A DNA stretch of 64,000 nucleotides from positions 64,001-128,000 of the IMG/VR virus record IMGVR_UViG_2901201504_000001; one strand, given 5' to 3'. The translations under genes and the position numbers were made by a program. How positions within the stretch are numbered: the stretch's first letter is position 1; every line of letters starts with the position of its first letter. The notes beneath the pieces are model-generated. The model saw only the letters and a list, made by a program, of their open reading frames with translations. It did not search any database and was not told the DNA's origin. This DNA comes from a virus. Taxonomy: Duplodnaviria > Caudoviricetes. This document shows positions 1 through 64,000 of the stretch, one piece after another.

Positions 1-1422
1 TTAAAAGAAATTATCGGGTATTGTACGAGTCTCTTGGATGCTTACAGAAAATGTTATGATCCTGCTGATTCTTATAGTGATTATGGAGGTAGTTATAACT
101 TTCATGGATGGGTATCTATTAGTTACGATTACACTCAAATAGAAGCAACTGAAGAAGTTAAAAAAGATATGCAGGAATTTGATATTAAACTAGGGGAATT
201 TGAAAAGGCTGAAGAAGAGAAAAGAAGACAAGAGTTTCAAGAATGGCAAAAACAAAGAGAATTAGAAGAAATTGAGTTTAAAAAGCAGCAAGAAGAAGAA
301 AAAAAGCAAGTTGAATTCATCTATAACAGCACTGATGTTAAAACGCTAGACGAAAATAATCAATACTTTATCATGGGTTCAGAATTTGCACATCTTAACA
401 AAAACAATACTCTTAAGCAATATAAAGAGGAAGTACTTAAAGGAGAGTACTCATTGGAAGATGTGAAGATAACAAGAGAATTACATTTTAACAGTGAGGA
501 AGCGTTAGAAAATTTCTCTAACATGTTATTAAATGATTTTGACTTTTTAAATGATACTGGAGGCAGTTTTACAGAAGATAATAGAGTGAATTCAATGACT
601 GATTTTTATAACATGGATAAAGATGAAAGAGAAACAGTTAAATGGTATTTAAAAGGTGTAGCGGTGTATTTTGATAACAAATTACAGTTTATTGTAGATG
701 CTCAAGGGTATTCATACGCTCGCTATGTAGGTCTAACTGAAAATGCAAAAATTGAGAAGTCTGTAACAGTTGAACAAATGTTAAATGATGAAGAATTGAA
801 AGAACTACAACACCAGGCGGCAATTTTAGAAGATATTTCTGTTAGTGTTATTGAAGAATTAGAGATCACTAAATCATGGAATAATGAGAGATGGAAAGAG
901 TACAAGGAAGTATTTAAAAGTAAATTAATTAAATATGAAATAGTTTTAACAAGAGAAATAATTCAACAATTAGAGATTGAAGAATTAAAAGTAAGAATGT
1001 ATAAACTACTTACTGAAGTAGAAAGCATTAGGGATCAATTTGCAGAGGCCAATATACAAAAAGGAGAACAATTAACACTATTCTATATATCTGATTGGGG
1101 CTCAATTGTAACTCAGCGATTAACTTTTGATAGTGTGGAAAATGAAAAGTATGCGCAATATAGTAATGCTGTTAGACTAACATTTACTCCAGAAAAGAAA
1201 CGTAAATTGCATTATAAACACTTCTATTCTACATTGTTAGTTTATAAAGGATGGCACAAGCTACCCAATACAGTTTTAAACCATGTAGAAGAAAAGAACA
1301 GTATGAGAATAACAAGAAGTAAATATCATTCATGTGATAAAAAACAATATGATGAAATTCTAACATATTTTGATCAACACGATATAAGACCGATTGTAAA
1401 CACTTATAAACCACAATTCTAA
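1..1422 (+). CDS. Large hypothetical phage protein, 5' end outside the window
   Basis: Frame is open from base 1 through the track ORF 34..1422; acidic coiled-coil segment. Confidence 0.8.
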   Translation, partial: LKEIIGYCTSLLDAYRKCYDPADSYSDYGGSYNFHGWVSISYDYTQIEATEEVKKDMQEFDIKLGEFEKAEEEKRRQEFQEWQKQRELEEIEFKKQQEEEKKQVEFIYNSTDVKTLDENNQYFIMGSEFAHLNKNNTLKQYKEEVLKGEYSLEDVKITRELHFNSEEALENFSNMLLNDFDFLNDTGGSFTEDNRVNSMTDFYNMDKDERETVKWYLKGVAVYFDNKLQFIVDAQGYSYARYVGLTENAKIEKSVTVEQMLNDEELKELQHQAAILEDISVSVIEELEITKSWNNERWKEYKEVFKSKLIKYEIVLTREIIQQLEIEELKVRMYKLLTEVESIRDQFAEANIQKGEQLTLFYISDWGSIVTQRLTFDSVENEKYAQYSNAVRLTFTPEKKRKLHYKHFYSTLLVYKGWHKLPNTVLNHVEEKNSMRITRSKYHSCDKKQYDEILTYFDQHDIRPIVNTYKPQF

Positions 1423-1494
1423 TATAACAACAAGGCTGCAGTTTTCCAAGGTTCTGCATAACAAAAACCTTTGATTATTCCAGGAGGTAATATA

Positions 1495-3105
1495 ATGTTA
1501 AATAATCCAGATTTTTATCCGACTCCAATAAACTTGATTCATAAAATGTTAGGAAAGTTAGATTTCAGATACATAAAATCAGTTTTAGAGCCAAGTGGAG
1601 GCAAAGGAGACTTATTGGAAGCTATAACAAAGCAGTTTTCATATAACAGTCGTAATAGTAAAAAACAGTCATATGATATTGATACAATCGAAATAGATGA
1701 GAATTTACAGCACATTCTGAAAGGTAAAGGTTTCAGGCTAGTACATGATGATTTTTTAACTTATCAATCTTTCAAACGTTATAGTGCTATTATTGCAAAT
1801 TTTCCTTTTTCTCAAGGCGATAAACATCTGTTAAAGGCCATAGAAATGCAGTCAAACGGTGGGGAAATAGTAGCTTTGATTAACGCTGAAACATTGATGA
1901 ATCCATACAGTAACACAAGAAAAGAACTGGTTCAGAAGCTAACAGACTTAAATGCTGAAGTAGAATATATAGAATCTGCTTTTATAAATTCTGATCGCTC
2001 TACAAATGTAACAGTTGCCTTAATTTACATATCAATATCGAAAAATGAATATAACAGCGTGATACTTAACGAACTGAAGAAAGAAGAACTACAAGAATCT
2101 AATAATCAATATAACAGTCGTGAGCTAGTTGATTCGGATTTTATAAAAGGAATTGTACAACAGTATAATTATGAAGTAAAAGCCGGTTTAAAGCTCATAG
2201 AAGAGTATAACAGCCTTACTCCGTACATGTTGCAGAGTTTTAAGGATAACAGCTCGCCTGTATTAAAATTGACACTAGATTACAATGATGAGAGTAGCAG
2301 CTTAGAAAATTCATATATAAAAAGAATCAGAGCGAAATACTGGAATGCATTATTTTCTAATGATCAATTTATGGGACTGTTTACAAGTAATTTGAAGCAG
2401 AAGTATTTAGAGCAAGTTGAGGAATTAAAGGACTATGACTTTTCTTTCTATAACATTTACACTTTAAGAATTCAAATTAGTAAAGAAATGGTACAAGGTG
2501 TAGAAGATACAATACTGAGTCTTTTTGAAGAGTTCAGCCATAAACATTATTATGATGAATCATCAAAAAACATCCATTTATATAACGGTTGGAAAACTAA
2601 CAAATCATATAAGATTAATAAAAAAGTAATTATCCCTTTAAATGGTTTTAATGGTTGGTTTGATAGAGCGTATCGCCCTACTGACTACAGGGTATCAGAC
2701 AAATTAAAGGACATAGAGAAAGTATTTAACTATTTAGATGACGGACAAACTGAAGAAATTGATATAGCAGATACTTTAAAAATGGCCGAACATTATCAGG
2801 AATCAAGAAAAATTGATCTTAAATATTTCTATATTACATTCTATAAAAAGGGAACTTGTCATATTGAATTTAAGAATATGGAACTTTTACATAAATTTAA
2901 CCTCTATGGATCGCAGCGTAAAGGATGGCTTCCTCCTTCATACGGGAATGTTAAATACAGTGATATGACAAGTGAAGAAAGAGAAGTAATTAATCAATTT
3001 GAAGGTGAGAAATCATATAGCAGAGTTGTTAGTAATAAAGCTTATTACATTGTTGAATCAGGGGATATATTAAAACTTACAGGAGGAAATCAAAAGGCTG
3101 TATAA
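1495..3105 (+). CDS. SAM-dependent (probably adenine DNA) methyltransferase with DUF4942-like C-terminus
   Basis: DFYPTP, VLEPSGGKG (motif I), NFPF at motif IV, C-terminal FYKKGTCHIEF; RBS GGAGGT before ATG 1495. Confidence 0.8.
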   Translation: MLNNPDFYPTPINLIHKMLGKLDFRYIKSVLEPSGGKGDLLEAITKQFSYNSRNSKKQSYDIDTIEIDENLQHILKGKGFRLVHDDFLTYQSFKRYSAIIANFPFSQGDKHLLKAIEMQSNGGEIVALINAETLMNPYSNTRKELVQKLTDLNAEVEYIESAFINSDRSTNVTVALIYISISKNEYNSVILNELKKEELQESNNQYNSRELVDSDFIKGIVQQYNYEVKAGLKLIEEYNSLTPYMLQSFKDNSSPVLKLTLDYNDESSSLENSYIKRIRAKYWNALFSNDQFMGLFTSNLKQKYLEQVEELKDYDFSFYNIYTLRIQISKEMVQGVEDTILSLFEEFSHKHYYDESSKNIHLYNGWKTNKSYKINKKVIIPLNGFNGWFDRAYRPTDYRVSDKLKDIEKVFNYLDDGQTEEIDIADTLKMAEHYQESRKIDLKYFYITFYKKGTCHIEFKNMELLHKFNLYGSQRKGWLPPSYGNVKYSDMTSEEREVINQFEGEKSYSRVVSNKAYYIVESGDILKLTGGNQKAV

Positions 3106-3485
3106 CAGAACTTGAAATTTATTGCTGAGTTATATGGAGTATTTAAAAATAAATTAATTCAAAAATAAATATTCCGTATAACAACAAACTTTTTTTCGAG
3201 CATGGACTTTTTAAAGAAATAAATTCATGGACTATAGAAACCTTAATTTTCTATATAACAGCTAGTCATTTTTAGAGCTGGCTCAATTTGAAGGGATGTG
3301 AAAAAGGAATGGAGAGAATAAAATGCTTATTTTATGATAACATCTACGTTATTTCATTTTTCGTTATGTTAGTCGTATTTAATATCATGATTATTTTTTC
3401 ACTAACAAAGTAATACATTTCATAAGGAAATCAACTAATAAAAATTCTCATATTTTTCTAAAATTGTGTTATGATAGTATAAGTT

Positions 3486-3785
3486 TTGAAAGAAAAGGAA
3501 TGGACTTATCTCATGCTTATAGTATTTACTATTTATTTATGTATTGGTCTGGTCATAGGTTATTACAGAATTAAAGATATTGATGATGTAATCGATGATT
3601 ATGAAAATGGCGAAGAAATGATGGATGAAGAATTACAGTTGTTAAATAGTTTATCTGAATTAAATAATACTGTGGGAGGTAAATCTTCTTTAGTTGTTTT
3701 TTACGTGGTACATGCTTTATTTTGGTTACCAATGGAATCAAGCTACTATTATAAAAAATTGATAAATTTCTTTAAGAAAGAGTAA
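3486..3785 (+). CDS. Hypothetical membrane protein
   Basis: Two hydrophobic segments; start may be the ATG at 3513. Confidence 0.65.
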   Translation: MKEKEWTYLMLIVFTIYLCIGLVIGYYRIKDIDDVIDDYENGEEMMDEELQLLNSLSELNNTVGGKSSLVVFYVVHALFWLPMESSYYYKKLINFFKKE

Positions 3786-3811
3786 TAAACAAGACAGAAG
3801 GGATTATTGTC

Positions 3812-3997
3812 ATGGCAACTATAAATTTCTACGATGACTTACTAGATCATTATGTACTATATGAAAATAATTACAATAGATGTAAAAGTATGATAACTAG
3901 TGCGTTTAAGTATAAATACATAACAGAAGAGGAGTATAAGTACTTAATAAATAAGTTGAATGTCAAACATGAGGAAATGATTGAAGCGAATAAATAA
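3812..3997 (+). CDS. Hypothetical protein
   Basis: ORF with RBS AAGGGA; no MazE-like features. Confidence 0.6.
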   Translation: MATINFYDDLLDHYVLYENNYNRCKSMITSAFKYKYITEEEYKYLINKLNVKHEEMIEANK

Positions 3998-4022
3998 AGA
4001 TTAAATAATTTAAAAAATAATC

Positions 4023-4051
4023 TTGCGCACATTTCCAACTAGTGGTAAAAT
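4023..4051 (+). promoter_or_regulatory. sigmaA-type promoter upstream of mazF
   Basis: TTGCGC-17 bp-TAAAAT with extended TG. Confidence 0.6.
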
Positions 4052-4100
4052 GTAGTTAATAAGAAAAGATAATTAAATAAACTAAATTTATAGAAAAGGT

Positions 4101-4460
4101 GTGATTGATATGATGAATGTGAAACGAGGTGATATTTACCTCGCAGACCTATCACCAGTGGTTGGATCAGAACAAGGAGGTTTGCGTCCGGTATTAATTA
4201 TTCAAAACGATATTGGCAATAGGTATAGTCCAACTGTAATTGTAGCTGCAATCACTTCTCAAATCCAAAAAGCAAAGCTTCCGACTCATGTTGAAGTAAG
4301 TAAGAGATACGGTGTAGAAAAAGATTCAGTTATTTTAGGTGAGCAGATGCGTACAATTGATAAGAAAAGATTAACAACAAATAAATTAGGCCATCTAGAC
4401 GATTACATAATGGAAAAGGTTGATATAGCAATACAAGTGAGCGTTGGGCTAGTTGGTTGA
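4101..4460 (+). CDS. mazF: MazF/PemK (NdoA/EndoA-like) endoribonuclease toxin, no adjacent antitoxin
   Basis: [58 protein letters not shown] closely resembles B. subtilis NdoA; catalytic Arg and Thr present. Confidence 0.95.
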
Positions 4461-4639
4461 TATATAGGGTAAGTTAGTAATTTACTAGACTAGATGACAA
4501 GTGAGGAAAGTGATTTTTATAAGCAACAAGGATAATGAACAAAAGGAAATGGAATACTTTGAGACGGTAGAAGATATTATTAAATTCTATCAAAAAGACA
4601 ATAAGTGTTGAAATGTAAATTTTATTAAATTTATAAGAG

Positions 4640-4840
4640 GTGAATGAAATGTTTAAACTATGTTGGATTAAGAAGAACTCTTGGGGCGAAACGGGAGGGT
4701 ATGGATGTTGTACCAAGCATGATACGATTGAAGAAATAATTAAAATTATGTCTAAATGTATCTACAATGGGGAATGGATTGAAGATAAAAATGGAAATAA
4801 ACTGGATATAGATTTAAGTAAAGTAGCAATAACAAGATAA
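4640..4840 (+). CDS. Hypothetical protein
   Basis: RBS GAGGTG; stop overlaps palindrome at 4837. Confidence 0.6.
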   Translation: MNEMFKLCWIKKNSWGETGGYGCCTKHDTIEEIIKIMSKCIYNGEWIEDKNGNKLDIDLSKVAITR

Positions 4841-4865
4841 AATATTTCTATTAAAGGAGTAGAAC

Positions 4866-5057
4866 ATGGAGAATAATATGAAATTAGTACATGCATTAAG
4901 TGATAATTTGGATAGATTAAAAGTTTTTAGCACAGGATATACTACCGGTAATAAAAGTGCCTTATTAGTTAGCTTTGAAGGTAATGTGTATAAAATAGAT
5001 ATTCAAAAAGTTCAAGAAGGTGAAGTTGATATAGATATAGTTGATACTTACCTGTAA
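4866..5057 (+). CDS. Hypothetical protein
   Basis: RBS AAGGAG; lies between palindromes 4837 and 5063. Confidence 0.7.
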   Translation: MENNMKLVHALSDNLDRLKVFSTGYTTGNKSALLVSFEGNVYKIDIQKVQEGEVDIDIVDTYL

Positions 5058-5193
5058 ATCAAATAAAAGAAGTCTTTCAATGGCTTTTAACGATGCTTAT
5101 AACTTATTAAAACTAAATTAATTAATAATATAGTTATAAGTATTATTTAACAGCTATGTGAGACAAATTTATAAATTCTTAGGAGGAGAATAA

Positions 5194-5988
5194 ATGGTTA
5201 AAAGTAAAGAAAGAAGTGAGCAGTTAAGCGCTACTACGACTGAAGAAAATTTAATGGTTTTAGTCGAAAGTCGTACTATGAGGGATCAGCATGTCTATAG
5301 GGATGAAATACTTGAGAAAGTAAAATCAGTTGCATCATTAACAGATAATTTCGAAATGACATTGCAGATGGCAGCGGATTATTATGAAGTGGGTTTTGAA
5401 GCAATAAAATCTCTTATTAAGCGAAATCGAAACGAATTTAATGAATATGCTGAATTACGAATTTTAAAAGGGAAAGTGCTTAAAGAATTTAAAGCTCAAG
5501 TTCAGCTTGAACCCGACCTTAAAACAGCACCATCGTTGACATTGATTAATCGTAGAGGTTTATTACGAATAGGAATGCTTCTTACAGAATCAGATGTTGC
5601 GAAAACAGTCAGAAATTATTTGCTTAATGTTGAGGAAGTTTCAACAGATGAACAGAAAAGATGGGCTGTAGAAAGGGAAATTAGTAAACGTGAAAGAAGA
5701 CAACTAACAGATGCAATTCAAGAGTTCTATTCTGGTACTCTAAAAGAAGGCATGGAGTATGCTACATTTACAAATTTAGTTTATAAAGTGATTTTTGATA
5801 TGAACGCTACTCAATTAAAAGCCCTCTATGAATTAGGTAAGAATGAGCCTTTACGTGATTCATTTACTACAGAAGATTTACGAAAGGTTGTAAAAGCAGA
5901 GAAAACAATTTCGGTATTGTTATTACTTGGGAAGGACTACAGTGAAATTAAATCTGAGCTTTTAGCTAACGCAGAAAAGTATCAATAA
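5194..5988 (+). CDS. Phage antirepressor-like DNA-binding protein
   Basis: AADYYEV...IKSLIKRN and LLRIGMLLTESDVAKTVR segments typical of phage regulatory proteins; strong RBS AGGAGG. Confidence 0.6.
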   Translation: MVKSKERSEQLSATTTEENLMVLVESRTMRDQHVYRDEILEKVKSVASLTDNFEMTLQMAADYYEVGFEAIKSLIKRNRNEFNEYAELRILKGKVLKEFKAQVQLEPDLKTAPSLTLINRRGLLRIGMLLTESDVAKTVRNYLLNVEEVSTDEQKRWAVEREISKRERRQLTDAIQEFYSGTLKEGMEYATFTNLVYKVIFDMNATQLKALYELGKNEPLRDSFTTEDLRKVVKAEKTISVLLLLGKDYSEIKSELLANAEKYQ

Positions 5989-6056
5989 GCATTATACGGC
6001 AAGTTGGATAATCTGCTTCTGATTTGCCGTAGACAATGATCTATAGGAGGTATTTT

Positions 6057-6302
6057 ATGAATTATAAAGATATCTTAGATGATGAAGGAGAAATCTTTGT
6101 TGCTGGCCAGTGGTTTAAAGCTGAAGATTTTCAAGAAGTACAAAGTGCTCAGAATGAAGAAGTTGAAACAAATACATATAGCACTGACGAGCTACTAGAT
6201 CAATATAGGGATTACATGACATTACATAAGATGTTTGATGATATAGAGTATAAGGAAGCTGCTGAGAGCGTTATAAGACAGTTAAGAAGTAAATTAGTAT
6301 AA
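6057..6302 (+). CDS. Hypothetical phage protein
   Basis: RBS AGGAGG before ATG 6057. Confidence 0.7.
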   Translation: MNYKDILDDEGEIFVAGQWFKAEDFQEVQSAQNEEVETNTYSTDELLDQYRDYMTLHKMFDDIEYKEAAESVIRQLRSKLV

Positions 6303-6532
6303 AATTAAGGATTTTAAGAAACATGTACTTAGATATTACGGAAATTGGATAACGGATGAAGAAATACAAATATCTCTAGAGATTGCAATATGCATTTTTG
6401 AAGGTGAACAAATTTTTGTAGTGGATGCTCCATTATGTATACATGCAACTGCTTATTTAGATGAACATCTGATACAATATTATTAGTTGGAAATAAACGA
6501 ATAAAACAAGTCTTTTATTTGGAGGTAATAAA

Positions 6533-6844
6533 ATGAGCCTAAGAGTTGAATTAGAGAAGTACATATATCAAAGCAATGAATCGTTATTAAATATATTTAA
6601 GAATGACCTTAAAGGAGAAGAGTATTTTAACGATTTTATCAAATTGCTAAAGGAAGAGTTAAAATCTCATGAATTATTTAACGATGTTTCTTTATCTAAA
6701 TTCAAAAATGGTATAGAAGGTGAAAATAGTTTCATTAGGTTTATGTCATTGATTAGATCAGTATTTGTCCCAGAAGAAGTGACTGCAATGTCAAAAGAAC
6801 ATTTTAATAGAATACAAGAAGAAATCAAAGGCATTTTAGAATAA
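6533..6844 (+). CDS. Hypothetical protein
   Basis: RBS GGAGG; bounded by palindromes 6501 and 6841. Confidence 0.7.
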   Translation: MSLRVELEKYIYQSNESLLNIFKNDLKGEEYFNDFIKLLKEELKSHELFNDVSLSKFKNGIEGENSFIRFMSLIRSVFVPEEVTAMSKEHFNRIQEEIKGILE

Positions 6845-6874
6845 ATCGAATATTTTAATTGGAGGAAGATTATT

Positions 6875-7426
6875 TTGACTGATAGAGAAAATGCTATTGA
6901 GAACATAATGAATTTTTTAGAAGATAAAGAGAAAAGAATATTATTAATTAGAGGTTATGATAACAAGGCTAAGATTAGAGCTTCTCTTTCTTGTTTGAAT
7001 AGGGTGTTTAGCAAGGGAATCATAAGAACAGGTTTAATGTCTGATATTTCAGATCATATTAATTGTGCTTTTAATAGAGATATTTTACCTCATCAAGTCA
7101 AATCGACAACAAGTTATAAAATAGGGAAGATGAATGTTAGGATCAATAGTTATGTAAATCATACACAATCTAATCCAAAAGGAAATGAAAATACGTTTAC
7201 TTTATTTTTGCCTGTAGAAAACGTATTGAAAAAGGATAGTAGGTATAATGATTTTATAGATGATTTAAATAATTCTGGTTCAGCTAAAGTTATTCTTATT
7301 ACCACTAATGAATGGGGAATAAATAATTGGGATATTGAAGCTCATGTTGATGAAGTTTTCTTTTATAAAGTAGAAAACGATAATCCGCAACTAATGAGTA
7401 ATCTAAGAAATAACGGTGCATTATAG
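6875..7426 (+). CDS. Hypothetical protein, possibly degenerate P-loop/Abi-like
   Basis: ILLIRGYDNKAK resembles a degenerate Walker A; RBS GGAGG. Confidence 0.55.
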   Translation: MTDRENAIENIMNFLEDKEKRILLIRGYDNKAKIRASLSCLNRVFSKGIIRTGLMSDISDHINCAFNRDILPHQVKSTTSYKIGKMNVRINSYVNHTQSNPKGNENTFTLFLPVENVLKKDSRYNDFIDDLNNSGSAKVILITTNEWGINNWDIEAHVDEVFFYKVENDNPQLMSNLRNNGAL

Positions 7427-7473
7427 GGAGTTTAAAGTAGTACAAGTAAATAAAATGACAAAATTAAAATGAA

Positions 7474-7656
7474 ATGGTGGGAGTTTCTATGTTAACTAAA
7501 GTTATGACTGAAGAAGAAATGCAACAATATGCCAATGAAAAAGAGGGTTATGAGGTTGAGTTTTTACCAGAGTATGCATTGAAATTAGGATATGAAGCAA
7601 CATTAGAAGAAGATTCAATTGGTGAAGAATACTATATTTTTAACAAGATAAAATAA
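7474..7656 (+). CDS. Hypothetical acidic protein
   Basis: Likely start ATG 7489 after GGGAG; ends in palindrome 7648. Confidence 0.55.
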   Translation: MVGVSMLTKVMTEEEMQQYANEKEGYEVEFLPEYALKLGYEATLEEDSIGEEYYIFNKIK

Positions 7657-7780
7657 CTATTTCATAAGTAGTTCATAAATAAAATCACCTTAAATATTTT
7701 CTTAAAATTATCACTTGAAATTTTATATCAAATAGTTTGAAATATATGTAGAATGTTTGTTTGTATAATTATGAAAAGAG

Positions 7781-8623
7781 GTGATGTCTTTGTGGAATGC
7801 CAAAATATTTATGGAGAAGTTTAAAAGTTGTTTGGCTTTTTCAGCAACTTTAGGTGGTTTTCTTTTAATATTTTATCCTCCTGGTGATCTTGATACTAAA
7901 CGAGGAATAGCTGCAGTAGTTGCGTTTATTATTGCGAATGTCTTAGCCGCAATAATTTTAGCAAAGCCAAAGAAAAAAATAAGTTTGGATATTTCGAAAA
8001 AGGTCAAGTTAAATATATTTTACGGTGACATATTTGATTCATCGTCAAATATTGTAATTCCCGTAAATGAATACTTTGATACGCTCGTAGACAATGTTCC
8101 TGATACTGTTATTTCAAGCAGAACACTACATGGTAAATTTGTTAAGCTGATTTATGGTGGTAACGTTGCTGAATTAGATGTTGCGATTGAAAATGCATTA
8201 AGCAGTGTTGATTGTAACATTAACCCCACTAGGAAGAAAGGTAAAACTAAAAAGTACAACATCGGTCAAACTATATGCATTAGTAAGGACGGTAAGAAAT
8301 ACAGTCTATTAGCATTTAGTAAGTTCGATGAATACAATAAAGCCTATCTGTCCAAAAAGAACTATCAGTTGGTAATACAAGATTTATTTGACCATCTCCA
8401 TGTTATTTCGCAAGGTGAAGAAGTAAACATGCCATTAATCGGAGCTGGTCAATCTGGAATCAACTTAACCAAGCAAGAACTTTTAGAGTACTTAATCTTC
8501 TCACTAAAAATGTGCGATGATCTTACATTAAGTGGAGGAATTAATATCGTATTGCATGAAAGCTTAAGAAAAGAACTTGATTTAAACAAAATTGAGTTTA
8601 TTTCAAAAAGAGGAGGATTTTAA
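7781..8623 (+). CDS. thsA: Thoeris type II effector ThsA (two TM helices plus macro domain)
   Basis: N-terminal TMs, then FYGDIF...VIPVNEYFDT...HG...MPLIGAG macro motifs; adjacent TIR gene. Confidence 0.85.
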   Translation: MMSLWNAKIFMEKFKSCLAFSATLGGFLLIFYPPGDLDTKRGIAAVVAFIIANVLAAIILAKPKKKISLDISKKVKLNIFYGDIFDSSSNIVIPVNEYFDTLVDNVPDTVISSRTLHGKFVKLIYGGNVAELDVAIENALSSVDCNINPTRKKGKTKKYNIGQTICISKDGKKYSLLAFSKFDEYNKAYLSKKNYQLVIQDLFDHLHVISQGEEVNMPLIGAGQSGINLTKQELLEYLIFSLKMCDDLTLSGGINIVLHESLRKELDLNKIEFISKRGGF

Positions 8624-8624
8624 A

Positions 8625-9179
8625 ATGGCATACAGAAATGGAACATACGTGGCGTTCAATGGGTGTGGTACAACGAATCCAACAGAAAGTGATATGAAAT
8701 ATTATGGATTATTGCAAAAATGGAATAAAGAATACGGGGCAGATTTAAATTTCAGCGATAGTCACGATAAAACATACAGTGTACGAGATTCTAGTAAAAC
8801 AGAAACATTGAAACGAAGATTGCTTGAAAGGTTGAAGAATTCAAAACATATAGTACTTATCGTTACTGAAAATTCAAGTTGGAATCGAGGTCTTCTTAAT
8901 TGGGAAATTGAAAAAGCGGTTGAGCAATATAAAATCCCATTGATTGTTGCACATACTACTTGTTCTGGATTTATATCGAGCCCTAAGCAATTAGCCCATT
9001 TGTTACCAGAGGAATTTAAGAACCAAGTGGCTAAAGGAAATATTAAAGCTATCCACGTTCCGTTTAGGAAAAGAGCAATTGGCGCAGCAATTCGTCAATT
9101 TGGTATCAATAATCAAATTCCAGATACAGCTTTTGACTATTATATTCAAAAAGCATATATTGATTGGGATTACAGATAA
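8625..9179 (+). CDS. thsB: Thoeris ThsB TIR-domain protein (DUF1863-like)
   Basis: MAYRNGTYVAF...FSDSHD...RDSS...ERLKNSK...LNWEIEKA (catalytic Glu); RBS AGGAGG before ATG 8625. Confidence 0.88.
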   Translation: MAYRNGTYVAFNGCGTTNPTESDMKYYGLLQKWNKEYGADLNFSDSHDKTYSVRDSSKTETLKRRLLERLKNSKHIVLIVTENSSWNRGLLNWEIEKAVEQYKIPLIVAHTTCSGFISSPKQLAHLLPEEFKNQVAKGNIKAIHVPFRKRAIGAAIRQFGINNQIPDTAFDYYIQKAYIDWDYR

Positions 9180-9286
9180 AAGATTGCTTTTATAATAGAG
9201 ATTACATTAAATATAGAGCGAGTTATTACAACAAGACATGCTTCATCGCTCTTAGTTATTACATTACGAAACTAGGAGGGATTTTC

Positions 9287-9466
9287 ATGAGAGCAAGTGG
9301 GGTTAGATTAAGAACAATAGGTGCTATACCTTGTTCTGGCATTAAACATAGAAGTACAATTATTAATGATTTAAAGAGACAGTTTGGGAAGGTAAGGATA
9401 AATATTTGTGATGATCTAGTAATGTATGAAGTAAGTGAAGAAAAAGAAAGTAATTTTTTAAATTAA
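9287..9466 (+). CDS. Hypothetical protein
   Basis: RBS AGGAGG before ATG 9287 (track start 9164 is too long). Confidence 0.6.
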   Translation: MRASGVRLRTIGAIPCSGIKHRSTIINDLKRQFGKVRINICDDLVMYEVSEEKESNFLN

Positions 9467-9491
9467 AAAGTAAATTAATATAAAAAACCTA

Positions 9492-9520
9492 TTGACTACA
9501 GATAATATTTTCTATATAAT
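9492..9520 (+). promoter_or_regulatory. sigmaA promoter for the aimR operon
   Basis: TTGACT-17 bp-TATAAT. Confidence 0.75.
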
Positions 9521-9572
9521 TCTAAATATAGGAAATAAATAGAAAATAGTTGATGTGGTGAGGTGCTGAGTA

Positions 9573-9812
9573 TTGGAGAGTTGTAAACAGCTATATCAGA
9601 TAGATGGTAGTATTGCTGCTATCATATCATTCCCAATTAATGAATCAAATGTGGATCTTGCATTAAAAACTTTGAATTTAACAGAAGAAGAATTAACAGA
9701 AGATTTTTACGATTTATGCACTAAAAACAAATTAATAATTAAAGATGTAAAGAAATTCAATTGTTCTTACAGAAAATCCTATATGAAAATATTAACTGAT
9801 TCGATTTCATAA
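9573..9812 (+). CDS. Hypothetical protein upstream of aimR
   Basis: RBS GAGGTG. Confidence 0.6.
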   Translation: MESCKQLYQIDGSIAAIISFPINESNVDLALKTLNLTEEELTEDFYDLCTKNKLIIKDVKKFNCSYRKSYMKILTDSIS

Positions 9813-9836
9813 GGCAAAAAAGAGAGGGGTTATCTT

Positions 9837-11000
9837 ATGTGCTTATTGAAAAAAATACTAAACAAAAGAGCATCTGATGACGATACTCTCATTAAAAATT
9901 TAGCCAAGGAAATAGGGTATTCAGATACTCCAATAAGAAATTTTAAAAACAAACCAGAAAAAGAGCTTGATAGTTTTGAATCGTTAGTAAAAATGGTTAG
10001 ATATTTAGAACCTGATAGAGAAATTGAAATTATGATTGATTACTCAAACCATTTAAGATTAAATTTCAATACTGCTCGATATATGCTAGATTATCTATCT
10101 GTAAATAGACAACTAGATGAGATGAATAGCTTAATTGAAAAGATGAAAGAATCATCAAATAAAGAAAGTGCGCTTTGGGCTAAAGCATATTCATTGTTAT
10201 ATTTATGGCAAACACAATCTTTCAAGTTAGATTTAGACAAGTTTTTGAATGAAGTAAATTATTTAGTTACAAAAAACATACCTTCATTAGAAATTTTACA
10301 AAGATTGTTGAAATGTTATATATATGATCAAAAGCAATATCATAAACAAGTACTAGAGATATCTGAAGAAGTTAAATTCCTTATTGAGAAAGTAGAAGAT
10401 AATTATTTAAAAAGGGTTTATTCAGTTAAAATCAATGAAATTACATCTAATCTTAAATTATGGGTTTACAATGATTTTGATGGAGCACGAGAAGATGCAA
10501 ATAAAGTTATAGAAGCTGATTTAGGAATTGGATTTACAGCTTATGCAAAATATACAATTGCTCAATCATATTTTTATACTTCATATGATAAATCTAGAGA
10601 GTATTTCATTGATTGTATTAGACTGTATGAAACTATGAATAGGAAAGAAGTTGCAGAAGATGTTGTCGGTTCTCTTGAGTTTTTAGAAATATTTTGGGAT
10701 CAGAAAAAGCAAGATAGTAGTTTTATATTAAAAGAGAATGAGCTATATATAAAAGCTAAATTAAACATAGATATTACGGAAGACTTACATAATTTTAATG
10801 ACGAAAATAAACAAGGATTTATATTATTTCTTAAAGGTATAAATGAAAATAATACTGATTTTTTATTTAAGTCTATGATTCAAAATCTTAAAGGGGGTGA
10901 TGCCTTTAGTGCCAACGCAGCTAGACTGGAACTTCAGAATAGAGGTTTCAGTGAAGTAGTATTAAATGAACTAATAAAGATTCACGACAATCAAAAGTAA
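9837..11000 (+). CDS. aimR: Arbitrium receptor AimR (HTH plus TPR, RRNPP family)
   Basis: 387 aa; N-terminal HTH (LAKEIGYS...NFKN...ELDSFESLVK), ARYMLDY, WAKAY, helical repeats; followed by a secreted-peptide gene. Confidence 0.9.
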   Translation: MCLLKKILNKRASDDDTLIKNLAKEIGYSDTPIRNFKNKPEKELDSFESLVKMVRYLEPDREIEIMIDYSNHLRLNFNTARYMLDYLSVNRQLDEMNSLIEKMKESSNKESALWAKAYSLLYLWQTQSFKLDLDKFLNEVNYLVTKNIPSLEILQRLLKCYIYDQKQYHKQVLEISEEVKFLIEKVEDNYLKRVYSVKINEITSNLKLWVYNDFDGAREDANKVIEADLGIGFTAYAKYTIAQSYFYTSYDKSREYFIDCIRLYETMNRKEVAEDVVGSLEFLEIFWDQKKQDSSFILKENELYIKAKLNIDITEDLHNFNDENKQGFILFLKGINENNTDFLFKSMIQNLKGGDAFSANAARLELQNRGFSEVVLNELIKIHDNQK

Positions 11001-11029
11001 GGATAGGTGCTTTAAAGGAGGTGATGAAA

Positions 11030-11137
11030 ATGAAGAAATTAGCACTTATCGCATTAGCAGTTGTAGTAATTTTAGCAGTAGGTACATTATTTGGCGGAGA
11101 TTTTTCTGTCGCAGCTCGTCCACCGATGGGCGGGTGA
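11030..11137 (+). CDS. aimP: Arbitrium pre-pro-peptide AimP, MKKLALIALAVVVILAVGTLFGGDFSVAARPPMGG
   Basis: Translated by hand; RBS AAAGGAGGTG; signal peptide plus short C-terminal peptide directly after aimR. Confidence 0.9.
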   Translation: MKKLALIALAVVVILAVGTLFGGDFSVAARPPMGG

Positions 11138-11164
11138 TTCAAAATTTAATACTTAATTAAATTA

Positions 11165-11197
11165 AAAGACGTTATTCCATTCAGGAGTAACGTCTTT
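11165..11197 (+). terminator. Stem-loop between aimP and aimX
   Basis: AAAGACGTTATTCC-ATTCA-GGAGTAACGTCTTT. Confidence 0.8.
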
Positions 11198-11264
11198 CAT
11201 AATTTTACGAAGAAATACCGATTTTTTAAAAATGAAAAATTGGAACTTTAAAGGAGAAATGATC

Positions 11265-11426
11265 ATGTTAACTAATCTAAATCAAATCACACAAACAAAT
11301 AGTAACTTTTATGAAGCGATGAAGAATGGATATCTTAGTACTGGGGAACTTAATCTTGAGCTTGCAAATGAATTATTGACTCCGGAGAATGAAGCCTTTG
11401 AAACTACTGAAATATTTCTAAAATAA
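11265..11426 (+). CDS. aimX: AimX, MazE C-terminal mimic
   Basis: Lies after the aimP terminator; AMKNGYLSTGELNLELANE...ENEA aligns by eye to MazE MRRGYMEMAKINLNISSE...ECEA; RBS AAAGGAG. Confidence 0.75.
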   Translation: MLTNLNQITQTNSNFYEAMKNGYLSTGELNLELANELLTPENEAFETTEIFLK

Positions 11427-11440
11427 GTATACTCTTAAAA

Positions 11441-11469
11441 AGCAATTCATTATCTGAGTTGCTTTTTTT
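11441..11469 (+). terminator. Intrinsic terminator after aimX
   Basis: AGCAATTCA-TTATC-TGAGTTGCT followed by a T run. Confidence 0.8.
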
Positions 11470-11491
11470 GGTAATTTTTTGTTATTAAGTA

Positions 11492-11520
11492 TTGATTTTA
11501 TTAATACGCCATATTATAAT
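11492..11520 (+). promoter_or_regulatory. sigmaA promoter
   Basis: TTGATT-17 bp-TATAAT. Confidence 0.7.
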
Positions 11521-11583
11521 GAAATTAATAAAAATTAATTAATGTAAAATATTAAAATTAAACAAAAAGAGGTTGGTGGTGAT

Positions 11584-11796
11584 ATGTCTTTTGAAAAAGA
11601 TTTTATAAGTGGTTATAAAGAATTAATGATTGAACGTGATCGAGTAATTGAAGAGGTTGAATTTATGGTCTTAGATTACATAAGGAATGTAGTAGCAGAG
11701 TATAGTCGAGAGTATTGTTATTGTATGGATGAGGAATTACTAATGAATGCTGCATCAAATGTCATTATGTCAGAGATTGAAAGAATAAGAGGATAA
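11584..11796 (+). CDS. Hypothetical protein
   Basis: ORF directly after the promoter, with RBS. Confidence 0.65.
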   Translation: MSFEKDFISGYKELMIERDRVIEEVEFMVLDYIRNVVAEYSREYCYCMDEELLMNAASNVIMSEIERIRG

Positions 11797-11822
11797 TTAT
11801 AAGGGAGTGATTAAGATGTGTA

Positions 11823-12212
11823 TTGCATCAAAAAGTGGGAGAGTTAGAAAGTGTGATAACAAATATTGATAATGAACGGAAAAGGCTGAATTTACTTCTG
11901 TCACAACTAGATAAAGAGTTGAATAAGCAATATCACAAAATTGAACAGGCGAATTTTAATGCAGCGGAAGGCTACTTTTTATCTAGAGAATTACAAATTA
12001 TTTTACGTAAAAGAAGGGTTGTGAAAGAAGAACTGTATACTTTAGTAAGATTAAATCAACACTTAGATGTTACCAGCGTTGTGAAGACACTTCCCAAGGT
12101 AAAAAATTGTTTGAAACAAATACATAGCGTAAAAAACACAAAAAAGAAGGATGAATGGAAAAAAGGTTGGAAAGATCACTTTAGAGCTGAAGAAATGCAG
12201 CTTCAACATTAA
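11823..12212 (+). CDS. Hypothetical coiled-coil phage protein
   Basis: YHKIE...FNAAEGY...RKRRVVKEE pattern. Confidence 0.7.
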   Translation: MHQKVGELESVITNIDNERKRLNLLLSQLDKELNKQYHKIEQANFNAAEGYFLSRELQIILRKRRVVKEELYTLVRLNQHLDVTSVVKTLPKVKNCLKQIHSVKNTKKKDEWKKGWKDHFRAEEMQLQH

Positions 12213-12308
12213 TGTCAAAGTTTTATTGGAAGTTAAAAATCTGAATTTTATATGTAATATAATAATATTAAAAACTAATACACTAATATAAAACGATGGA
12301 GGGATGAA

Positions 12309-13379
12309 ATGTTTACTAAAGATGCTTACATGATTGAAGTAAATAATAAATATATTTCCAGGAGAAGACATTCAGAGTATGATAACTTAGTTATTCTGAA
12401 TTATACCGAAAATGCCACTTATGAATGAAGGTGGAATGATATTACTCTATCAGCTAGAGGATTGATTATTGATGAAAAGACTGGAGAAGTAGTTGCAAGG
12501 CCGTTTCCTAAATTTTTTAATTACGGTGAGTTGCCGGAATACGAATCAGACATTCCATTCCATGAAACACCTGAATTCACAGTAAAGCAAGATGGTTCTT
12601 TAGGAATTAGTTATAAAGTAAATGGATATACATATTGGTCTACGAGAGGCTCATTTGAGTCAGAACAAGCTAAAGCAGCTCAAGTTATATGGGATAGAAA
12701 ATATGCAAATGTGGATATTCCAGATGAATTAACACTTTTAGTAGAGATAATTGATCCTGCAACAAGGGTGGTAGTTGATTATAAAGGTTTATCAGATTTA
12801 ATTATCATAGGTGCAGTAAATAGGTTTAATGGTTATGACTATAGCTATAAAGAATTGAAGGAATTAGGAAATAAATTAGGTATGATTGTTACGGAACAAA
12901 TCCCTCTTACTATACAAGAAGCTGTTCGATTGAAGGAAACAATAGATTATAACAGTGAAGGTTGGGTGCTACGCTGGTCTAATGGGAAACGTTTAAAAAT
13001 TAAGGGCAATAACTATCTAGATATACATAAGTTAGCATATGGATTATCTCAGAAGATGAAGACTGAATTTTGGAAAGATGAAAATATTGAAGAGTTAATA
13101 CTCAAAATGCCAGAAGAATTCAGAGAGGAAATTGAAAAATTCAATGATAGTTTAAATATCCATCTAAGCATTTTAATAAATACAGTTACTTCTTACGTAA
13201 ACACTTGTAAAGAGATGAGTAAAGATCGCAAAGAATTTGCTATGAATGTTAATATACACACTCCCAAAGAAATTAGGTATCTGATATTTAAAGAATATGA
13301 TAAAAAGCTAGATTCAAAAGTATATAGAGAGCATATCTACAAGAACTATCTAAATTACATTAATGGAGGAATAGGATGA
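12309..13379 (+). pseudogene. T4 Rnl1-like RNA ligase interrupted by an in-frame TGA at 12426-12428
   Basis: RBS GGAGGG, ATG 12309, MFTK...LNYTENATYE*RWNDITLSARGLIID continues in frame; PFPKFFN, KQDGS (motif I), EGWV, LKIK. Confidence 0.85.
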
Positions 13380-14356
13380 ATAAATTAATAATGTTAGTTG
13401 GTTTACCAGCAAGTGGTAAAAGCACATTAGCGGAAAAATTATCGAAAGAATATGATGCAGAAATCGTCTCTTCAGATGAAATTAGAAAAGAGTTATTTAA
13501 TGATATTAATGATCAAACTAATAATGATACAGTTTTCAATGTAATGCATGAAAGAGTTATTAAACTCCTCAATGCCGACAGAAGTGCTATTTATGATGCA
13601 ACAAACTTAAATAGAAAGCGGAGAAAACACTTAATCAATCATGTATTTAAAGCGGATCAAAAGATTGTTTACTACATTAATGAAAGTATTGGAACTGTGT
13701 TATGTAGAGACAGTGAACGTGAAAGAAATGTAGGAGAGAAAATAATAAGTAAAATGTATAAAAATCTTCATATTCCAGTTGAAGGAGAAGGATGGGATAA
13801 GGTAATTTACGTTAATTACTACAATGATGGGTTGTTGAGATTAAAAAAGCACTATGAAGAAGTTATCACTACTGTACATTCTCATGATGAACTGTTTGGA
13901 TATCTAACTGCATATATTAGTGAGTTCAGTGAAATTCTAAATTTACCACAGGATTCTAGCTATCATTCCTTTTCAGTAAGTAGGCATACATATTATGTAC
14001 ATAACTATATTCTAGAGAACTATCATAATGAAGATAGATTAATTTTATTATGGGCAAGTTTATTTCATGATATTGGAAAATCATATTGTAAATCATTTAC
14101 TAACTTTAAGGGAGAAGAAACAAAATATGCGAATTTCATAGGACATGAATATGTTTCTTCTCAGATAGCAGCAAAACGATTAGGGATGTTAGGATACGAT
14201 GAAAACTTTATTAAAAAAATTGTAACCTTAGTACAATTCCACATGATGCCGATGAGAGCTAGTGAAAAGAAAATGAATGAAATCAATAGGCTAATTGGAG
14301 ATGATTTATATGCTAAGTTAATGATACTTAGTGAAGCAGATACGCAGGCTAAATAA
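13376..14356 (+). CDS. Polynucleotide kinase (AAA_33-type P-loop) fused to an HD phosphohydrolase
   Basis: GLPASGKST, SSDEIR, YDATN; H...FHDIGK...GHE...HM...D. Confidence 0.85.
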   Translation: MNKLIMLVGLPASGKSTLAEKLSKEYDAEIVSSDEIRKELFNDINDQTNNDTVFNVMHERVIKLLNADRSAIYDATNLNRKRRKHLINHVFKADQKIVYYINESIGTVLCRDSERERNVGEKIISKMYKNLHIPVEGEGWDKVIYVNYYNDGLLRLKKHYEEVITTVHSHDELFGYLTAYISEFSEILNLPQDSSYHSFSVSRHTYYVHNYILENYHNEDRLILLWASLFHDIGKSYCKSFTNFKGEETKYANFIGHEYVSSQIAAKRLGMLGYDENFIKKIVTLVQFHMMPMRASEKKMNEINRLIGDDLYAKLMILSEADTQAK

Positions 14357-14385
14357 AAAGTCGATGTTATTAGGAGGTAGGGAAT

Positions 14386-14520
14386 ATGTTTTTATGTGAG
14401 AAATGTTTGGATGATAATTTTAAGAATTTCGCAATACCTTTTAGTCGTGGAAAATGTGAATTCTGTGAAAAAGTTAAAGTATGTGTAGATATTCCAAGTA
14501 AGTTTCTAGTGAAGAGATAG
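14386..14520 (+). CDS. Small zinc-finger protein (not in the ORF track)
   Basis: MFLCEKC...CEFC; RBS GGAGG. Confidence 0.6.
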   Translation: MFLCEKCLDDNFKNFAIPFSRGKCEFCEKVKVCVDIPSKFLVKR

Positions 14521-14549
14521 ACACGATTTTATTCTAATTAAGAACGATT

Positions 14550-14759
14550 ATGCGAAGGAATGGTGTGACTATGAGTAGTGAAAGAACGGTGAAAGAATTA
14601 AAAGAGGACATCAAACGAGAAATAGAAGCAACTCGGACTTTAAGAGAAACTGGAAGCGGATTTTACTATGAATATAAAGATTGGCAGTCAAAAAAGGATT
14701 GTGAGAGATTAGAGAAATTATTAAATGAAATTATCTATTTCGAATGGGAGTATTGTTGA
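14550..14759 (+). CDS. Hypothetical protein
   Basis: ORF; probable start at 14571. Confidence 0.55.
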   Translation: MRRNGVTMSSERTVKELKEDIKREIEATRTLRETGSGFYYEYKDWQSKKDCERLEKLLNEIIYFEWEYC

Positions 14760-14825
14760 GTGATTCTGTCATATAGCGTAGAAACTAAATAAAAGAACAA
14801 TTTCATTTTAAGGGTGGGGTGAAAA

Positions 14826-15206
14826 ATGTCAGTTAACGTATTTTGTGATGCATCTGTTAATAATAAAAAGCAAATGGCCGTATTGGGAGCAATAATAAGA
14901 CATAAAAATGAAATAATACATAAAAACCAATGCGTTGTAGAGAATGTTTCTGGTGGATCGTATCATGGGGAATTATTAGCTATAGAAATGACTGTGAATC
15001 TTTTGAAAGAATTGAATATGAGCCAAGTTAAAGTATTTACAGATTGTCAAAGTGCAGTTTATAGATTGCGAAACCAGCTAAAGAAAGGTGCAAAACACAG
15101 AAAACGCATTGAAAAGATAAAAGAAAAAGCTAAAGAATTAGAACTTGAATTCCATTGGATTCCAAGAGAGAGAAATAAAACTGTTGATAAATTAACAAGA
15201 ATATAA
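14826..15206 (+). CDS. Ribonuclease HI-like protein
   Basis: FCDAS, GELLAI, FTDCQ, HWIPRERN..VD; DEDD catalytic set intact. Confidence 0.88.
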   Translation: MSVNVFCDASVNNKKQMAVLGAIIRHKNEIIHKNQCVVENVSGGSYHGELLAIEMTVNLLKELNMSQVKVFTDCQSAVYRLRNQLKKGAKHRKRIEKIKEKAKELELEFHWIPRERNKTVDKLTRI

Positions 15207-15237
15207 ATTAATAAATTTTATAAAGGGAGATAATTGA

Positions 15238-15942
15238 ATGAGAAAAGAAGCGTTTAAAGCACTTGTAGGATCACATAATTATAATCTTAACGATGCCGAC
15301 TCTGACAAAGATTATAAGCTGTTTTATTATCCAACATTTGACGATTTGTATTTCGGTGATAAAGTTTCAAAATCCAAAGTTAGCAAGACAGAAGACATTG
15401 AGTTCCATGATATTAGGAAATTACCTGATATGCTATGGAAAAGTAATGTAAATTTCATGGAAGTATTGTTTTCTACAGAAGTAGTAGCTAATGATAATTT
15501 GTATAAAGAACTTCATCAAAAGAGAGAATCTATTGCTCGAATGAACCTTCCATATTTGTATGATGCTTGTATGGGGATGTATTTTAATAAACGTAAATCA
15601 TATGATAAACAAAATGAAAAAGGTGACGAAAAAGCAGCAAATAAACACATCATGGGAGCTTTTAGGATTCTGGATTTCCTTTTCAGATATCAGCAAGGAG
15701 ATTTTTTGAACTTTGAAGAGTCAATAAATTATCATAATGAAGATCCTTATAGAGACTTCCTGTTTACGGCTAAAGAAGGTAAAGTTTTTAATGTGATTGA
15801 TAGATTAAACAATAAGCTAAGGATTATAGAAGAAATTAAACATAGATATAAAGATCAAGAACTTGATCACGGTGTAAATAAGTTTGTAATTGATACAGTT
15901 AAACATTATGTAAAAGAAAATATATATGAAGAATTAAATTAA
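15238..15942 (+). CDS. Pol-beta superfamily nucleotidyltransferase
   Basis: VGSHNYNLNDADSDKDYK (GS...DxD), HDIRK, NFMEVLF. Confidence 0.8.
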   Translation: MRKEAFKALVGSHNYNLNDADSDKDYKLFYYPTFDDLYFGDKVSKSKVSKTEDIEFHDIRKLPDMLWKSNVNFMEVLFSTEVVANDNLYKELHQKRESIARMNLPYLYDACMGMYFNKRKSYDKQNEKGDEKAANKHIMGAFRILDFLFRYQQGDFLNFEESINYHNEDPYRDFLFTAKEGKVFNVIDRLNNKLRIIEEIKHRYKDQELDHGVNKFVIDTVKHYVKENIYEELN

Positions 15943-15999
15943 TATAAAATACCATTTTCATCGTTCGAAAATAAATTAATACAAAAAGGGAGAGAATGG

Positions 16000-16407
16000 A
16001 TGAAAGAAATTTTGGAATATATTTTACCTCCAGGTGATCAAATCATTAAATATGATCAAGTAAACGAAAAAATCTTGCTAGAACATAGAATGACAACATC
16101 TCTATATGACTATATCGAAGTAGTTACAAATTATTATGACGATGATGAAATGCCATATATCAACAATTGGACTGACGTTGAATGTATGGGATATGGTTGG
16201 GCTTGGTTGAATTATGAAGAAAAAGATTGGCATAAAATGATGGGTAAACTTGTTTCTGACACAGCAGATTTATTGTTGCTAAATATGGATAATGCCCTAT
16301 ATTTTGTTTATGAAAACGAGAAGGTAAGAACTTATCATTTTGTATCTCTAGATGACTGGAGAGAAGATAAATTAATTAGTTTTTCAAATGAGGAAATTGA
16401 TTTTTAA
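16000..16407 (+). CDS. Hypothetical protein
   Basis: RBS AAGGGAG. Confidence 0.7.
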   Translation: MKEILEYILPPGDQIIKYDQVNEKILLEHRMTTSLYDYIEVVTNYYDDDEMPYINNWTDVECMGYGWAWLNYEEKDWHKMMGKLVSDTADLLLLNMDNALYFVYENEKVRTYHFVSLDDWREDKLISFSNEEIDF

Positions 16408-16457
16408 TTAGTATATAAAGAGTCGATATTCCACAACATAATTTTAAAAAGGAATTT

Positions 16458-17312
16458 GTGACAATGTTAATATCACCAATGTTATTACATACAGCTATAG
16501 AACCATTTAATGATGAGAACTGGATATTTGAAATTAAATATAACGGTGTTCGTTTGTTATTAGATACAGATGGACATAACCAAACACTATATACTCGACA
16601 TGGAACTATACTAAATGGTCGTTTAGCTGAATTAAATAATCTAGAACTACCTAATTGTTTATTAGATGGTGAATTAGTTTGTTTTAACAATAAGGGATTA
16701 GAGGACTTTGAAGGAGTGATGTCTCGTGTAAATTCTAAAAGTATAAGATCAATCAATAAGGGAGTAGTAAATTTACCAATTACATATGTTGTATTTGATG
16801 TATTGAGATTTAAAGGCAAAAAGATAATGAAGTACGAGCTTATAGATAGAAAAGAAATACTTAATGAACTCTTTGAAGACAGTGAAGTGCTTAGGAAATC
16901 TATATCAATCCAATGTGATGGAAAACATCTGTTTAGTGAAGTTGAAAAAATCGGACTAGAAGGAATTGTAGCAAAGAAAATCCATTCTAAATATCAACCT
17001 GATACACGCTCAAATAATTGGTTAAAAATAATCAATTGGAGATACTATGAATGTTTTATTGCAGGCTATAAAAAGAATGGAACTGGTTTTCTAATAACAT
17101 TTGCTGATAGTAATAAGAGTGCTGGATTATTGGAATTTGGAATGAATCCAATGCAGAAACAGGCTTTCTATGGGGTAGTTGCAGGAATCAAAACAGGTGA
17201 AAATAATCAATATGTTTTCATTGAACCTGTGATTAAATGCAAAATTAAAGGGAGAGGAGTACTTAAAAGTGGATGCGTTATGACACCAGTGTTTGTTGAT
17301 TTTATTTTGTAG
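16458..17312 (+). CDS. ligB: ATP-dependent DNA ligase (YoqV/LigB-like)
   Basis: EIKYNGVR, LDGEL, VFDVL, EGIVAK, WLKI motifs. Confidence 0.88.
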   Translation: MTMLISPMLLHTAIEPFNDENWIFEIKYNGVRLLLDTDGHNQTLYTRHGTILNGRLAELNNLELPNCLLDGELVCFNNKGLEDFEGVMSRVNSKSIRSINKGVVNLPITYVVFDVLRFKGKKIMKYELIDRKEILNELFEDSEVLRKSISIQCDGKHLFSEVEKIGLEGIVAKKIHSKYQPDTRSNNWLKIINWRYYECFIAGYKKNGTGFLITFADSNKSAGLLEFGMNPMQKQAFYGVVAGIKTGENNQYVFIEPVIKCKIKGRGVLKSGCVMTPVFVDFIL

Positions 17313-17377
17313 ATGTAGTCAGTTTAGTAGATATAGTTTGAAGATAAATTAATCTAAAAAAATAAAGGAGCGAGTGA

Positions 17378-17680
17378 ATGTCGTATTTTGAATTTAATGA
17401 ACCTTATTACGCGTTAGTAAAAACACATCAGACAACAGTTGACAGAAGAATTATAAATCAATATGTCTCCCTATACGAAGAACATGTTGCAAAACTAGAT
17501 GGGATTTATGATGTAATAAAATTTAGAAATGCACAAGGTAGAAATGTTTGGGAAGATGAAGCGTTCTTTATATTTTCAAGAGCGAAAGAAAATGAAGCTA
17601 AGTCATTTGACGAATTAAAAGAGATTTTTAAAGAAATACCTTTTAACTCAATTGTCGTATTAGATAATGCATTATCTTAA
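17378..17680 (+). CDS. Hypothetical phage protein
   Basis: RBS AAAGGAG. Confidence 0.7.
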   Translation: MSYFEFNEPYYALVKTHQTTVDRRIINQYVSLYEEHVAKLDGIYDVIKFRNAQGRNVWEDEAFFIFSRAKENEAKSFDELKEIFKEIPFNSIVVLDNALS

Positions 17681-17719
17681 TTACATAATAAATGATTTAT
17701 TTTATAAGGAGATGATGTA

Positions 17720-17983
17720 TTGGTGAGAGAACAAGTACAATGGTTTGCTAAACAAATGGAAGCTAAATTAATTAATAATGATTTTAAAGGTGGTTGGGAT
17801 GATTGTGATTTATTTGTATTAATAGAGAAATTGGAAGATGAAGTTGCTGAATTGAAGTCATCATTTTTTGATTATCTTAATATTAATGCAGAAAGTCCAG
17901 ATATAATATCTGAAGCGGCTGATGTTGCAAACTTTTCAATGATGATTGCTGATATAGCAAGAAAAAGATTAAAAGTTAAGTAA
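17720..17983 (+). CDS. MazG-like all-alpha NTP pyrophosphohydrolase
   Basis: LEDEVAEL...EAADVANFSMMIAD (EXXE...EXXD). Confidence 0.6.
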   Translation: MVREQVQWFAKQMEAKLINNDFKGGWDDCDLFVLIEKLEDEVAELKSSFFDYLNINAESPDIISEAADVANFSMMIADIARKRLKVK

Positions 17984-18431
17984 TTAAGATTTATAGGGAG
18001 ATGATAAAATATGGAACGAGAAATTCAATGGTTAGTAAGAAAAGAAAACGAGTGCAACTCGAAGATTTGGTGAAGAATAAAATAGTCATATTATTATTTA
18101 ATTAACACTATATACAGTGATTTGTGGTTATATATTTTGAGGGGAGTTGCATAAGTGAAAAGAAATGATTTTGAATCACTTAAAATAAAAGCTAAAAAAA
18201 CGAAACTATAAGAAACTTTTTAGATAATGAAGAAAAACGTGATAATCCATTCTTCAAAGGATATAAAAGTAAACAGTTCTTCAATTTTGAGAAAGGGACT
18301 GATATTAAATAAAAATTAAAGTAGATTTAAAGGTGCTGACATTAGTCGAGGAATACAGTCATGTAACTATTGGATTGTTTTTAGGTGAACGACTAATTAA
18401 TATTGTAGCTGTAAAGGAGTGAATCGTTGAG

Positions 18432-18614
18432 ATGTTCAATGTAAAATGCTGTATTTGCAAAGAAGAAACCAATAGTCCATATACGTCAATTAAACATTTA
18501 GGTAATGGGAAAGCAAAGGTTTATAGTGGGCATAAGAGATGTTTGTCATTATTAGAAACAAAGCTGAAGTTAGGTGACAAAGTAGATTATGACTTGATTA
18601 ATGTTAAGGGGTGA
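18432..18614 (+). CDS. Small zinc-binding protein
   Basis: CCIC...HKRC. Confidence 0.6.
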   Translation: MFNVKCCICKEETNSPYTSIKHLGNGKAKVYSGHKRCLSLLETKLKLGDKVDYDLINVKG

Positions 18615-18849
18615 TTATGTGAAAGCAATCTATAAAGGTTTCGAAATAAATGTGGAACGTAGTGGAATACTATACTTTACTGTAATGGAGCTGGATACTC
18701 ATTGGCCATTAGTTGATAGTTTTGAAGATTCAAGTGAAACAATTAGAGAAAAGATAAAACAATTGAAAGAAGTTGTTGATGATTACTTAGAGAACCCAAG
18801 TGATTATATAGATGAGGAGGACATGGATGAAGAAAGCATTTGTAGTTAG
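18601..18849 (+). CDS. Hypothetical protein
   Basis: Overlapping operon-like arrangement. Confidence 0.6.
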   Translation: MLRGDYVKAIYKGFEINVERSGILYFTVMELDTHWPLVDSFEDSSETIREKIKQLKEVVDDYLENPSDYIDEEDMDEESICS

Positions 18850-19537
18850 TGATATACACGGCTGTTACGACCAGTTCATAAAAGTACTAGAGCATTGGGA
18901 TAAAGAAATGGAATTAGTTATTCTTGGTGATTTGATTGACAGAGGGGATAAATCACTGGAAGTTGTGCAGCATGTAATGGAATTGAAAGATACATATGGT
19001 GATAAAGTAACGGTACTTAAAGGAAATCATGAAGATATGTTCTTGAATTTCTTAGATGATCCATTTGAATGTGGAGAGATATTCTTTATAAATGGTGGCA
19101 ATAGAACGGCCTTTTCATTTACAAATGATGAATTCTTAATGTTCAAGAGCTATGAAGAAAGAGTTAAATTAATCAAATTAATGAATCCAGAAGTTGATTT
19201 TATTAGAAACCTAGATTTATATTATGAATTTGGAAATGTATTATTCGTACATGCTGGTATTAATCCATTGTTATCAGATTGGAGAAATACTTCTGAAACT
19301 GACTTTATGTGGACAAGAAATATGACTTACAACAAGAATGAAACAGGATTGACTATTGTATTCGGCCATACTCCTACACAAATGTTACATAAGAATAACA
19401 GCAATAATGATATTTGGATGAGTAAAGATCAGTCTTACATATGTATTGATGGTGGATGTGCTTTTGGAGGACAATTAAACGCCATTGTAATTGATGGCAA
19501 AGGTGAAATTTTAGAGAAATACGATGTGAAAGGATGA
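18827..19537 (+). CDS. Calcineurin-like metallophosphoesterase (Ser/Thr phosphatase family)
   Basis: SDIHG, GDLIDRG, GNHE, HAG, FGHTP, IDGGC; RBS GAGGAGG. Confidence 0.9.
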   Translation: MKKAFVVSDIHGCYDQFIKVLEHWDKEMELVILGDLIDRGDKSLEVVQHVMELKDTYGDKVTVLKGNHEDMFLNFLDDPFECGEIFFINGGNRTAFSFTNDEFLMFKSYEERVKLIKLMNPEVDFIRNLDLYYEFGNVLFVHAGINPLLSDWRNTSETDFMWTRNMTYNKNETGLTIVFGHTPTQMLHKNNSNNDIWMSKDQSYICIDGGCAFGGQLNAIVIDGKGEILEKYDVKG

Positions 19538-19541
19538 TAAT

Positions 19542-19718
19542 TTGATTAAAATAGATGAATTAACTGAGAAAAAGATTTCAAAAGTAATGGATGGGTGGTT
19601 TCATGATATGAAAAGTCATCCTAATCACAAGACAAGGGAATTTGCTGGAGCTTTGTATATGGGAATGTTAAAAACATTAAATATTTTAGACATCAAAGTT
19701 AAAAAGTATAATGAATAA
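19542..19718 (+). CDS. Hypothetical protein (not in the ORF track)
   Basis: TTG start after AAAGGA; 58 aa; stop lies in palindrome 19715. Confidence 0.55.
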   Translation: MIKIDELTEKKISKVMDGWFHDMKSHPNHKTREFAGALYMGMLKTLNILDIKVKKYNE

Positions 19719-19763
19719 AATGATTCATTTATATTTGAAAAAGCTGGAAAATTCCAGCTTAAT

Positions 19764-19991
19764 TTACTCGTTGGTTACGGTTCTATCTGCAGGTTCAACT
19801 GATGGTTTAAATAATAAACCTAAATTAATTAGACCAGCAATCCCAACTACTGCATAGACAAATCTTGAAAAAGCAGTGCCTTGACCACCAAATATAGAGG
19901 CAACTAAATCAAATTGGAAAAATCCAATTAGTCCCCAGTTAATTGCACCAATAATTGTTAGAGCAAGTGCTATTCTTTGAAAAGTACTCAT
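19764..19991 (-). CDS. DUF378 (YuzA-like) membrane protein
   Basis: IIGAINWGLIGFFQFDLVASIFGG...SRFVY; RBS AAGGAG; hairpin at 19741-19760. Confidence 0.88.
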   Translation of the reverse strand: MSTFQRIALALTIIGAINWGLIGFFQFDLVASIFGGQGTAFSRFVYAVVGIAGLINLGLLFKPSVEPADRTVTNE

Positions 19992-20112
19992 AATAGTTCT
20001 CCTTATCAATTATTAAGATTATTACAGTATATATTTTGTCCAATTAGTTAAAGTATATTCGGGAATGGGTTTCAAGATAAAATGAAATGGACTTTTTAAT
20101 GGGAGGAATAAC

Positions 20113-20322
20113 ATGAGATGTCAATACGATGTACCTTGGGTTGGTCAATGTAAAAATGAAGCAATAGTGGGAAGTAAAAACTGTAAAGAACACTCAATAT
20201 TATGTAAAGTTTGCAAAGAAAGATTAGCTACACACGGTTGTTCATGTGCCGGAAGTTGGGTGTGTGGAACTCCTTTATGTAGTGAAAAAACATGTATTGA
20301 TAAGCATTGGAGTAAACATTGA
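20113..20322 (+). CDS. Cys-rich small protein
   Basis: Many Cys/His; RBS GGGAGG; lies between palindromes 20082 and 20329. Confidence 0.7.
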   Translation: MRCQYDVPWVGQCKNEAIVGSKNCKEHSILCKVCKERLATHGCSCAGSWVCGTPLCSEKTCIDKHWSKH

Positions 20323-20437
20323 ATTAAGATAAAAACTCAATTTTATTTAGATTTACTACATTCAATTACATACGACTAATTAATGATTGTTTACTGATAA
20401 TCTAGTAAAATATACCTTATGAAAGGAGGAGCGATAT

Positions 20438-21388
20438 ATGCAAAAAAAATTACAGGTATTTATATCGTCTACATTTACAGACTTAATTGAGGAAAGGCAG
20501 ACTGCTGTAGAAGCGGTACTAAACGCAGGACATATACCAGCTGGAATGGAATTATTTAAATCAGGTGATAAAAGCCAAAAAGAAGTTATTAAAAAATGGA
20601 TTGATGAATCTGATGTATATATGTTGATTTTAGGTGGCAGATATGGGTCGATTGATGAAGAGACAGGTAAGAGTTATACTCACTGGGAGTATGATTATGC
20701 AGGAGAAATAGGTAAACCAAGATTCGCAATCGTAATAACTGATGAAGCTATGGAAGAAAAGGTTAGAGAACATGGTCAAGACGTTTTGGAGAGAATTAAT
20801 TATCAAAAGTACATAGAATTTAAAGAGCAGGTACTTGGAAAGATTTCGAAATTTTATAGTGATCTTAAAGATATTAAAATTGTCGTTTTAGAGTCATTAA
20901 AAGAATTTGAAAAAGATGAAAACTTAAATGGGTGGGTATCTGGAGCGAATATTAATAATCAACAAGAGTTGTTAACATCAAATTTAAGATTATTAGAAGA
21001 GAATGCCTCTCTAAAAAATAAATTAGAAGAAGCTTTGAACAAAATTCAAAAATCAAATGAGATTAATGGTTACTCATATGATGAGATATATAAATATTTG
21101 TCATTCGAAAAGTTGGAATTACCAGAAAAATTATTCCCAGAGTTAGTTGGGAAAAAAGTATCGCTTTTGAAATTATTTCTTGCATTTAAAGATCGATTAG
21201 CAATTGGAATAACTAATGATGTACACATGACTGATGAAAATAATTTTTACTTTTTTAGTGTAGCCCCAACGCTTATTGCTCTGGGATTATACGAAAAGGT
21301 TAAAGTTGCGGGGGTAACCTATCAAAGAATTCAAACTTCAAAAGATGGTAATAAATTTTTATCTTTATACGAATTGTCAAAAAAATAA
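20438..21388 (+). CDS. DUF4062-domain protein (TIR-like fold plus coiled coil), candidate defence gene
   Basis: VFISSTFTDLIEER...AGMELF...LGGRYGS...SYTHWEY. Confidence 0.85.
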   Translation: MQKKLQVFISSTFTDLIEERQTAVEAVLNAGHIPAGMELFKSGDKSQKEVIKKWIDESDVYMLILGGRYGSIDEETGKSYTHWEYDYAGEIGKPRFAIVITDEAMEEKVREHGQDVLERINYQKYIEFKEQVLGKISKFYSDLKDIKIVVLESLKEFEKDENLNGWVSGANINNQQELLTSNLRLLEENASLKNKLEEALNKIQKSNEINGYSYDEIYKYLSFEKLELPEKLFPELVGKKVSLLKLFLAFKDRLAIGITNDVHMTDENNFYFFSVAPTLIALGLYEKVKVAGVTYQRIQTSKDGNKFLSLYELSKK

Positions 21389-21412
21389 TTAAGGAGGCGA
21401 AAGCCTCCTTAA
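21389..21412. terminator. Terminator hairpin
   Basis: TTAAGGAGGC-GAAA-GCCTCCTTAA. Confidence 0.8.
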
Positions 21413-21475
21413 TGTTAATAATGTCATATTTAGTTAATAAAAGTTAGATTTTAAAGTGAAAGGAAAGTTGAATTA

Positions 21476-21982
21476 TTGAGTAAATCATGTTGTTTTACAG
21501 GGCATAGACCGAACAAATTAAATGGATATAATCCAAGTGATAATAAAGAGCTATTGTTTAAACTTAGAGATATAATTATCGATCACATTGAGAATAAAGA
21601 AGTTGATAAGTTCATAACTGGAATGGCATTGGGTATTGATATGTGGGCAGGAAGAATTGTATTGAAACTTAAAGAAAAATATCCACACATTAAATTAGTT
21701 GCCGCAGTACCATGTGTGAATCAATACAATAAGTGGCCTCAAAAATCTAAGGATGAATGGCAAAGCATTATACATAAATGTGATGAAGTACATTATGTAT
21801 CAAATGATACTTATACATCATGGTGCATGAATAAGAGGAACGAATGGATGGTGGATAATTCACGATATGTGATAGCTGTTTGGGATGGCGCAAAAGGCGG
21901 TACTGGAAACTGTGTAAATTATGCAGTAAAGAAAGGCAACGAAATAATTCAGCTACATCCTAAGAGTTTAAAAATAAATTAA
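21476..21982 (+). CDS. SLOG family protein (DUF1273/YspA/YoqJ-like)
   Basis: FTGHRP, TGMALGID, RNEWMVD, WDGAKGGT. Confidence 0.88.
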   Translation: MSKSCCFTGHRPNKLNGYNPSDNKELLFKLRDIIIDHIENKEVDKFITGMALGIDMWAGRIVLKLKEKYPHIKLVAAVPCVNQYNKWPQKSKDEWQSIIHKCDEVHYVSNDTYTSWCMNKRNEWMVDNSRYVIAVWDGAKGGTGNCVNYAVKKGNEIIQLHPKSLKIN

Positions 21983-22020
21983 TTTAAAATCATGGTTTTA
22001 ATATAAGGAGATGAGATTTA

Positions 22021-22584
22021 ATGGCTACAATTGAAAATTCATTTAATGGTGTTGAAATTGGAAAATATGATAACAGTAATGATTTAAGTGCAGCTTTAAA
22101 GAAATATGTTGGTAATAATGTTTTCTTTTTCTGCGTTGGAACAGACCGAGCTACAGGTGATTCAATAGCTCCTTTTGTTGGAACATTTTTAAAAGAAAAA
22201 GGTTATACAAATGTTATGGGTACTTTAGAAGATCCTGTTCATGCACAAAATATTGAGGAGAAAATCAAAGAAATACCTGAGGGATTTACAATTTTGGCTA
22301 TTGATGCTTCTATTGGACGAATAAATAATATTGGGAAATTTCTACTGAAAAGCGGTAGTTTAAAAGCTGGAGCAGGGGTAGGGAAAGATTTACCAATGGT
22401 GGGAGACTATCATATTCAAGCTGTAGTAAGCACTGGATCAGGTAATAATAGTTTTAATTTTATGATGTTAGCTAATACGAGAATGAGTTTAATATATGAT
22501 ATGGCAAATAAATTAACAGCAGCAATTGAGTCAGCTTATCCTTTAAGTTATAAATTAATGAATAAAGAAGAAGCTGCTTTATAA
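22021..22584 (+). CDS. yyaC: Spore protease YyaC-like protein
   Basis: CVGTDRATGDSIAPFVG, GTLEDPVHA, AIDASIG, GAGVGKDLP, NTRMS. Confidence 0.9.
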   Translation: MATIENSFNGVEIGKYDNSNDLSAALKKYVGNNVFFFCVGTDRATGDSIAPFVGTFLKEKGYTNVMGTLEDPVHAQNIEEKIKEIPEGFTILAIDASIGRINNIGKFLLKSGSLKAGAGVGKDLPMVGDYHIQAVVSTGSGNNSFNFMMLANTRMSLIYDMANKLTAAIESAYPLSYKLMNKEEAAL

Positions 22585-22622
22585 TGAAATCCTTATTTTA
22601 TTAAGAGTGGAGGAAGCTCATA

Positions 22623-22844
22623 TTGAATAAATTTAGACGTAGAGCATACGTTAAATCGCTAGATACAGTTAGGAAAGATGGTAAAGAAGGCGACAAAATA
22701 ATCATTATCAAACCTTCACATACAGAAATAATGCTTGGATATAACATTGGTGACATCTTTACTGTTGGGGTTGAGTTTTCAAAATCAATCAAAACTACAT
22801 GTGGTCTACACTTGTGGAACTATGAATATATAGTTTTAGTTTAA
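22623..22844 (+). CDS. Hypothetical protein
   Basis: Between palindromes 22584 and 22844; RBS GGAGG. Confidence 0.6.
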   Translation: MNKFRRRAYVKSLDTVRKDGKEGDKIIIIKPSHTEIMLGYNIGDIFTVGVEFSKSIKTTCGLHLWNYEYIVLV

Positions 22845-23019
22845 TAGATTCTTTATTTTATACAATGGAGGTATTTTATGAATGAAGAATTAAAAGAATT
22901 ATACAAAATCTTTCTTTGGATTTAGATTACGGTTGGGATATTGAAGGAAAGTATTTAACTATTTCAATTAACTATGATGGTGAAACAATTTGTAATGAAA
23001 GTGTAATTATAGAAAGAGA

Positions 23020-23241
23020 TTGATAAATGTCATATTCTATACAGAGAAATGGGGAATAGCAATGAGAAAAAGAGTTGTATATTTACAAGATAATATGATT
23101 AATGATAATGAAATGGTTATTTTTTCGGCAGATATTCCATATGTGACAGAAGGAAATTTAATAGTGAATGAGGATAATTTAGCTATACCAATACATGATA
23201 TTTGGGTAGATTTTAATGTAGTTTATGAGTATAACTTATAA
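23020..23241 (+). CDS. Hypothetical protein
   Basis: Likely start 23062; stop lies in palindrome 23238. Confidence 0.5.
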   Translation: MINVIFYTEKWGIAMRKRVVYLQDNMINDNEMVIFSADIPYVTEGNLIVNEDNLAIPIHDIWVDFNVVYEYNL

Positions 23242-23273
23242 ACGTCTTATTTTATACAGAATGGAGTGAGTTT

Positions 23274-23375
23274 ATGATTTGGATTATATTAACCATTATC
23301 CAAATACCTTTCACGTTAGCAGTTTTATGGATATTAGGGATGATAATTTACGAGCATTTTGAATGGTTCAATTAA
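23274..23375 (+). CDS. 33-aa single-TM microprotein (not in the ORF track)
   Basis: MIWIILTIIQIPFTLAVLWILGMIIYEHFEWFN; RBS GGAG; between palindromes 23238 and 23377. Confidence 0.55.
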   Translation: MIWIILTIIQIPFTLAVLWILGMIIYEHFEWFN

Positions 23376-23410
23376 GATAAAAGTCGTGATTTATACAATG
23401 AGGTGAAAGA

Positions 23411-23695
23411 ATGATATATAAAGCAATTATATCTGGACATATATTTATAGATGATAATGACAACAAAGATATCGAAATACTAACTCAAATTGATAACGAT
23501 AAAGAGTGTATAGATGTTTTTTGTGATATTGACCATGCTTTAATTGATACGATTGATATTGGAGAAAGTGATGATTATTATTTTATAGCTATTATTAAAT
23601 CAGAATGGATTGAATATCAGTCTTGGGAAGGCTCTGAATGGGAAGTGGAGCATGAGGTTATAGAGATAAAAGATGTAGATTTGATTATAAAATAA
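23411..23695 (+). CDS. Hypothetical acidic protein
   Basis: RBS GAGGTG; between palindromes 23377 and 23697. Confidence 0.7.
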   Translation: MIYKAIISGHIFIDDNDNKDIEILTQIDNDKECIDVFCDIDHALIDTIDIGESDDYYFIAIIKSEWIEYQSWEGSEWEVEHEVIEIKDVDLIIK

Positions 23696-23729
23696 GATAA
23701 AATTCACGTTTTATAAGAGGAGGGATTTA

Positions 23730-23927
23730 TTGAAAATACGTAGAGAATTGGATAATGGAAAAATCATGACGTTGTGTGTTAAATGTGACCATATTAGTCA
23801 TACATATCGTGGGAAATGTACATATTGTGGAGAGCAAAAAGAATATGATTTTTTCTTCTCTTTACCTACGAAAGAAAGAGAGAACTTATTAGAAATTTTA
23901 ATTGAATACAATAAACAAAGCGAATAA
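23730..23927 (+). CDS. Zinc-ribbon protein
   Basis: CVKC...CTYC; RBS GAGGAGG. Confidence 0.65.
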   Translation: MKIRRELDNGKIMTLCVKCDHISHTYRGKCTYCGEQKEYDFFFSLPTKERENLLEILIEYNKQSE

Positions 23928-23956
23928 AAATTATTTTAAACAAAGTAGGTATTTAA

Positions 23957-24055
23957 ATGAAAGTAGTTAAATGTCCACAATGCGGAAGAGAAGTTAAATT
24001 AATCGAACATATAAACAAATGTGAATGTGGAGCAAGAATCAAAGTGTTGGAGTAG
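23957..24055 (+). CDS. 32-aa zinc-ribbon microprotein (not in the ORF track)
   Basis: MKVVKCPQCG...CECG. Confidence 0.5.
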   Translation: MKVVKCPQCGREVKLIEHINKCECGARIKVLE

Positions 24056-24339
24056 AAACAAGATAAAAATTATATTTTATACAAGGTGATTATATGAAAT
24101 GTGCCAGAAGTAGAAACAATGAGATGTATCTGAATGGTACAACAATTATTTGATGAGTTACGTAAGAATTATTTCTCACCCTAAATATACACATGAGCAA
24201 AGAGTTAAATATAATGAAATACTTCTAGCTTGGTATGAGAATTTTAATGGATATTTAGAGGAATATGATTGTTGATAAAAACTAGATTTTATATAAAGGA
24301 GTGATGATATGAGTGAATATAAGTATATTGAATCCACTC

Positions 24340-24481
24340 ACTTGAACAACTCATTCTTGAATGATGATTATGTGTATTGGTTTAATAATATTCATAATCA
24401 TAAAACATTGGGATATTAATCACCAGTAGAATTTAAGCATCAGCCCTTATAAAAGTTGTCCAGTTTAATGTTGACATTCCA
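24340..24481 (+). mobile_element. IS3-family remnant (transposase C-terminus plus right end)
   Basis: Translates DDYVYWFNNIHNHKTLGY*SPVEFK; ends TTGTCCAGTTTAATGTTGACATTCCA, like an IS3 terminus ending in CA. Confidence 0.75.
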
Positions 24482-24581
24482 TTGATGTTGATTTATTATC
24501 CTAATGGAAAAATAAGAGTGTAAGAACCAATAATAAATTTTTTAGAATGCAACTTCAAAAAATATAGAGGAGAATTAACGT

Positions 24582-25487
24582 GTGAAAAATTTATGGCTAC
24601 TTAAAAATAAATCAGATAACAGAAATAATAAGTTTGTAGATAAAATACCTGGTTGGATATATCTTCTAATATGCAGTATTGGCATCATGGTTCTCTTTTA
24701 TGGAACGCAATTAATTGTGGGTATTTCACTTCAAACTATCTTTAATTTTATTCCAGAAACTAGTTCTACATATCGTTTTATAGGAGTCATTCGTACTTTT
24801 ATTGGAATATGGATGCTGCTGCTAGTATATGTTTACATATTTAAGAACCCTATTTCTAGTATAGGATTTACCAGAGATCGGTCATATAAGATTATTTCGA
24901 ATATACTTAGTGGTCTAGCAATTGGTATGTTTATTAATTTTGCAGGTATCTATATATACTCTCTTATGTTTAATGTTCAAATTGGAATTACAGAACAAAT
25001 CTCTAGTTTTAATGTTTATCCATATGTTTTACTATGTTTTGTTACTTACCTTATCCAAGGTGGCGCAGAGGAACTTGTTTTTAGAGGTTTTCTAACGAAA
25101 TGGCTCGTGAAAAAATACAATCTTTTACTTGTCTTTCTTTTCACTTCTATTCTATTTTCTCTCATGCATTCCTTTGGTGGGTTTAATCCCGTATTTTTGA
25201 CGTATGCTCTTTGTTTTGGATTTTTATTATTTTTAGTTGCTGTTGATAGTAATTGTATATATAAAAGTATGGTAATTCATGGGGTTTATAACGCTTCCGA
25301 GACGCTTTTTAAATTTAACGATGACAGTATGGAGAAAGAGCATTTATTCTATGCAAATGCTAACATGGAGATTTATATGAATAAGGCCTATCTTATCATC
25401 TCAGCAATAATACTTGTTTTCTGTGTATATTATTTAATAAAACTGCACAAAAAGAATCCAAAATGGTATTTCATGAGAAGCAACTAG
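24582..25487 (+). CDS. CPBP/CAAX (Abi) intramembrane metalloprotease
   Basis: EELVFRG, FSLMH, HGVYN; multiple TMs. Confidence 0.9.
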   Translation: MKNLWLLKNKSDNRNNKFVDKIPGWIYLLICSIGIMVLFYGTQLIVGISLQTIFNFIPETSSTYRFIGVIRTFIGIWMLLLVYVYIFKNPISSIGFTRDRSYKIISNILSGLAIGMFINFAGIYIYSLMFNVQIGITEQISSFNVYPYVLLCFVTYLIQGGAEELVFRGFLTKWLVKKYNLLLVFLFTSILFSLMHSFGGFNPVFLTYALCFGFLLFLVAVDSNCIYKSMVIHGVYNASETLFKFNDDSMEKEHLFYANANMEIYMNKAYLIISAIILVFCVYYLIKLHKKNPKWYFMRSN

Positions 25488-25516
25488 GATTGTTAATTAT
25501 AGTTTAGGAGATAAAT

Positions 25517-25780
25517 ATGAATTTAACAAAGGTACAAAAAAGAATTAATCTATATCAAGAAAACCCAGTATTTCATGAATTAACTTGTGGTAACAATTCA
25601 AAGCATGGGACACTAAAAGCACAAATTATTGGTGACAAAGTAGTTTTGATTTGTCCTGACTGCGAATACATACAGACTTATATACCAGACTTCTTTTTCA
25701 ATGATCAATTTGAGATTGAATATAATAAACAAAAAGAGTTAATGGATAGAATTAACGAGATACAAAATACAATAAAATAA
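25517..25780 (+). CDS. Hypothetical zinc-binding protein
   Basis: HELTC...CPDC; RBS AGGAG. Confidence 0.7.
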   Translation: MNLTKVQKRINLYQENPVFHELTCGNNSKHGTLKAQIIGDKVVLICPDCEYIQTYIPDFFFNDQFEIEYNKQKELMDRINEIQNTIK

Positions 25781-25795
25781 TACTTTTAAACATCT

Positions 25796-25831
25796 AATAA
25801 AGTGAGATAAATTGTCTTACTTTATTTTTTT
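25796..25831 (+). terminator. Terminator before the lysogeny module
   Basis: AATAAAGTGAGA...TCTTACTTTATT followed by a T run. Confidence 0.65.
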
Positions 25832-25859
25832 GTTATTTTGAATAAATTGGAAATATCAG

Positions 25860-25888
25860 TTGACTTTACTTTAAATTTACTATAAAAT
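25860..25888 (+). promoter_or_regulatory. sigmaA promoter of the yopP-yopQ-yopR-like operon
   Basis: TTGACT-17 bp-TAAAAT. Confidence 0.7.
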
Positions 25889-25936
25889 TTAATTAACGTA
25901 ATATAAACACCTAGATTTTTAAGGGGAGGTTGAATC

Positions 25937-26953
25937 ATGGGAGAAGCAAGAAAGTTAAGGGATCATTATATATATGATGATATTATTGCTTTTTTAAATT
26001 TAGCTCATTATAGTTATAATACAAAATTGTCATATGAAAAAGGAATTAGAGACTTTTTTAGAGAAATTAAAAATAAAGATATTGAGCATCTTACTCAGGA
26101 TGATATCCCCATAATGAAAAAAGAGGTGGAATTATTTAGAACACTGTTGAAAGAACGTGGCTATCATAATAATACAATTAATAATAAAGTAGCAGGATTA
26201 AGAAGACTATATACTGAATTTAAAGCGAATAAATATAATGTTGATGTAGATTTTTTTAGTATTATAAAATCATTACCAAGTGACACAGATTCTTATGATC
26301 CTTTTACTATAGATGAAGCAATGCAATTATATGAGTTAGCTTTAGATGAAAGGCATGATGGTGAGATAAAGTCTAAATTCATTTTGTTTTGCCTGGATAC
26401 TTGTATAAGAAAAAGTGCTGCATTAAAACTAAAATGGTCAGATTTCAAGGTTATAAATGAAAAAGAAGTAAGAATAATTGCTATTGATAAAGGTAATAAA
26501 GACTTTAGAGCGATGATTCATTATGATTTTTATAAAGAATTGTTGGAACTTAAAACTGATTCTGATCTAGTTTTTAATTTGAAACTACCTACTGTAGATA
26601 AAATGATATCTAGATTAGTCACAAAACTAAATGTAGATTCTGAAAGAAACTTAACATTTCACAGTTTAAGAAAAGCAGGAATTGAGTTTAAGTATAGATA
26701 TACTGGTGATATTAAAGTAGCACAAAAAGCAGCTAATCACAGTGATTTTTCGTTAACTTTCAATACTTATGTTAGTACTGAAGATTATGGGGTAATGGGA
26801 GCTGTATCATTGCTACATAAAAATGAAGAATCTATCTTAAACCAATTAAACTTTGAAGAATTAAAAAAACTTATGAATAGCCTAGAGCCAGATGTATTTC
26901 TAAGAGTGGAAAAGATGGCTAGAGAAATGTTCTCGAAGTGTTTGAAAGATTAA
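25937..26953 (+). CDS. yopP: Tyrosine recombinase (YopP/SroD-like), catalytic residues intact
   Basis: SAM-like N-terminal domain; CIRKS (R), DKGNK (K), FHSLRK (HxxR), AANHS (H), NTYV (Y); SPbeta synteny. Confidence 0.85.
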   Translation: MGEARKLRDHYIYDDIIAFLNLAHYSYNTKLSYEKGIRDFFREIKNKDIEHLTQDDIPIMKKEVELFRTLLKERGYHNNTINNKVAGLRRLYTEFKANKYNVDVDFFSIIKSLPSDTDSYDPFTIDEAMQLYELALDERHDGEIKSKFILFCLDTCIRKSAALKLKWSDFKVINEKEVRIIAIDKGNKDFRAMIHYDFYKELLELKTDSDLVFNLKLPTVDKMISRLVTKLNVDSERNLTFHSLRKAGIEFKYRYTGDIKVAQKAANHSDFSLTFNTYVSTEDYGVMGAVSLLHKNEESILNQLNFEELKKLMNSLEPDVFLRVEKMAREMFSKCLKD

Positions 26954-27048
26954 TTTTATTAACATTTTACTAAGTGATACATATAAAGTACAATTAGTAA
27001 TGTGTTGTATATATGATAAATATAATAAGAAGTGAATGAGGTGTTTTT

Positions 27049-28389
27049 TTGTATATTGATAGAGAAGAACTTGAAGAGAGATTGACACCTTTCCTTGAAC
27101 AAGTTAGAAACAATAACCATGCAGTGGATTTAATTTCTAAGAAAATGTTAGATTTCAACATCCTTGAAGGAGATACTATAAATTACTTTAATCAACCAGA
27201 AACTATCGCTGACATGGATTTGAGAGCTTTATGTCTTTTTACAATGTTTGTACAAGAACATGTTAGAGATTCATCTTTAGATATAACTGAAATTTTTACT
27301 CCTAATGATATTAAAGAAGCGAAGCAGTATAATGGAGCATTTGAAATTGAAAAAGAAGAAGATATACTTCCTCTAATAATCGAAGGCGCAGATGCTTTAG
27401 ATAGTACTACAATTTTGACTAAGCTAAATATCCAACAAATCAATAAAATGCTGGATAAAGAGATACTGTATTATGATTTTAATACACAGAGAGAAGCTAA
27501 GTGGAAGAGAAAAGGTAGCACGATCATTCAAACTCCAAAAATTAACCAAAAATCAGTTAAGGAAATTTCTAAATGCATATTAGATGACACTTTAGTTAAG
27601 ACAGTCCTAACATTTAATGCGACTATTGGTAGTAGTGATGAAGAAAATGAATTAATATACAACGAGAAGAAAAGAACAGTTACAATTACTAAAGGAACGA
27701 AAATAGCAATTATTGATGGATTCCATAGGGTTAAAGGAATTCAAATGGCATTGGCTAAAAATCCACATAAAGAGTTTGTTTTCCCTGTACTATTAACAAA
27801 TTATTCTGTTGAAAAAGCAGCTCAATATTTAGGGCAAATTTCTAAAGCAAATCCAATTTCTAAGACTCGTGCTGCTGAATTATTAAAATCAAGAAAAGCT
27901 GATGAGGTAGTACAGTATTTAAAAGAGAGTTCAGAGCTAAAAGGAAGAATTTCTCAAACAGAGAGAATACATTCCATTAATAATGAAATAGTCACTTATA
28001 ATATTTTAGCTGATACTATTGAAAAAGAATTCAAACTAAAAACAAGAATAGATGTAATAAAGGTTGGAAAGTATTTAAGCGAATTCTTTGATATTTTAAT
28101 GGGCTTGTACAGCGATGCCTTTATTGATAATGTTGTGGAAACTAAAAATAAATCATTAATTAATGATAACAATATGTTTGTTGGTTATATAGTGCTTGCT
28201 AGAAGATTGTACGAGCAAGATAAGCCTATTGATATAAATGTAATTGAAGGGATAATGTCTAATATAGATTTTAGCTATGACAATCCACTATGGGAAGAGT
28301 TGGCATTAACGAAAGATGGGAAGAAGAATCATCGTACTCATGTAGTAAGAACAAATATAATGAAATATTTCAATCGATTAGAAATATAA
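27049..28389 (+). CDS. yopQ: DndB/DGQHR-like (ParB-related) protein, YopQ/SroE-like
   Basis: TQRE...IIDGFHR motif; lies between two recombinase-fold genes as in SPbeta. Confidence 0.75.
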   Translation: MYIDREELEERLTPFLEQVRNNNHAVDLISKKMLDFNILEGDTINYFNQPETIADMDLRALCLFTMFVQEHVRDSSLDITEIFTPNDIKEAKQYNGAFEIEKEEDILPLIIEGADALDSTTILTKLNIQQINKMLDKEILYYDFNTQREAKWKRKGSTIIQTPKINQKSVKEISKCILDDTLVKTVLTFNATIGSSDEENELIYNEKKRTVTITKGTKIAIIDGFHRVKGIQMALAKNPHKEFVFPVLLTNYSVEKAAQYLGQISKANPISKTRAAELLKSRKADEVVQYLKESSELKGRISQTERIHSINNEIVTYNILADTIEKEFKLKTRIDVIKVGKYLSEFFDILMGLYSDAFIDNVVETKNKSLINDNNMFVGYIVLARRLYEQDKPIDINVIEGIMSNIDFSYDNPLWEELALTKDGKKNHRTHVVRTNIMKYFNRLEI

Positions 28390-28406
28390 AATAATGAGGG
28401 ATATAT

Positions 28407-29399
28407 ATGAACTTAAGTCATTTTGACTTTTATAATAGAGAATTGAAAGAAAAGTTTTTAGAACAATATAATGAAGAAACTGCAAGAACATATGCGTATA
28501 GTTTAGCTCGTTCAAGATTTGAGGAAGAATTGTTTGGGAAAGATTTATATAATTTTAATTTAGAACAAATCTCTAAGATATTACCTAAATTTAAGGCGTG
28601 CAATCTAAATGGTGTAAAAAAACATGCATTAATTATTGATCTATACATGACATGGGCTGCTGAGAATGGTTATAGAAATAGTAATATAAGTGTTTTAAAA
28701 GGTATGGATAATGAATTCTACGAGCGTTTTGTTATGAACAAGAAGATGTTTATAAATGAAGACGAATTAAAAGAATATGAAGATACGCTTGTGAATTATC
28801 AAGATAAGTTAACTTTGAGATTACCATATGAAGGTTTGACTGGTTACAAAATGTCCTTGATGAGAAATTTAAACATAAAGTGTTTTACTGACAAACCTAA
28901 TGTAATTAGATCAAAAGATGATAGAAAAGGCGAAAGAGAAATTGAAGTTAGTGACAGATGTATTGAATTTATTAAAAAAGGTATTGCAGAGGATATCTAT
29001 TATGCTAAAAACGGTGAATCTGAAGGATATATTAAAGAATTACCATTGACTAGGAATAACTATGTAATAAGAATTAATGCAAAAAAGAATAAGGAAAATT
29101 CAGAAATTGATACACATAACCTTCACAGAAGATTGAAAGCTATTAAAGAAGGTATAGATTTACCTGCAATAACATTTAAATCATTGGAGAGATCAGGAAT
29201 GATTGCGTTTGCAAAAGATTTATTTGTTGAAAGAGGAAAATTAGGAAAAGAAGAGTTCAATATTATTGGTGATCGATATGATTTAAGTAAATTACATGCA
29301 GGAGGAAAAGAGTATCATAATACAACTATGATGAAGACATATATTAACAGGGAAAATATTTTAGAGTTATATGGAATTGACATAGGTGAAAATAATTAA
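28407..29399 (+). CDS. yopR: Recombinase-fold master repressor, YopR/MrpR/SroF-like
   Basis: YNRELKEKFL...FEEELFGKDLYNF..., degenerate catalytic box KSLERSG; synteny. Confidence 0.78.
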   Translation: MNLSHFDFYNRELKEKFLEQYNEETARTYAYSLARSRFEEELFGKDLYNFNLEQISKILPKFKACNLNGVKKHALIIDLYMTWAAENGYRNSNISVLKGMDNEFYERFVMNKKMFINEDELKEYEDTLVNYQDKLTLRLPYEGLTGYKMSLMRNLNIKCFTDKPNVIRSKDDRKGEREIEVSDRCIEFIKKGIAEDIYYAKNGESEGYIKELPLTRNNYVIRINAKKNKENSEIDTHNLHRRLKAIKEGIDLPAITFKSLERSGMIAFAKDLFVERGKLGKEEFNIIGDRYDLSKLHAGGKEYHNTTMMKTYINRENILELYGIDIGENN

Positions 29400-29653
29400 A
29401 ATGGTATGTGAAAAATTAAATCACTATCACTGTAAGTCATGGTGCTTTAATTTTTCACCATACATAAATAAATTAAACTAAAAAATACTATTAAAGGAAA
29501 TAAACGCAATTTAACTATATCTATTGACCTATTTCTATATATTCACTAGGATAAAGTAATATTATAATGGAAAATCATAGGAAAATATTGTAGAATAAAG
29601 TAAGCGTTTATTGTTACTAGGAAAAAATAAATTAATTATGTATATTAAAAGGA

Positions 29654-29863
29654 TTACGGCCATTCATATAAATCATCAATAGTGCAATTCAACGCATTGG
29701 CTATAGTTTTAGCAGTCGCAAGAGACATTGTTCTTCTGTTTCTTACATAGCTATTTATTTCCTGTTTAGTTATACCTGTCATTCTTGATATATCAATTTG
29801 AGTTAGTTGAGATTTTTCGAGAATAGATTCTAATAAGCATTTCCCTACAGTCATTTTAGTCAT
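29654..29863 (-). CDS. yopS: XRE-family HTH regulator, YopS-like
   Basis: VGKCLL...LTQIDIS...MSLATAKTIANALNCTIDDLYEW; convergent with yopR. Confidence 0.8.
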   Translation of the reverse strand: MTKMTVGKCLLESILEKSQLTQIDISRMTGITKQEINSYVRNRRTMSLATAKTIANALNCTIDDLYEWP

Positions 29864-30056
29864 AAATTACCACCACCTTTTTTACATAATAACATAAAGA
29901 ATATTTCCTTGTAATATATGGTAGGGTATTATGGTTTGTAGTATAATAGAAAAAACAGGAACACTTGTTCGTCATTTTGGTAGTCACAGAACAAAGAAGA
30001 AATATAGATTACTAAAGTTTCAATATACAGGATTACATAACAAAGGAGACCTTTTA

Positions 30057-30293
30057 ATGGGAAATAAAGTATTAATTGACCTTTCATTGTCAGTTGAATT
30101 TACTGGGACAAACGAAGAAGCTGAATTTGTTGTTGAAGCACTAAATGAGATTTTGAATACATATGCTAGTAAATTACCAGTAAATAATAAAGAGAGGTTA
30201 ATTGACATACTATCTTTGGAGATTGATAGTATGGAAGAAGTCGAGGCTGCTGATGATTATGTAGCAGTTACGATCAAAGATATGAATGAGTAA
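30057..30293 (+). CDS. Hypothetical acidic protein
   Basis: RBS AAAGGAG before ATG 30057. Confidence 0.6.
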   Translation: MGNKVLIDLSLSVEFTGTNEEAEFVVEALNEILNTYASKLPVNNKERLIDILSLEIDSMEEVEAADDYVAVTIKDMNE

Positions 30294-30517
30294 AAATAAT
30301 GAAAGTGATTTAAATTGATTTAATAATAGCCCGTTGGGTAGTAAGGAAACTGACGGGTCTATTATTAGAAATTTTTGAAAAATAAGCTTTACAAATGAAT
30401 TAACATAATGTAACATTATAAATGTAGATAAAAAGGTTGTTTAAATCACAAACAAAAGTTAAATAACATAAAATAATAAAAATCACATTTTATTAGAAGT
30501 TAAGGGGAGGGAATAAC

Positions 30518-31063
30518 ATGAAAAACCTAATTAAAAGAGGAGAGATCGAAAGGCTGCAAAAGGAGTTTGCCAATATAAAAAGTACTAACTGGCACGAAAT
30601 TAATGTACCAAGAATGCTTGATACTTTAGAAATACTATTAAAGGAACCTATCAACGTCGATTATGCTGAATTAGCTTTTAAATATGAGAGCTTACTATTC
30701 TTTTATAAACAACAGATTACTGATGTGAAAAGATATAAAAGGCTTTTGTCAGGTTTAATGGAAGATATGGACTTTCAAATTGAAGAAAATGAAAAGATTG
30801 TATTGGCTAGGAGGAGAATTGATATGAAAGACTATTACGTTGAAGTTCCAGTAGTATTGAAATTAATGGTCGGAGTTAAAGCAGAAAATGAAAAGGATGC
30901 AATTGAAAAAGTATTTAATGAAGATATCATGATTAAAGCAGAAGAAGGAGATAACAGTACTCTTGAATGGCTGGAATACGAGTGGGAAATGTACTCAAAA
31001 GTTGTACAAGGAAATGTTTATTATGGTGGTATTAATGAAGCATATGCAGAAGAAGATGAATAA
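30518..31063 (+). CDS. Hypothetical protein, possibly two fused genes (second start 30823)
   Basis: Internal RBS AGGAGGAG before the in-frame ATG 30823. Confidence 0.6.
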   Translation: MKNLIKRGEIERLQKEFANIKSTNWHEINVPRMLDTLEILLKEPINVDYAELAFKYESLLFFYKQQITDVKRYKRLLSGLMEDMDFQIEENEKIVLARRRIDMKDYYVEVPVVLKLMVGVKAENEKDAIEKVFNEDIMIKAEEGDNSTLEWLEYEWEMYSKVVQGNVYYGGINEAYAEEDE

Positions 31064-31206
31064 AAGTGGAGGAGATCTTATTGAAAATAGAAAATGAGGT
31101 ATTGCCTGATTTATATTTAGAGACTGTTTATAACTACCTGGAAGAAACCACGAGCAAGATAGAATTCATTTTATCAGGCGGAGTCAGAAATAGGGGAAGG
31201 ACAAAG

Positions 31207-31743
31207 ATGAGAAATAAAAGCAAATTAATAACTAGTAAAGAAATTACAGAAGTGTTGAATTTACTACATAAAGATTATTCTGATCTAGGTATGACAATTT
31301 CTATTTATTCAAAGAAATATCAAGTGCTTCTCGATAGACTGAATCCTTATAAACTATACATAAATAAACATGTTGCTAATCAAGCTATGAATGGAACGAT
31401 TGTAGGTAATCATCGAGAAGGATTAATCTCAGTTTTTCCATTTAACTATAGTGTGAAAGGAGGATCATATGAATCAAAAAATTCTGTGAGGAAACTGATT
31501 GCACTTGGAGTCATTATTCATGAAATTCGACATGCTTATCAAAGGAAACATAAAGTTGAAAAATATACATCAGAAAAATTGAATGGTCATGGTTATGATA
31601 CTCAATGGGTAGAAAGAGACGCTAATAAGTTTACACAACGTTTTATGAATAGATATAGAAACAAAATAAACGAAATTCTTAAAATCAACAATTTAAATTG
31701 GGAATATCAATGGGATAGATTAAGAGTGGATGAGATTAACTAA
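31207..31743 (+). CDS. HEXXH zinc metallopeptidase-like protein
   Basis: IIHEIRHAYQ...WVERDA; RBS before ATG 31207 (track start is 31066). Confidence 0.7.
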   Translation: MRNKSKLITSKEITEVLNLLHKDYSDLGMTISIYSKKYQVLLDRLNPYKLYINKHVANQAMNGTIVGNHREGLISVFPFNYSVKGGSYESKNSVRKLIALGVIIHEIRHAYQRKHKVEKYTSEKLNGHGYDTQWVERDANKFTQRFMNRYRNKINEILKINNLNWEYQWDRLRVDEIN

Positions 31744-31797
31744 TAAAAGTGGAGTTTTATTTTAAAAATAAATTAATAGATAAAAGGGGATTTAGTA

Positions 31798-32190
31798 ATG
31801 AAACAACGAGTTTTTAAGAATGAAAAAGGTCAAGACTTAATCGTAAAGCATCGAAAGTCAGCAATCATTTTTGCAGTTGAAGAAGTTAAAAAAGATATGA
31901 AGCCTGATTTTCGCTTTTATTTTTCAACCCAAACGTTTAAAGAATTTGCATCGTATATCGAAGAAATTTCGAATAAAGCATGGGCAGCTATTACTCCAAA
32001 AGAAGCACATAGTTTGGCTACTGATTATTATGAGTATTATGATCGAGAGTTCGACAATAATGGTTATCTAAGTATAGTAGAAGACGGTCTATCTGTTGAA
32101 GGTCCATACACTACGACAGCAAAGCTATACCAATTCAACAAATCAAAAATTCAATCATTCATTTATGACTTGCGAAAGAAATTAAAATAA
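31798..32190 (+). CDS. Hypothetical phage protein
   Basis: RBS AAGGGGG. Confidence 0.7.
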   Translation: MKQRVFKNEKGQDLIVKHRKSAIIFAVEEVKKDMKPDFRFYFSTQTFKEFASYIEEISNKAWAAITPKEAHSLATDYYEYYDREFDNNGYLSIVEDGLSVEGPYTTTAKLYQFNKSKIQSFIYDLRKKLK

Positions 32191-32208
32191 CCCCATCATA
32201 AGACAGGG

Positions 32209-32436
32209 TTAGATGTTCTTTTTCATACCACATTTACGGCATTCACGTAATAATTTGGTGTTTGCGATGCTACTTTGAAAATGTGAGTTACCACAATTAT
32301 CACATCGACCAGATACAATATCTGGCTGATCTTGGTATTCATAGATAAAATCAGTACTAAATGTTCCATAATAATCTTCAGGTACTTTAGTTATTACGGT
32401 TTCATCTTGTTGCACTTCTTCAGACAATATAATCAC
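32209..32436 (-). CDS. Zinc-ribbon protein
   Basis: CDNC...CRKC. Confidence 0.7.
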   Translation of the reverse strand: MIILSEEVQQDETVITKVPEDYYGTFSTDFIYEYQDQPDIVSGRCDNCGNSHFQSSIANTKLLRECRKCGMKKNI

Positions 32437-32705
32437 CTACATAATTGTAATACCTAAAGTATAACAAAATTAGCGTGCTCTTTGAATAAGAGTAGAGGGA
32501 TTGTTTATACGAGAAATTAACGTCAGAAGATACTTAAAGTATTTCATTCAAATTAAAAGACGAATTTTAAAGGAAGTTAAAACAAATATACTATGGTAGT
32601 AATAAAAGAAAAACAAATAATTCGAATAAGTGTCACTAATTGTAATAATAATGTGCCATATCTCCTATTACAATAGTAATATACAAGAATAAGGAGATAG
32701 TAAAT

Positions 32706-32858
32706 ATGAAAATTTCACAGTGGTTAGAAGACTATGCTGGTATATCTATTATCAAATTAAGAAAAATGAGATTATCAAATGAGGAGTGGCAGATAATTTG
32801 CGAAGAGTATGAAAAATATTGTGAATCTAAAAATATTAAACCTGATTATGATAGGTAA
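32706..32858 (+). CDS. 50-aa hypothetical protein (not in the ORF track)
   Basis: RBS AAGGAG; MKISQWLEDY...PDYDR. Confidence 0.55.
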   Translation: MKISQWLEDYAGISIIKLRKMRLSNEEWQIICEEYEKYCESKNIKPDYDR

Positions 32859-32889
32859 AGAATAAAATTTTAAACAAAGGGGATGAATT

Positions 32890-33153
32890 ATGTATCGTTC
32901 TGAAGAAATTCAAAGAGCAATTGATTTAAAGAATGATTTGAAATATCACAAGGATAACAATGAGGAACAGATTATTTATGAAAGAGATTTAGAAACATTG
33001 GATTGGTTAATTGAGCAAGCAAAGAGAGCTGGAGTTTATAGAGCTGCGTTAACTAGTATTAAACAAAAAGAAGTAGAACCTGTCTTTTATGCTACATCGA
33101 CTTTATTTGAAGTAGATCAGTGGTTCGAATTTAAGAAGAATAGAAATAGATAA
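32890..33153 (+). CDS. Hypothetical phage protein
   Basis: DWLIEQA motif; stop lies in palindrome 33150. Confidence 0.65.
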   Translation: MYRSEEIQRAIDLKNDLKYHKDNNEEQIIYERDLETLDWLIEQAKRAGVYRAALTSIKQKEVEPVFYATSTLFEVDQWFEFKKNRNR

Positions 33154-33306
33154 AATCTTGAATTTAAGTGGAAATATTTCTTGGGAAAGCGCAGGATTAG
33201 ACAGGAAATTAATTATAATAGCGAAAACTGTCTATTTATGAAATGATACTTGAATTTATGTATGTATAGTTTTGTATAATTAAGAAAAAAGTGAAGAGGT
33301 TGTATT

Positions 33307-33741
33307 ATGTTAATTGATTCGTATAGAACATTATTAGAAAATGAAGGCTTCCTACCATTAGAAAATAATCATAATTGGAATACTGTAGAAGTTGATCACA
33401 CTCAAAGTTTTATTAATAAAGGGTGTAAAGTAACCGACAACACAGGAATCTATATTTATATGACTACTGATGGTATTGTTCAGTATGTTGGTGAAGGAAA
33501 AATTAACTCTAGAATGAATAGACATTACTTAAAGTTAACAAAAACTACGAAAGGTAGTACTTATCCACCGAGACATGAGTTCTTCAAACAGTTGCAATGT
33601 AAAATGAATGTATTTTATAGAGAAACACCTGACATGGACAAACAAGACAGAGAAGCTATTGAAGCCATGCTTACTAAAGTTTTGCAGCCTGAATATAAAA
33701 AATGGCTATTACAGCGCAAAGCAAAACCAATTATCGAATAA
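33307..33741 (+). CDS. GIY-YIG nuclease
   Basis: GIYIY...YVGEG...RMNRH...EAIEA; bounded by palindromes 33150 and 33738. Confidence 0.78.
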   Translation: MLIDSYRTLLENEGFLPLENNHNWNTVEVDHTQSFINKGCKVTDNTGIYIYMTTDGIVQYVGEGKINSRMNRHYLKLTKTTKGSTYPPRHEFFKQLQCKMNVFYRETPDMDKQDREAIEAMLTKVLQPEYKKWLLQRKAKPIIE

Positions 33742-33766
33742 AATTTTTCTTTCAATGGAGGTCAGC

Positions 33767-33955
33767 ATGGACAAAAATAATTTTGACTTAGATAAAATTA
33801 AAGCTGCCGCAGATGAATTAGGAATTGAACTTACTGTTAATTCAGATAATCCTGGCATTCATTTTATGTCTGAAGAAGGAGAGATTTTACACAGTCTAAG
33901 TTGTGATCGATTTGAAGAGCTAGTAGAAGAGGTATTTGGATTTAAATTTAAATAA
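33767..33955 (+). CDS. Hypothetical protein
   Basis: RBS GGAGG before ATG 33767; between palindromes 33738 and 33952. Confidence 0.65.
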   Translation: MDKNNFDLDKIKAAADELGIELTVNSDNPGIHFMSEEGEILHSLSCDRFEELVEEVFGFKFK

Positions 33956-33986
33956 AATGTGTCTTTTAATGGGAGATGGATTGTAA

Positions 33987-34334
33987 TTGATTAAGGAATT
34001 TGATTCAAATTTTTATAATAAATACCCTAGAGTTTACACAACAGCAGAAAGTTACGGATTTAATATTAATGACATTGATTACTTTATAAACACTATACAT
34101 GAAAAATTACATTTGAATACACATTTCAAGTCAAAAGAGATGTTACAAGTGTATTTAAAAGCTTTAATAGTTAGATTAGATATGAGAAAAGATGAGTTTT
34201 GTAAATATGTATTTGAACTGTCTAAGAAACAGACCAAGCATAATGAATTAGATTTCAGGGATAAAGTAGGTGCTTATCAATCTTACATACTGTGGGCATT
34301 AATCGAAGATATAAATGATAAACGAATAAAATAG
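33987..34334 (+). CDS. Hypothetical protein
   Basis: Between palindromes 33952 and 34326. Confidence 0.65.
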   Translation: MIKEFDSNFYNKYPRVYTTAESYGFNINDIDYFINTIHEKLHLNTHFKSKEMLQVYLKALIVRLDMRKDEFCKYVFELSKKQTKHNELDFRDKVGAYQSYILWALIEDINDKRIK

Positions 34335-34393
34335 TTGTTTTATAACCTTTAAAAATGAATTAATACATAAAAATAATTATAAGGAGAGATAAT

Positions 34394-35011
34394 ATGAATG
34401 AGATTGTTCCGTATGATATAGGTGATTATTTGCAACTAAGACAGTTAGATGAGTTTATGATTGGACATAAAGGATATATAGCTGGAGGTGTATTCAAAAA
34501 TATTTTTAATCATGAATCTTATAAAGATGTAGACGTATTCTTTGAAAACGAGGCGGATTATACAGTAGCAAGAAAGATGTTTTCAGATAGCAACGATTAT
34601 TCATTCAAGTATCAAAATGATAAAGTAATTGCATTTATACATAATAAGCGTGGTGTTGTAGTAGAGCTAATCAAATACATGTATTCGAAACCAGTTGATC
34701 TATTACATACATTTGATTTTACTATTACTAAATTTGTCTACTTTAAAGAGATTAAAGATGAAGAGGTAGAGTGGAAAGTAGCATTTCATAATAAGTTTTT
34801 TGAGCATTTACATATGAAGAGATTAGTTATTGATAATGAAGTTAATGAGATTAGTAAGCCAGTAAATACTTTTAATCGAATGTTCCGTTATGGAAAGTAT
34901 GGTTATTTCCCATGTAGAGGGACGAAGTCAAAAATAATAGACTCATTGAGAAATTTACCTGCATTCAATGATGAGGATTTGTCACTCGAACTATACAACG
35001 GGTTAGATTAA
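34394..35011 (+). CDS. Nucleotidyltransferase-fold protein
   Basis: YIAGGVFK...KDVDVFF...FDFT. Confidence 0.65.
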   Translation: MNEIVPYDIGDYLQLRQLDEFMIGHKGYIAGGVFKNIFNHESYKDVDVFFENEADYTVARKMFSDSNDYSFKYQNDKVIAFIHNKRGVVVELIKYMYSKPVDLLHTFDFTITKFVYFKEIKDEEVEWKVAFHNKFFEHLHMKRLVIDNEVNEISKPVNTFNRMFRYGKYGYFPCRGTKSKIIDSLRNLPAFNDEDLSLELYNGLD

Positions 35012-35071
35012 AAAATAAAACAAAATTAATATAAAAGTTAAATTTCATTCGGTATATTAGGAGGAATACAT

Positions 35072-35623
35072 ATGGAAAAAGTGAAAATTACGAGAGAACA
35101 AAAGGAAGCATTAGTACAAATCAATCTAGATTACGGTAGAAATGCATTTAGTAATTTTATGGGCGGTTGGAGAGAAACTGATCCAAATTATAAGGTGTTT
35201 AAAGATTTCACTCCCGAACAGTTTATGAAACTTACTTGTGATTGGTACGAAGTTGAAGGAGTGTTTCAAGTTGGGGATTGGGTTTGTGATACAGAATTAG
35301 AGCTAAATAAGTGTATATTTTATAAAATTGATCGTATCGACGATGAACATACTATTTTTACAAATGGTGAATGGGAATCCACAAACAATGTGAATGACTA
35401 CTTTGAGAAAGTAACTGAACCGTGGAAAATCATGCTGCTTGAATTAGGTCGTGAGAAACCAGAATTTAAAGTAAATGATGTATATATCATGAGTTGTGGC
35501 ACACCTTGTAGAATTAAAAACGAAAGAGGGTTCATAACAATCAAGAACGATTTGGAAGCTGGTAGAGTTATTGGTTTTCATTCAATGGAATCACGAATTG
35601 AGGTGAACGCTTGTGGAAAATAA
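35072..35623 (+). CDS. Hypothetical phage protein
   Basis: RBS AGGAGG. Confidence 0.7.
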   Translation: MEKVKITREQKEALVQINLDYGRNAFSNFMGGWRETDPNYKVFKDFTPEQFMKLTCDWYEVEGVFQVGDWVCDTELELNKCIFYKIDRIDDEHTIFTNGEWESTNNVNDYFEKVTEPWKIMLLELGREKPEFKVNDVYIMSCGTPCRIKNERGFITIKNDLEAGRVIGFHSMESRIEVNACGK

Positions 35624-36785
35624 GAAGGTATTTCATGATACTGTTTCATCTAATGGTACATATATAGGGGTTAGAGTTCCTTCTGAAACTTCACATCCAA
35701 CTTTAGAAAGTATTTTCAGAATGATGAGAAAGCGAGGTTGGTTTATTCAAACAGATCAAAGAGTATTGAAGGATTATCCAACTATAGCAAAAGATTATTT
35801 TGAAGGAAGAAAAGGAGATTTGTTTTTTGAATCTCACAGATATCCAACAGGATTTGAGATTGAGTTTTACCAAGATAAAAATACAATAAATAAAAATGGT
35901 GGTAGATATGATTTTAGTAAACTAAAACTAATGCCATATTTAATTCGTTGTAGCTTTTTGGTTGAATTAAACTACATAAAAGAATTGTTATTAGATGAAG
36001 ACTACATAGACAACAGTGAACCGGTTATTAAAACGTCATATGAAAAAATAATGCATCGTATCAAATCATGTTGGCACTATAAAGATGGAAAAGAGTTACC
36101 GGAATACGATTTACCAGAGTATAACTGTACTGATAAAGATGGTAAAAGGATTAGAAATGGACAAGTGAAGTACTTCCGTGATCATAAAGGACGATTACAA
36201 AAGGGCACAGTCTATCACAATATTAATAACATGTGGTGGACAATCATTAATAAATACGAGTATACAAACATAGCAGATTTCGAACTGTTTGATTTAGATA
36301 GTGAAGAGAATAGAGCAAGAAAATATATAAAACCATCTGGATTGCATAATTCCAAAGCTAGATTGAAGCCATCTGATGAACAGTATGAAGCCTGGAGAAA
36401 AGAGATTAAAAAGGGCGGTGTTATTAAAAGGATCGAACTAGCAAATGATTTTTTAAATTACTTATATGAAATTGATTGGATTACACATAAATATGAGTTT
36501 TACGTAAAAGACAATGGAAGATTAGGTATGTTTGAGTTAGAAAACAGAGTATGGGGAAACCACAAAGTATTTGATAATCCTGAACCAATAAAGTTATATT
36601 CTAAGCGATTACCTATGTCATCTACAGAAAGCGGTTGGATTGTAGGATTGAGAAATTATGTTACTTCAGGTAAGACTAGTTTATCTAACTGGTTCTGTAA
36701 AGACAGTAATGGGTATGGTTCAACAAGACATAAATGGCCAGATGTACGAGAAAAGGCATGGAGAATTACAGCTTTAGCAATCTAA
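35613..36785 (+). CDS. Hypothetical phage protein
   Basis: 390 aa ORF; NKNGGRYDF and HNINNMWW motifs. Confidence 0.8.
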   Translation: MENKKVFHDTVSSNGTYIGVRVPSETSHPTLESIFRMMRKRGWFIQTDQRVLKDYPTIAKDYFEGRKGDLFFESHRYPTGFEIEFYQDKNTINKNGGRYDFSKLKLMPYLIRCSFLVELNYIKELLLDEDYIDNSEPVIKTSYEKIMHRIKSCWHYKDGKELPEYDLPEYNCTDKDGKRIRNGQVKYFRDHKGRLQKGTVYHNINNMWWTIINKYEYTNIADFELFDLDSEENRARKYIKPSGLHNSKARLKPSDEQYEAWRKEIKKGGVIKRIELANDFLNYLYEIDWITHKYEFYVKDNGRLGMFELENRVWGNHKVFDNPEPIKLYSKRLPMSSTESGWIVGLRNYVTSGKTSLSNWFCKDSNGYGSTRHKWPDVREKAWRITALAI

Positions 36786-36843
36786 CAACTAATAAAACTT
36801 AGGTTTTAATTGAAATAAATTAATATGAAAAGGGGGTAATAAT

Positions 36844-37098
36844 ATGATGAAATACAGAAAGAAACCAGTAGTAGTTGAAGCTATGCAATTTGTAGACGGT
36901 AATAAAGATCGGGTTTATAACTGGGTAACTGGTAATAGATATGCTGATTTCGATAACGGTAAACCTATATTAAAAATACAAACTCTAGAGGGAATTATGA
37001 TTGCTCGTTTAGGTGACTACGTTATCAAAGGTGTGAAAAATGAATTCTATCCATGTAAGCCTGATATATTTGAAGCTACATACGAATCAGTAGATTAA
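36844..37098 (+). CDS. Conserved small phage protein (PGDYG-like)
   Basis: YRKKPVVVEA...TLEG...GDYVIKG...EFYPCKPDIF. Confidence 0.75.
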   Translation: MMKYRKKPVVVEAMQFVDGNKDRVYNWVTGNRYADFDNGKPILKIQTLEGIMIARLGDYVIKGVKNEFYPCKPDIFEATYESVD

Positions 37099-37149
37099 TA
37101 TAAAATTTGGTTTTTATCGAAAAATAATAAATTAATATTGGAGGAATTA

Positions 37150-37551
37150 ATGTTGAGAAAGATTAAGTTTAGAGCATGGGAACCTTGTAATAAGAAAATG
37201 TACTATTTAGATTTGGCATTATATAAGTTTAACCCTAACAGTATAAATAGTCATAGCTTTGTATTACCGCCTGAAAGACAGGGGCTGCATAATGCATATA
37301 CATCAATGAATTTAGATGCAGTAGAGGTAATGCAATATACGGGATTAAAAGACAAGAATGGTAAGGATATTTATGAAGGAGATTTATTAAAAGATGATTC
37401 AGGCATTGGTTGTGTCACATGGGTTCAGGAACATTGTGCATTCCTGATATTTGTCTCAGATCAAGCGAGATATTATTTACTAGAATCCGATGGACAATTG
37501 ATTAGTTCTGAAGTTATCGGGAACGTATTTGAAAAACCAGAGTTAAAGTAA
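37150..37551 (+). CDS. yopX: YopX family protein
   Basis: IKFRAW...MQYTGLKDKNGKDIYEGD...EVIGNVFE. Confidence 0.9.
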   Translation: MLRKIKFRAWEPCNKKMYYLDLALYKFNPNSINSHSFVLPPERQGLHNAYTSMNLDAVEVMQYTGLKDKNGKDIYEGDLLKDDSGIGCVTWVQEHCAFLIFVSDQARYYLLESDGQLISSEVIGNVFEKPELK

Positions 37552-37629
37552 AATTACCATTTTATTTAGTAGTTAAGAGGATATATAGTATATTAGATTT
37601 ATGAAAAATTAGAGTCTAAGGGGTAAAAA

Positions 37630-38114
37630 ATGGAAAAATATTATTTGATAAGACAATTACTGTTGCAGCTACAACAACGATAATAACATTTTTATTGTTG
37701 CATTTTGTTATTGAGCCAATAAAAAGGAAAAAAGAATATAAAAAGGAGAGATTGAAAAATTTATATGCACCTTTGTATGTATTGATATCTCAGAAGATTG
37801 TAATTGGAAATCATGTGAATGAAAAGGTTAATTCCCAAAAGAAGATTGTCTTTGGAGGAAAAAGCGGATTAGAATTTACACATGACGAATACATAATGAA
37901 GTTTTTTATGGAAAAATCTTCGTATGCCAGTTTGGAATTAACTGATGAGTTTAATAAATACTACAGCAAGAAATTATTAGGGGATGTTCGAGACTTATCT
38001 GCAGAACCGATAATGATATTAGTTGTAAAAGAATACAATCAGTTAAGAAAAGACTTAAAACTAGGCTATGATAAAGCTGAATTAAAAACTGGAGAGTTGA
38101 AAATATTGAAATAA
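37630..38114 (+). pseudogene. Membrane-anchored protein with a 1-bp frameshift near the start
   Basis: RBS and ATG 37630 are out of frame; adding one A to the A5 run gives MEKILFDKTITVAATTTIITFLLLHFVIEP... Confidence 0.6.
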
Positions 38115-38211
38115 GAAATAGAGGTGTGGATTATTAATTTAATCTCACACCTTATAAAGATAAATTAATATAAAATAATGTTTTTATTTGAAGAAAAAGG
38201 AGGAATTTAAG

Positions 38212-38403
38212 TTGCATAAATATTTTATATCTTACGTTTTTAGTATTGGACATCCTAATCACGGATTCGGAAATATAGAGACGAAATATGGTAAAGAAAT
38301 TGAATCTATGGATGATATTAATTTAATCAGTAGAAGCATTGAAAGAGATACTAGGCTTAAAGAAAACTCATTAGTTATCTTACATTATATCAAATTAAAC
38401 TAA
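38212..38403 (+). CDS. Hypothetical phage protein
   Basis: RBS AGGAGG before TTG 38212. Confidence 0.6.
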   Translation: MHKYFISYVFSIGHPNHGFGNIETKYGKEIESMDDINLISRSIERDTRLKENSLVILHYIKLN

Positions 38404-38641
38404 TGTTACGGTTCGGTTTATGAAAATACCTAATAAGATAAAATAAAAGGATACTTTTATAAAAGGGTAAAACCAGCCAAATAATTGACTGGTTTCATGT
38501 GGGAGACTTCGTGTGAAAGAACAAAGCTTTAAACTTCTTTATTATCATAAAATATAAATTTTACTAAACTATTAACAAATTTTAAAATGTCTATTAATCT
38601 TTGAAAAAAGTTAATAAAAACAAAAATGAAAGGAGACGGTT

Positions 38642-38851
38642 ATGGATTTGGATATTAATAAGTTAATAAACAGTGATTTTGAGATGCTCAAGAAGCTTGG
38701 GTGGTTGCTATATCATAGGGAAGATCAAAACGGTGGTTTGAATTTAGAAGAAATACATAATTTGTTGAGCATAGTAACTGTTGGAGCAATTGAAAAGGTG
38801 TATGAAAACGGCTTTAGTGATGGAATAAGTGAAGCGATAAGCGGCCATTAA
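38642..38851 (+). CDS. Hypothetical protein
   Basis: RBS AAAGGAG; stop lies in palindrome 38848. Confidence 0.65.
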   Translation: MDLDINKLINSDFEMLKKLGWLLYHREDQNGGLNLEEIHNLLSIVTVGAIEKVYENGFSDGISEAISGH

Positions 38852-38926
38852 AACATAGATTTTATTCATTAGTTTATAAACTGTTTTTGTATTATGTTTC
38901 CTAAAAATTATTGAGGAGGAATAATC

Positions 38927-39616
38927 ATGGATTTAAATAAAATGGTCGTTGCTAGTTTAGCGAAAATGGAGTCTGAAGGAAAGGTACAGGAGATTGTTGA
39001 GAAGCACTTGGAAAGTTCAATTGAAAGCGCGGTAAAAGATTTATTTGGTAGTTGGAGCGATTTTTCTAAGGACTTAAAGAAAACTATGCAGGAAGAATTA
39101 CAAATCAATCTTAAGGAACTTCAAATTGGATCGTATAACCATATGGTTTTAAATGCAATTAAAGAAAAATTGGATATGACAATTTCTAATACTGGAATTG
39201 AAAAGCTCAAATCTGAATTAGATGAAATGCTAGTAAGTGAGCAGAAGGAGTATAAACTTTCTGAGCTTATTGAACAGCTTAAAAATGATGCTATAGGTTA
39301 TGGAGATCCAGAAGATTTTGAAGGGCAAGAGATTTCCTTCCATCATGATCCAGATAGGAAAATACTTCATTTTATATATTTTGATTCTAAAGAAGATAAA
39401 GGGCAGTATGAGTGCAAATACCGCCTAGTAATAAACCCTAAAGACGGAACACTTCAAAGTGCAGATATTGATGATAGGAAATTTGATAATCGTGTAATTA
39501 TGGGTGGGCTTAATGGATTAGATGAGATGTTATTCAAAATCTATACAACTGGAGCAAAAATCATTGTAGATAGTGATTGTGTTGAAACTTATTATCCAAA
39601 TCCATATGAAGATTAA
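38927..39616 (+). CDS. Hypothetical phage protein
   Basis: RBS GAGGAGG; 229 aa. Confidence 0.8.
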   Translation: MDLNKMVVASLAKMESEGKVQEIVEKHLESSIESAVKDLFGSWSDFSKDLKKTMQEELQINLKELQIGSYNHMVLNAIKEKLDMTISNTGIEKLKSELDEMLVSEQKEYKLSELIEQLKNDAIGYGDPEDFEGQEISFHHDPDRKILHFIYFDSKEDKGQYECKYRLVINPKDGTLQSADIDDRKFDNRVIMGGLNGLDEMLFKIYTTGAKIIVDSDCVETYYPNPYED

Positions 39617-39633
39617 ATAGGGGAGGAAGAAAG

Positions 39634-39903
39634 ATGCCATTTATAGTTCCGTTTGAAACAGAATTTTGTGGAGAAATTCGGAAGGTTTATGCTGTCAACA
39701 ATGATAATCCAACTAAAACCTTTTGCAGTAATGTAACGACATCAGAAGTTTGTCCACACTGCAACGAAAGAAACTTTTTCAGATTTTATGATCATAAAAG
39801 AGAGTACGAAAAAGGAGGGTGGGCAATAGAGGTATATGATTGTAAATGTCCGTCCTGCCAGAAAAAATTTGATGTAGAAGTCGAATATGAGTTAGATATT
39901 TAA
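39634..39903 (+). CDS. Zinc-ribbon protein
   Basis: CPHC...CPSC. Confidence 0.7.
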   Translation: MPFIVPFETEFCGEIRKVYAVNNDNPTKTFCSNVTTSEVCPHCNERNFFRFYDHKREYEKGGWAIEVYDCKCPSCQKKFDVEVEYELDI

Positions 39904-39974
39904 CTCGTAAACAAAAGAATTATTAAGTTGCTCTAAAAAGTTTTTGAAATAAAAAAAGACGAGTTTTCTCGTCT

Positions 39975-40145
39975 CTAATCTTTGAGTTTATCGAGCTTTT
40001 CAGAAATAGTTCTAAGAAGTTCATTTCGTTCCTTTTGTATTTTGAAATATTTTATTACAAACCAAATTACGAAAACAATCGGAACTATATAATATAGCAA
40101 AGTTGTAAATGTAAGCAGATTAACCCAACCAGAAGTTTCTACCAT
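39975..40145 (-). CDS. Small membrane protein
   Basis: RBS AAGGAGG; one TM plus a charged tail. Confidence 0.65.
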   Translation of the reverse strand: MVETSGWVNLLTFTTLLYYIVPIVFVIWFVIKYFKIQKERNELLRTISEKLDKLKD

Positions 40146-40305
40146 AATTAAGCCTCCTTTTTTATATAAATATACCATTTCATGTTGTAATTGAGGCTTA
40201 ATTTTATGAAAAGGTACAATTTTTAGTTAATTCGAATTAAGAAAGATTAGGAAACACAAGGTTGATTTAGTCATCTAAAAGAAAAATCCCTTCAAACTGA
40301 AGAGG

Positions 40306-40494
40306 TCAACTTTTCTTTTCTTTTTCTAATAATTCAATTACTTTATCGAGTTTTTCTTCTACCGACTTTGAATTACTGGACTGATTTTTTAGGGAAAATA
40401 CAAATTTAATAACACGATAAACACCATAGAACATTGCTAAATTGATAACAAACAGAATTAGTTGGGCTATCATATCACCATAATTAAAGTTCAT
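40306..40494 (-). CDS. Small membrane protein, DUF4083-like
   Basis: GDMIAQL...VEEKLDKVIELLEKEK. Confidence 0.7.
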   Translation of the reverse strand: MNFNYGDMIAQLILFVINLAMFYGVYRVIKFVFSLKNQSSNSKSVEEKLDKVIELLEKEKKS

Positions 40495-40583
40495 AGTAAT
40501 TCTCCTGTTTTGGATTATTATACCATATTCAGTTGGCCGAATGAATTTATGAAACACAAGGCGATTATGTAGTTGAAAAATAT

Positions 40584-40835
40584 TTATAAATCAAAGAAAT
40601 GATGTAAGCAAAAAATTAGAGTGTAAAAAAGAATAAGAAATAAGAACTCTTTAAGAACTCCTATTAAAGATAGTTTATTTCTGGTTAGATTTAAAATAAA
40701 TATACATGCTCCCATTAAATAGAACCAAAGAACCGATGGAAAAAAAAGGTTTAGAGAAGCTAGTAAAATTACCAAAATAATATTTATTGTATTCGTTTTT
40801 TTAGAACTCTGATTTGGTTGAGTGGCGGTAGTCAT
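40584..40835 (-). CDS. Small membrane protein
   Basis: Hydrophobic; RBS AAGGAG. Confidence 0.6.
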   Translation of the reverse strand: MTTATQPNQSSKKTNTINIILVILLASLNLFFPSVLWFYLMGACIFILNLTRNKLSLIGVLKEFLFLILFYTLIFCLHHFFDL

Positions 40836-40971
40836 AAGTTATTCTCCTTTTCTTGAATTAGAATAACTTACATTTACTAAATACTCAATAAATTATATGG
40901 AAACAAAAGGCTGAATTAGTTCGTGAAAAAATCACCCTCAACAAATACAAGAGGGTGATTTAAAGAAAATT

Positions 40972-41487
40972 TTATTCTTTGTTTTGAGTTTGCATATGAA
41001 GTGGTGGTGGAACTAACCAACCTTTTTCTTTCAAAATTTGTAATAATGCTGCTCCATCTTTTAAACTTTTTGCACTTTGTTGAATGAGCATTAAAGCAAT
41101 ATCTTCTCGGATACATTGACTAATAAGGGCACTCATAGCAGTTAATCCAGTAGCAATATCTCGAGCTATAGCATATGCAATTTGAGCATCCTGAAATCTT
41201 GCTCCTACGGGTATCTGCTCAATGTCTACTTCTGGTCTTTCAGCAGGAGTAGGTGGAACTGCAACATCGTTTGCAACTAATAGTTGTTCAAGTTCTTTAA
41301 TAGAAGGTTTGATACTTGAAGTTATTACATCCTTAATAAATTGTTTTAGATCTTTATCACCAGTGTGATTACAATAGACATGGTATCCGTCTAATGAAGC
41401 TTTTGCTACTGATAATTGTGTATATATACCATATACCTCACCATAGTGCATTGGTTCGTTTTGAGGATTACCACTTAGAATACCCAT
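40972..41487 (-). CDS. DUF3231 family ferritin-like protein
   Basis: MGILSGNPQNEPMHYGEV...NHTGDKDLK...IPVGARFQD...IREDI...KGWLVPPPLH. Confidence 0.9.
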   Translation of the reverse strand: MGILSGNPQNEPMHYGEVYGIYTQLSVAKASLDGYHVYCNHTGDKDLKQFIKDVITSSIKPSIKELEQLLVANDVAVPPTPAERPEVDIEQIPVGARFQDAQIAYAIARDIATGLTAMSALISQCIREDIALMLIQQSAKSLKDGAALLQILKEKGWLVPPPLHMQTQNKE

Positions 41488-42283
41488 TTGTACACTCTCC
41501 TTGATATTAAAAAATTTGAATCTTACAGGTGTTAGTATGTGTACATTTTTGAAAAATATATACTGAATTACAAAAAATGATTTATCTTATAAAAAAAGAT
41601 GCTCCTTTAGATAAAAGAAGCATCAAATGGAGAGCGCCAATGCGCGAATTATCCTATTTAGTATAAGTGATTAGTTGAATCAGCTAGCAAATGTGATAAA
41701 TAGGATTGATTTTATTGTTCTCTAAGTAATAAAAAATATGTGTTAGAAAACAAAAAATCCAGCAGAGGTGAAGATGCTGGATAAAAGGCTAACCGTTCAT
41801 TATCTATTGTTTTTTCAAGGAGGGAATATGTCAAACAGAAAAACAAGGTTGCAAGGAATGTTTTTTATGAATACCACAATATAAGGTTATGTATAAAACA
41901 AAAAACGGTGCTTATCTAATTTAAATATTCTTATTTTAGCATTTTGAAAATCCAAATAAATAATATTAAACCAAATAATATAATTAACAAATATGTAATA
42001 CCTGAAGATGTAATCAATGAAATATCACCAACCGTTTTTACTTATATGATTAGTGTGATTGAGAATTTTATACAAGTTTTGTTTTTTTAATTCATAAAGA
42101 GCAAAGGAAACAAAAGAGTAATTATGTAGTGCTAGATAAAGAAACAGAAAAAGAGGACGTTTTAAACACCAACCTTAAGTTCGTTTGGCCTACATGATAG
42201 CCAAGTTGGTTTCAACATCCTCACTAAATATTTATGGTCAATAGCTGTAAAGTTTAGTCATCTGGGATAAAAAATAAGATCAA

Positions 42284-42472
42284 CTATTTCGGAGTCTTAT
42301 CCAAATTCTTATTAAGTTTAATTACTTCTTCAGTAAGAATATTTAATTGATCAAGAATTAAAAGGAGTAAACCACATACAAGGCCAACTAAAGCGCCCAG
42401 TTTTTCAGCTAATATAAAGCCTAGTATTATACATGGTAAAAAATATAAAAGAATTCTCAATTGATACACCAC
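42284..42472 (-). CDS. Small membrane protein
   Basis: Two hydrophobic stretches. Confidence 0.55.
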   Translation of the reverse strand: MVYQLRILLYFLPCIILGFILAEKLGALVGLVCGLLLLILDQLNILTEEVIKLNKNLDKTPK

Positions 42473-42576
42473 TTCCTTATCATACGATTTTAAGAGGATT
42501 GGGTATTTGGGATAGAATTCCTTGTTACTACATATTAAATATTAATTAATATTGTTATAAATAGAGGTTAATATTT

Positions 42577-42717
42577 CTATTCTTCTCTAACATGAGGTTG
42601 TAACATATAACCTACTTTAGCATTGCATTCTGGACATAGTGGGTCATCATTTATATATGTTGTATCTTCAAATTTTACTTTATTGTCGCATATTTCACAT
42701 CTAATATATTTGCTCAT
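42577..42717 (-). CDS. 46-aa zinc-finger protein (not in the ORF track)
   Basis: MSKYIRCEIC...LCPEC; RBS AAAGGAG. Confidence 0.6.
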   Translation of the reverse strand: MSKYIRCEICDNKVKFEDTTYINDDPLCPECNAKVGYMLQPHVREE

Positions 42718-42875
42718 CGGTATTTCTCCTTTTGAGTTTTTTTATATCTATATTAAAGATATTAAAAGTTTATTCATTGAAAACTGTAAAGAAGAAATAA
42801 CTTGATACAGTAAGTATTTCGGAAACAGTAAAAGAACTTACTATAAAATCATTCTTTTATTAGAGGTGCTAGAAA

Positions 42876-43076
42876 ATGAGATATATCGTAGAAGCAAGTG
42901 ATATAAAGAAGTTTAAGTTTTGTCCATATTGTGGAAGCAATTTAATTTCGGTAAATGACGGAGATTATAACGGACAGACGGAATGTACGAAATGTGAAGA
43001 AGAATTAGAGTTTCTTATTCTTGAGGAATATAGAGAGCGTTATCCTGCACGGTTTGAAACGATGATTAGGAGGTAA
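42876..43076 (+). CDS. Zinc-ribbon protein
   Basis: FCPYCG...CTKC; follows palindrome 42843. Confidence 0.7.
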   Translation: MRYIVEASDIKKFKFCPYCGSNLISVNDGDYNGQTECTKCEEELEFLILEEYRERYPARFETMIRR

Positions 43077-43265
43077 CTAGTGTGGCTGATATTATGATGT
43101 GCGGTAACGATAAATGCGAACAGAAAGAAGGTTGTTTGCGATATATTGCAATTCCAAATAAATACGGTCAATCTTATTTAGCTGATCCAGTTGAAAATTG
43201 TGAGGAGAATGATTGGATTTTATTTGTTGAAGCAAATTAATGAAAAAAGTTAGGAGGTTGAGATT

Positions 43266-43781
43266 TTGTTAGATGTTAATAGATATAAACCAAAAGTTAA
43301 AAATGAATCTGATAAATATTCATGGAATTTGTATAGATTTTTAAACAAACAAGTAAGACAAAGAGATATTGGAAAATACGTAAAGAAGCAAATTAAAATA
43401 TATTGGCTAACTCATTCTAGATGGGATGGAAGGTATCTTGAGTTTGAACCTGATAATTTAAGATTGGATCAATTGCTTATAAGTCCATTCGGTGGGAGAG
43501 TTGGGTATTCACTTTCTGAGATACTTGCTAAAGGATATGGGACAGAATGGTCTTTTCCGTGGAAAGATGATGAATTAATTGATATTACCGATTGGTTTTT
43601 CAGTACATATGAGCGTGATGGAAGATGTATTTTTGATAGAGGACATAATGGATGGATGCTAGGCACAGACAAGAGATTTACTTATGTAAACAATACAAGA
43701 AAGTGTAATTGTTGTGGTCAGTGGCATGAGAAGGAAATTAGGAAAGTGCAGACTATTGAAAGAAAAGTTTATTGGGTGTGA
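43266..43781 (+). CDS. Hypothetical phage protein
   Basis: DKYSWNLY...GRC...H...CNCC. Confidence 0.75.
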   Translation: MLDVNRYKPKVKNESDKYSWNLYRFLNKQVRQRDIGKYVKKQIKIYWLTHSRWDGRYLEFEPDNLRLDQLLISPFGGRVGYSLSEILAKGYGTEWSFPWKDDELIDITDWFFSTYERDGRCIFDRGHNGWMLGTDKRFTYVNNTRKCNCCGQWHEKEIRKVQTIERKVYWV

Positions 43782-43799
43782 TAGTTTTATAGAAATGAG

Positions 43800-44078
43800 G
43801 TGTTTATAATGAAAAAACTAATTCTAACATTAACATTATTAGCATTTCTTACAGGATGTTCTGATGAAAGTAAGAAGAAAGAACCTATTAAGAAATTACC
43901 AAATGCTGAAGTATTTCATGATAGTGCATTTAAATTTTCAGGAAATTTAGTGGTTAACAATGGTAAGCAAATCCTAGAGTTAAACTACGATGCCGGGAAG
44001 TTTGATTTTGAAAAAGGTAAAAACTACGATATTTATTATCAAGGAAATGATCTTAAAGCTGCTAAAAAAGTAAAATAA
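43800..44078 (+). CDS. Lipoprotein
   Basis: MKKL...FLTGC lipobox. Confidence 0.75.
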   Translation: MFIMKKLILTLTLLAFLTGCSDESKKKEPIKKLPNAEVFHDSAFKFSGNLVVNNGKQILELNYDAGKFDFEKGKNYDIYYQGNDLKAAKKVK

Positions 44079-44287
44079 ATTAAAATGTAATGTTTTTGTT
44101 TAGTGAAGTGAACTTGCTCATACATTTACTGATATGAAATGACGATTTTAATGTGACAATTTTAGTACATATAGTCATTCTAAAGGAACATAAGGAACTT
44201 TAGAGGAATTTAAAGACAACATGAACATTGTTAGAATTAAATCCTAGTGATAGACTCTTGGTATATTTTATTAAGAGGTGGTAAACA

Positions 44288-45064
44288 ATGGATTTTTATT
44301 CAATCATTGCAACAAAAGATGGCTTTTATGACTTAGTTGAGAATCAATTTGCTATCGATAGGACATTGCGTAGTCAAACTCTAGTAAAACGGTATAAATC
44401 TAAATCGGGAGCTAAAAAAGCATTAGAGCGTTATGAACGAGAAAAAAGATGGAAAGATGCAGAAGAGTACGTTGCAAATTTAGATTTATCTAAGTTTAAG
44501 CTGCTACCTTCTGTAAAACCAAGTCTTTTTCACGGACATACGGTGAGAAAAAATGTTAAAGACTATATTTGGTCGAGAAAAGTACGTCCTGTTGTGTTAG
44601 AAAGAGGAGGAAAAACCTGTTCTGTTTGCGGGTGGATACCAAAGAGTGAAGAGGAAATAAGGAATCTCCATTTACACGAGGTAGAAGAGTATGATTTTCA
44701 TAATAGGGTGTGTCATTTAAAAGAAATTGAACTTATTTGTGCAAAATGCCATGCATTTCATCACATAGCTCGAACTAGGTCATATTCTACGAAAGAACAG
44801 TGGGAAGACTTACTCAATCATTTTATACAAGTAAATGGATGTGATCCTAAAATAGCGGATTGTTGGAATGAATTTTTGATGAGCATAAGGCTTCACCGGT
44901 TAGAAGATGATAAAGATAGAGATTATTCTAAAGATTCACCATCTCTTCAAGAACAAATGAAGAAAATGGTACGTTATACTGTTAGTCCTCATATTCCCTT
45001 TGCGAATGAAATGATGGATAAGTTAGAAAAACAAGGGCTGCTTTACTATCCTGAATGTCAATAA
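44288..45064 (+). CDS. HNH endonuclease
   Basis: CSVCG...LHLHEV...ICAKCHAFHH. Confidence 0.8.
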   Translation: MDFYSIIATKDGFYDLVENQFAIDRTLRSQTLVKRYKSKSGAKKALERYEREKRWKDAEEYVANLDLSKFKLLPSVKPSLFHGHTVRKNVKDYIWSRKVRPVVLERGGKTCSVCGWIPKSEEEIRNLHLHEVEEYDFHNRVCHLKEIELICAKCHAFHHIARTRSYSTKEQWEDLLNHFIQVNGCDPKIADCWNEFLMSIRLHRLEDDKDRDYSKDSPSLQEQMKKMVRYTVSPHIPFANEMMDKLEKQGLLYYPECQ

Positions 45065-45147
45065 AAGCAACATTCAGTAGAACATAGAAGAAAAGGATCA
45101 GCTATTCTTTTCTTCTATAAAATAAATATTTAAATGGAGATGATTAA

Positions 45148-45378
45148 ATGATTGTGCAATTAAAAGATACAGATGGGAACATTGTAAATGAAAAGAATAT
45201 TGTTTTAAAGGAAGGTGATACACTAATAGTCAAATATGATCAAAATATCCCAACTTCAACTGCTGTTAGAATATATGATAACATTACGAAATCATTGGAA
45301 GATAATAAAAAGGTGATTGCTATACCTGATATGATATTCATAGCCAACGTATGTAGTACGAGCTGTATTAATTATTGA
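45148..45378 (+). CDS. Hypothetical protein, 3' end probably replaced by a deletion
   Basis: 3' end overlaps the antisense XRE fragment. Confidence 0.5.
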   Translation: MIVQLKDTDGNIVNEKNIVLKEGDTLIVKYDQNIPTSTAVRIYDNITKSLEDNKKVIAIPDMIFIANVCSTSCINY

Positions 45379-45453
45379 AGCAACTTCTTCTTGAGTTAAA
45401 CCATGTATCTCTCTTAACTCTTGTAATCTTTTAATTAGCAATTTATGCACCAT
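45292..45453 (-). pseudogene. Truncated XRE-family HTH regulator
   Basis: MVHKLLIKRLQELREIHGLTQEEVASIINTARTTYVGYE, then abrupt loss of similarity. Confidence 0.7.
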
Positions 45454-45600
45454 CCCTAACATACACTAATACTATTTCTATATTATAGGAGTAAATAATT
45501 GCTAATTGTTTCTATGTTGCAAAACTCGACTTTGTTGTTCGGAAAATTGACATGTAGTAATCAAATAATAAACACCTAAACCTAAAGGAGATAGGCAACC

Positions 45601-45834
45601 ATGCTTGATGATTTAAAAGATGAGGATAAGTTAGAGCATATTAATGCATTAATTGTTGCAGAGAATGTTGAAGGGTTTGTAGCATACTATAATGAAAGAT
45701 ACATAATTGTTGATCCTTTTACTACAGATTACACAGAAGATGAAGATTGCCCAGAGTTTAAAAGTAATATGATGTTAGAAGGTATTTGGTTTGATGACGA
45801 AACTTTGTTAGTGTATCATGCTGCTAATATTTAA
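45601..45834 (+). CDS. Hypothetical acidic protein
   Basis: RBS AAAGGAG; divergent from the XRE fragment. Confidence 0.65.
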   Translation: MLDDLKDEDKLEHINALIVAENVEGFVAYYNERYIIVDPFTTDYTEDEDCPEFKSNMMLEGIWFDDETLLVYHAANI

Positions 45835-45907
45835 GATAAGAAAGAATACTAAATATCCAAATCAATTGGGTATTTAAAATAAAAGTTAAATAAATTAAAA
45901 TTTATAG

Positions 45908-45936
45908 TTGATTTTTCGAAAAGGCATGTATATAAT
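45908..45936 (+). promoter_or_regulatory. sigmaA promoter of the replication operon
   Basis: TTGATT-17 bp-TATAAT. Confidence 0.7.
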
Positions 45937-45966
45937 AAGAATTAAGGAAGAACATTCCAATGAAAT

Positions 45967-46341
45967 TTGAAAGGTGGTGAGATAGTGAAGGTTAACGGTA
46001 TCAAGATTTATAAAGTTTCACCAGATGTGATTACATACTATAAACAGAATGTAAAAGGCAATAAAGATTTAAACGATCATGAAATTACTTTGAAGATTAC
46101 TAGAAACATTCTAATTGCTCATAAAGTAAATAAAAATATACTGACAGGTAAAGCAACATATATTTATGGTAACTTACTTATTAGGTGCAAATGGAATAAA
46201 GTGATCGAAGTAAACAACAGTCCTGAGAATAGCATATCAACATGGAAGCTTAGTAAGAAGAAATACATAGAATTAAACAAGATGCTTGGCATTAAAGATT
46301 GTAAGTTTACTAGAAGCATTAAGAGTAAAAAAGTTGTATAG
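45967..46341 (+). CDS. YorE-like protein
   Basis: YYKQNVKGNKD...KITRNIL; first gene of the SPbeta-type replication operon. Confidence 0.6.
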   Translation: MKGGEIVKVNGIKIYKVSPDVITYYKQNVKGNKDLNDHEITLKITRNILIAHKVNKNILTGKATYIYGNLLIRCKWNKVIEVNNSPENSISTWKLSKKKYIELNKMLGIKDCKFTRSIKSKKVV

Positions 46342-46436
46342 TTAGTAAAAAGTTAATTAACGTAAAGTTATTAAAATGAAATTTAAGTTTTATTGGAACA
46401 CAAATACTAATTAAAATTAAAGGGGAACTGCTATAT

Positions 46437-47678
46437 ATGACAAGATTATATAATTCATTCGATTTTACTGGGAACATTTCAATTCCAAAAGGAGAACGTT
46501 TCTATAAGCAAGAAACATTTGAACCTAGTGGATGGTATAAAGAGACAATTAACTTTGCTGTACAGGAGTCCAAAACTAACAGTGCATTTGTAAAATTAGA
46601 TGGTGGATTTTCAAAGAAGAAGCAAAACGTTGTCAAATCTTTCAGTAAAGGTACAGAAAACGAAAGTGGATCAAGCATTGAAATTCCATGGGCAGATAGA
46701 AATAAAGAAGAAACTTTAGATATTGTTGCTGATTTTAAGAAAGTAGTTGTTGATCTTACTACTGACCAAGAAGTAAAAGATAAGATCAATCAATTAAGAT
46801 ATGAAGTCCGCAATATTGAATATCAAGATGAAAAATCAGAAACAGACTTGGTTAAACTTAAAGAATTGAAAACAAAACTTAAAGAAATTGCAATTGATAG
46901 ACATGAATTTGTTCACCCTTATGATGCTGTAGTTTTCCTTTCTACTAATCTAGAAGTACATAAAAATCGTAAATTTAGAATAACTGGTGATATTTCAATC
47001 AGTCATTCAAAAGGTAAATTTTATAGAGACTTTGTACCAACTATGATAGAAATCGTTTCTGATGAAGAAAAATCAAAACTTCGTGCAACCATGGATGTTT
47101 ATTTTACTCAAGAATCACTTGATGATGTTGACTTTGAAGAAAGTAAAAAAGTGTTAATCAACGGGTATATCCAAAGTTATGATAGTGGGCACAAGAAAGA
47201 CAAGTTCTTCCCAACTCAATTTGTTATTAATGCGTCAAAATTGGATTTCGAAAATGAGTCACATGTGAAACGCTTTGAGTTTCTTAAAAAGAAATTTGAT
47301 GTTGAAGATGGTGTTTATCATCAACAGTGGGAAGTTGCTGTATTCCGAGGAGCTGATGAGGAAGAATTTACAGAAGAACATCTAACTGATTCTCAAAAAG
47401 AAGCTATTGAATTTGGATACAACAAGTTGGAAGACTTCAAACCAAAAGGCGGAGTATTAGGAGAAACAGTTATTGAAAACCGTTTAGTTAAACCTAATTT
47501 ACAAAAAGTAAATGGACATGATTTCACTAATGGGGCTGTAATAACTCCTTTCGAAGAAGAACATTTAATCTATGTTGCTCCAGTTATTAATAAGAAAGTT
47601 GAAGCACCGAAAGAGGAACTGGTTGTTACTGAAAACGAAAAGCCAGAAGAAGTTGAATTAGACGATCTATTTGGTTGA
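46437..47678 (+). CDS. YorF-like putative ssDNA-binding protein
   Basis: Position before the AAA ATPase; acidic tail ELDDLFG. Confidence 0.6.
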   Translation: MTRLYNSFDFTGNISIPKGERFYKQETFEPSGWYKETINFAVQESKTNSAFVKLDGGFSKKKQNVVKSFSKGTENESGSSIEIPWADRNKEETLDIVADFKKVVVDLTTDQEVKDKINQLRYEVRNIEYQDEKSETDLVKLKELKTKLKEIAIDRHEFVHPYDAVVFLSTNLEVHKNRKFRITGDISISHSKGKFYRDFVPTMIEIVSDEEKSKLRATMDVYFTQESLDDVDFEESKKVLINGYIQSYDSGHKKDKFFPTQFVINASKLDFENESHVKRFEFLKKKFDVEDGVYHQQWEVAVFRGADEEEFTEEHLTDSQKEAIEFGYNKLEDFKPKGGVLGETVIENRLVKPNLQKVNGHDFTNGAVITPFEEEHLIYVAPVINKKVEAPKEELVVTENEKPEEVELDDLFG

Positions 47679-47753
47679 TATTGAGGTGATAACTCAGCTA
47701 TCTAATATATTTATATACATAATAAATTTAAAATAAAAGGGGATTAAATATTT

Positions 47754-48872
47754 ATGGCTAGAAAATTCGGGAAAAAGAACAAAATTAAAGTAGATCCATT
47801 AGCATACAACATTGGTTTAATTGGGGAATCCGGTATTGGTAAAACTACACTTGCTAAAGATGTATGTGAAACTTTGGTTGGTGAAGATGGTTATCTAATT
47901 CTGAATATTGGAAAAGAAGATGGAGTAGATGCTATTCCTGATGCAATTTATGAAAATGCTCCTGATTGGAAAACATTTAACGCCATTGTTACTGACATTG
48001 TTAAGAATAAGAACACTGACTATAAAGATTTGAAAGTAATCGTGTATGACACTATGGATGAATTGTTTAGAATTACTGAACCAGAGGTTGTTAGATTACA
48101 TAATGTAGAAAATCCAGACAAACAAGTGAAAACAATTAAAGCAGCATTTGGAGGTTTTCAAGCTGGTGAAGATAAAGCTATTGAGATAATTCTTGATCGA
48201 ATTTGGTCATTGAAGAAAGTTGGTGTATCAATGTTTTACATTGGTCATACCAAAAAGAGAACACTTACAGATGCAGTTACAGGTATTGAATACGACATGT
48301 TAACAACAAATATGTTGGCTAAATACTTTAACGCAATTAAAACAAAACTACATGTTCTAGGAGTAGCTTCGGTTAATAGAAAAATTGAAACTAAAATGGT
48401 GAAACAAAAAGTCGGAAAAGACAAACAAGTTGGTTCAATAGTTGATGAATCTCGTATCATCACTTTCCGTGACGATAACTTTAACATTGATTCAAAATCT
48501 AGATTTACAGAAATCATTCCACAAATTCCATTGGATTATAATGCATTTATAAATGCCGTTAATGATGCAATTAAAGTAGCTCATGCTAAACAAAAAACCA
48601 ATACCAACTCAATCGAAGAGGATCGAGCAGAGCAAGAAGTGGAAAAGGAAAAAGAAATTGACGAAGCTGTAGAAACCAATCAACTGACATTAGTGGATGT
48701 AGAAGAAAATGTTGAACTATCTGAACAAATTAGACTTAAACTACCAGAAGCTTCTGCTGAAGTAAAGGTAGAAATTAAAGAGACATTGGCTAAATATAAA
48801 GTTAAATCTTTGGGTGATACTGAAGGAACTCCAACAATCGTATTCCGAGAGATTGCAACTTTGTTAGGATAA
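47754..48872 (+). CDS. AAA/RecA-like ATPase (YorG/Sak4-like)
   Basis: GESGIGKTT Walker A, VYDT Walker B, IGH. Confidence 0.8.
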   Translation: MARKFGKKNKIKVDPLAYNIGLIGESGIGKTTLAKDVCETLVGEDGYLILNIGKEDGVDAIPDAIYENAPDWKTFNAIVTDIVKNKNTDYKDLKVIVYDTMDELFRITEPEVVRLHNVENPDKQVKTIKAAFGGFQAGEDKAIEIILDRIWSLKKVGVSMFYIGHTKKRTLTDAVTGIEYDMLTTNMLAKYFNAIKTKLHVLGVASVNRKIETKMVKQKVGKDKQVGSIVDESRIITFRDDNFNIDSKSRFTEIIPQIPLDYNAFINAVNDAIKVAHAKQKTNTNSIEEDRAEQEVEKEKEIDEAVETNQLTLVDVEENVELSEQIRLKLPEASAEVKVEIKETLAKYKVKSLGDTEGTPTIVFREIATLLG

Positions 48873-48924
48873 TTTCATAGAGGGGAATAGTTTTCCCCTC
48901 TTATGTTTACAAAGGGGAGTAATT

Positions 48925-49458
48925 ATGGCTAGAAAGTGTATATGTAAAGTATGTAAGGCACAAGGTGATACTGATACTTTTTATAAAGTTAGAGAAGGAA
49001 ATGTTAATAAATATTACTGTAACAAAGAAGAATATGAACATAATTTTAAATTAAAACAACAAAGAAAAGTATTAATGGAATATGTCGCAATTGATGTTCT
49101 TGGTTATGAAGAAGGTCAAATAGTAAATCCAGTCATGGTTAGAAAGATCAATGAATTGAATAAGTTTTATGATTTCGAAGTGATTCTTGAAACATTTAAA
49201 CAATGCAAAGAAAATATACACTATTGGATTAATAACAAGAACTTTGCTAATGAATTTGGAATGGTTAGTTACATAATGAAAATTGTTGAAGGAAGCATAA
49301 ATGATGTTCACGCTAAATGGAAACATTTGAAATCAGTGAAAGCTAAACAGGATGTAAACAACTTGGATGTAAACATTCTCAATGACATTGAAGAAGTGAA
49401 AGTAAGTCAAAAGAAGAAAGAGGATATTTTATCGTTCTTAGATGAGGAGGATGTGTAA
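48925..49458 (+). CDS. YorH-like replication protein
   Basis: CKVC...YYC; lies before the helicase. Confidence 0.65.
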   Translation: MARKCICKVCKAQGDTDTFYKVREGNVNKYYCNKEEYEHNFKLKQQRKVLMEYVAIDVLGYEEGQIVNPVMVRKINELNKFYDFEVILETFKQCKENIHYWINNKNFANEFGMVSYIMKIVEGSINDVHAKWKHLKSVKAKQDVNNLDVNILNDIEEVKVSQKKKEDILSFLDEEDV

Positions 49459-50934
49459 TTGCAACCATTAGATAAATACCCTTCTCCATTAATTGAAAAC
49501 AGAGAAATGATAGAGTGTAATTTTATATTTTCACTATGGAGAAACCCCGAATTGTATGGTGATTATGAAAAAGAGATACAGGCTGATAGAGATTTAATTA
49601 CCGAGGATGGTAAGTTTTATTATTCATTGGGTTATGAGATGAAAAAACTCGGTTATAAAAGTTTTGATGATGCTAGTATTTATAGTTACATTGAAGGTAA
49701 AGATACACTTAAAAATGGATTTGCAAGACGTGGTGGTTACAAATCCGTTGATGACATAAAGAAAATACTTAACGAAGAAAACGTTGAAACATACTATGAT
49801 GAATTAGTTAAAAACAACATGATGATAAAACTACATGACAAAGGTTTCAACGTAGTTAATGAGATTAATAAGTTTAATAAAATGAATAGTTCTCAACTCT
49901 ATAATTACTTTGAATATCAATTAGATAATGTCTTTCTTGGAAGGGGAGCAGGAGTAAAGATAGAAGATTTGGAACTTGATGATGAATTTATAGCATCGTG
50001 TGATATTGGTGAGGAAATGGGGTTGAGTTACGCAAGTGCAGCACCATTGCTTAACTTTCATACATTGGGGTTACATAAAGCAAACGTACAAATATTTGCC
50101 GGATTCAGTGGCACAGGTAAAACAAGTTTCTGTATTAGCACATATATCATGTCAATTCTTGATCAAGGTGAAAAGATCACTATTATTGCAAATGAGATGA
50201 ACAAGAAGGCATGGCAACATATCTTTATGGCAACTATTTTAAGTCACAAAGTAAATTACTTTGGATTACCTAGAAAGAAGCAAAAGATGGGTAATTTCAA
50301 TGAAGATCAAAAATTACATATTAAAGCTGCTCAAGATTATTACAACAAGCATTACAAAGGAAGAATTAAATTTGCTAAGATATATGATTACAGTATAGAT
50401 GATGTAAAGAAAATCATGCGTAAAATGGCTAAACAAGGTTTTGGTTTCATGTTATACGATACATTTAAGGCTGAAGATTCCTCAGCAGCAAATGTAACTG
50501 GTGAACTAATTGAAGCTTCAAAACAATTATTACAAGTAGCTGAAAAAGAAGACATTGGAATTATCATCACAATGCAGTTAGCAATTTATATGGAAAATAC
50601 ACGATACCTAACAGCAGCTACTTTATCAGGTGCTAAGGCTGTAAAAGAAGTAGTATCGGAACTGATATTAACTAGGCCATTATGGGATGATGAATTCCCA
50701 GGAGGTAAGTATGACATTAAGCCTTATAAATTTAAAAAAGATAGCCAAGGTAAATTTACAAAAATTAAAGAAGACATTCCTCTTGATCTAGATAAAAAAT
50801 ATAGATTGGTATTTTTAGATAAGACTAGAAATGATGAAGGGGAAATTGTTCTATTGTATAGATTTGATGGAGCATGGAATAAATGGACTGAGTTAGGATA
50901 TTGTTCACCAAAACATCAAAACAGAGGTTCATGA
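49459..50934 (+). CDS. DnaB-like replicative helicase (YorI-like)
   Basis: AGFSGTGKTS, ANEM, LYDTFK, TMQL, DKTRN. Confidence 0.88.
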   Translation: MQPLDKYPSPLIENREMIECNFIFSLWRNPELYGDYEKEIQADRDLITEDGKFYYSLGYEMKKLGYKSFDDASIYSYIEGKDTLKNGFARRGGYKSVDDIKKILNEENVETYYDELVKNNMMIKLHDKGFNVVNEINKFNKMNSSQLYNYFEYQLDNVFLGRGAGVKIEDLELDDEFIASCDIGEEMGLSYASAAPLLNFHTLGLHKANVQIFAGFSGTGKTSFCISTYIMSILDQGEKITIIANEMNKKAWQHIFMATILSHKVNYFGLPRKKQKMGNFNEDQKLHIKAAQDYYNKHYKGRIKFAKIYDYSIDDVKKIMRKMAKQGFGFMLYDTFKAEDSSAANVTGELIEASKQLLQVAEKEDIGIIITMQLAIYMENTRYLTAATLSGAKAVKEVVSELILTRPLWDDEFPGGKYDIKPYKFKKDSQGKFTKIKEDIPLDLDKKYRLVFLDKTRNDEGEIVLLYRFDGAWNKWTELGYCSPKHQNRGS

Positions 50935-50935
50935 T

Positions 50936-51961
50936 ATGGATGTATATGGACTCAAGAATCACATTATTAGCAACTCAGAATTAATTGAATTAGTACTTGA
51001 AAAAACAGGTTTTCATAATATTGATGATTCATTTGGTAGAGGAAAAGAGTATAGATGTGCTAGAAAGGCAGGGAGAAATCCTACATCAGTAAAAGTTAAC
51101 AAGCAAACATTGGGAGCTACGTGTTTTTCTACAAATTTAAAAGGAGATTTAATTACTCTCGTTCAATCAAAGTTAATGATTTCTTTTCCACAAGCTATCA
51201 AAAAAATATCAGAAATAGTTGATTATAAGTTTAATATAACTGAAGACACCTATGTACCATTTGGAGGCTATTATAAAAACATAGCAAGATTGAAGAATAA
51301 TCTTGAAGTTGTTGATATTGAAGTTTATTCTGACGACATTCTAGATCAATTTCAAATCATGCCTAATTTATTGTTTTATGAAGATGGAATTCTTCCTGAA
51401 GTACAAATTAAATACAAAATAGGCTATGACAGTGTAAGTGGAAGGATAGCAGTTCCATGGTATTCATTTGATGGACAAATATGTGGAATCATGGGAAGGA
51501 TAAACAGACGAGAGGTTAGAGATGATGAAACCAAGTGGTTTCCAATTCTCCCTTTTCCGAAATCCAAGACACTTTATGGGTTTGTAGAAAATTACAATTC
51601 AATTCAAGAAAAAAGTGCAATCATGATTGGTGAGAGTGAGAAACATAGTTTACAACTTTCTTCAAAAGGATTGAACATTGGAGTATCGCTAGGTGGTAGC
51701 TTTCTAAGTGAAATTCAATCTAATAATATTAAATCACTTTTCCCTAAGAAGATTTTCGTAATGATGGATGAAGGTTTGAATGAAGAACATAGTAGAGAAA
51801 TAGCCAAACAACTAAAAGTAGAAAGATATTATAAAAACAAAGTGTACTATGTCTATGATAAAAATAACATTTACTTACCTAAAGGGAGTAAAATGGCTCC
51901 AGCAGATCTAGATAAAAACAGCCTTAGTATGCTGATTAAAAATTGTTCAATTGAAGTATAA
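50936..51961 (+). CDS. DNA primase (TOPRIM, YorJ-like)
   Basis: GRIAVPW...GIMGR...LYG...GESEK...MDEG. Confidence 0.82.
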   Translation: MDVYGLKNHIISNSELIELVLEKTGFHNIDDSFGRGKEYRCARKAGRNPTSVKVNKQTLGATCFSTNLKGDLITLVQSKLMISFPQAIKKISEIVDYKFNITEDTYVPFGGYYKNIARLKNNLEVVDIEVYSDDILDQFQIMPNLLFYEDGILPEVQIKYKIGYDSVSGRIAVPWYSFDGQICGIMGRINRREVRDDETKWFPILPFPKSKTLYGFVENYNSIQEKSAIMIGESEKHSLQLSSKGLNIGVSLGGSFLSEIQSNNIKSLFPKKIFVMMDEGLNEEHSREIAKQLKVERYYKNKVYYVYDKNNIYLPKGSKMAPADLDKNSLSMLIKNCSIEV

Positions 51962-51972
51962 GGGGTGATGTT

Positions 51973-53037
51973 TTGAAGGAAAGATTACAAGAATTGAAAG
52001 ATCAGGGGAAAACAGTTTATTCATTTTCCCGTCTAGGAACAATGAATAATTGTGAATATGAATATTATAATACATACATGTTGAAGAATAGAGGAATTGA
52101 AAACATATACACTGTCATGGGTTCTTCAATACATGATGGCACTGAGTCGCTATATAAGGGTGAGATGAATCCAAAAGATTTCAAAGAAAGTGTTGAAAAT
52201 AAATTAATAGAAAGTGAACTATTAGGAATAACATTCCCAAGTGATAAAATCGGTGATAGTTGGAAAGCTGACGTAAATCATTTTCTAGCAAACTTTAAAA
52301 AGATTGATAAGAAGGCTGTATTAGAAAAATTAATTGTATTTGAGGTTTCCGATGGTATCTATTTTCAAGGATATGTTGATGCAATCATGCCCAGTGATAA
52401 AGGTAAGCCTTATATAGATGTAGTTGACTGGAAAACATCAAGTAAATTCACTGGGAAGAAGTTGACTGAAGCAGGAAGACAATTGCTTCTATACAACATT
52501 GGATTAGATCAAGTTACAAATGTAAAAGTAGATAAAGTTGTATGGTTTATGATTAAATACGTATACGTTTGTAGTCAGGGTAAGAAAGCAGTTAAAAAGA
52601 AAATGTGTAACAGAGGTAAATGGGTTAAAGAAATTAGGAATCAACTTCATAAATTACTAGAAAAGTCAGGTGTGGAAGATTTTGAAGTAGAAATTTTACT
52701 TGATAAAGCGGTTGAAGATAATAACTTATCCTGTTTACCAAAAGAAATTCAAGAACAATATTGGTTAGAAGACTGTATGGTAGAGTATGACATTACTGAT
52801 GAAAAAATTAATGAAGTTAAAGAGTATGTCGTGGATACAGTGCAAAAGATTGAAAATAAGAATCCTTCTGATGAATCTGAATGGAAACCAAAGAAGATTG
52901 ATAAGTATGATTCATTTTACTGTAGCGTTTTATGCGGTCATCGAAAAACTTGCAGATTCTATAAAGAATTTTTGGATAATAATTCAAATGATTTCACTAA
53001 AAAGAAGAAAGATGATGATTTTGACTTATTCGGATGA
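51973..53037 (+). CDS. PD-(D/E)XK (Cas4/RecB-like) nuclease
   Basis: YSFSRL...C...GYVD...DWKTS...QLLLY...C...C...C. Confidence 0.85.
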   Translation: MKERLQELKDQGKTVYSFSRLGTMNNCEYEYYNTYMLKNRGIENIYTVMGSSIHDGTESLYKGEMNPKDFKESVENKLIESELLGITFPSDKIGDSWKADVNHFLANFKKIDKKAVLEKLIVFEVSDGIYFQGYVDAIMPSDKGKPYIDVVDWKTSSKFTGKKLTEAGRQLLLYNIGLDQVTNVKVDKVVWFMIKYVYVCSQGKKAVKKKMCNRGKWVKEIRNQLHKLLEKSGVEDFEVEILLDKAVEDNNLSCLPKEIQEQYWLEDCMVEYDITDEKINEVKEYVVDTVQKIENKNPSDESEWKPKKIDKYDSFYCSVLCGHRKTCRFYKEFLDNNSNDFTKKKKDDDFDLFG

Positions 53038-54836
53038 GAGGTGAGAAATTGAGGAAAGTATTTTATGACTTTGAGGTTTTTAGTAAAAGCATTGATCCGG
53101 TTACAGGAAGAAGTTTTTGGCTAGTTGTTCTAATTGATTATGATTCACAAAAAGGAAAAGTGATTATCAATGATGTTAATGAATTAAAGAAATATTATAA
53201 TTATTTCAAAAATGATGTTTTCATCGGTTACAACAGTAGAATGTACGATCAATACATATTCAAAGGATTATTATTAGGGATGGACGCTGGATACATAAAC
53301 GATAAATTAATTAATGAAGGCAGAAAAGGCCATGAAGTTGTGAGGGATGCATTTAAAATTCCATTTAATAATTTTGATGTTACAACTGGATTCCATAGCT
53401 TGAAACAGCTTGAAGCTTTCATGGGTAGTAGAATCAAGGAATCTTCTGTTCCTTTTGATATTGAAAGACCTTTAACAAAAAATGAGATTAAAGAAACCGT
53501 TGATTATTGTATACATGATGTTAAAGAAACAATTAATGTTTTTGATAATCGAATAGAGGAATTTGAAAGTCAATTAGCTTTAATAGAAGCATTTGATTTA
53601 GATATGAAGCAATTTAATAAAACTAAAGCTCAACTTTCAGCATTTATTATTGGAGCAGAAAAGAAGCCGGATAGAAAAGATGAATTTAATTTATGTTTTC
53701 CAGATACATTACAAGTAGAAAAATATAAAGATATTGTTGAATGGTATAAGAATCCAGAAAATATGGATTATAAGCAAAAACTAAAAGTTGAAGTAGCTGG
53801 TGTTCCACATATCTTTGCTTGGGGTGGTATTCATGGAGCCATTCCAAAATATAAAGATGAAGGAATTATATTATGTGCGGATGTGGCTTCGCTTTATCCG
53901 AGCTTAATGATTGAATATGGATACATAAGTAGAAACGTAAGAGAACCTTCAAAATTTAAAGAGATACGTGATAAGCGATTGGAATTAAAGAAACAAAAAG
54001 ATCCTAGACAATTGCCAATGAAAATCGTTATAAATGCAAACTATGGTGCAATGAAAGATAAGTTTAATCCATTATATGATCCATTAATGAGTAATAATGT
54101 GTGTCTAGCTGGACAATTGTTATTACTAGATTTGATTGAAAAATTAGAACCATATTGCAAGCTGGTACAATCCAATACAGACGGTGTGTTTTTAAAAGTT
54201 GAGAAAGAATCTGATATAAAAATTATTAAAGAAGTTGCTGCTGAATGGGAACATAGAACACGTTTGGATTTAGAATGGGAAGTATTCAATAAGATTTATC
54301 AAAAGGATGTTAATAACTACATAATTATTGATGAAAACGGAAAGTACAAATCAAAAGGAGCTTATGTAAAAAAGTTAACCAACTTAGATTATGACTTGCC
54401 AATTGTCAACAAAGCTTTGATTAATTATTTTACTAAAGATATCCCATTAGAACAAACGATTAATGAATGTGATGAATTACGTGAATTTCAGAAAGTAGTA
54501 AAGATTTCTTCTAAATATGAGTATGGAACTCATGGAGATGAAAAAGTAAAAGAGAAAGTACTTCGTGTATTTGCTGATAATAGAGATACTTCTCAAGGAG
54601 TATTTAAGCATAAATGGAAGACTAATAAAGAAGGAGAAACTAATTTAGTAGCTGAGAAGATTGGTAATACTCCAGAAAAATGCTTTATTGATAATGGAGA
54701 TATCCAGGGGAAATTAATACCAGATTATTTAGATAAACAGTATTATATTGATCTTGCTCAAAAGAGACTAAATGACTTCTTAGGCATTAAAGCACCTAGA
54801 AAGAAGAAAGTTAAAGAAAAAACAGACGTCAAATAA
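53034..54836 (+). CDS. Family B DNA polymerase with 3'-5' exonuclease
   Basis: ExoI YDFE, ExoII YNSRMYD, ExoIII YCIHD; DVASLYPS, KIVINANYG, NTDG. Confidence 0.9.
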   Translation: MRGEKLRKVFYDFEVFSKSIDPVTGRSFWLVVLIDYDSQKGKVIINDVNELKKYYNYFKNDVFIGYNSRMYDQYIFKGLLLGMDAGYINDKLINEGRKGHEVVRDAFKIPFNNFDVTTGFHSLKQLEAFMGSRIKESSVPFDIERPLTKNEIKETVDYCIHDVKETINVFDNRIEEFESQLALIEAFDLDMKQFNKTKAQLSAFIIGAEKKPDRKDEFNLCFPDTLQVEKYKDIVEWYKNPENMDYKQKLKVEVAGVPHIFAWGGIHGAIPKYKDEGIILCADVASLYPSLMIEYGYISRNVREPSKFKEIRDKRLELKKQKDPRQLPMKIVINANYGAMKDKFNPLYDPLMSNNVCLAGQLLLLDLIEKLEPYCKLVQSNTDGVFLKVEKESDIKIIKEVAAEWEHRTRLDLEWEVFNKIYQKDVNNYIIIDENGKYKSKGAYVKKLTNLDYDLPIVNKALINYFTKDIPLEQTINECDELREFQKVVKISSKYEYGTHGDEKVKEKVLRVFADNRDTSQGVFKHKWKTNKEGETNLVAEKIGNTPEKCFIDNGDIQGKLIPDYLDKQYYIDLAQKRLNDFLGIKAPRKKKVKEKTDVK

Positions 54837-54905
54837 AAGAATAGTTTTATTGTAAAAATAGGCTCTGAAAAGCCTTATATATCAACGTTTCTGGGAGGTG
54901 AATTT

Positions 54906-55103
54906 ATGAAAATAATCACAAAAGACAATTTTTGTAGAGATTTATTCACTGAAACTGTTATTGCTGAAAATGTAAACAAATACATTGGAGAAGAAATGGT
55001 AAAGCTATGGAACGATAAGTTTTGGAGTAGTCAATCTGATTACTATCTAGCATTAGTCGAAGATGATTATGAATTATATGACGGTTATGCTGATTTAGTT
55101 TGA
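54906..55103 (+). CDS. Hypothetical phage protein
   Basis: RBS GGGAGG. Confidence 0.7.
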   Translation: MKIITKDNFCRDLFTETVIAENVNKYIGEEMVKLWNDKFWSSQSDYYLALVEDDYELYDGYADLV

Positions 55104-55304
55104 TAGAGTAGTAACTTAAAAACAATACTGGAGGTGATTATTATTAAAATCAAATTACAAGATAGACAAGACATTACTAAACACTTACGTCATCAAGGGT
55201 TTACTCGTAGAGATATTGAAAGTAGAATGAATCCATTATTAGGAGTTTAATTGATAGAAAGAATATACGAGGAGTGTGATGAGAGCCTAAATCAATAGGC
55301 TTAT

Positions 55305-55988
55305 ATGAGGAAATCAGTAAAAGTAATTACAGCAGCAGTATTAACAGTTGGAATATCGACTACAGGTGGATTCCAAGTATATAAAAATTTTGAAGAATTG
55401 AAAGAAGAAAATCGTCAGTTACATAACGAAGTAGTTTTAAAGAATGAAGTAATACATAAACAAAAATACAGTATTAAGCAATTGAACACTAAAAATACAT
55501 CTCTGCAAACACAGTTAAAAGTAAAACAGTCAGTTATAGATAAATTAACTAAAAATATTAATGAAAAAGATCGAAGTATAAATTCATTGAAGATGCAATT
55601 AGAAAAAGCTAAGAAAAGGAATGATTCACCCAGGAATCAGATGAGCAGTAATGGAAAATCATTAAAAACAATGACTATGGAGTTATCATTCTATACAAAC
55701 CACCCTTCAGAAAATGGAACATACGGGGGAAAAGTTGTTACTAAAAGTGGATATGATATTTCCAATACAATTAAGTATCAAGGAATGGGTATTGTAGCGA
55801 GTTCTAACTCAGAGCTACCATTATATTCAATTATTGAAATTAAAGATTTAGGAAAATTTATTGTGTTAGATAGTGGATCAGCCATTTCTTCAGGAAAATT
55901 AGATGTCTTAGTTGGTAGTAAAGAAGAAGCTAAAAGAAAAGGAAGATATACGACTACAGTCAATATTTTGAGAATCGGAAAAGGGTGA
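55305..55988 (+). CDS. Secreted coiled-coil 3D-domain protein (YorM-like)
   Basis: Signal peptide, coiled coil, FYT...T.SG...LPLYS...LDSGSAI...KLDV. Confidence 0.8.
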   Translation: MRKSVKVITAAVLTVGISTTGGFQVYKNFEELKEENRQLHNEVVLKNEVIHKQKYSIKQLNTKNTSLQTQLKVKQSVIDKLTKNINEKDRSINSLKMQLEKAKKRNDSPRNQMSSNGKSLKTMTMELSFYTNHPSENGTYGGKVVTKSGYDISNTIKYQGMGIVASSNSELPLYSIIEIKDLGKFIVLDSGSAISSGKLDVLVGSKEEAKRKGRYTTTVNILRIGKG

Positions 55989-55992
55989 TTAG

Positions 55993-56688
55993 ATGCATGA
56001 TTGGTTGTATGGTATAGGTGAATGGGTTGTAATCAATGAAAATGTCAGATTAGGTTCACCTTCTGATGTTGGCAGACTTGCATATATAAAAGAGTTATTG
56101 ACTGATAAGTACTACAATTATCGTGTTTGTACATATAAAAATACCGAAATAAATGTAAGAGAATCAGAGCTAAATCCAATACCTAAAGATAAATTGGACT
56201 ATTATTTGAAAGTTAGTAAGTGGAAAAAGGTTAAACCTAAACAGTACAACGATGAATGTAAAATAGTGAAATTAGATTTTTTAAGTGAAAAAGCATATTT
56301 AGAAAATAGATGGGGATTGAAGTATACACTAGCCTTTAAAGAAATAGAAGAAATCAAAGGGGATGGAGAAATGGAAAGTAAAGTTGTAGATAACGTAACT
56401 AATCCAAAAGAGTTAAGTAACAAGGAATTACATAAGAATTTACTCAATGAAATTCATGATACATATGTAAAAAAGAATGCTGATTATGGAAATTCATTTG
56501 AAGAACAGTACAAAGAATACGGTTTACTAAGTGCTTTAATTCGTTTTGATGATAAGATTAAACGTTTAAAACAACTAAACAAGCATGACGCACAAGTAAA
56601 AGATGAAAGTATTAGAGATAGTGCTCTTGATCTTGCTAACTATGCGATTATGACAGTTATGGAATTAGATAAAACTAAATTAATATAA
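55993..56688 (+). CDS. YorP-like N-terminus fused to DUF1599/Nmad1 (nucleotide-modification associated) domain
   Basis: C-terminal KKNADYGNSF...RFDDKIKR...DESIRDSALDLANY; internal RBS before ATG 56371. Confidence 0.7.
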   Translation: MHDWLYGIGEWVVINENVRLGSPSDVGRLAYIKELLTDKYYNYRVCTYKNTEINVRESELNPIPKDKLDYYLKVSKWKKVKPKQYNDECKIVKLDFLSEKAYLENRWGLKYTLAFKEIEEIKGDGEMESKVVDNVTNPKELSNKELHKNLLNEIHDTYVKKNADYGNSFEEQYKEYGLLSALIRFDDKIKRLKQLNKHDAQVKDESIRDSALDLANYAIMTVMELDKTKLI

Positions 56689-56701
56689 AAGGAGAGAATA
56701 T

Positions 56702-56866
56702 ATGAGATATATAAGTTATTTCTTTGCTGGATGGTTTCTATTGTACGGAATGTTGATGGCTTTCTCAGTTGTACCTATTGATAAATTCTTTATTGGATGC
56801 ATGTCTGTAATTTGCTGCTTAAGTTTTATTGATGATTCCAAAATTAATTTAAAGGGGAAATTTTAA
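56702..56866 (+). CDS. Small membrane protein (not in the ORF track)
   Basis: RBS AAGGAG; MRYISYFFAGWFLLYG... Confidence 0.55.
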   Translation: MRYISYFFAGWFLLYGMLMAFSVVPIDKFFIGCMSVICCLSFIDDSKINLKGKF

Positions 56867-57100
56867 TGACTAAGTTAGAAGATTTAATGAATCAATTTTA
56901 TTATACAGGAAAGCTATCAATAGACGAGCAAATTGATATTAATAATGGTTTACCAAAAGATGATTGTATAAACGAATATGAGAAGTTCTTCCGTTGGTTG
57001 AATACGCAATTGTAAGGAAATAAAATGGAGAGTTTATTGGGACATCTAATGCATGAATTAATATAAAATATAGGTTTTATTTGAAAAGGAGATTGATAGT

Positions 57101-57826
57101 TTGAAAGATTTTTTAGGAAGCTTACAGTTAAATAGAATTTATCAGATGGATTGTAAAGAAGGAATGAGTTTAATTCCAGATCAAACAGTAGATTTATTAC
57201 TTACTGACCCACCATACAATGTTTCACAAAAGTCTAATTTTCACACTATGGGTAGACAAGGTGTAGACTTCGGTGAATGGGATAAAGAATTTAATCAACA
57301 AGATTGGTTAGAGATTGCATGTTCTAAAGTGAAAAAAGGTGGAAGCGTAGTCATATTCAATGATTATAAGAATATTGGCGAAATGAAAGAAGTTCTTGAG
57401 AAAAACGGATTTGTTATTAAAGAAATGCTATTATGGAAAAAGTCTAATCCAATGCCAAGAAATAGAGATAGACTGTATGTGACATCAATCGAAATGGCTT
57501 TGTGGGCAGTTAAAGGTAAAGGTTGGACATTTAATAGGCAAAGAGATACATACGAAAATGCAATATTTGAAACACCAATCGTAAATCATAAGAAAAGAAT
57601 ACATACTACTCAAAAACCTGTAGAAGTTATATCTGAATTGGTAAAAATACACAGTAATGAAAATGACGTTGTTTTAGATTGTTTCATGGGAAGTGCTACT
57701 ACTGCTGTAGCTTGTGAAATACATAATCGAAAGTGGTTGGGCTTTGAGTTAGAGAAAAAATACATAGAATTAGCGAATAAACGATTGGATAGTATTGATT
57801 TGCAGATGGATATAAGTAAATTATGA
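57101..57826 (+). CDS. Beta-class N4-C/N6-A DNA methyltransferase
   Basis: TDPPY, HTTQKP, VLDCFMGSATT, GFEL. Confidence 0.92.
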   Translation: MKDFLGSLQLNRIYQMDCKEGMSLIPDQTVDLLLTDPPYNVSQKSNFHTMGRQGVDFGEWDKEFNQQDWLEIACSKVKKGGSVVIFNDYKNIGEMKEVLEKNGFVIKEMLLWKKSNPMPRNRDRLYVTSIEMALWAVKGKGWTFNRQRDTYENAIFETPIVNHKKRIHTTQKPVEVISELVKIHSNENDVVLDCFMGSATTAVACEIHNRKWLGFELEKKYIELANKRLDSIDLQMDISKL

Positions 57827-57926
57827 TTTTTTAATCCTTTGTTCAAAACAACATTTTAATAAGGATGGAAATGTAATACATTGTGTTGGTACAATAGACA
57901 TATAATTTATTTAGGGAGATACTAAT

Positions 57927-59168
57927 ATGTCTATTAGGATATTGCATTGTGGAAAATCTTTAGAAAATTTTAATAAGTGCATAAAGGAGAAAGTAGTTGG
58001 ATTTACTAAGAGGGCTGCACATGAAGGTGATTTAATTTACATAGCTGTTAAATATGAGGGTAGTACATATTGTAGTGCCAGAGCAGTTGTATCTGAACCA
58101 ACAGATTATAAACCTTGGGAAGATGCTGATCTATATAATCAAGTATTTACATTAAAAGATATCGAGTATTGCAATCCACTAGATATAAGCTTTTTATCCA
58201 GTGTTGGTGGAAAATATTGGGGTATAAAGTATACACAAGGTGCAAAAGCAATAAAAGATATTACAGCAACAAATTTACTTGATGAAGAATTTATGAAAAA
58301 CAAAGTAAATAGCTTTATTGAGTTTGTTAGCAATGAAACTGAATCACAGGAAATGAATGCTGAAGAAGTCATTGATGTTGATATTAAAAGTGAAGAAAAA
58401 GATGAAGTAGATATAATGGGTACTTTTTTAACTATTAAATTTCATAGTGAACAGCATAAATCAAGAGGATTAGAAACATTAGTAAATAAAAATTTTTACA
58501 ACTTGTTTGAAGAATATAAGAAATCTAACACAATATTGATAACTGATAATAGAAAGTTCTCAACCTCAACAATTGCTGATAAAACAACTAATAAGAACAT
58601 AAACGGCATTAGTGGTATACCAGATGCACTGCTAATTAGTTTTAACAAAGATAGAAAAGTACCTTTACAAATCAATTTGATAGAGTATGAATGTTATGGT
58701 GAATCAAAATACAAACCAATGGAAAAGTTCAATTATTTAAATGGTCACATTATACCTCAATTAATGAGATTTGCTTCTGCGTTTAGTATCGTAACAGATA
58801 ATCAAATACGGGAAAATACCATTAAATCATGGGTTGAGAAAATAGTAAATGATTACGTATATGAAGATCAAGATATATCAGACAAAGTATCAAAATGGGT
58901 TAGATCATTGAATCCAAATATTAACGAACAAAAAATATCATATGAATTCCATAAAATGTTACTCGAAGCTTTTAATTCTCAATTAAAAATTATGTTAGTA
59001 ATTGATGAATTGACTTCAGAACAAAAAGAAACAATTAAAAATGTAATCAATTCATTTAAACTTAGTAGTGAAAAAAGTATTGAATTTCTAGGATATGTGG
59101 TGAGGTTGGAACAGAAAATCAATGTTATTGACAGTAATGCTGAATATGCTTTATCGATTCAGAAATAG
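57927..59168 (+). CDS. Putative EVE/PUA-like domain plus PD-(D/E)XK-like endonuclease, candidate defence gene
   Basis: N-terminal NFNKC...VGF...GDLIYI...PW; C-terminal HSEQ...LE...IPDALL...LIEYE...QLMRF. Confidence 0.55.
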   Translation: MSIRILHCGKSLENFNKCIKEKVVGFTKRAAHEGDLIYIAVKYEGSTYCSARAVVSEPTDYKPWEDADLYNQVFTLKDIEYCNPLDISFLSSVGGKYWGIKYTQGAKAIKDITATNLLDEEFMKNKVNSFIEFVSNETESQEMNAEEVIDVDIKSEEKDEVDIMGTFLTIKFHSEQHKSRGLETLVNKNFYNLFEEYKKSNTILITDNRKFSTSTIADKTTNKNINGISGIPDALLISFNKDRKVPLQINLIEYECYGESKYKPMEKFNYLNGHIIPQLMRFASAFSIVTDNQIRENTIKSWVEKIVNDYVYEDQDISDKVSKWVRSLNPNINEQKISYEFHKMLLEAFNSQLKIMLVIDELTSEQKETIKNVINSFKLSSEKSIEFLGYVVRLEQKINVIDSNAEYALSIQK

Positions 59169-59188
59169 AAGCTGGTTCATCCAGCTTC
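59168..59188. terminator. Hairpin after the nuclease gene
   Basis: GAAGCTGG-TTCAT-CCAGCTTC. Confidence 0.7.
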
Positions 59189-59358
59189 TAAAATATAATA
59201 AAAGTAAATTAATATAAAACTTACGGATATATGTATGTGGTTTACTTAAATTGTTTATCAATATGTAGTATATAAGACAAAATAAAAGTTACATTTTATT
59301 TATTAAGGGAATGGTGAATAAATAAAAAAGAGAGTGACTATTAATCACTCTCAGGAAA

Positions 59359-60030
59359 TTATGTTAATGGTATAGGGTCTTGATTAGAGTTATGTAGGAA
59401 TTTGCCTTTAGATAATCTAAATAACTTAGCAGAATTAATCACACTTGGTATTCCGTTTGGACATAAATGATATGAGTATTTTTTACTTTTAAGATAGCTT
59501 TTGTACTTATCAGCTTTACCTAGAAAAGCAAATCCTTGAATGGATTCTACATAGCTATGGATAGTATTTAATATGAATTGATATTCTTCTACATCTTCGA
59601 TATTATCTGGTATTCCACCTGTACATAAGAAAATATAATCAACTTCAGCAATTTGATCATGAATAAGACTTAAATTTTCTAATACTTTTCGATAATAATA
59701 TGACGATGAAATACTCTTAACTTTTTTTAATGTTTCATATAACTTTACTGAACATGATTCATAATATGGATAAACATTAACTACCCTAAATTCACCAATT
59801 TTGTAACTTGTTAAATCGTGATAAGCAACATGAGCACACTTGTTAATAGTTTTATCTGAGATGCTTTTATTAGCTGTACTTGGATTCATTAAAATAAAAA
59901 GAATCTTCTTTGAAAAACTATTATTTAACTTTGCTTTTAGGAGTGTTCGACATCTCACATCCGTATTTTTTAGTCGTTTAACACTACAGTTTGTTGGTGT
60001 AATAACATAACTGGGGTAAGTTTCACTCAT
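59359..60030 (-). CDS. DUF1643-domain protein (paralog 1)
   Basis: LFILMNPSTAN...DKTINKC...VVNVYP. Confidence 0.75.
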   Translation of the reverse strand: MSETYPSYVITPTNCSVKRLKNTDVRCRTLLKAKLNNSFSKKILFILMNPSTANKSISDKTINKCAHVAYHDLTSYKIGEFRVVNVYPYYESCSVKLYETLKKVKSISSSYYYRKVLENLSLIHDQIAEVDYIFLCTGGIPDNIEDVEEYQFILNTIHSYVESIQGFAFLGKADKYKSYLKSKKYSYHLCPNGIPSVINSAKLFRLSKGKFLHNSNQDPIPLT

Positions 60031-60145
60031 TATTAATCATCCCTCTCTTATTCTAATTATAGCATATTGTCATTTTATAATTGAGAAGGAAATAAAATCA
60101 GGTTTTTAATCAAAAAAAAGAGTGAAGGTTAATCACTCTTGAGGT

Positions 60146-60859
60146 TTATTGTGGTTGAGTTAGCGGCATTCTATAGTGATTTTCTATTTGTACTAATCTT
60201 CCTTTAGATATTTTAAACCTTTGAGCGGTGTTAATTACATTAGGGGTACCACTAGGGCATAAATGATAAGAATACTTATCATTTTTAACAAAACTTTTGT
60301 ATTTATCGGATTTAGCTAAAAAGGCAGCACCATGAATAGATTCTACATAGCTATGAATAGTATCAATTAGAAATTCGTATTCATCTACATCAACAATATT
60401 ATCAGGTATTCCACCTGTACATAAGAAAACATAATCAGATTCAACAATTTGATCATGAATAAGATTTAAATTTGCAAATAGTTTTTTGTAATAATAAGCT
60501 GACGAGATGCTTTTTACAGAATTCAAAACCTTATGCAATTTAGTAGAACCAGAAAGAAAGAATGGATAAACATTTACGATACTAAATGTTCCAATTTTAT
60601 AGTTACTTAAATCATTAAAGGCTACATGAGCGCATTTATTAACAGTACTATCAGACACATCACTATTAGCTACACTAGGATTCATTAAAATAAAAAGTAT
60701 TTTTTTGGCATACCTGTTATTTAGCTGTGCAGTAAGTATCGTTCTGCTTTTAACTTTGGAATTCTTTATTCTTTTAGTGTCACAATTTGTTATTGATTTT
60801 ACATAACTAGGATAAGTTTCAGTCAAATAATCAACCCTCTCTTTTAATAAGTATAACAT
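60146..60859 (-). CDS. DUF1643-domain protein (paralog 2)
   Basis: LFILMNPSVAN...DSTVNKC...IVNVYP; likely start TTG near 60826. Confidence 0.75.
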   Translation of the reverse strand: MLYLLKERVDYLTETYPSYVKSITNCDTKRIKNSKVKSRTILTAQLNNRYAKKILFILMNPSVANSDVSDSTVNKCAHVAFNDLSNYKIGTFSIVNVYPFFLSGSTKLHKVLNSVKSISSAYYYKKLFANLNLIHDQIVESDYVFLCTGGIPDNIVDVDEYEFLIDTIHSYVESIHGAAFLAKSDKYKSFVKNDKYSYHLCPSGTPNVINTAQRFKISKGRLVQIENHYRMPLTQPQ

Positions 60860-61014
60860 ACTAATTAGCTATCTTAGAATAACGGATGAAATAGGGCTAT
60901 TAAATAGAAGGGAATATAAATGAAACAAAGAATGAGAAGTAAAAATATTGAATGAGGCAAACATAATAAAATCTATCTTTTATGGGGTAAAAAAAGAAGC
61001 CCTACAAGGCTTCC

Positions 61015-61758
61015 TTACTCATAAATAACATTATATTGAATATCATATTGAATATCATAAGCTTTCCAATTAGACTTAGGTTCTTTTACTAAGTAGAAAT
61101 ATTTCCAATGTGCGTAATTGATTTCATTCTCTTGGAAGAATTGAGATATTACCATATATTCCGTACCTTTTTTAGTATAGAAACTATACTCTGGTTTTGA
61201 TGTTTCATATTGCAAATACCAGTCGAATTCTACAAATGCAAAAGTTAGACTGTCTGTGTCTTTAAGTCTATAAAGTTGATTTCCTTTTGAGTCTTTCCCG
61301 GCTGGCCACATTTCTGTCTTGAAATACATATCTAAGTATCCTTTAGTAAATGCTGGTGACATAGATTTATAAAACTGTTGTTTAGTCTGTGGCTTTGATA
61401 AAGCTTTATTCTCAATTGCTAAGATGCGTTCATTAGCTTTTTTAACACTATTAAGAGAAGTAGTCTTATAGAATCTCACATGATCTGATGAAATATAACC
61501 TTTTCCTTTACCATATTGAATTGTTGTCCAGCCTGTTTTACTTTGACCATAGGATTTTACTTTATCGCTTCGTTTTAAAGTACCGATAACTTTAGCATTT
61601 TTACTTGGAGCATTTCGTACATTAAGTTTTCCACTAGTAATATCAATAGTACCTGTCTGAGGTGAAGCTGCAGAGACTTCGATATTACTTAAAGGAAAGA
61701 TAAATGAGACAATTAATGCTAATGCAATGGAAATTTTAAGTAATCTAGTATTTTTCAT
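61015..61758 (-). CDS. Secreted bacterial SH3-domain protein
   Basis: Signal peptide; LNVRNAPSKNAKVIGTL...GW...GKGYIS; RBS AAGGAGG. Confidence 0.85.
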   Translation of the reverse strand: MKNTRLLKISIALALIVSFIFPLSNIEVSAASPQTGTIDITSGKLNVRNAPSKNAKVIGTLKRSDKVKSYGQSKTGWTTIQYGKGKGYISSDHVRFYKTTSLNSVKKANERILAIENKALSKPQTKQQFYKSMSPAFTKGYLDMYFKTEMWPAGKDSKGNQLYRLKDTDSLTFAFVEFDWYLQYETSKPEYSFYTKKGTEYMVISQFFQENEINYAHWKYFYLVKEPKSNWKAYDIQYDIQYNVIYE

Positions 61759-61918
61759 GTTTTCCTCCTTGATAATTAGTTTTACCAATACAATTATATC
61801 AATCTATATTGGAAAATTACGAGAATAATACAAAATTCCGAAAATAAAATTAAGTATATGGAAAAGTAGTTTATAAATGGTGTAAGAGGTGTAATGAATA
61901 AATATCATTTAGAAGAGG

Positions 61919-62254
61919 GTGAATAATATGGAAGTTAATTTAGAATATTTAGTTGGAGATGAGGTTATTGTAAAGACAAGCAAGCTTAAAGGTAAGATTG
62001 TACAGAGAAAAGTAACAATAACAGACACTGGATTTAAAACGTATTTTATTGAAATGTATCAAATTAAATATGTAACTAGGCCTTATCAACCATTGGAATG
62101 GGTGAATGTAGACAGAATTGAATTAGATAAGGTTAATAATGAGCTATCGGATGAATATGGAGTATTAAGCGTTATTATCGATGTTAATTTGTTACAAGGG
62201 TATCGTAATGATGAAATGGTTAAAATGTATAATGAGATGAGGAATACTCTTTGA
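61919..62254 (+). CDS. Hypothetical phage protein
   Basis: SH3-like VGDEV N-terminus; IDEAL-like tail. Confidence 0.65.
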   Translation: MNNMEVNLEYLVGDEVIVKTSKLKGKIVQRKVTITDTGFKTYFIEMYQIKYVTRPYQPLEWVNVDRIELDKVNNELSDEYGVLSVIIDVNLLQGYRNDEMVKMYNEMRNTL

Positions 62255-62448
62255 AACCAGTGATTAGTGATGAGAAACGTGATCGGCTATATGATTGTCA
62301 TAGAAATATTGAAGATGCACTAGATATGGTACATAGTAGATTTGAAGAAATTGATTTACCAAGTGATGAATATAATTCTATTAACGAGCTATTTAATGAT
62401 GTATATTTTAAGCTGAAAGATTTATATGAAGAAATTTACTTTTCTTAA
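62251..62448 (+). CDS. Hypothetical protein
   Basis: Overlapping start; RBS GAGG. Confidence 0.6.
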   Translation: MKPVISDEKRDRLYDCHRNIEDALDMVHSRFEEIDLPSDEYNSINELFNDVYFKLKDLYEEIYFS

Positions 62449-62457
62449 AAATAACAC

Positions 62458-62486
62458 TTGATAAAAGTTAAATAATATAATATAGT
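62458..62486 (+). promoter_or_regulatory. sigmaA promoter
   Basis: TTGATA-17 bp-TATAGT. Confidence 0.55.
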
Positions 62487-62526
62487 AATAATACAAAAGT
62501 TAATTAATTAAAAAAGAGGTGATAAT

Positions 62527-62823
62527 ATGAAACTCACATTAGACGATAGATTTCGAGTATATAGTGATCCTAGAAATTTCATCCTAGAGAAATTAGAGGA
62601 TGTTAAAGACAGGAAAACAGGGGATGTTAAACAAGAATGGAAAACTGTTGGCTTTTTTGGAAGGTTTGAACATTTACTCAATACATACAAAAACGAGAGT
62701 ATTAGAAATATGGAAGATACTTCTCTAAGTGAAATTGAGAAATTGTATCTAAAATTAGATCAAACAATAAAAGATGTAGTAAAAAGGGAGAATATAACGC
62801 TTGAGTTACATAAGACACTGTGA
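62527..62823 (+). CDS. Conserved phage protein (DUF5405-like)
   Basis: SDPRNFIL...KTG...WKTVGFF. Confidence 0.65.
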   Translation: MKLTLDDRFRVYSDPRNFILEKLEDVKDRKTGDVKQEWKTVGFFGRFEHLLNTYKNESIRNMEDTSLSEIEKLYLKLDQTIKDVVKRENITLELHKTL

Positions 62824-63001
62824 TGTTTGTAAAGAATATAATCCAGACATAAACCATGTTGTTAGAATTTCAGATGATAAAAATTACCATGAGATTAATG
62901 GTCATGAAGATTGTATTAATAAATTGCACACTAAACTCAAATCATTAGACATTGATAAGCTAAGTGTAGACAAGGTTATCAAGTTAATAAAAATTAATTA
63001 A
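62801..63001 (+). CDS. Small zinc-binding protein
   Basis: CDVC...GHEDC. Confidence 0.6.
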   Translation: MSYIRHCDVCKEYNPDINHVVRISDDKNYHEINGHEDCINKLHTKLKSLDIDKLSVDKVIKLIKIN

Positions 63002-63193
63002 ATTAAAATAAAATACAGTTTTTATTAAGGGGTGTATGAGATGAATTTGAAATTAAGGTTGAAGACTCAAGACATTATCAAGTTATTATTTGGAAGGAGT
63101 TTCCTGATAAAGGATCAATATAATAATTTAATTTATCGAGTTCAGAAAGGTCATGATACATATATTACAAAACAATAAAGCAAAGGAGGAGAA

Positions 63194-63400
63194 ATGATGC
63201 CTAGCTATAATGATACTGAAATAAATAAAGAAGAGTTTGAGTCATTTATAAGTGCTGAAAGCTGTTATCAAATCGGTGTGCCAATTGCAGATAGAGTAAA
63301 TTATCATTCGAATGAAACGGATGTGATAATAGCTTATAAATGTTTTGGTGGCTTAAATGGAAAATACCATGAATCTTATTACATTAGAACATACAAATAA
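63194..63400 (+). CDS. Hypothetical protein
   Basis: RBS AGGAGG; stop lies in palindrome 63397. Confidence 0.65.
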   Translation: MMPSYNDTEINKEEFESFISAESCYQIGVPIADRVNYHSNETDVIIAYKCFGGLNGKYHESYYIRTYK

Positions 63401-63436
63401 AACGCAGCTTTTATTAATTGAAACGGAGGTTTTACA

Positions 63437-63607
63437 ATGAAAACTATTATGGAAGAGATAAAAGAAGAATTAGACAACATCAACAGAATTGCAAACAATA
63501 CTCCAGAAGACAGTGAAGCAGAAGATTTGAATTCATGTATTTCAGATATGATGAATGCAATTGATGACTTAAAATCTACCATTGATATGAAATATCCGAA
63601 AATCTAA
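63437..63607 (+). CDS. 56-aa hypothetical protein (not in the ORF track)
   Basis: RBS GGAGG; between palindromes 63397 and 63607. Confidence 0.6.
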   Translation: MKTIMEEIKEELDNINRIANNTPEDSEAEDLNSCISDMMNAIDDLKSTIDMKYPKI

Positions 63608-63653
63608 TAAAATTCACTTTTTAAATGGTCTTAAATAGAAAGGAGAGTCACAT

Positions 63654-63836
63654 ATGAGCAATTTAAAAAAGTTTCTAGAAGAGTTGGATTTATTATCAAG
63701 AAAACACGGTGTTTGGATTGACACTAGTCAGATATCTGAATCAGTAGATTTAATTGATGAAGACTTGCGTGTAATTGCAGGTGGTCTGTATTGTGATGAT
63801 GATACTCAGGAATATCTAGTAAAGGAAGAATTTTAA
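63654..63836 (+). CDS. Hypothetical phage protein
   Basis: RBS AAAGGAG. Confidence 0.65.
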   Translation: MSNLKKFLEELDLLSRKHGVWIDTSQISESVDLIDEDLRVIAGGLYCDDDTQEYLVKEEF

Positions 63837-64000
63837 ATCAATAATGTTATCCGACAAACTCTAGGGGGGTGATCTTATGAAGCCAATGAAGAGTATCAAG
63901 GTTAAATACCATTCCTACATGAGAGATTTCTATTCAAAAGAAAATTATTTTCATAATGATATGAAAGTCATTTACCATGATATGAGATTACAAAGGCTTA

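Follow-up and report, generated by a model that had tools for sequence, protein, structure and literature searches.

Heterospecific lox and FRT sites, the substrates of Cre and Flp, have identical arms, recombine only with sites whose centres match, and exchange segments in register. The arms of classical core sites are longer than the 6 conserved bases per arm of the junction palindrome described here. Arbiol et al. are said to have proposed in 2010 that the PeSL elements of T4-type phages mediate modular shuffling; these promoter-early stem-loop elements exceed the present one in length and include a promoter as well as a stable hairpin. The stoperators of cluster A mycobacteriophages (L5) are asymmetric and are bound by the immunity repressor. 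In the pdif/dif modules of Acinetobacter plasmids, served by the host XerC/XerD, adaptive genes are flanked by sites and occur in varying contexts, according to the accessible part of PMC6449649. SPBRE is bound by MrpR, a protein of the tyrosine-recombinase fold, as described in the available portion of PMC10516654.

Here we analyzed a 64,000-nt stretch (the window) of the 137,119-bp genome of a large SPbeta-like phage in which the element ATAAAA-N6-TTTTAW recurs; we found no paper describing this element. We favor, with a probability of roughly 0.55, the reading that its copies are crossover points for in-register segment exchange, with the centre serving as an address and an Xer-type protein as catalyst.

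An 18-bp palindrome with a fixed 6-base gap

ATAAAA-N6-TTTTAW had 47 strand matches in the window, corresponding to 27 distinct sites, while dinucleotide shuffles gave an expectation of 1.06; 47 was not attained in any of 100 shuffles, of which the highest gave 5. The fully symmetric form, ATAAAA-N6-TTTTAT, had 20 perfect and 24 one-mismatch copies (44 with ≤1 mismatch), and a further 55 matches carried two mismatches, many of them probably by chance. These counts bear out the first-pass annotation, which had reported about 50 palindromes, 26 of them perfect, and about one chance match per 64 kb. The 6-base gap, described there as almost invariant, is obligatory: gap 6 gave 32 perfect and 31 one-mismatch sites in the whole genome, versus 0 or 1 perfect site for each other gap from 0 to 13. 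In an unbiased palindrome count, the ATAAAA arm with gap 6 ranked top (32 versus 0.46 expected). The centres of all 63 genome sites differ from one another and are non-palindromic, and the six spacers quoted earlier as examples (6501, 9176, 20329, 23697, 31743, and 63397) were all found in place.

Inverted arms around a 6-bp centre are the geometry of a tyrosine-recombinase core site, and the 18-bp element is predicted to be recognised, as DNA, by a protein with two-fold symmetry. Alternatively, it might act in RNA, where a weak AU hairpin immediately past the stop codon, with a stem of 6 bp and a loop of 6 nt, would guide processing, stability, or translational coupling; in polycistronic transcripts, copies lie between the stop codon and the ribosome binding site (RBS), and they are slightly gene oriented. 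We regard this as very unlikely. Departures fail to preserve pairing (at pair 3/16, A-C occurs 5 times and the RNA-tolerated G-U twice), 9 of 60 copies lack the outer pair, and six A-U pairs are estimated to be barely stable. Some copies also separate convergent genes or precede genuine terminator hairpins, and a hairpin leaves the positional centres described below unexplained.

Copies stand at gene junctions

Copies had been described as lying at gene junctions, often with a TAA in the left arm, and ORF positions agree. By the window ORF calls almost all sites are intergenic; the upstream gene frequently stops at motif position 4, its TAA lying within the left arm, other upstream genes directly adjoin motif position 1, and the following start codon commonly lies 14 to 40 nt 3′ of the site. 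Because the ORF calls are crude (79% coding), large site-to-gene distances are unreliable.

Perfect copies, which are palindromic, are given without a strand. In the left part of the window they stand at 3318 to 3335 (centre TGCTTA) and 6501 to 6518 (centre CAAGTC), the latter with an RBS immediately 3′. The Thoeris pair ThsA and ThsB (7781 to 9179; Pfam) is preceded by a one-mismatch copy (TTTCAT) at 7648 to 7665 (+), and the ThsB-like gene ends on the TAA of a perfect copy at 9176 to 9193. One-mismatch copies follow at 14353 to 14370 (+), on whose TAA a kinase/HD gene ends; at gene junctions at 14789 to 14806 (+) and 17688 to 17705 (+); at 15944 to 15961 (+), 1 nt past a stop codon and followed by AATAAATTAATA; at 18077 to 18094 (+); and at 19715 to 19732 (+), overlapping a stop codon and followed by a G+C hairpin.

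In the right part, a perfect copy at 42843 to 42860 occupies a divergent junction with a start codon 15 nt on. The replication operon has a one-mismatch copy at its left border (46376 to 46393, +), and its last gene ends on the TAA of a perfect copy at 54833 to 54850, followed by a G+C hairpin. A one-mismatch copy at 57020 to 57037 (+) is followed by a perfect one at 57063 to 57080, with a start codon 20 nt on. The perfect copy at 59282 to 59299 lies between two convergent genes, near the DUF1643 gene (59359 to 60030, −; Pfam), and copies at 60092 to 60109 (+) and 60966 to 60983 (perfect) each lie between two minus-strand genes. The last three are at 63008 to 63025 (perfect), at 63397 to 63414 (perfect, centre CGCAGC), on whose TAA the upstream gene ends, and at 63607 to 63624 (+; arm TTTTAA), at a stop codon.

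No site with ≤1 mismatch lies in the window between 25772 and 30476 or between 46376 and 54833, in line with the earlier observation that the yopPQRS and yorF-polB operons are site free. The same observation for the aimRPX region needs one amendment, a one-mismatch match at 10849 within the AimR-like ORF (9837 to 11000; Pfam), which is probably due to chance. Two perfect copies lie inside ORFs, a tape-measure gene and a yomZ-like gene, both outside the window.

The tight stop-codon fit, together with an asymmetry of the arms along the gene direction (14 departures in the downstream-side arm versus 4 in the upstream arm), suggests a link to expression. It is conceivable, and in our judgment unlikely, that the element is first of all an expression signal, either an operator or roadblock of a conserved phage regulator, comparable to the dispersed stoperators of cluster A mycobacteriophages, or a mark of gene ends, and that its 18 bp of microhomology are incidental, with RecA or a phage Sak4-like annealase joining unrelated genes there. 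Copies stand at stop codons and before RBSs in both gene orientations, and the phage family has several HTH regulators, one of them at 29654 to 29863 (−). Against this, no promoter hexamers were found at a fixed distance flanking the 18-bp sites, and the copy at 59282 lies between convergent genes, where it is therefore not a promoter or RBS element. In addition, the ten ChAP-seq peaks of the known master repressor, MrpR, are all at SPBRE promoters in the part of PMC10516654 that was available.

An MrpR (YopR)-like repressor with the recombinase fold is encoded in the window (28407 to 29399, +; Pfam), and the first-pass annotation had raised the possibility that the element is SPBRE, its operator. 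From ten published MrpR targets of SPbeta, which share ATACAAATAATATGTATA between −35-like and −10-like hexamers, we derived SPBRE as ATACA-N7-TGTAT, which we infer, from the accessible text of PMC10516654, to be the SPBRE of that study. In both motifs, 12 bp separate the half-site centres. The sequences differ, however, and both motifs coexist in SPbeta, on which grounds we rejected the identity. Furthermore, the partly available PMC10516654 gives ten peaks, versus 38 sites of the ATAAAA-N6-TTTTAW motif, and the window shows no enrichment of the SPBRE core (7 versus 6.3 expected). On these published targets, MrpR is not the motif's binder in SPbeta, and the operator reading is extremely improbable.

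The element is widespread in related phages

SPbeta is enriched for the motif (13 perfect sites versus 0.32 expected), all six related prophage loci carry it, and enrichment was also seen in Perkons, Staphylococcus SPbeta-like, phi116, Geobacillus E3, pW2, and Tsamsa. In two host genomes the motif is concentrated in the prophage parts, without copies spread over the chromosomes. The element marks accessory-gene ends in a broad group of large Bacillales phages.

Homology breaks at the copies

We compared window positions 20001 to 40000 with a contig of run X2, a relative of the window's lineage. Eight of 10 large homology-block ends fell ≤8 nt from a site; positions this close to a site account for 3.6% of the sequence overall (P = 1e-10) and for 14% of its intergenic part (P = 6e-6). 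With identity islands included, 17 of 23 ends lay ≤11 nt from a site, although these islands are only 22 to 40 nt and matches this short warrant caution. The breaks occur at the 18-mer edges or at the arm/centre border.

The DUF4062 gene (20438 to 21388; Pfam) lies between a perfect copy at 20329 to 20346 (centre ACTCAA), which forms a short identity island, and a copy with right arm TTTTAA at 21437 to 21454 (+). An X2 block begins 7 nt after the one-mismatch copy at 22584 to 22601 (+), where the DUF1256 gene stops (22021 to 22584; Pfam; yyaC in the first-pass annotation), and a block ends on the last base of the left arm (ATAGAT) of a degenerate, two-mismatch copy at 22844 to 22861 (+). One-mismatch copies follow at 23238 to 23255 (+) and 23377 to 23394 (+), the second with an island of 26 nt; the perfect copy at 23697 to 23714 (centre TTCACG) has one of 22 nt.

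A conserved block shared with X2 (24055 to 30494) is bordered on the left by a perfect copy at 24063 to 24080 and on the right by one at 30476 to 30493, where homology stops at 30494 and gives way to 911 other letters. Within it, the perfect copy at 24275 to 24292 and the TTTTAA-arm copy at 25772 to 25789 (+), upstream of the YopP-like gene, show no break. Homology restarts at 31741, at a perfect copy (31743 to 31760, centre GTGGAG), stops at 33968, in a TTTTAA-arm copy (33952 to 33969, +), and restarts at 35027, at a one-mismatch copy (35031 to 35048, +); the perfect copy at 34326 to 34343 has an island of 40 nt. No break occurs at a TTTTAA-arm copy at 36792 to 36809 (+) or at the perfect copy at 37100 to 37117, upstream of the YopX gene (37138 to 37551; Pfam). 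At the YopX stop, homology ends at 37564 within a one-mismatch copy (37548 to 37565, +), and it restarts at 38441, at a perfect copy (38443 to 38460), with an island of 25 nt at the perfect copy at 38170 to 38187 in between. The remaining copies are at 38547 to 38564 (+; one mismatch) and 38848 to 38865 (−; ATAAAA-N6-TTTTAA read on the minus strand).

Centres are positional in Spbetavirus mosaics

Among 7 Spbetavirus genomes, in which neither high-scoring segment pair (HSP)-end clusters nor junctions are independent events, sites ±3 nt (5.1% of intergenic bases) held 52 of 193 intergenic HSP-end clusters. HSP starts accumulated at site position 1, and HSP ends at positions 18 and 6. Gain and loss breakpoints map to the motif here as they do against X2, a check that the first-pass annotation had called for. 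All 49 junctions with a site were mosaic, versus 82 of 134 without one; the site is therefore not required for exchange, and the motif-free mosaics count in favor of an expression signal.

In relatives, the flanking genes change on both sides, yet the copies, their centres, and their order persist. The shared 18-mers, centre included, are collinear in all 7 phages between unrelated genes. Ten of the 11 18-mers common to at least 3 phages vary in flank class on one or both sides, 8 do so on both, and 1 displays all four flank combinations. Where two sites have only the upstream flank in common, the centre is identical in 19 of 23 pairs, and where they have only the downstream flank in common, in 36 of 40; some events unite copies with different centres. 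New genes adjoin the site base exactly, with up to 5 upstream and 6 downstream contexts per site.

An identical 18-mer could in itself be the microhomology that general recombination or a phage annealase uses, and a dedicated enzyme would then not be needed. If the element were first an expression signal, however, a regulator's binding site whose spacer is free would leave the positional centres amid replaced flanks unexplained, and base-exact joints in so many contexts would not arise from random illegitimate joining. Segment exchange at the copies is supported because X2 blocks end at sites and Spbetavirus 18-mers are collinear between unrelated genes. Breaks at the 18-mer edges or arm/centre border, together with positional centres, suggest that phages exchange segments with one another in register and do not shuffle cassettes freely; the earlier proposal of recombination sites is partly supported, by breakpoints and core-site geometry, and its shuffling of cassettes is not.

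We propose that co-resident relatives exchange genome segments in register at the copies. The centre would be the address, as in heterospecific lox/FRT, such that a copy would pair with its counterpart in the other phage and not with its neighbours. Crossovers between non-matching copies would occasionally insert or delete gene cassettes. Cassette cargo is one or a few genes, defence and anti-defence functions included, with Thoeris in the window and Gad1 and Gad2 as cassette genes in SPbeta relatives.

Candidate recombinases

The catalyst may be an Xer-type tyrosine recombinase, a point on which we are less confident. A YomM-like Xer-type protein, encoded outside the window and 57 to 76% identical across 5 lineages, appears to be the best candidate because it co-occurs with the motif, a co-occurrence confounded by the shared ancestry of these phages. 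The motif was absent from all three unrelated Bacillus phages examined, which have no YomM-like gene; Lactococcus phage 949 has the gene but only 7 sites, versus 3 for a control pattern. The YomM-like protein has Lys at the expected second catalytic Arg (H-x-F-K), invariant in 5 of 5 homologues, and SPbeta YopP likewise has HSFK; judging from these residues, both may be either inactive or atypical, which again favors an expression signal. Alternative candidates are host XerC/XerD and the window's YopP-like protein (25937 to 26953, +; Phage_integrase, 4e-12), which has H-x-x-R, with H and Y aligned, and is 31% identical to SPbeta YopP. The available parts of PMC13245101 and PMC10516654 both mention extra tyrosine recombinases without a known role.

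The first-pass annotation had likened the copies to an integron array, which in the strict sense would mean an IntI-type integrase, promoterless cassettes, and folded attC sites. There is one site per gene at the ORF 3′ end, genes are mostly co-oriented, and a tyrosine recombinase gene is nearby. The strict form failed on site structure, since each site spans 18 bp including a 6-bp gap, versus 57 to 141 bp for attC-like folded sites. No integrase of the IntI type was found (IntI4 matched the YopP-like protein only at E = 0.26), copies are dispersed across the 137-kb genome and not in one array behind an integrase, and centres follow position, not cassette. We give a true integron practically no credence.

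Comparison with known systems

Like SPBRE, the element is an AT-rich inverted repeat of the same phage family with half-site centres 12 bp apart; SPBRE differs in sequence, is embedded in promoters, and has about ten copies in the accessible account. L5 stoperators likewise comprise dozens of copies of one short site in small gaps near stops across a temperate phage genome, but the element studied here forms a palindrome around a free centre, and a different motif is bound by MrpR, the known repressor. With PeSL it shares short repeated intergenic elements that border small accessory ORFs in plastic phage regions and were proposed as recombination points; the palindrome here is weak and AT, with a unique centre, and no promoter was found at a fixed distance. 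As in integrons, cassette ORFs have a site at their 3′ end and cargo includes defence and anti-defence genes, whereas attC-like folded sites and IntI are missing, copies are genome-wide, and centres are positional.

The element also has like arms with different centres, as do the heterospecific lox/FRT sites used for recombinase-mediated cassette exchange; their rule of matching centres, under which neighbouring sites leave the DNA between them undeleted, would fit the 63 different centres in the genome and the collinear centres in relatives. In contrast to the engineered lox/FRT systems, this is a natural system with arms of 6 bp rather than 13 bp, its centre dependence is deduced from comparative data, and some events join differing centres. 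With the pdif modules, as far as their partly available description goes, a mobile replicon likewise has many copies of a short Xer-type site, with inverted arms and a 6-bp centre, across its accessory regions. In the present case it is a phage that carries the sites, the arms have only 6 conserved bases and do not seem to resemble a host dif site, centres are unique and positional among relatives, and a phage-encoded candidate Xer-type protein is available. Taken together, the system appears to resemble addressed cassette exchange at Xer-type sites rather than an integron.

RESULTS

An 18-bp palindrome with a fixed gap recurs at gene junctions.

The first-pass annotation had described a dispersed inverted repeat, ATAAAA-N6-TTTTAW, with 26 perfect copies counted by eye and an almost invariant 6-bp spacer. 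This was right in substance and nearly right in number: the window holds 27 distinct sites (47 strand matches), compared to 1.06 expected and a maximum of 5 in 100 shuffles. The stricter form, ATAAAA-N6-TTTTAT, is present there in 20 perfect and 24 one-mismatch copies. Genome-wide, 32 perfect copies had a gap of exactly 6, while gaps of 0 to 5 and 7 to 13 yielded 0 or 1 each, and the motif ranked first by far when all inverted repeats of 5 and 6 bases were counted without bias.

When 60 oriented copies were aligned, information was confined to the two palindromic arms (positions 1 to 6 and 13 to 18), with only 6 conserved bases per arm. A weak A precedes the left arm (position 0) and a weak T follows the right arm (position 19), and no conserved flanks lengthen the site. 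The centre (positions 7 to 12) avoids prolonging the A and T runs at its two end positions, and centres have a G+C content of 37%, compared to 28% for intergenic DNA. All 63 sites in the genome have different centres, reverse complements included, and none of the centres is palindromic; taken alone this uniqueness is weak evidence, because chance predicts only about one coincidence.

Almost all copies are intergenic. The upstream open reading frame (ORF) often closes with the TAA of the left arm or abuts that arm, the next start codon commonly lies 14 to 40 nt downstream, and many copies touch the ribosome binding site (RBS) directly. Convergent genes (59282) and minus-strand neighbors can likewise have a copy between them, and genuine G+C-rich terminator hairpins can have one directly in front. 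The core operons had been reported as free of sites, and we found the lysogeny block (25790-30475) and the replication block (46394-54832) both empty. Two perfect copies lie inside ORFs outside the window, at genome positions 17464 and 32762, in a 3080-aa tape-measure gene and a yomZ-like gene.

How closely the copies track stop codons is a point in favor of the main rival to a recombination site, namely, a signal for expression or a roadblock operator that also supplies microhomology for recombination. The arms point the same way, since their asymmetry is oriented with gene direction: the downstream arm departs from the consensus more often (TTTTAA 9 times and TTTCAT 5 times) than the upstream arm (2 and 2 of the mirror changes).

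The motif is enriched in a lineage of large phages and not in host chromosomes.

SPbeta carries 13 perfect copies of ATAAAA-N6-TTTTAT (0.32 expected), 34 of TAAAA-N6-TTTTA (2.35 expected), and 38 with at most one mismatch, likewise at stop codons. The motif was also found in 6 of 6 SPbeta-like prophage loci of other genera. Counts of TAAAA-N6-TTTTA, with those of a control pattern in parentheses, were 37 (3) in Mammaliicoccus phage phi116, 30 (7) in Geobacillus phage E3, 28 (1) in pW2, 23 (3) in Tsamsa, 17 (2) in Perkons, 17 (8) in a Staphylococcus SPbeta-like phage, and 7 (3) in Lactococcus phage 949. Three Bacillus subtilis phages of other kinds had 1 (1), 0 (2), and 0 (0). In the two host genomes counted, the chromosomes were not enriched, and most copies clustered in the prophage region; one 5.3-Mb host genome had 65 copies, compared to 14 for the reversed control pattern, mostly inside ~125 kb. 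The element is therefore a trait of one broad lineage of large Bacillales siphophages, to which it is specific, rather than a host signal; the site is genuine and its spacing strict.

Two further searches were negative. In the first 50 kb of Lactococcus phage 949 we found no comparable palindrome that could be a second motif tied to distant homologues of YomM, a Xer-type protein. An exact search of viral contigs with the 18-mer at 31743 returned three contigs, which we regard as chance matches because they have no other similarity to the window.

Homology between relatives tends to end at the sites.

X2, a DNA sequencing run of another study, includes a relative of the window phage and contains 53% of sampled words from window positions 30001-40000. 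X2 contigs were aligned on window positions 20001-40000, where an uncovered stretch means only that no contig aligned. One 26-kb contig matched in large blocks at 22608-22849, 24055-30494, 31741-33968, 35027-37564, and 38441-38905. Of the 10 block ends, eight are no more than 8 nt from a site edge. Positions that close account for 3.6% of the stretch (P of ~1e-10) and, among its intergenic bases, for 14% (P of ~6e-6). The ninth end, 22849, is the last left-arm base of a degenerate copy, and the tenth, 38905, lies away from any site. The entire lysogeny block is one unit between the sites at 24063 and 30476; past 30494, the X2 relative has 911 other nucleotides in place of 1,246. The same contig has short islands of identity at ~20318-20348, 23373-23398, 23690-23711, 34325-34364, and 38170-38194, each covering one site. 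They therefore seem to be lone site copies that retained their centre, although pieces of this length call for caution. With large and small pieces combined, 17 of 23 ends fall within 11 nt of a site.

We then aligned SPbeta from 81.5 to 101.5 kb with the corresponding stretches of Goe13, phi3T, SPbetaL4, L6, L2, and SPR (seven Spbetavirus genomes in all). Among clustered blastn high-scoring pair (HSP) ends, 64 of 373 were within 10 nt of a site, compared to 7.4 for random positions. For intergenic ends the figure was 52 of 193 in a site ±3 nt, a space that amounts to 5.1% of intergenic bases, although clusters are not independent events. HSP starts peak at site position 1, and HSP ends peak at two positions, 18 and 6, the latter being the border between arm and centre. 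The site coincides with homology breaks to the base, and the expectation that breakpoints between relatives would map to the motif was borne out in both comparisons.

All 49 junctions with a site were mosaic in at least one comparison, as were 82 of 134 junctions without one. The site is therefore a preferred, not the sole, place of exchange, and the mosaic junctions that lack it are a further point for an expression signal with incidental microhomology.

Each copy keeps its centre while neighboring genes change.

Site pairs from different Spbetavirus genomes that shared only the upstream flank had identical centres in 19 of 23 cases. Those sharing only the downstream flank had identical centres in 36 of 40, and the other 4 differed by one base. 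Printed alignments show the identical 18-mer embedded in unlike sequences that diverge from the first outside base (e.g., centres GATGCA and AGACTG). Eleven 18-mers are common to at least three phages; 10 of them occur with two or more flank classes on one side or both, 8 with two or more on both sides, and one with all four combinations of flanks. All seven phages have the centres in identical order. Each copy, centre included, outlives the surrounding genes. The many unrelated genes that abut the site base-exactly, and centres that are bound to position, count against an expression signal as the full explanation.

Two insertions or deletions connect one upstream gene with different centres. 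The gene yoqG is followed by a TTGAAG centre in SPbeta and by AGACTG in phi3T, L4, and L6, and yoqX is followed by an ACGATA centre in SPbeta and by CAGAGA plus a Gad1 block in L4. In both, the cassette appears to have been inserted at the left-arm/centre border. Breaks at either border of the centre fit cuts at 6|7 and 12|13, but they would equally fit any crossover inside the identical arms and are not proof of the chemistry.

The anti-Gabija genes Gad1 and Gad2 fill one slot (SPbetaL4, locus L012, 13379-15184; SPbetaL6, locus L013, 12430-13682), bounded by palindrome copies, with ACGATA as the downstream centre. The two genes have been reported at the same locus in different SPbeta-like phages (10.1101/2023.05.01.538930).

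Outside Spbetavirus, pW2 and Tsamsa (Joanripponvirinae) have 14 centres in common, 13 of them collinear with differing spacing between them; CTGCAC is placed differently in the two phages. The window phage and SPbeta share 0 centres (~1.15 expected), which argues that any addresses encoded by the centres are lineage specific.

The motif is distinct from SPBRE, promoters, RNA hairpins, and integron sites.

The first-pass annotation had offered as an alternative SPBRE, the operator of the SPbeta repressor MrpR (YopR). A study using ChAP-seq names ten MrpR targets and equates their 15-bp motif with SPBRE (PMC10516654). We derived the element from the ten target upstream regions in the SPbeta record rather than from the published logo. 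The common element, ATACAAATAATATGTATA, has arms ATACA/TGTAT and a gap of 7 and lies inside a promoter, with an AGACAA-like hexamer on one side and running into TATAAT on the other. Its core occurs 7 times in the window (6.3 expected), i.e., without enrichment. Since the derived element differs in sequence from the 18-bp motif and SPbeta carries both, they are distinct elements of one phage, and we rejected the operator explanation.

The 60 aligned copies revealed no conserved −35/−10 hexamers around the motif, no promoter hexamers at a fixed distance, and no conserved flanking positions, so a promoter was rejected as well. The late operon has a single start site for the phage RNA polymerase YonO (PMC5467207), so the motif is not the YonO promoter. 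Stoperators are bound by a phage immunity repressor; in SPbeta the ten MrpR peaks lie at SPBRE promoters only, according to the available part of the ChAP-seq report (PMC10516654), and another regulator may bind the motif.

An RNA signal had been the other alternative, and as a hairpin it failed: departures from consensus in the arms do not keep RNA pairing and the stem would consist of six A-U pairs, both of which disfavor it. T4-type PeSLs, in which an early promoter accompanies a stable stem-loop, differ on two counts, the lack of promoter hexamers at a fixed distance and the A-U stem.

The proposal of an integron-like array of recombination sites held in part. Its view of the copies as joints of crossover is supported by the coincidence of breaks and sites; its integron component is not. 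Integron attC sites are folded imperfect palindromes of ~57 to 141 bp with paired R and L boxes, whereas the phage site is 18 bp with a fixed 6-bp gap. An integron has IntI, beside attI and a Pc promoter, at the head of one array, whereas these sites are scattered through 137 kb, to the left and right of the gene for a YopP-like integrase-family protein. That protein matched IntI4 only at an E value of 0.26. A true integron was therefore rejected, and recombination at the sites is partly supported, with enzymes that are candidates only.

Candidate recombinases.

A gene for a YomM-like protein lies outside the window at genome positions 25570-26583 on the minus strand (extracted locus L016:771-1784:-). 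Its product belongs to the Phage_integrase family, with XerA/XerC-like proteins as the nearest structures. Identity is 57 to 76% across phages of Bacillus, Psychrobacillus, Staphylococcus, and Mammaliicoccus (mean column identity of 73% over five lineages). The gene was present in every motif-bearing lineage checked and adjoins the tape-measure gene in pW2, the Staphylococcus SPbeta-like phage, and phi116. An invariant Lys occupies the expected place of the second catalytic Arg (H-x-F-K for H-x-x-R).

The YopP-like protein of the window aligns H-x-x-R, H, and Y; its identity with SPbeta YopP, in which the sequence is HSFK, is only 31%. Against solved structures it gave nothing at an E value of 0.001 and only marginal matches up to an E value of 10. 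Tsamsa carries the motif despite its reported lack of a direct YopP homologue (PMC13245101).

Host XerC/XerD is another candidate enzyme and would explain why the site is invariant across hosts. Lactococci use a different Xer system, and so a host enzyme would fit the weak signal in the Lactococcus phage.

Gene content of the window phage.

The window spans positions 64001-128000 of a single 137,119-bp contig with a G+C content of ~30%. Its lysogeny module is that of SPbeta-like phages, with an AimR homologue (9837-11000), the YopP-like protein (25937-26953), a DndB-like YopQ (27049-28389), an MrpR/YopR homologue with both MrpR Pfam domains (28407-29399), and a small helix-turn-helix gene on the opposite strand. 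An Rce1-like CAAX protease gene (E value of 7e-14; 24582-25487) is part of the conserved lysogeny block, a short way upstream of the YopP-like gene. By tblastn at an E value of 1e-5, 34 of 179 crude gene calls matched SPbeta, with structural genes the most alike (up to 80% identity). Megablast of window positions 30001-55000 against phages found no match, and distant blastn of 25000-31000 matched Perkons and E3 alone, in small parts that were ~70% identical. A search for related loci among viral contigs with the MrpR-like protein found none.

A Thoeris pair at 7781-9179 (ThsA Macro domain, 2e-46; ThsB TIR, 6e-17) has a site on either side, at 7648 and 9176. The gene run at 12462-19537 encodes a T4-type RNA ligase, a kinase plus HD phosphohydrolase, an RlaP-like nucleotidyltransferase, an ATP-dependent DNA ligase, and a metallophosphoesterase, which together look like an RNA/DNA repair set, perhaps directed against host nucleases.

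A second repeat, AATAAATTAATA, has 43 genome matches with at most one mismatch (e.g., window positions 15970, 31767, 36814, and 37126). It is oriented with the genes, a few to ~25 nt upstream of the RBS and often directly after the palindrome, and could be part of a promoter or a translation enhancer. A third, AAAAGTTAAATAA, has 9 to 11 genome copies and is sometimes fused to AATAAATTAATA, which it precedes near window positions −537 and 45889, for example.

DISCUSSION

The persistence of each centre at its position suggests how the sites may work. Crossovers would occur within the site, and the centre would act as an address, such that counterparts in two phages recombine in register. Tyrosine recombinases such as Cre, Flp, and Xer exchange strands across a 6- to 8-bp overlap, and the overlaps must match. 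If the centres are addresses, this rule would explain why 63 copies leave the intervening DNA undeleted.

On this basis we propose, with a probability of about one in three, that ~30 to 60 Xer-type sites per genome mark numbered slots and that a candidate enzyme, the YomM-like protein, swaps the slots in register between coresident relatives. Such natural recombinase-mediated cassette exchange would shuffle defense and antidefense genes without breaking ORFs in Spbetavirus, Perkons, Geobacillus E3, staphylococcal SPbeta-like phages, and Tsamsa-like Joanripponvirinae.

It has long been asked whether phage mosaicism arises from illegitimate joining at random, with selection afterward, or from exchange that is directed to special sites. 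A defined 18-bp site that marks breakpoints to the base, also in SPbeta and its laboratory relatives, in which gene knockouts, mixed infections, and mapping by long reads are routine, makes the question directly testable. Slot exchange, if true, would supply a function for the additional, so far unexplained tyrosine recombinases that these phages encode, whose role was left open in the available part of a recent report (PMC13245101). It would also explain why Gad1 and Gad2 share a locus in different SPbeta-like phages, a locus that sites flank, and the natural orthogonal site set might serve phage engineering. The motif was undescribed in the literature searched, which covered SPbeta, SPBRE, SPbeta mosaicism, yomM, SPbeta-like core genes, and Perkons, and which did not name yomM. 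The available portions of the Spbetavirus comparative preprint, the antidefense preprint, and the Perkons paper do not mention the motif.

Two known systems come closest. Xer/dif-type core sites (pdif-like) have the same geometry, two inverted arms around a 6-bp centre. Their 11-bp arms are similar to those of the host dif site, and host XerC/XerD acts on them; the phage site has 6 conserved bases per arm and weak preferences at positions 0 and 19, and the motif is not enriched in host chromosomes. In cassette exchange with heterospecific sites, which depends on matching centres and a recombinase of its own, centres differ within one genome, as do all 63 here, and a centre is kept by position while the flanks change, as in the seven Spbetavirus genomes and between the window and X2. 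Compared to both Xer/pdif modules and heterospecific cassette exchange, the sites described here are found in phages, have centres that are bound to position, and occur in several phage groups.

Follow-up and report, generated by a model that had tools for sequence, protein, structure and literature searches.

The provirus analysed here encodes an endoribonuclease toxin of the MazF/EndoA type, intact and without a neighbouring mazE, and, well away from it, two small proteins that resemble the MazF-binding C-terminus of the antitoxin MazE, i.e., AimX in an arbitrium locus and a YosL-like protein just past the end of the window (the whole stretch of 64,000 nucleotides that was analysed). We give roughly even chances to the reading that these three genes form a dispersed module run through arbitrium, in which the phage supplies its own MazF. 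What is new relative to the known phi3T MazF/AimX/YosL network is that the toxin itself is phage-encoded, and we infer its function; if the reading is true, the phage may carry a part of the lysis-lysogeny circuit for which related phages depend on their host. The gene content, homologies, gene positions and terminator hairpin described below are direct observations. The first-pass annotation had proposed a possibly self-contained arbitrium output, which is partly supported: the MazE mimicry of AimX and the intact MazF without a neighbouring antitoxin hold up, and MazF may be an output of arbitrium in a circuit that may be independent of the host.

A mazF gene without a neighbouring mazE

The mazF gene (4110..4460, + strand; ORF span 4101/4110-4460) encodes 116 aa that match PF02452 (PemK_toxin) with an E-value of 1.9e-35 over profile positions 1-108 of 109, the B. 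subtilis EndoA structures 4MDX and 4ME7 (E ~2e-51), and phrog_1936 "MazF-like growth inhibitor" (E 9e-34). Chromosomal Bacillales MazF proteins are 71-78% identical to it. Residues G18, E20, R25, P26, and T48 of B. subtilis MazF were reported as required for RNA binding or toxicity (PMC8634880), and all of them are kept in the phage protein, in columns that are invariant or nearly so (alignment A2). The annotated identity of an intact NdoA-like toxin was thus borne out. In a quick and largely unresolved tree, a long branch (0.41 versus a median of 0.031) set the phage protein apart from the chromosomal proteins, which formed a tight clade. The gene had also been credited with its own promoter, which found no support: promoter-like sites numbered 49 in positions 3300-12300 compared to 55.4 +/- 8.5 in shuffled sequences, and the promoter-like site read by eye (TTGCGC-17-TAAAAT) was absent from the scan list for this interval.

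A mazE ORF ends just 5' of mazF in 79 of the 80 chromosomal relatives (the single exception, L085, is cut off at a contig end), whereas the phage mazF has no such neighbor; the sole upstream ORF (3812..3997, + strand, 61 aa) bears no likeness to MazE, which confirms the earlier claim that no mazE is adjacent. The gene is located in an accessory stretch, and a type II Thoeris pair lies between it and aimR, consisting of ThsA with TM and Macro domains (7781-8623, + strand; PADLOC E 2.4e-57, PF20016 E 2e-46) and the TIR protein ThsB (8592-9179, + strand; PADLOC E 1.3e-58, PF08937 E 5.9e-17). About 14.5 kb 3' of aimX, homologues of sroD, sroE, and sroF (25937..29399, + strand) encode an integrase-like protein, a DndB-like protein, and an MrpR/YopR-type master repressor, respectively; they were recovered by tblastn with phi3T_95/96/97 (E 1e-33, 3e-57, and 3e-43), and the region matches PF22823 and PF22822 (MrpR; E 3.9e-22 and 2.5e-18) as well as PF14072 and PF00589. 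The presence of this set confirms SPbeta-like kinship, and the provirus is a large, distant member of that group. For SroA and SroB, tblastn recovered no homologue (best match, E 0.059 over 13 aa).

Two MazE-like proteins encoded away from the toxin

The arbitrium locus starts with aimR (9837..11000, + strand; PF22871 AimR, E 1.1e-41), whose product is ~25% identical to the AimR of phi3T and SPbeta over 96-98% of its length. Directly 3' of it, a putative aimP (11021..11137, + strand) encodes a pre-pro-peptide of 38 aa whose N-terminus is hydrophobic and whose last residues are ...ARPPMGG, a role assigned from position and sequence as there is no family model. A terminator scan placed a hairpin with a 14-bp stem between aimP and aimX (11165..11197, + strand), and the RNA of 11138-11235 folds at -22.7 kcal/mol (z -5.0), with none of 200 shuffled sequences folding equally well. 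The gene order aimR-aimP-hairpin-aimX is that of the phi3T antitermination design, in which AimR was reported to override a terminator at the corresponding place (PMC10769878).

The aimX gene (11265..11426, + strand) likely starts at 11265 behind the Shine-Dalgarno sequence AAAGGAG, giving 53 aa, rather than at 11232, which would give 64 aa. When every six-frame ORF of the provirus (2361 in total) was scanned with a MazE HMM, AimX scored an E-value of 1.1e-6, and hhalign aligned it to the MazE profile over 37 columns with a probability of 84% (E 7e-6). It also matches phi3T AimX (12/29 identities, E 0.001), the YosL family phrog_21769 (E 6.6e-5, profile positions 68-108), and the phage's own YosL-like ORF (19/37 identities, E 6e-11). 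The tyrosine aligning with Y18 of phi3T AimX is conserved, and the substitution Y18A was described as destroying antitoxin activity in phi3T AimX (10.1101/2023.04.27.537455). The likeness of AimX to the MazE C-terminus is well above chance and of the type seen in phi3T, and in this respect the claim that a segment ~7 kb 3' of mazF resembles the MazF-binding end of MazE stood. AimX is less MazE-like than the YosL-like ORF, with ST-GE at the EM-AK positions and a proline in the helix region, which makes its affinity for MazF questionable.

The YosL-like ORF (58 aa, + strand) lies at 128081-128257 of the provirus (G000:C1; L139:4081-4257), i.e., 81-257 nt past the last base of the window (marked at 63990..64000, + strand). 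It was the best MazE HMM match of the provirus (E 2.9e-14); only this ORF and AimX fell under E 0.01, the third-best match having an E-value of 2.3. The ORF matches phi3T YosL (17/33 identities, E 2e-9) and phrog_21769 (E 2.6e-9), has a readable RBS, and sits directly 5' of nrdI-nrdE-nrdF, a place equivalent to that of phi3T yosL upstream of bnrdI/bnrdE. When MazE is aligned with AimX and the YosL-like ORFs, the positions that never vary include G-Y, N(L), E, E, and A. The phage MazF therefore likely has two candidate antitoxins encoded away from mazF, so that AimX holds as a remote MazE mimic but not as the sole remote antitoxin for which it had been taken.

The linkage of mazF with the arbitrium locus recurs in a related prophage. 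A 13,844-nt contig with the same organism label from a separate study (run X2) aligns to mazF and to aimR-aimP-aimX with their order kept. Among 5.8 billion proteins, the phage MazF has a single close relative (P0004, intact, 87% identical), which differs conservatively (110/116 positives), and AimX has a single homologue (P0002, 53 aa, 94% identical); for each of these two entries, the longest contig given measures 13,844 nt. In addition, MazF co-occurs with a YosL-like ORF in the related provirus G003. Among 15 other MazF-bearing large viral records, one had a clear MazE mimic and one a weak mimic, and AimR was found in none of the five records tested for it; with mimics this scarce and AimR absent from those five, phage MazF usually occurs without an arbitrium-MazE-mimic circuit. 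When the organism names of 97 MazF-matching phage records were tallied by first word, the ten commonest words did not include Bacillus.

A possible role in arbitrium and competing explanations

Under the dispersed-module reading, AimX and the YosL-like protein would be candidate antitoxins that comprise little beyond the MazF-binding C-terminal segment of MazE, without its DNA-binding domain. By analogy with phi3T, AimX, lying behind the terminator hairpin, would be produced only as long as no AimP peptide is bound to AimR, and the YosL-like ORF, heading the nrdIEF replication operon, would be made in lytic growth. At low AimP, AimX and later YosL would block MazF (the phage copy and probably that of the host too) and lytic growth would proceed; as AimP builds up, AimX production would stop, and the freed MazF would cut UACAUA-bearing transcripts and tip the cell towards lysogeny. 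The antitoxin-less phage MazF would provide an assured supply of free toxin. Reports on phi3T describe AimX and YosL as binding and neutralizing MazF, lysogeny as needing MazF (PMC10769878; 10.1101/2023.04.27.537455), and SroA/SroB as activating MazF by sequestering MazE (10.64898/2026.08.06.743204); for the module here, we infer binding, toxicity, expression timing, and the effect on lysogeny. The + strand carries UACAUA 149 times, somewhat more often than the 111 expected, and the three sro genes hold one site in 3351 nt where genes on average have 1.14 per kb. This scarcity is not significant (P ~0.1, hand calculation), and its direction is the one that sparing of the repressor operon by MazF would predict (10.1101/2025.11.27.690993). 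Against this reading, mazF lies 5.4 kb upstream of aimR with unrelated genes, including Thoeris, in between, and nothing ties its transcription to arbitrium. Moreover, since in phi3T and SPbeta both AimX and YosL act on host MazF, the two would be expected even without a phage MazF, and their presence does not mark it as their main target.

Because mazF sits in an accessory stretch beside type II Thoeris, a role in defence or superinfection exclusion is a real, if doubtful, rival. Here, mazF would be a lysogenic-conversion gene that raises MazF activity in the lysogen against incoming phages, including other SPbeta-like ones; AimX and YosL would act mainly on host MazF while also conferring immunity to the phage's own weapon at induction, and arbitrium would bypass the phage MazF. 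The Thoeris pair is complete and 3.3 kb downstream, a Dam-like/DUF4942 methyltransferase lies upstream, and PHROGs places phage MazF under "moron, auxiliary metabolic gene and host takeover". MazF without a recognizable MazE mimic was seen in 13 of the 15 large viral records and in Psychrobacillus phage Perkons, and likewise in Staphylococcus cluster B phages as described in PMC6507118; host MazEF was also reported to protect against lytic phi3T/SPbeta once yosL and aimX are deleted (10.1101/2023.04.27.537455). The long MazF branch, in that quick and largely unresolved tree, would fit divergence from the antitoxins of other phages. However, an antitoxin-free MazF in a lysogen would be tolerable only given host MazE or non-lethality, PADLOC models give the phage MazF no match, and MazF and a MazE-like AimX occur together in both known lineage members, for which a functional tie fits at least equally well.

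Two further explanations appear improbable. In one, an unrecognized cognate antitoxin flanks mazF (3812-3997, 4501-4611, or 4640-4840), forming an ordinary if novel toxin-antitoxin pair, and the AimX-MazE resemblance would be irrelevant to MazF. Small same-strand ORFs do flank the gene, the 3' segment 4399-4857 is retained together with mazF in the X2 relative, and a 66-aa ORF matches phrog_18229 (unknown function, E 5.6e-12). However, no flanking ORF recurs beside MazF (0 tblastn matches each in 57 loci, of which 55 are viral and carry MazF), and the related provirus G003 carries another ORF upstream of its MazF. The 61-aa ORF at 3812-3997, the candidate antitoxin singled out by the first-pass annotation, showed nothing antitoxin-like: it had an hhalign probability of 1.9% against the MazE profile, a noise-level E-value of 2.3 against the MazE HMM, no match in Pfam, PADLOC, or PHROG, and no homologue besides itself among 5.8 billion proteins, and the X2 contig keeps mazF but fails to align across it. 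Slightly less credible still is that the phage MazF works by soaking up host MazE and not by cutting RNA itself, either freeing host MazF or staying inert under excess MazE. Host MazE binding is plausible given the 71-78% identity to chromosomal MazF and a 14-residue stretch that differs solely at the residue before Arg, and the SroA/SroB sequestration of MazE reported for phi3T would be a precedent. Nevertheless, the RNA-binding and toxicity residues are kept in both lineage members amid conservative changes (110/116 positives), which argues for selection on an active enzyme.

Comparison with known systems

The 'extended' arbitrium, in which AimX is an antirepressor of AimC (Kabel 2025 preprint, 10.1101/2025.11.23.689978), likewise has a small AimR-controlled AimX ORF 3' of aimP, but here aimX is not followed by a divergent HTH aimC/aimL pair, and this AimX is homologous to MazE/YosL rather than to those antirepressors. 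Orphan phage MazF/PemK genes (phrog_1936, Perkons ORF37, and Staphylococcus cluster B) similarly have no mazE beside them, with no arbitrium or MazE-mimic link reported or detected, whereas here and in one relative a MazE-like AimX co-occurs. With the type II TA operon of Bacillales chromosomes, mazEF (ndoAI-ndoA), the phage toxin shares 71-78% identity, its fold family, and the key residues, and the antitoxin C-terminal motif M..GY.EM..INL.IA.E....E.EA is recognizable in AimX and the YosL-like ORF. There is no operon, however: distances of 6.8 kb and 59.6 kb separate the toxin gene from the two antitoxin-like genes. The products of the latter both end in ...ETTE(I/S)FLK where MazE ends in ...VERLVSGG; since they lack the N-terminal DNA-binding/dimerization domain, no classical autoregulation is expected.

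The closest likeness is to the phi3T network (Zamora-Caballero 2024, PMC10769878; Guler 2023 preprint, 10.1101/2023.04.27.537455), which shares the aimR-aimP-terminator-aimX layout, an AimX of ~50 aa that is homologous to the MazF-binding end of MazE and retains the critical Tyr, a second MazE-like protein at the yosL position 5' of nrdI/E/F, and the sroDEF/MrpR repressor set. The differences are that phi3T YosL has 117 aa with an N-terminal domain, compared to 58 aa without it here, that the phi3T sro genes adjoin aimX rather than lying ~14.5 kb away, and that phi3T has SroA/SroB, for which no homologue was found here. AimR is only ~25% identical to that of phi3T/SPbeta and, whereas MazF is the host's in those phages, here it is phage-encoded and comes without mazE.

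A complete mazF without a neighbouring mazE

The gene at 4110–4460 on the + strand is predicted to encode a full-length MazF in a 116-aa form. Its product matched PF02452 over profile positions 1–108 of 109 (E 1.9e-35; 121.8 bits, cut-off 23.1), the B. subtilis EndoA structures 4MDX and 4ME7 (E ~2e-51), and phrog_1936, annotated as a “MazF-like growth inhibitor” (E 9e-34). According to a passage in PMC8634880 citing Simanshu 2013, residues G18, E20, R25, P26, and T48 of B. subtilis MazF are required for RNA binding/toxicity; the phage protein keeps the equivalents of all five (numbering +1 in the 116-aa form), and these columns were invariant or nearly so in a 28-sequence MazF alignment (A2).

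Chromosomal loci, drawn from one genome per prokaryote species, provided the reference for gene order. The best 80 loci kept were all chromosomal Bacillales MazF with 71–78% identity to the phage protein, and in 79 of them mazE ended just upstream of mazF, the single exception being a locus cut by a contig end. The phage gene departs from this canonical operon, in which mazE lies immediately upstream and shares a transcript with mazF, because the sole upstream ORF (61 aa; 3812–3997, + strand) proved unrelated to MazE when tried as a candidate (MazE HMM E 2.3; hhalign probability 1.9%). The first-pass annotation had described an intact mazF without an adjacent mazE, and its “orphan” label is therefore right as regards neighbours. 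It had also given mazF a promoter of its own, which we could not substantiate, as promoter-like sites were not commoner than in shuffled sequences (49 versus 55.4 ± 8.5).

The nearest relatives of this MazF among 5.8 billion proteins were itself, then P0004 (87% identity; 115 aa, intact, 110/116 positives), followed by chromosomal NdoA proteins at no more than 80%. P0004 and the phage MazF have in common an unusual Gly in the ILGEQ motif and a one-residue deletion. A quick MazF tree (92 rows from 136 loci plus the window, after dropping HSPs of <95 residues and exact duplicates) was largely without resolution and indicated neither a donor nor an order of events, and in it the phage MazF, with its long branch, fell outside the tight clade that holds 46 of the 49 chromosomal rows.

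Two MazE-like proteins, one in an arbitrium locus

Downstream on the same strand, aimR (9837–11000) was recognized by PF22871 (E 1.1e-41; 143 bits, cut-off 26.7), with only ~25% identity to phi3T and SPbeta AimR; pattern scans of viral contigs and genome contigs found no close relatives. The locus has the arbitrium layout of an AimR receptor gene with a short secreted-peptide gene directly downstream, the putative aimP (11021–11137, + strand), which starts 21 nt after aimR and encodes 38 aa with a hydrophobic N-terminal stretch. A 14-bp hairpin at 11165–11197, a putative terminator that folds far better than shuffled sequences (z −5.0), separates aimP from aimX. The order aimR-aimP-hairpin-aimX is that of phi3T, where a terminator standing between aimP and aimX yields to AimR (PMC10769878), and by analogy antitermination may operate here. 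The aimX gene (+ strand) most likely starts with an ATG at 11265, preceded by AAAGGAG, and its 53-aa form has the same length as the sole database homologue, P0002 (94% identical).

We made an HMM from 61 non-redundant MazE sequences of chromosomal origin and, with all filters off, searched the whole provirus for MazE-like proteins among its 2361 stop-to-stop ORFs of 25 aa or more. Two ORFs stood out, AimX (E 1.1e-6) and a YosL-like ORF (E 2.9e-14), the next best reaching only E 2.3. The resemblance of AimX to MazE, which had been proposed from the sequence alone, was thus borne out, and it recurred in profile-profile comparison with MazE by hhalign (probability 84%, E 7e-6, 37 columns) and in a gap-free alignment to phi3T AimX (12/29 identities). 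AimX also matched the C-terminal part of phrog_21769 (E 6.6e-5), a profile matched by phi3T YosL (E 6e-62), and hence the YosL family, as well as by phi3T AimX (1.3e-10) and chromosomal MazE (1.8e-10). AimX, the YosL-like ORFs, and MazE share the invariant columns M, G-Y, N, E, E, and A, and the AimX Tyr aligned with phi3T AimX Y18, whose change to Ala abolished antitoxin activity (Guler preprint, 10.1101/2023.04.27.537455). The predicted protein thus shows the hallmark of a phi3T-type AimX, namely homology to the MazF-binding C-terminus of MazE with the critical Tyr included. Phage records gave only chance-level matches to AimX (E 4). Extended arbitrium systems (AimC/AimL) carry a divergent small HTH gene directly downstream of aimX, whereas this phage has none: the genes after aimX on the + strand had no HTH match, and the only − strand ORF of at least 50 aa within 1 kb downstream (12063–12371) had no family match.

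The YosL-like ORF lies just beyond the window, 81–257 nt past its end (G000:C1:128081–128257 in the provirus record; 4081–4257 of locus L139). It was the best MazE-like match of the whole provirus, stronger than AimX, and its 58 aa comprise almost nothing but the MazE C-terminal motif, with a good ribosome-binding site. It immediately precedes nrdI, nrdE, and nrdF, the same position as phi3T yosL (phi3T_165) upstream of bnrdI/bnrdE, and aligns to phi3T YosL with 17/33 identities (E 2e-9), to its paralogue AimX with 19/37 (E 6e-11; both end in ...ETTE(I/S)FLK), and to positions 63–109 of the 115-position phrog_21769 profile (E 2.6e-9). It differs from the 117-aa phi3T YosL in having no YosL-specific N-terminal domain (~60–70 aa); the YosL-like form in the related provirus G003 has 112 aa. 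YosL is a second antitoxin resembling MazE, shared by SPbeta-like phages and expressed alongside replication genes (Guler preprint, 10.1101/2023.04.27.537455). AimX and the YosL-like protein are, as judged from sequence, candidate antitoxins, probably under two different regulatory regimes, and since both are encoded elsewhere in the phage, its MazF would be an orphan by position only.

Kinship of the provirus and recurrence of the gene combination

The source record (137,119 bp; provirus class in IMG/VR; estimated 100% complete) has a G+C content of ~30% all along the window. Homologues of phi3T sroD, sroE, and sroF, a set that includes an MrpR/YopR-type repressor, were identified at 25937–29399 (+ strand) by tblastn (E 1e-33, 3e-57, and 3e-43, respectively) and Pfam, the sroF homologue having both MrpR/YopR domains (PF22823 and PF22822). 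Together with AimR and the nrdI-nrdE-nrdF operon encoded in the provirus, these genes identify it as a distant SPbeta-like phage; GenBank phages gave no near-identity DNA matches to window 3400–11600. The layout departs from that of phi3T and SPbeta, where sro adjoins aimX, as here sro lies ~14.5 kb downstream of aimX with RNA-repair and other genes in between. The two ORFs that follow aimX in the sroA/sroB position (11584–11796 and 11823–12212) showed no similarity to those genes, and the phage yielded no homologue of SroA or SroB.

The mazF-aimX linkage exists in a second, diverged prophage, because a 13,844-nt contig from sequencing run X2 (same organism label, other study), equal in length to the longest contig given for both P0004 and P0002, aligned both to mazF (4078–4249 and 4399–4857) and to 9176–12214, which spans the 3′ end of thsB, aimR, aimP, aimX, and two genes after, in the same order and orientation. 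Among 15 other large MazF-bearing viral records, a MazE-like ORF was clear in one (the YosL-like ORF of G003, again upstream of nrdI), weak in another (a 58-aa ORF of G010 with a QGY...ELNL motif, E 0.0035), and absent from 13, these blanks being soft negatives from a MazE-mimic search with a loose first filter. None of the five MazF-bearing viral records tested for AimR had it. Psychrobacillus phage Perkons has another MazF without mazE, as do Staphylococcus cluster B phages (PMC6507118). From the 15-record survey and these phages, a phage MazF without mazE is not rare, and the coupling to a MazE-like AimX is the unusual part. In two other large MazF-bearing viral contigs (loci L004, 10408–10581, and L008, 10442–10612), a conserved 56–57-aa ORF (MSYKIWG.../MAYKIWG...) directly follows mazF, with a 4-nt overlap in L004 and a gap of ~40 nt in L008; the window has no such ORF, which is a candidate downstream antitoxin of those two phages.

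The surroundings of mazF are rich in defence-type accessory genes. Downstream, between mazF and aimR and directly upstream of the arbitrium locus, PADLOC identified a complete type II Thoeris pair (7781–9179, + strand) of ThsA (two TM helices plus Macro; E 2.4e-57) and ThsB (TIR; E 1.3e-58). Upstream, a 544-aa Dam-like protein with DUF4942 (1471–3105, + strand) is common to the MazF-bearing proviruses G003 (68%) and G004 (54%), at 2216–3814 of locus L006 and 14267–15865 of locus L007, which suggests that, in this phage group, one and the same genome region carries both the methyltransferase and MazF along. Farther along, a 316-aa protein (20438–21388, + strand) has an N-terminal DUF4062 (E 1.3e-31), a domain often met in defence-associated proteins, and may be another prophage accessory gene.

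Possible roles of the phage MazF

The best-supported reading, which in our judgement could equally prove right or wrong, is that this phage carries its own form of the MazF node known from the phi3T network. Starting from the observed gene content, homology, synteny, and hairpin, we infer MazF binding, toxicity, expression timing, and any effect on lysogeny as follows. Free MazF would be supplied by the phage, not released from host MazE; in phi3T, SroA and SroB bind MazE and free MazF (10.64898/2026.08.06.743204). At low peptide concentration, MazF would be neutralised by AimX, which AimR and AimP would gate at the hairpin, and during lytic growth by the YosL-like protein made from the replication operon. 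At high AimP, AimX would be absent and MazF would cut phage transcripts; phi3T MazF is reported to spare the sro operon and to favour lysogeny (10.1101/2025.11.27.690993).

The site recognized by B. subtilis MazF is UACAUA, which is conserved for the Listeria and S. aureus enzymes (10.64898/2026.08.06.743204). On the + strand, 149 such sites were observed against 111 expected, a weak observation in the proposed direction. The three sro genes held one site in 3351 nt compared with a gene average of 1.14/kb, which points weakly the same way, although by hand calculation the difference was not significant (P ~0.1). The longest UACAUA-free + strand interval in the window (6560–10786, 4226 nt) did not reach the random median (4880 nt) and gave no signal. 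There is no site in aimX and one inside the mazF coding sequence, at 4404 (codons ...D-Y-I-M...); were MazF to cut its own mRNA, this would provide simple negative feedback. A gene set of RNA-repair type, some 1 kb downstream of aimX (12462–15942, + strand), encodes a T4-type RNA ligase 1 (PF09511), an AAA_33 kinase plus HD-domain protein, an RNase H-like protein, and an RlaP nucleotidyltransferase (PF10127). MazF leaves 5′-OH and 2′,3′-cyclic phosphate ends, which are substrates of healing-and-sealing enzymes, so a tie between this set and MazF is conceivable; the RNA ligase 1 family is common among phages (904 records).

Other roles were weighed against a phi3T-like node. MazF may instead be a defence or superinfection-exclusion gene, an alternative that we regard as somewhat unlikely, whereby the prophage MazF could strengthen a barrier against competitors and the phage's own YosL-like protein and AimX would act as the antidote on induction. 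The Thoeris pair and the methyltransferase beside mazF favour it, as does the report that host MazEF already blocks lytic phi3T and SPbeta once their antitoxins are deleted (Guler preprint, 10.1101/2023.04.27.537455). A more elaborate proposal, which we hold to be quite improbable, is a fully self-supplied signalling-to-RNase circuit in the form of a split toxin-antitoxin system with a pro-lysogeny phage MazF, a quorum-gated AimX, and a replication-phase YosL-like protein. The diverged MazF (the Gly in ILGEQ, the one-residue deletion, the long branch) would then answer preferentially to its own ...ETTE(I/S)FLK antitoxins, not to host MazE or to the YosL of other phages, which would provide a private decision channel and also exclude SPbeta-like competitors.

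That an adjacent antitoxin simply escaped recognition seems very improbable. The 61-aa ORF at 3812–3997 had no Pfam, PADLOC, or PHROG match, no homologue besides itself in 5.8 billion proteins, and only generic helical look-alikes in a protein atlas (scores <0.8); this ORF and the other small ORFs beside mazF each had zero matches across 57 loci, including 55 MazF-bearing viral ones. The X2 contig does not cover the 61-aa ORF region. The least probable role, to which we give hardly any credence, is that the phage MazF serves as a sponge for host MazE, the titration that the first-pass annotation had listed among its options.

Our literature search, outside which lay subscription journals and supplementary files, returned no report of a MazF-encoding arbitrium or SPbeta-like phage; such phages may already figure in the supplementary tables of arbitrium surveys (Kabel 2025; Stokar-Avihail 2019). 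Of the three known AimX mechanisms, the phi3T one involves a MazF that is described as bacterial (Kabel preprint, 10.1101/2025.11.23.689978). Because the phi3T decision passes through a host toxin, one may ask if MazF belongs to the switch as an essential component under selection or is a host defence with which the phage merely copes. A related phage with a MazF of its own but no mazE, plus a MazE-like AimX and a YosL-like protein, offers a natural experiment on that question. Should the phage MazF be the effector, MazF would count as a genuine regulatory part of the phage and the circuit could move from host to host; should it be a defence gene, the prophage would arm its host with a toxin while being the sole holder of the antidotes. 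Either way, this phage would present a clear case of a type II toxin whose antitoxin function has been separated from it, cut down to the binding peptide, duplicated, and brought under two different regulatory regimes.
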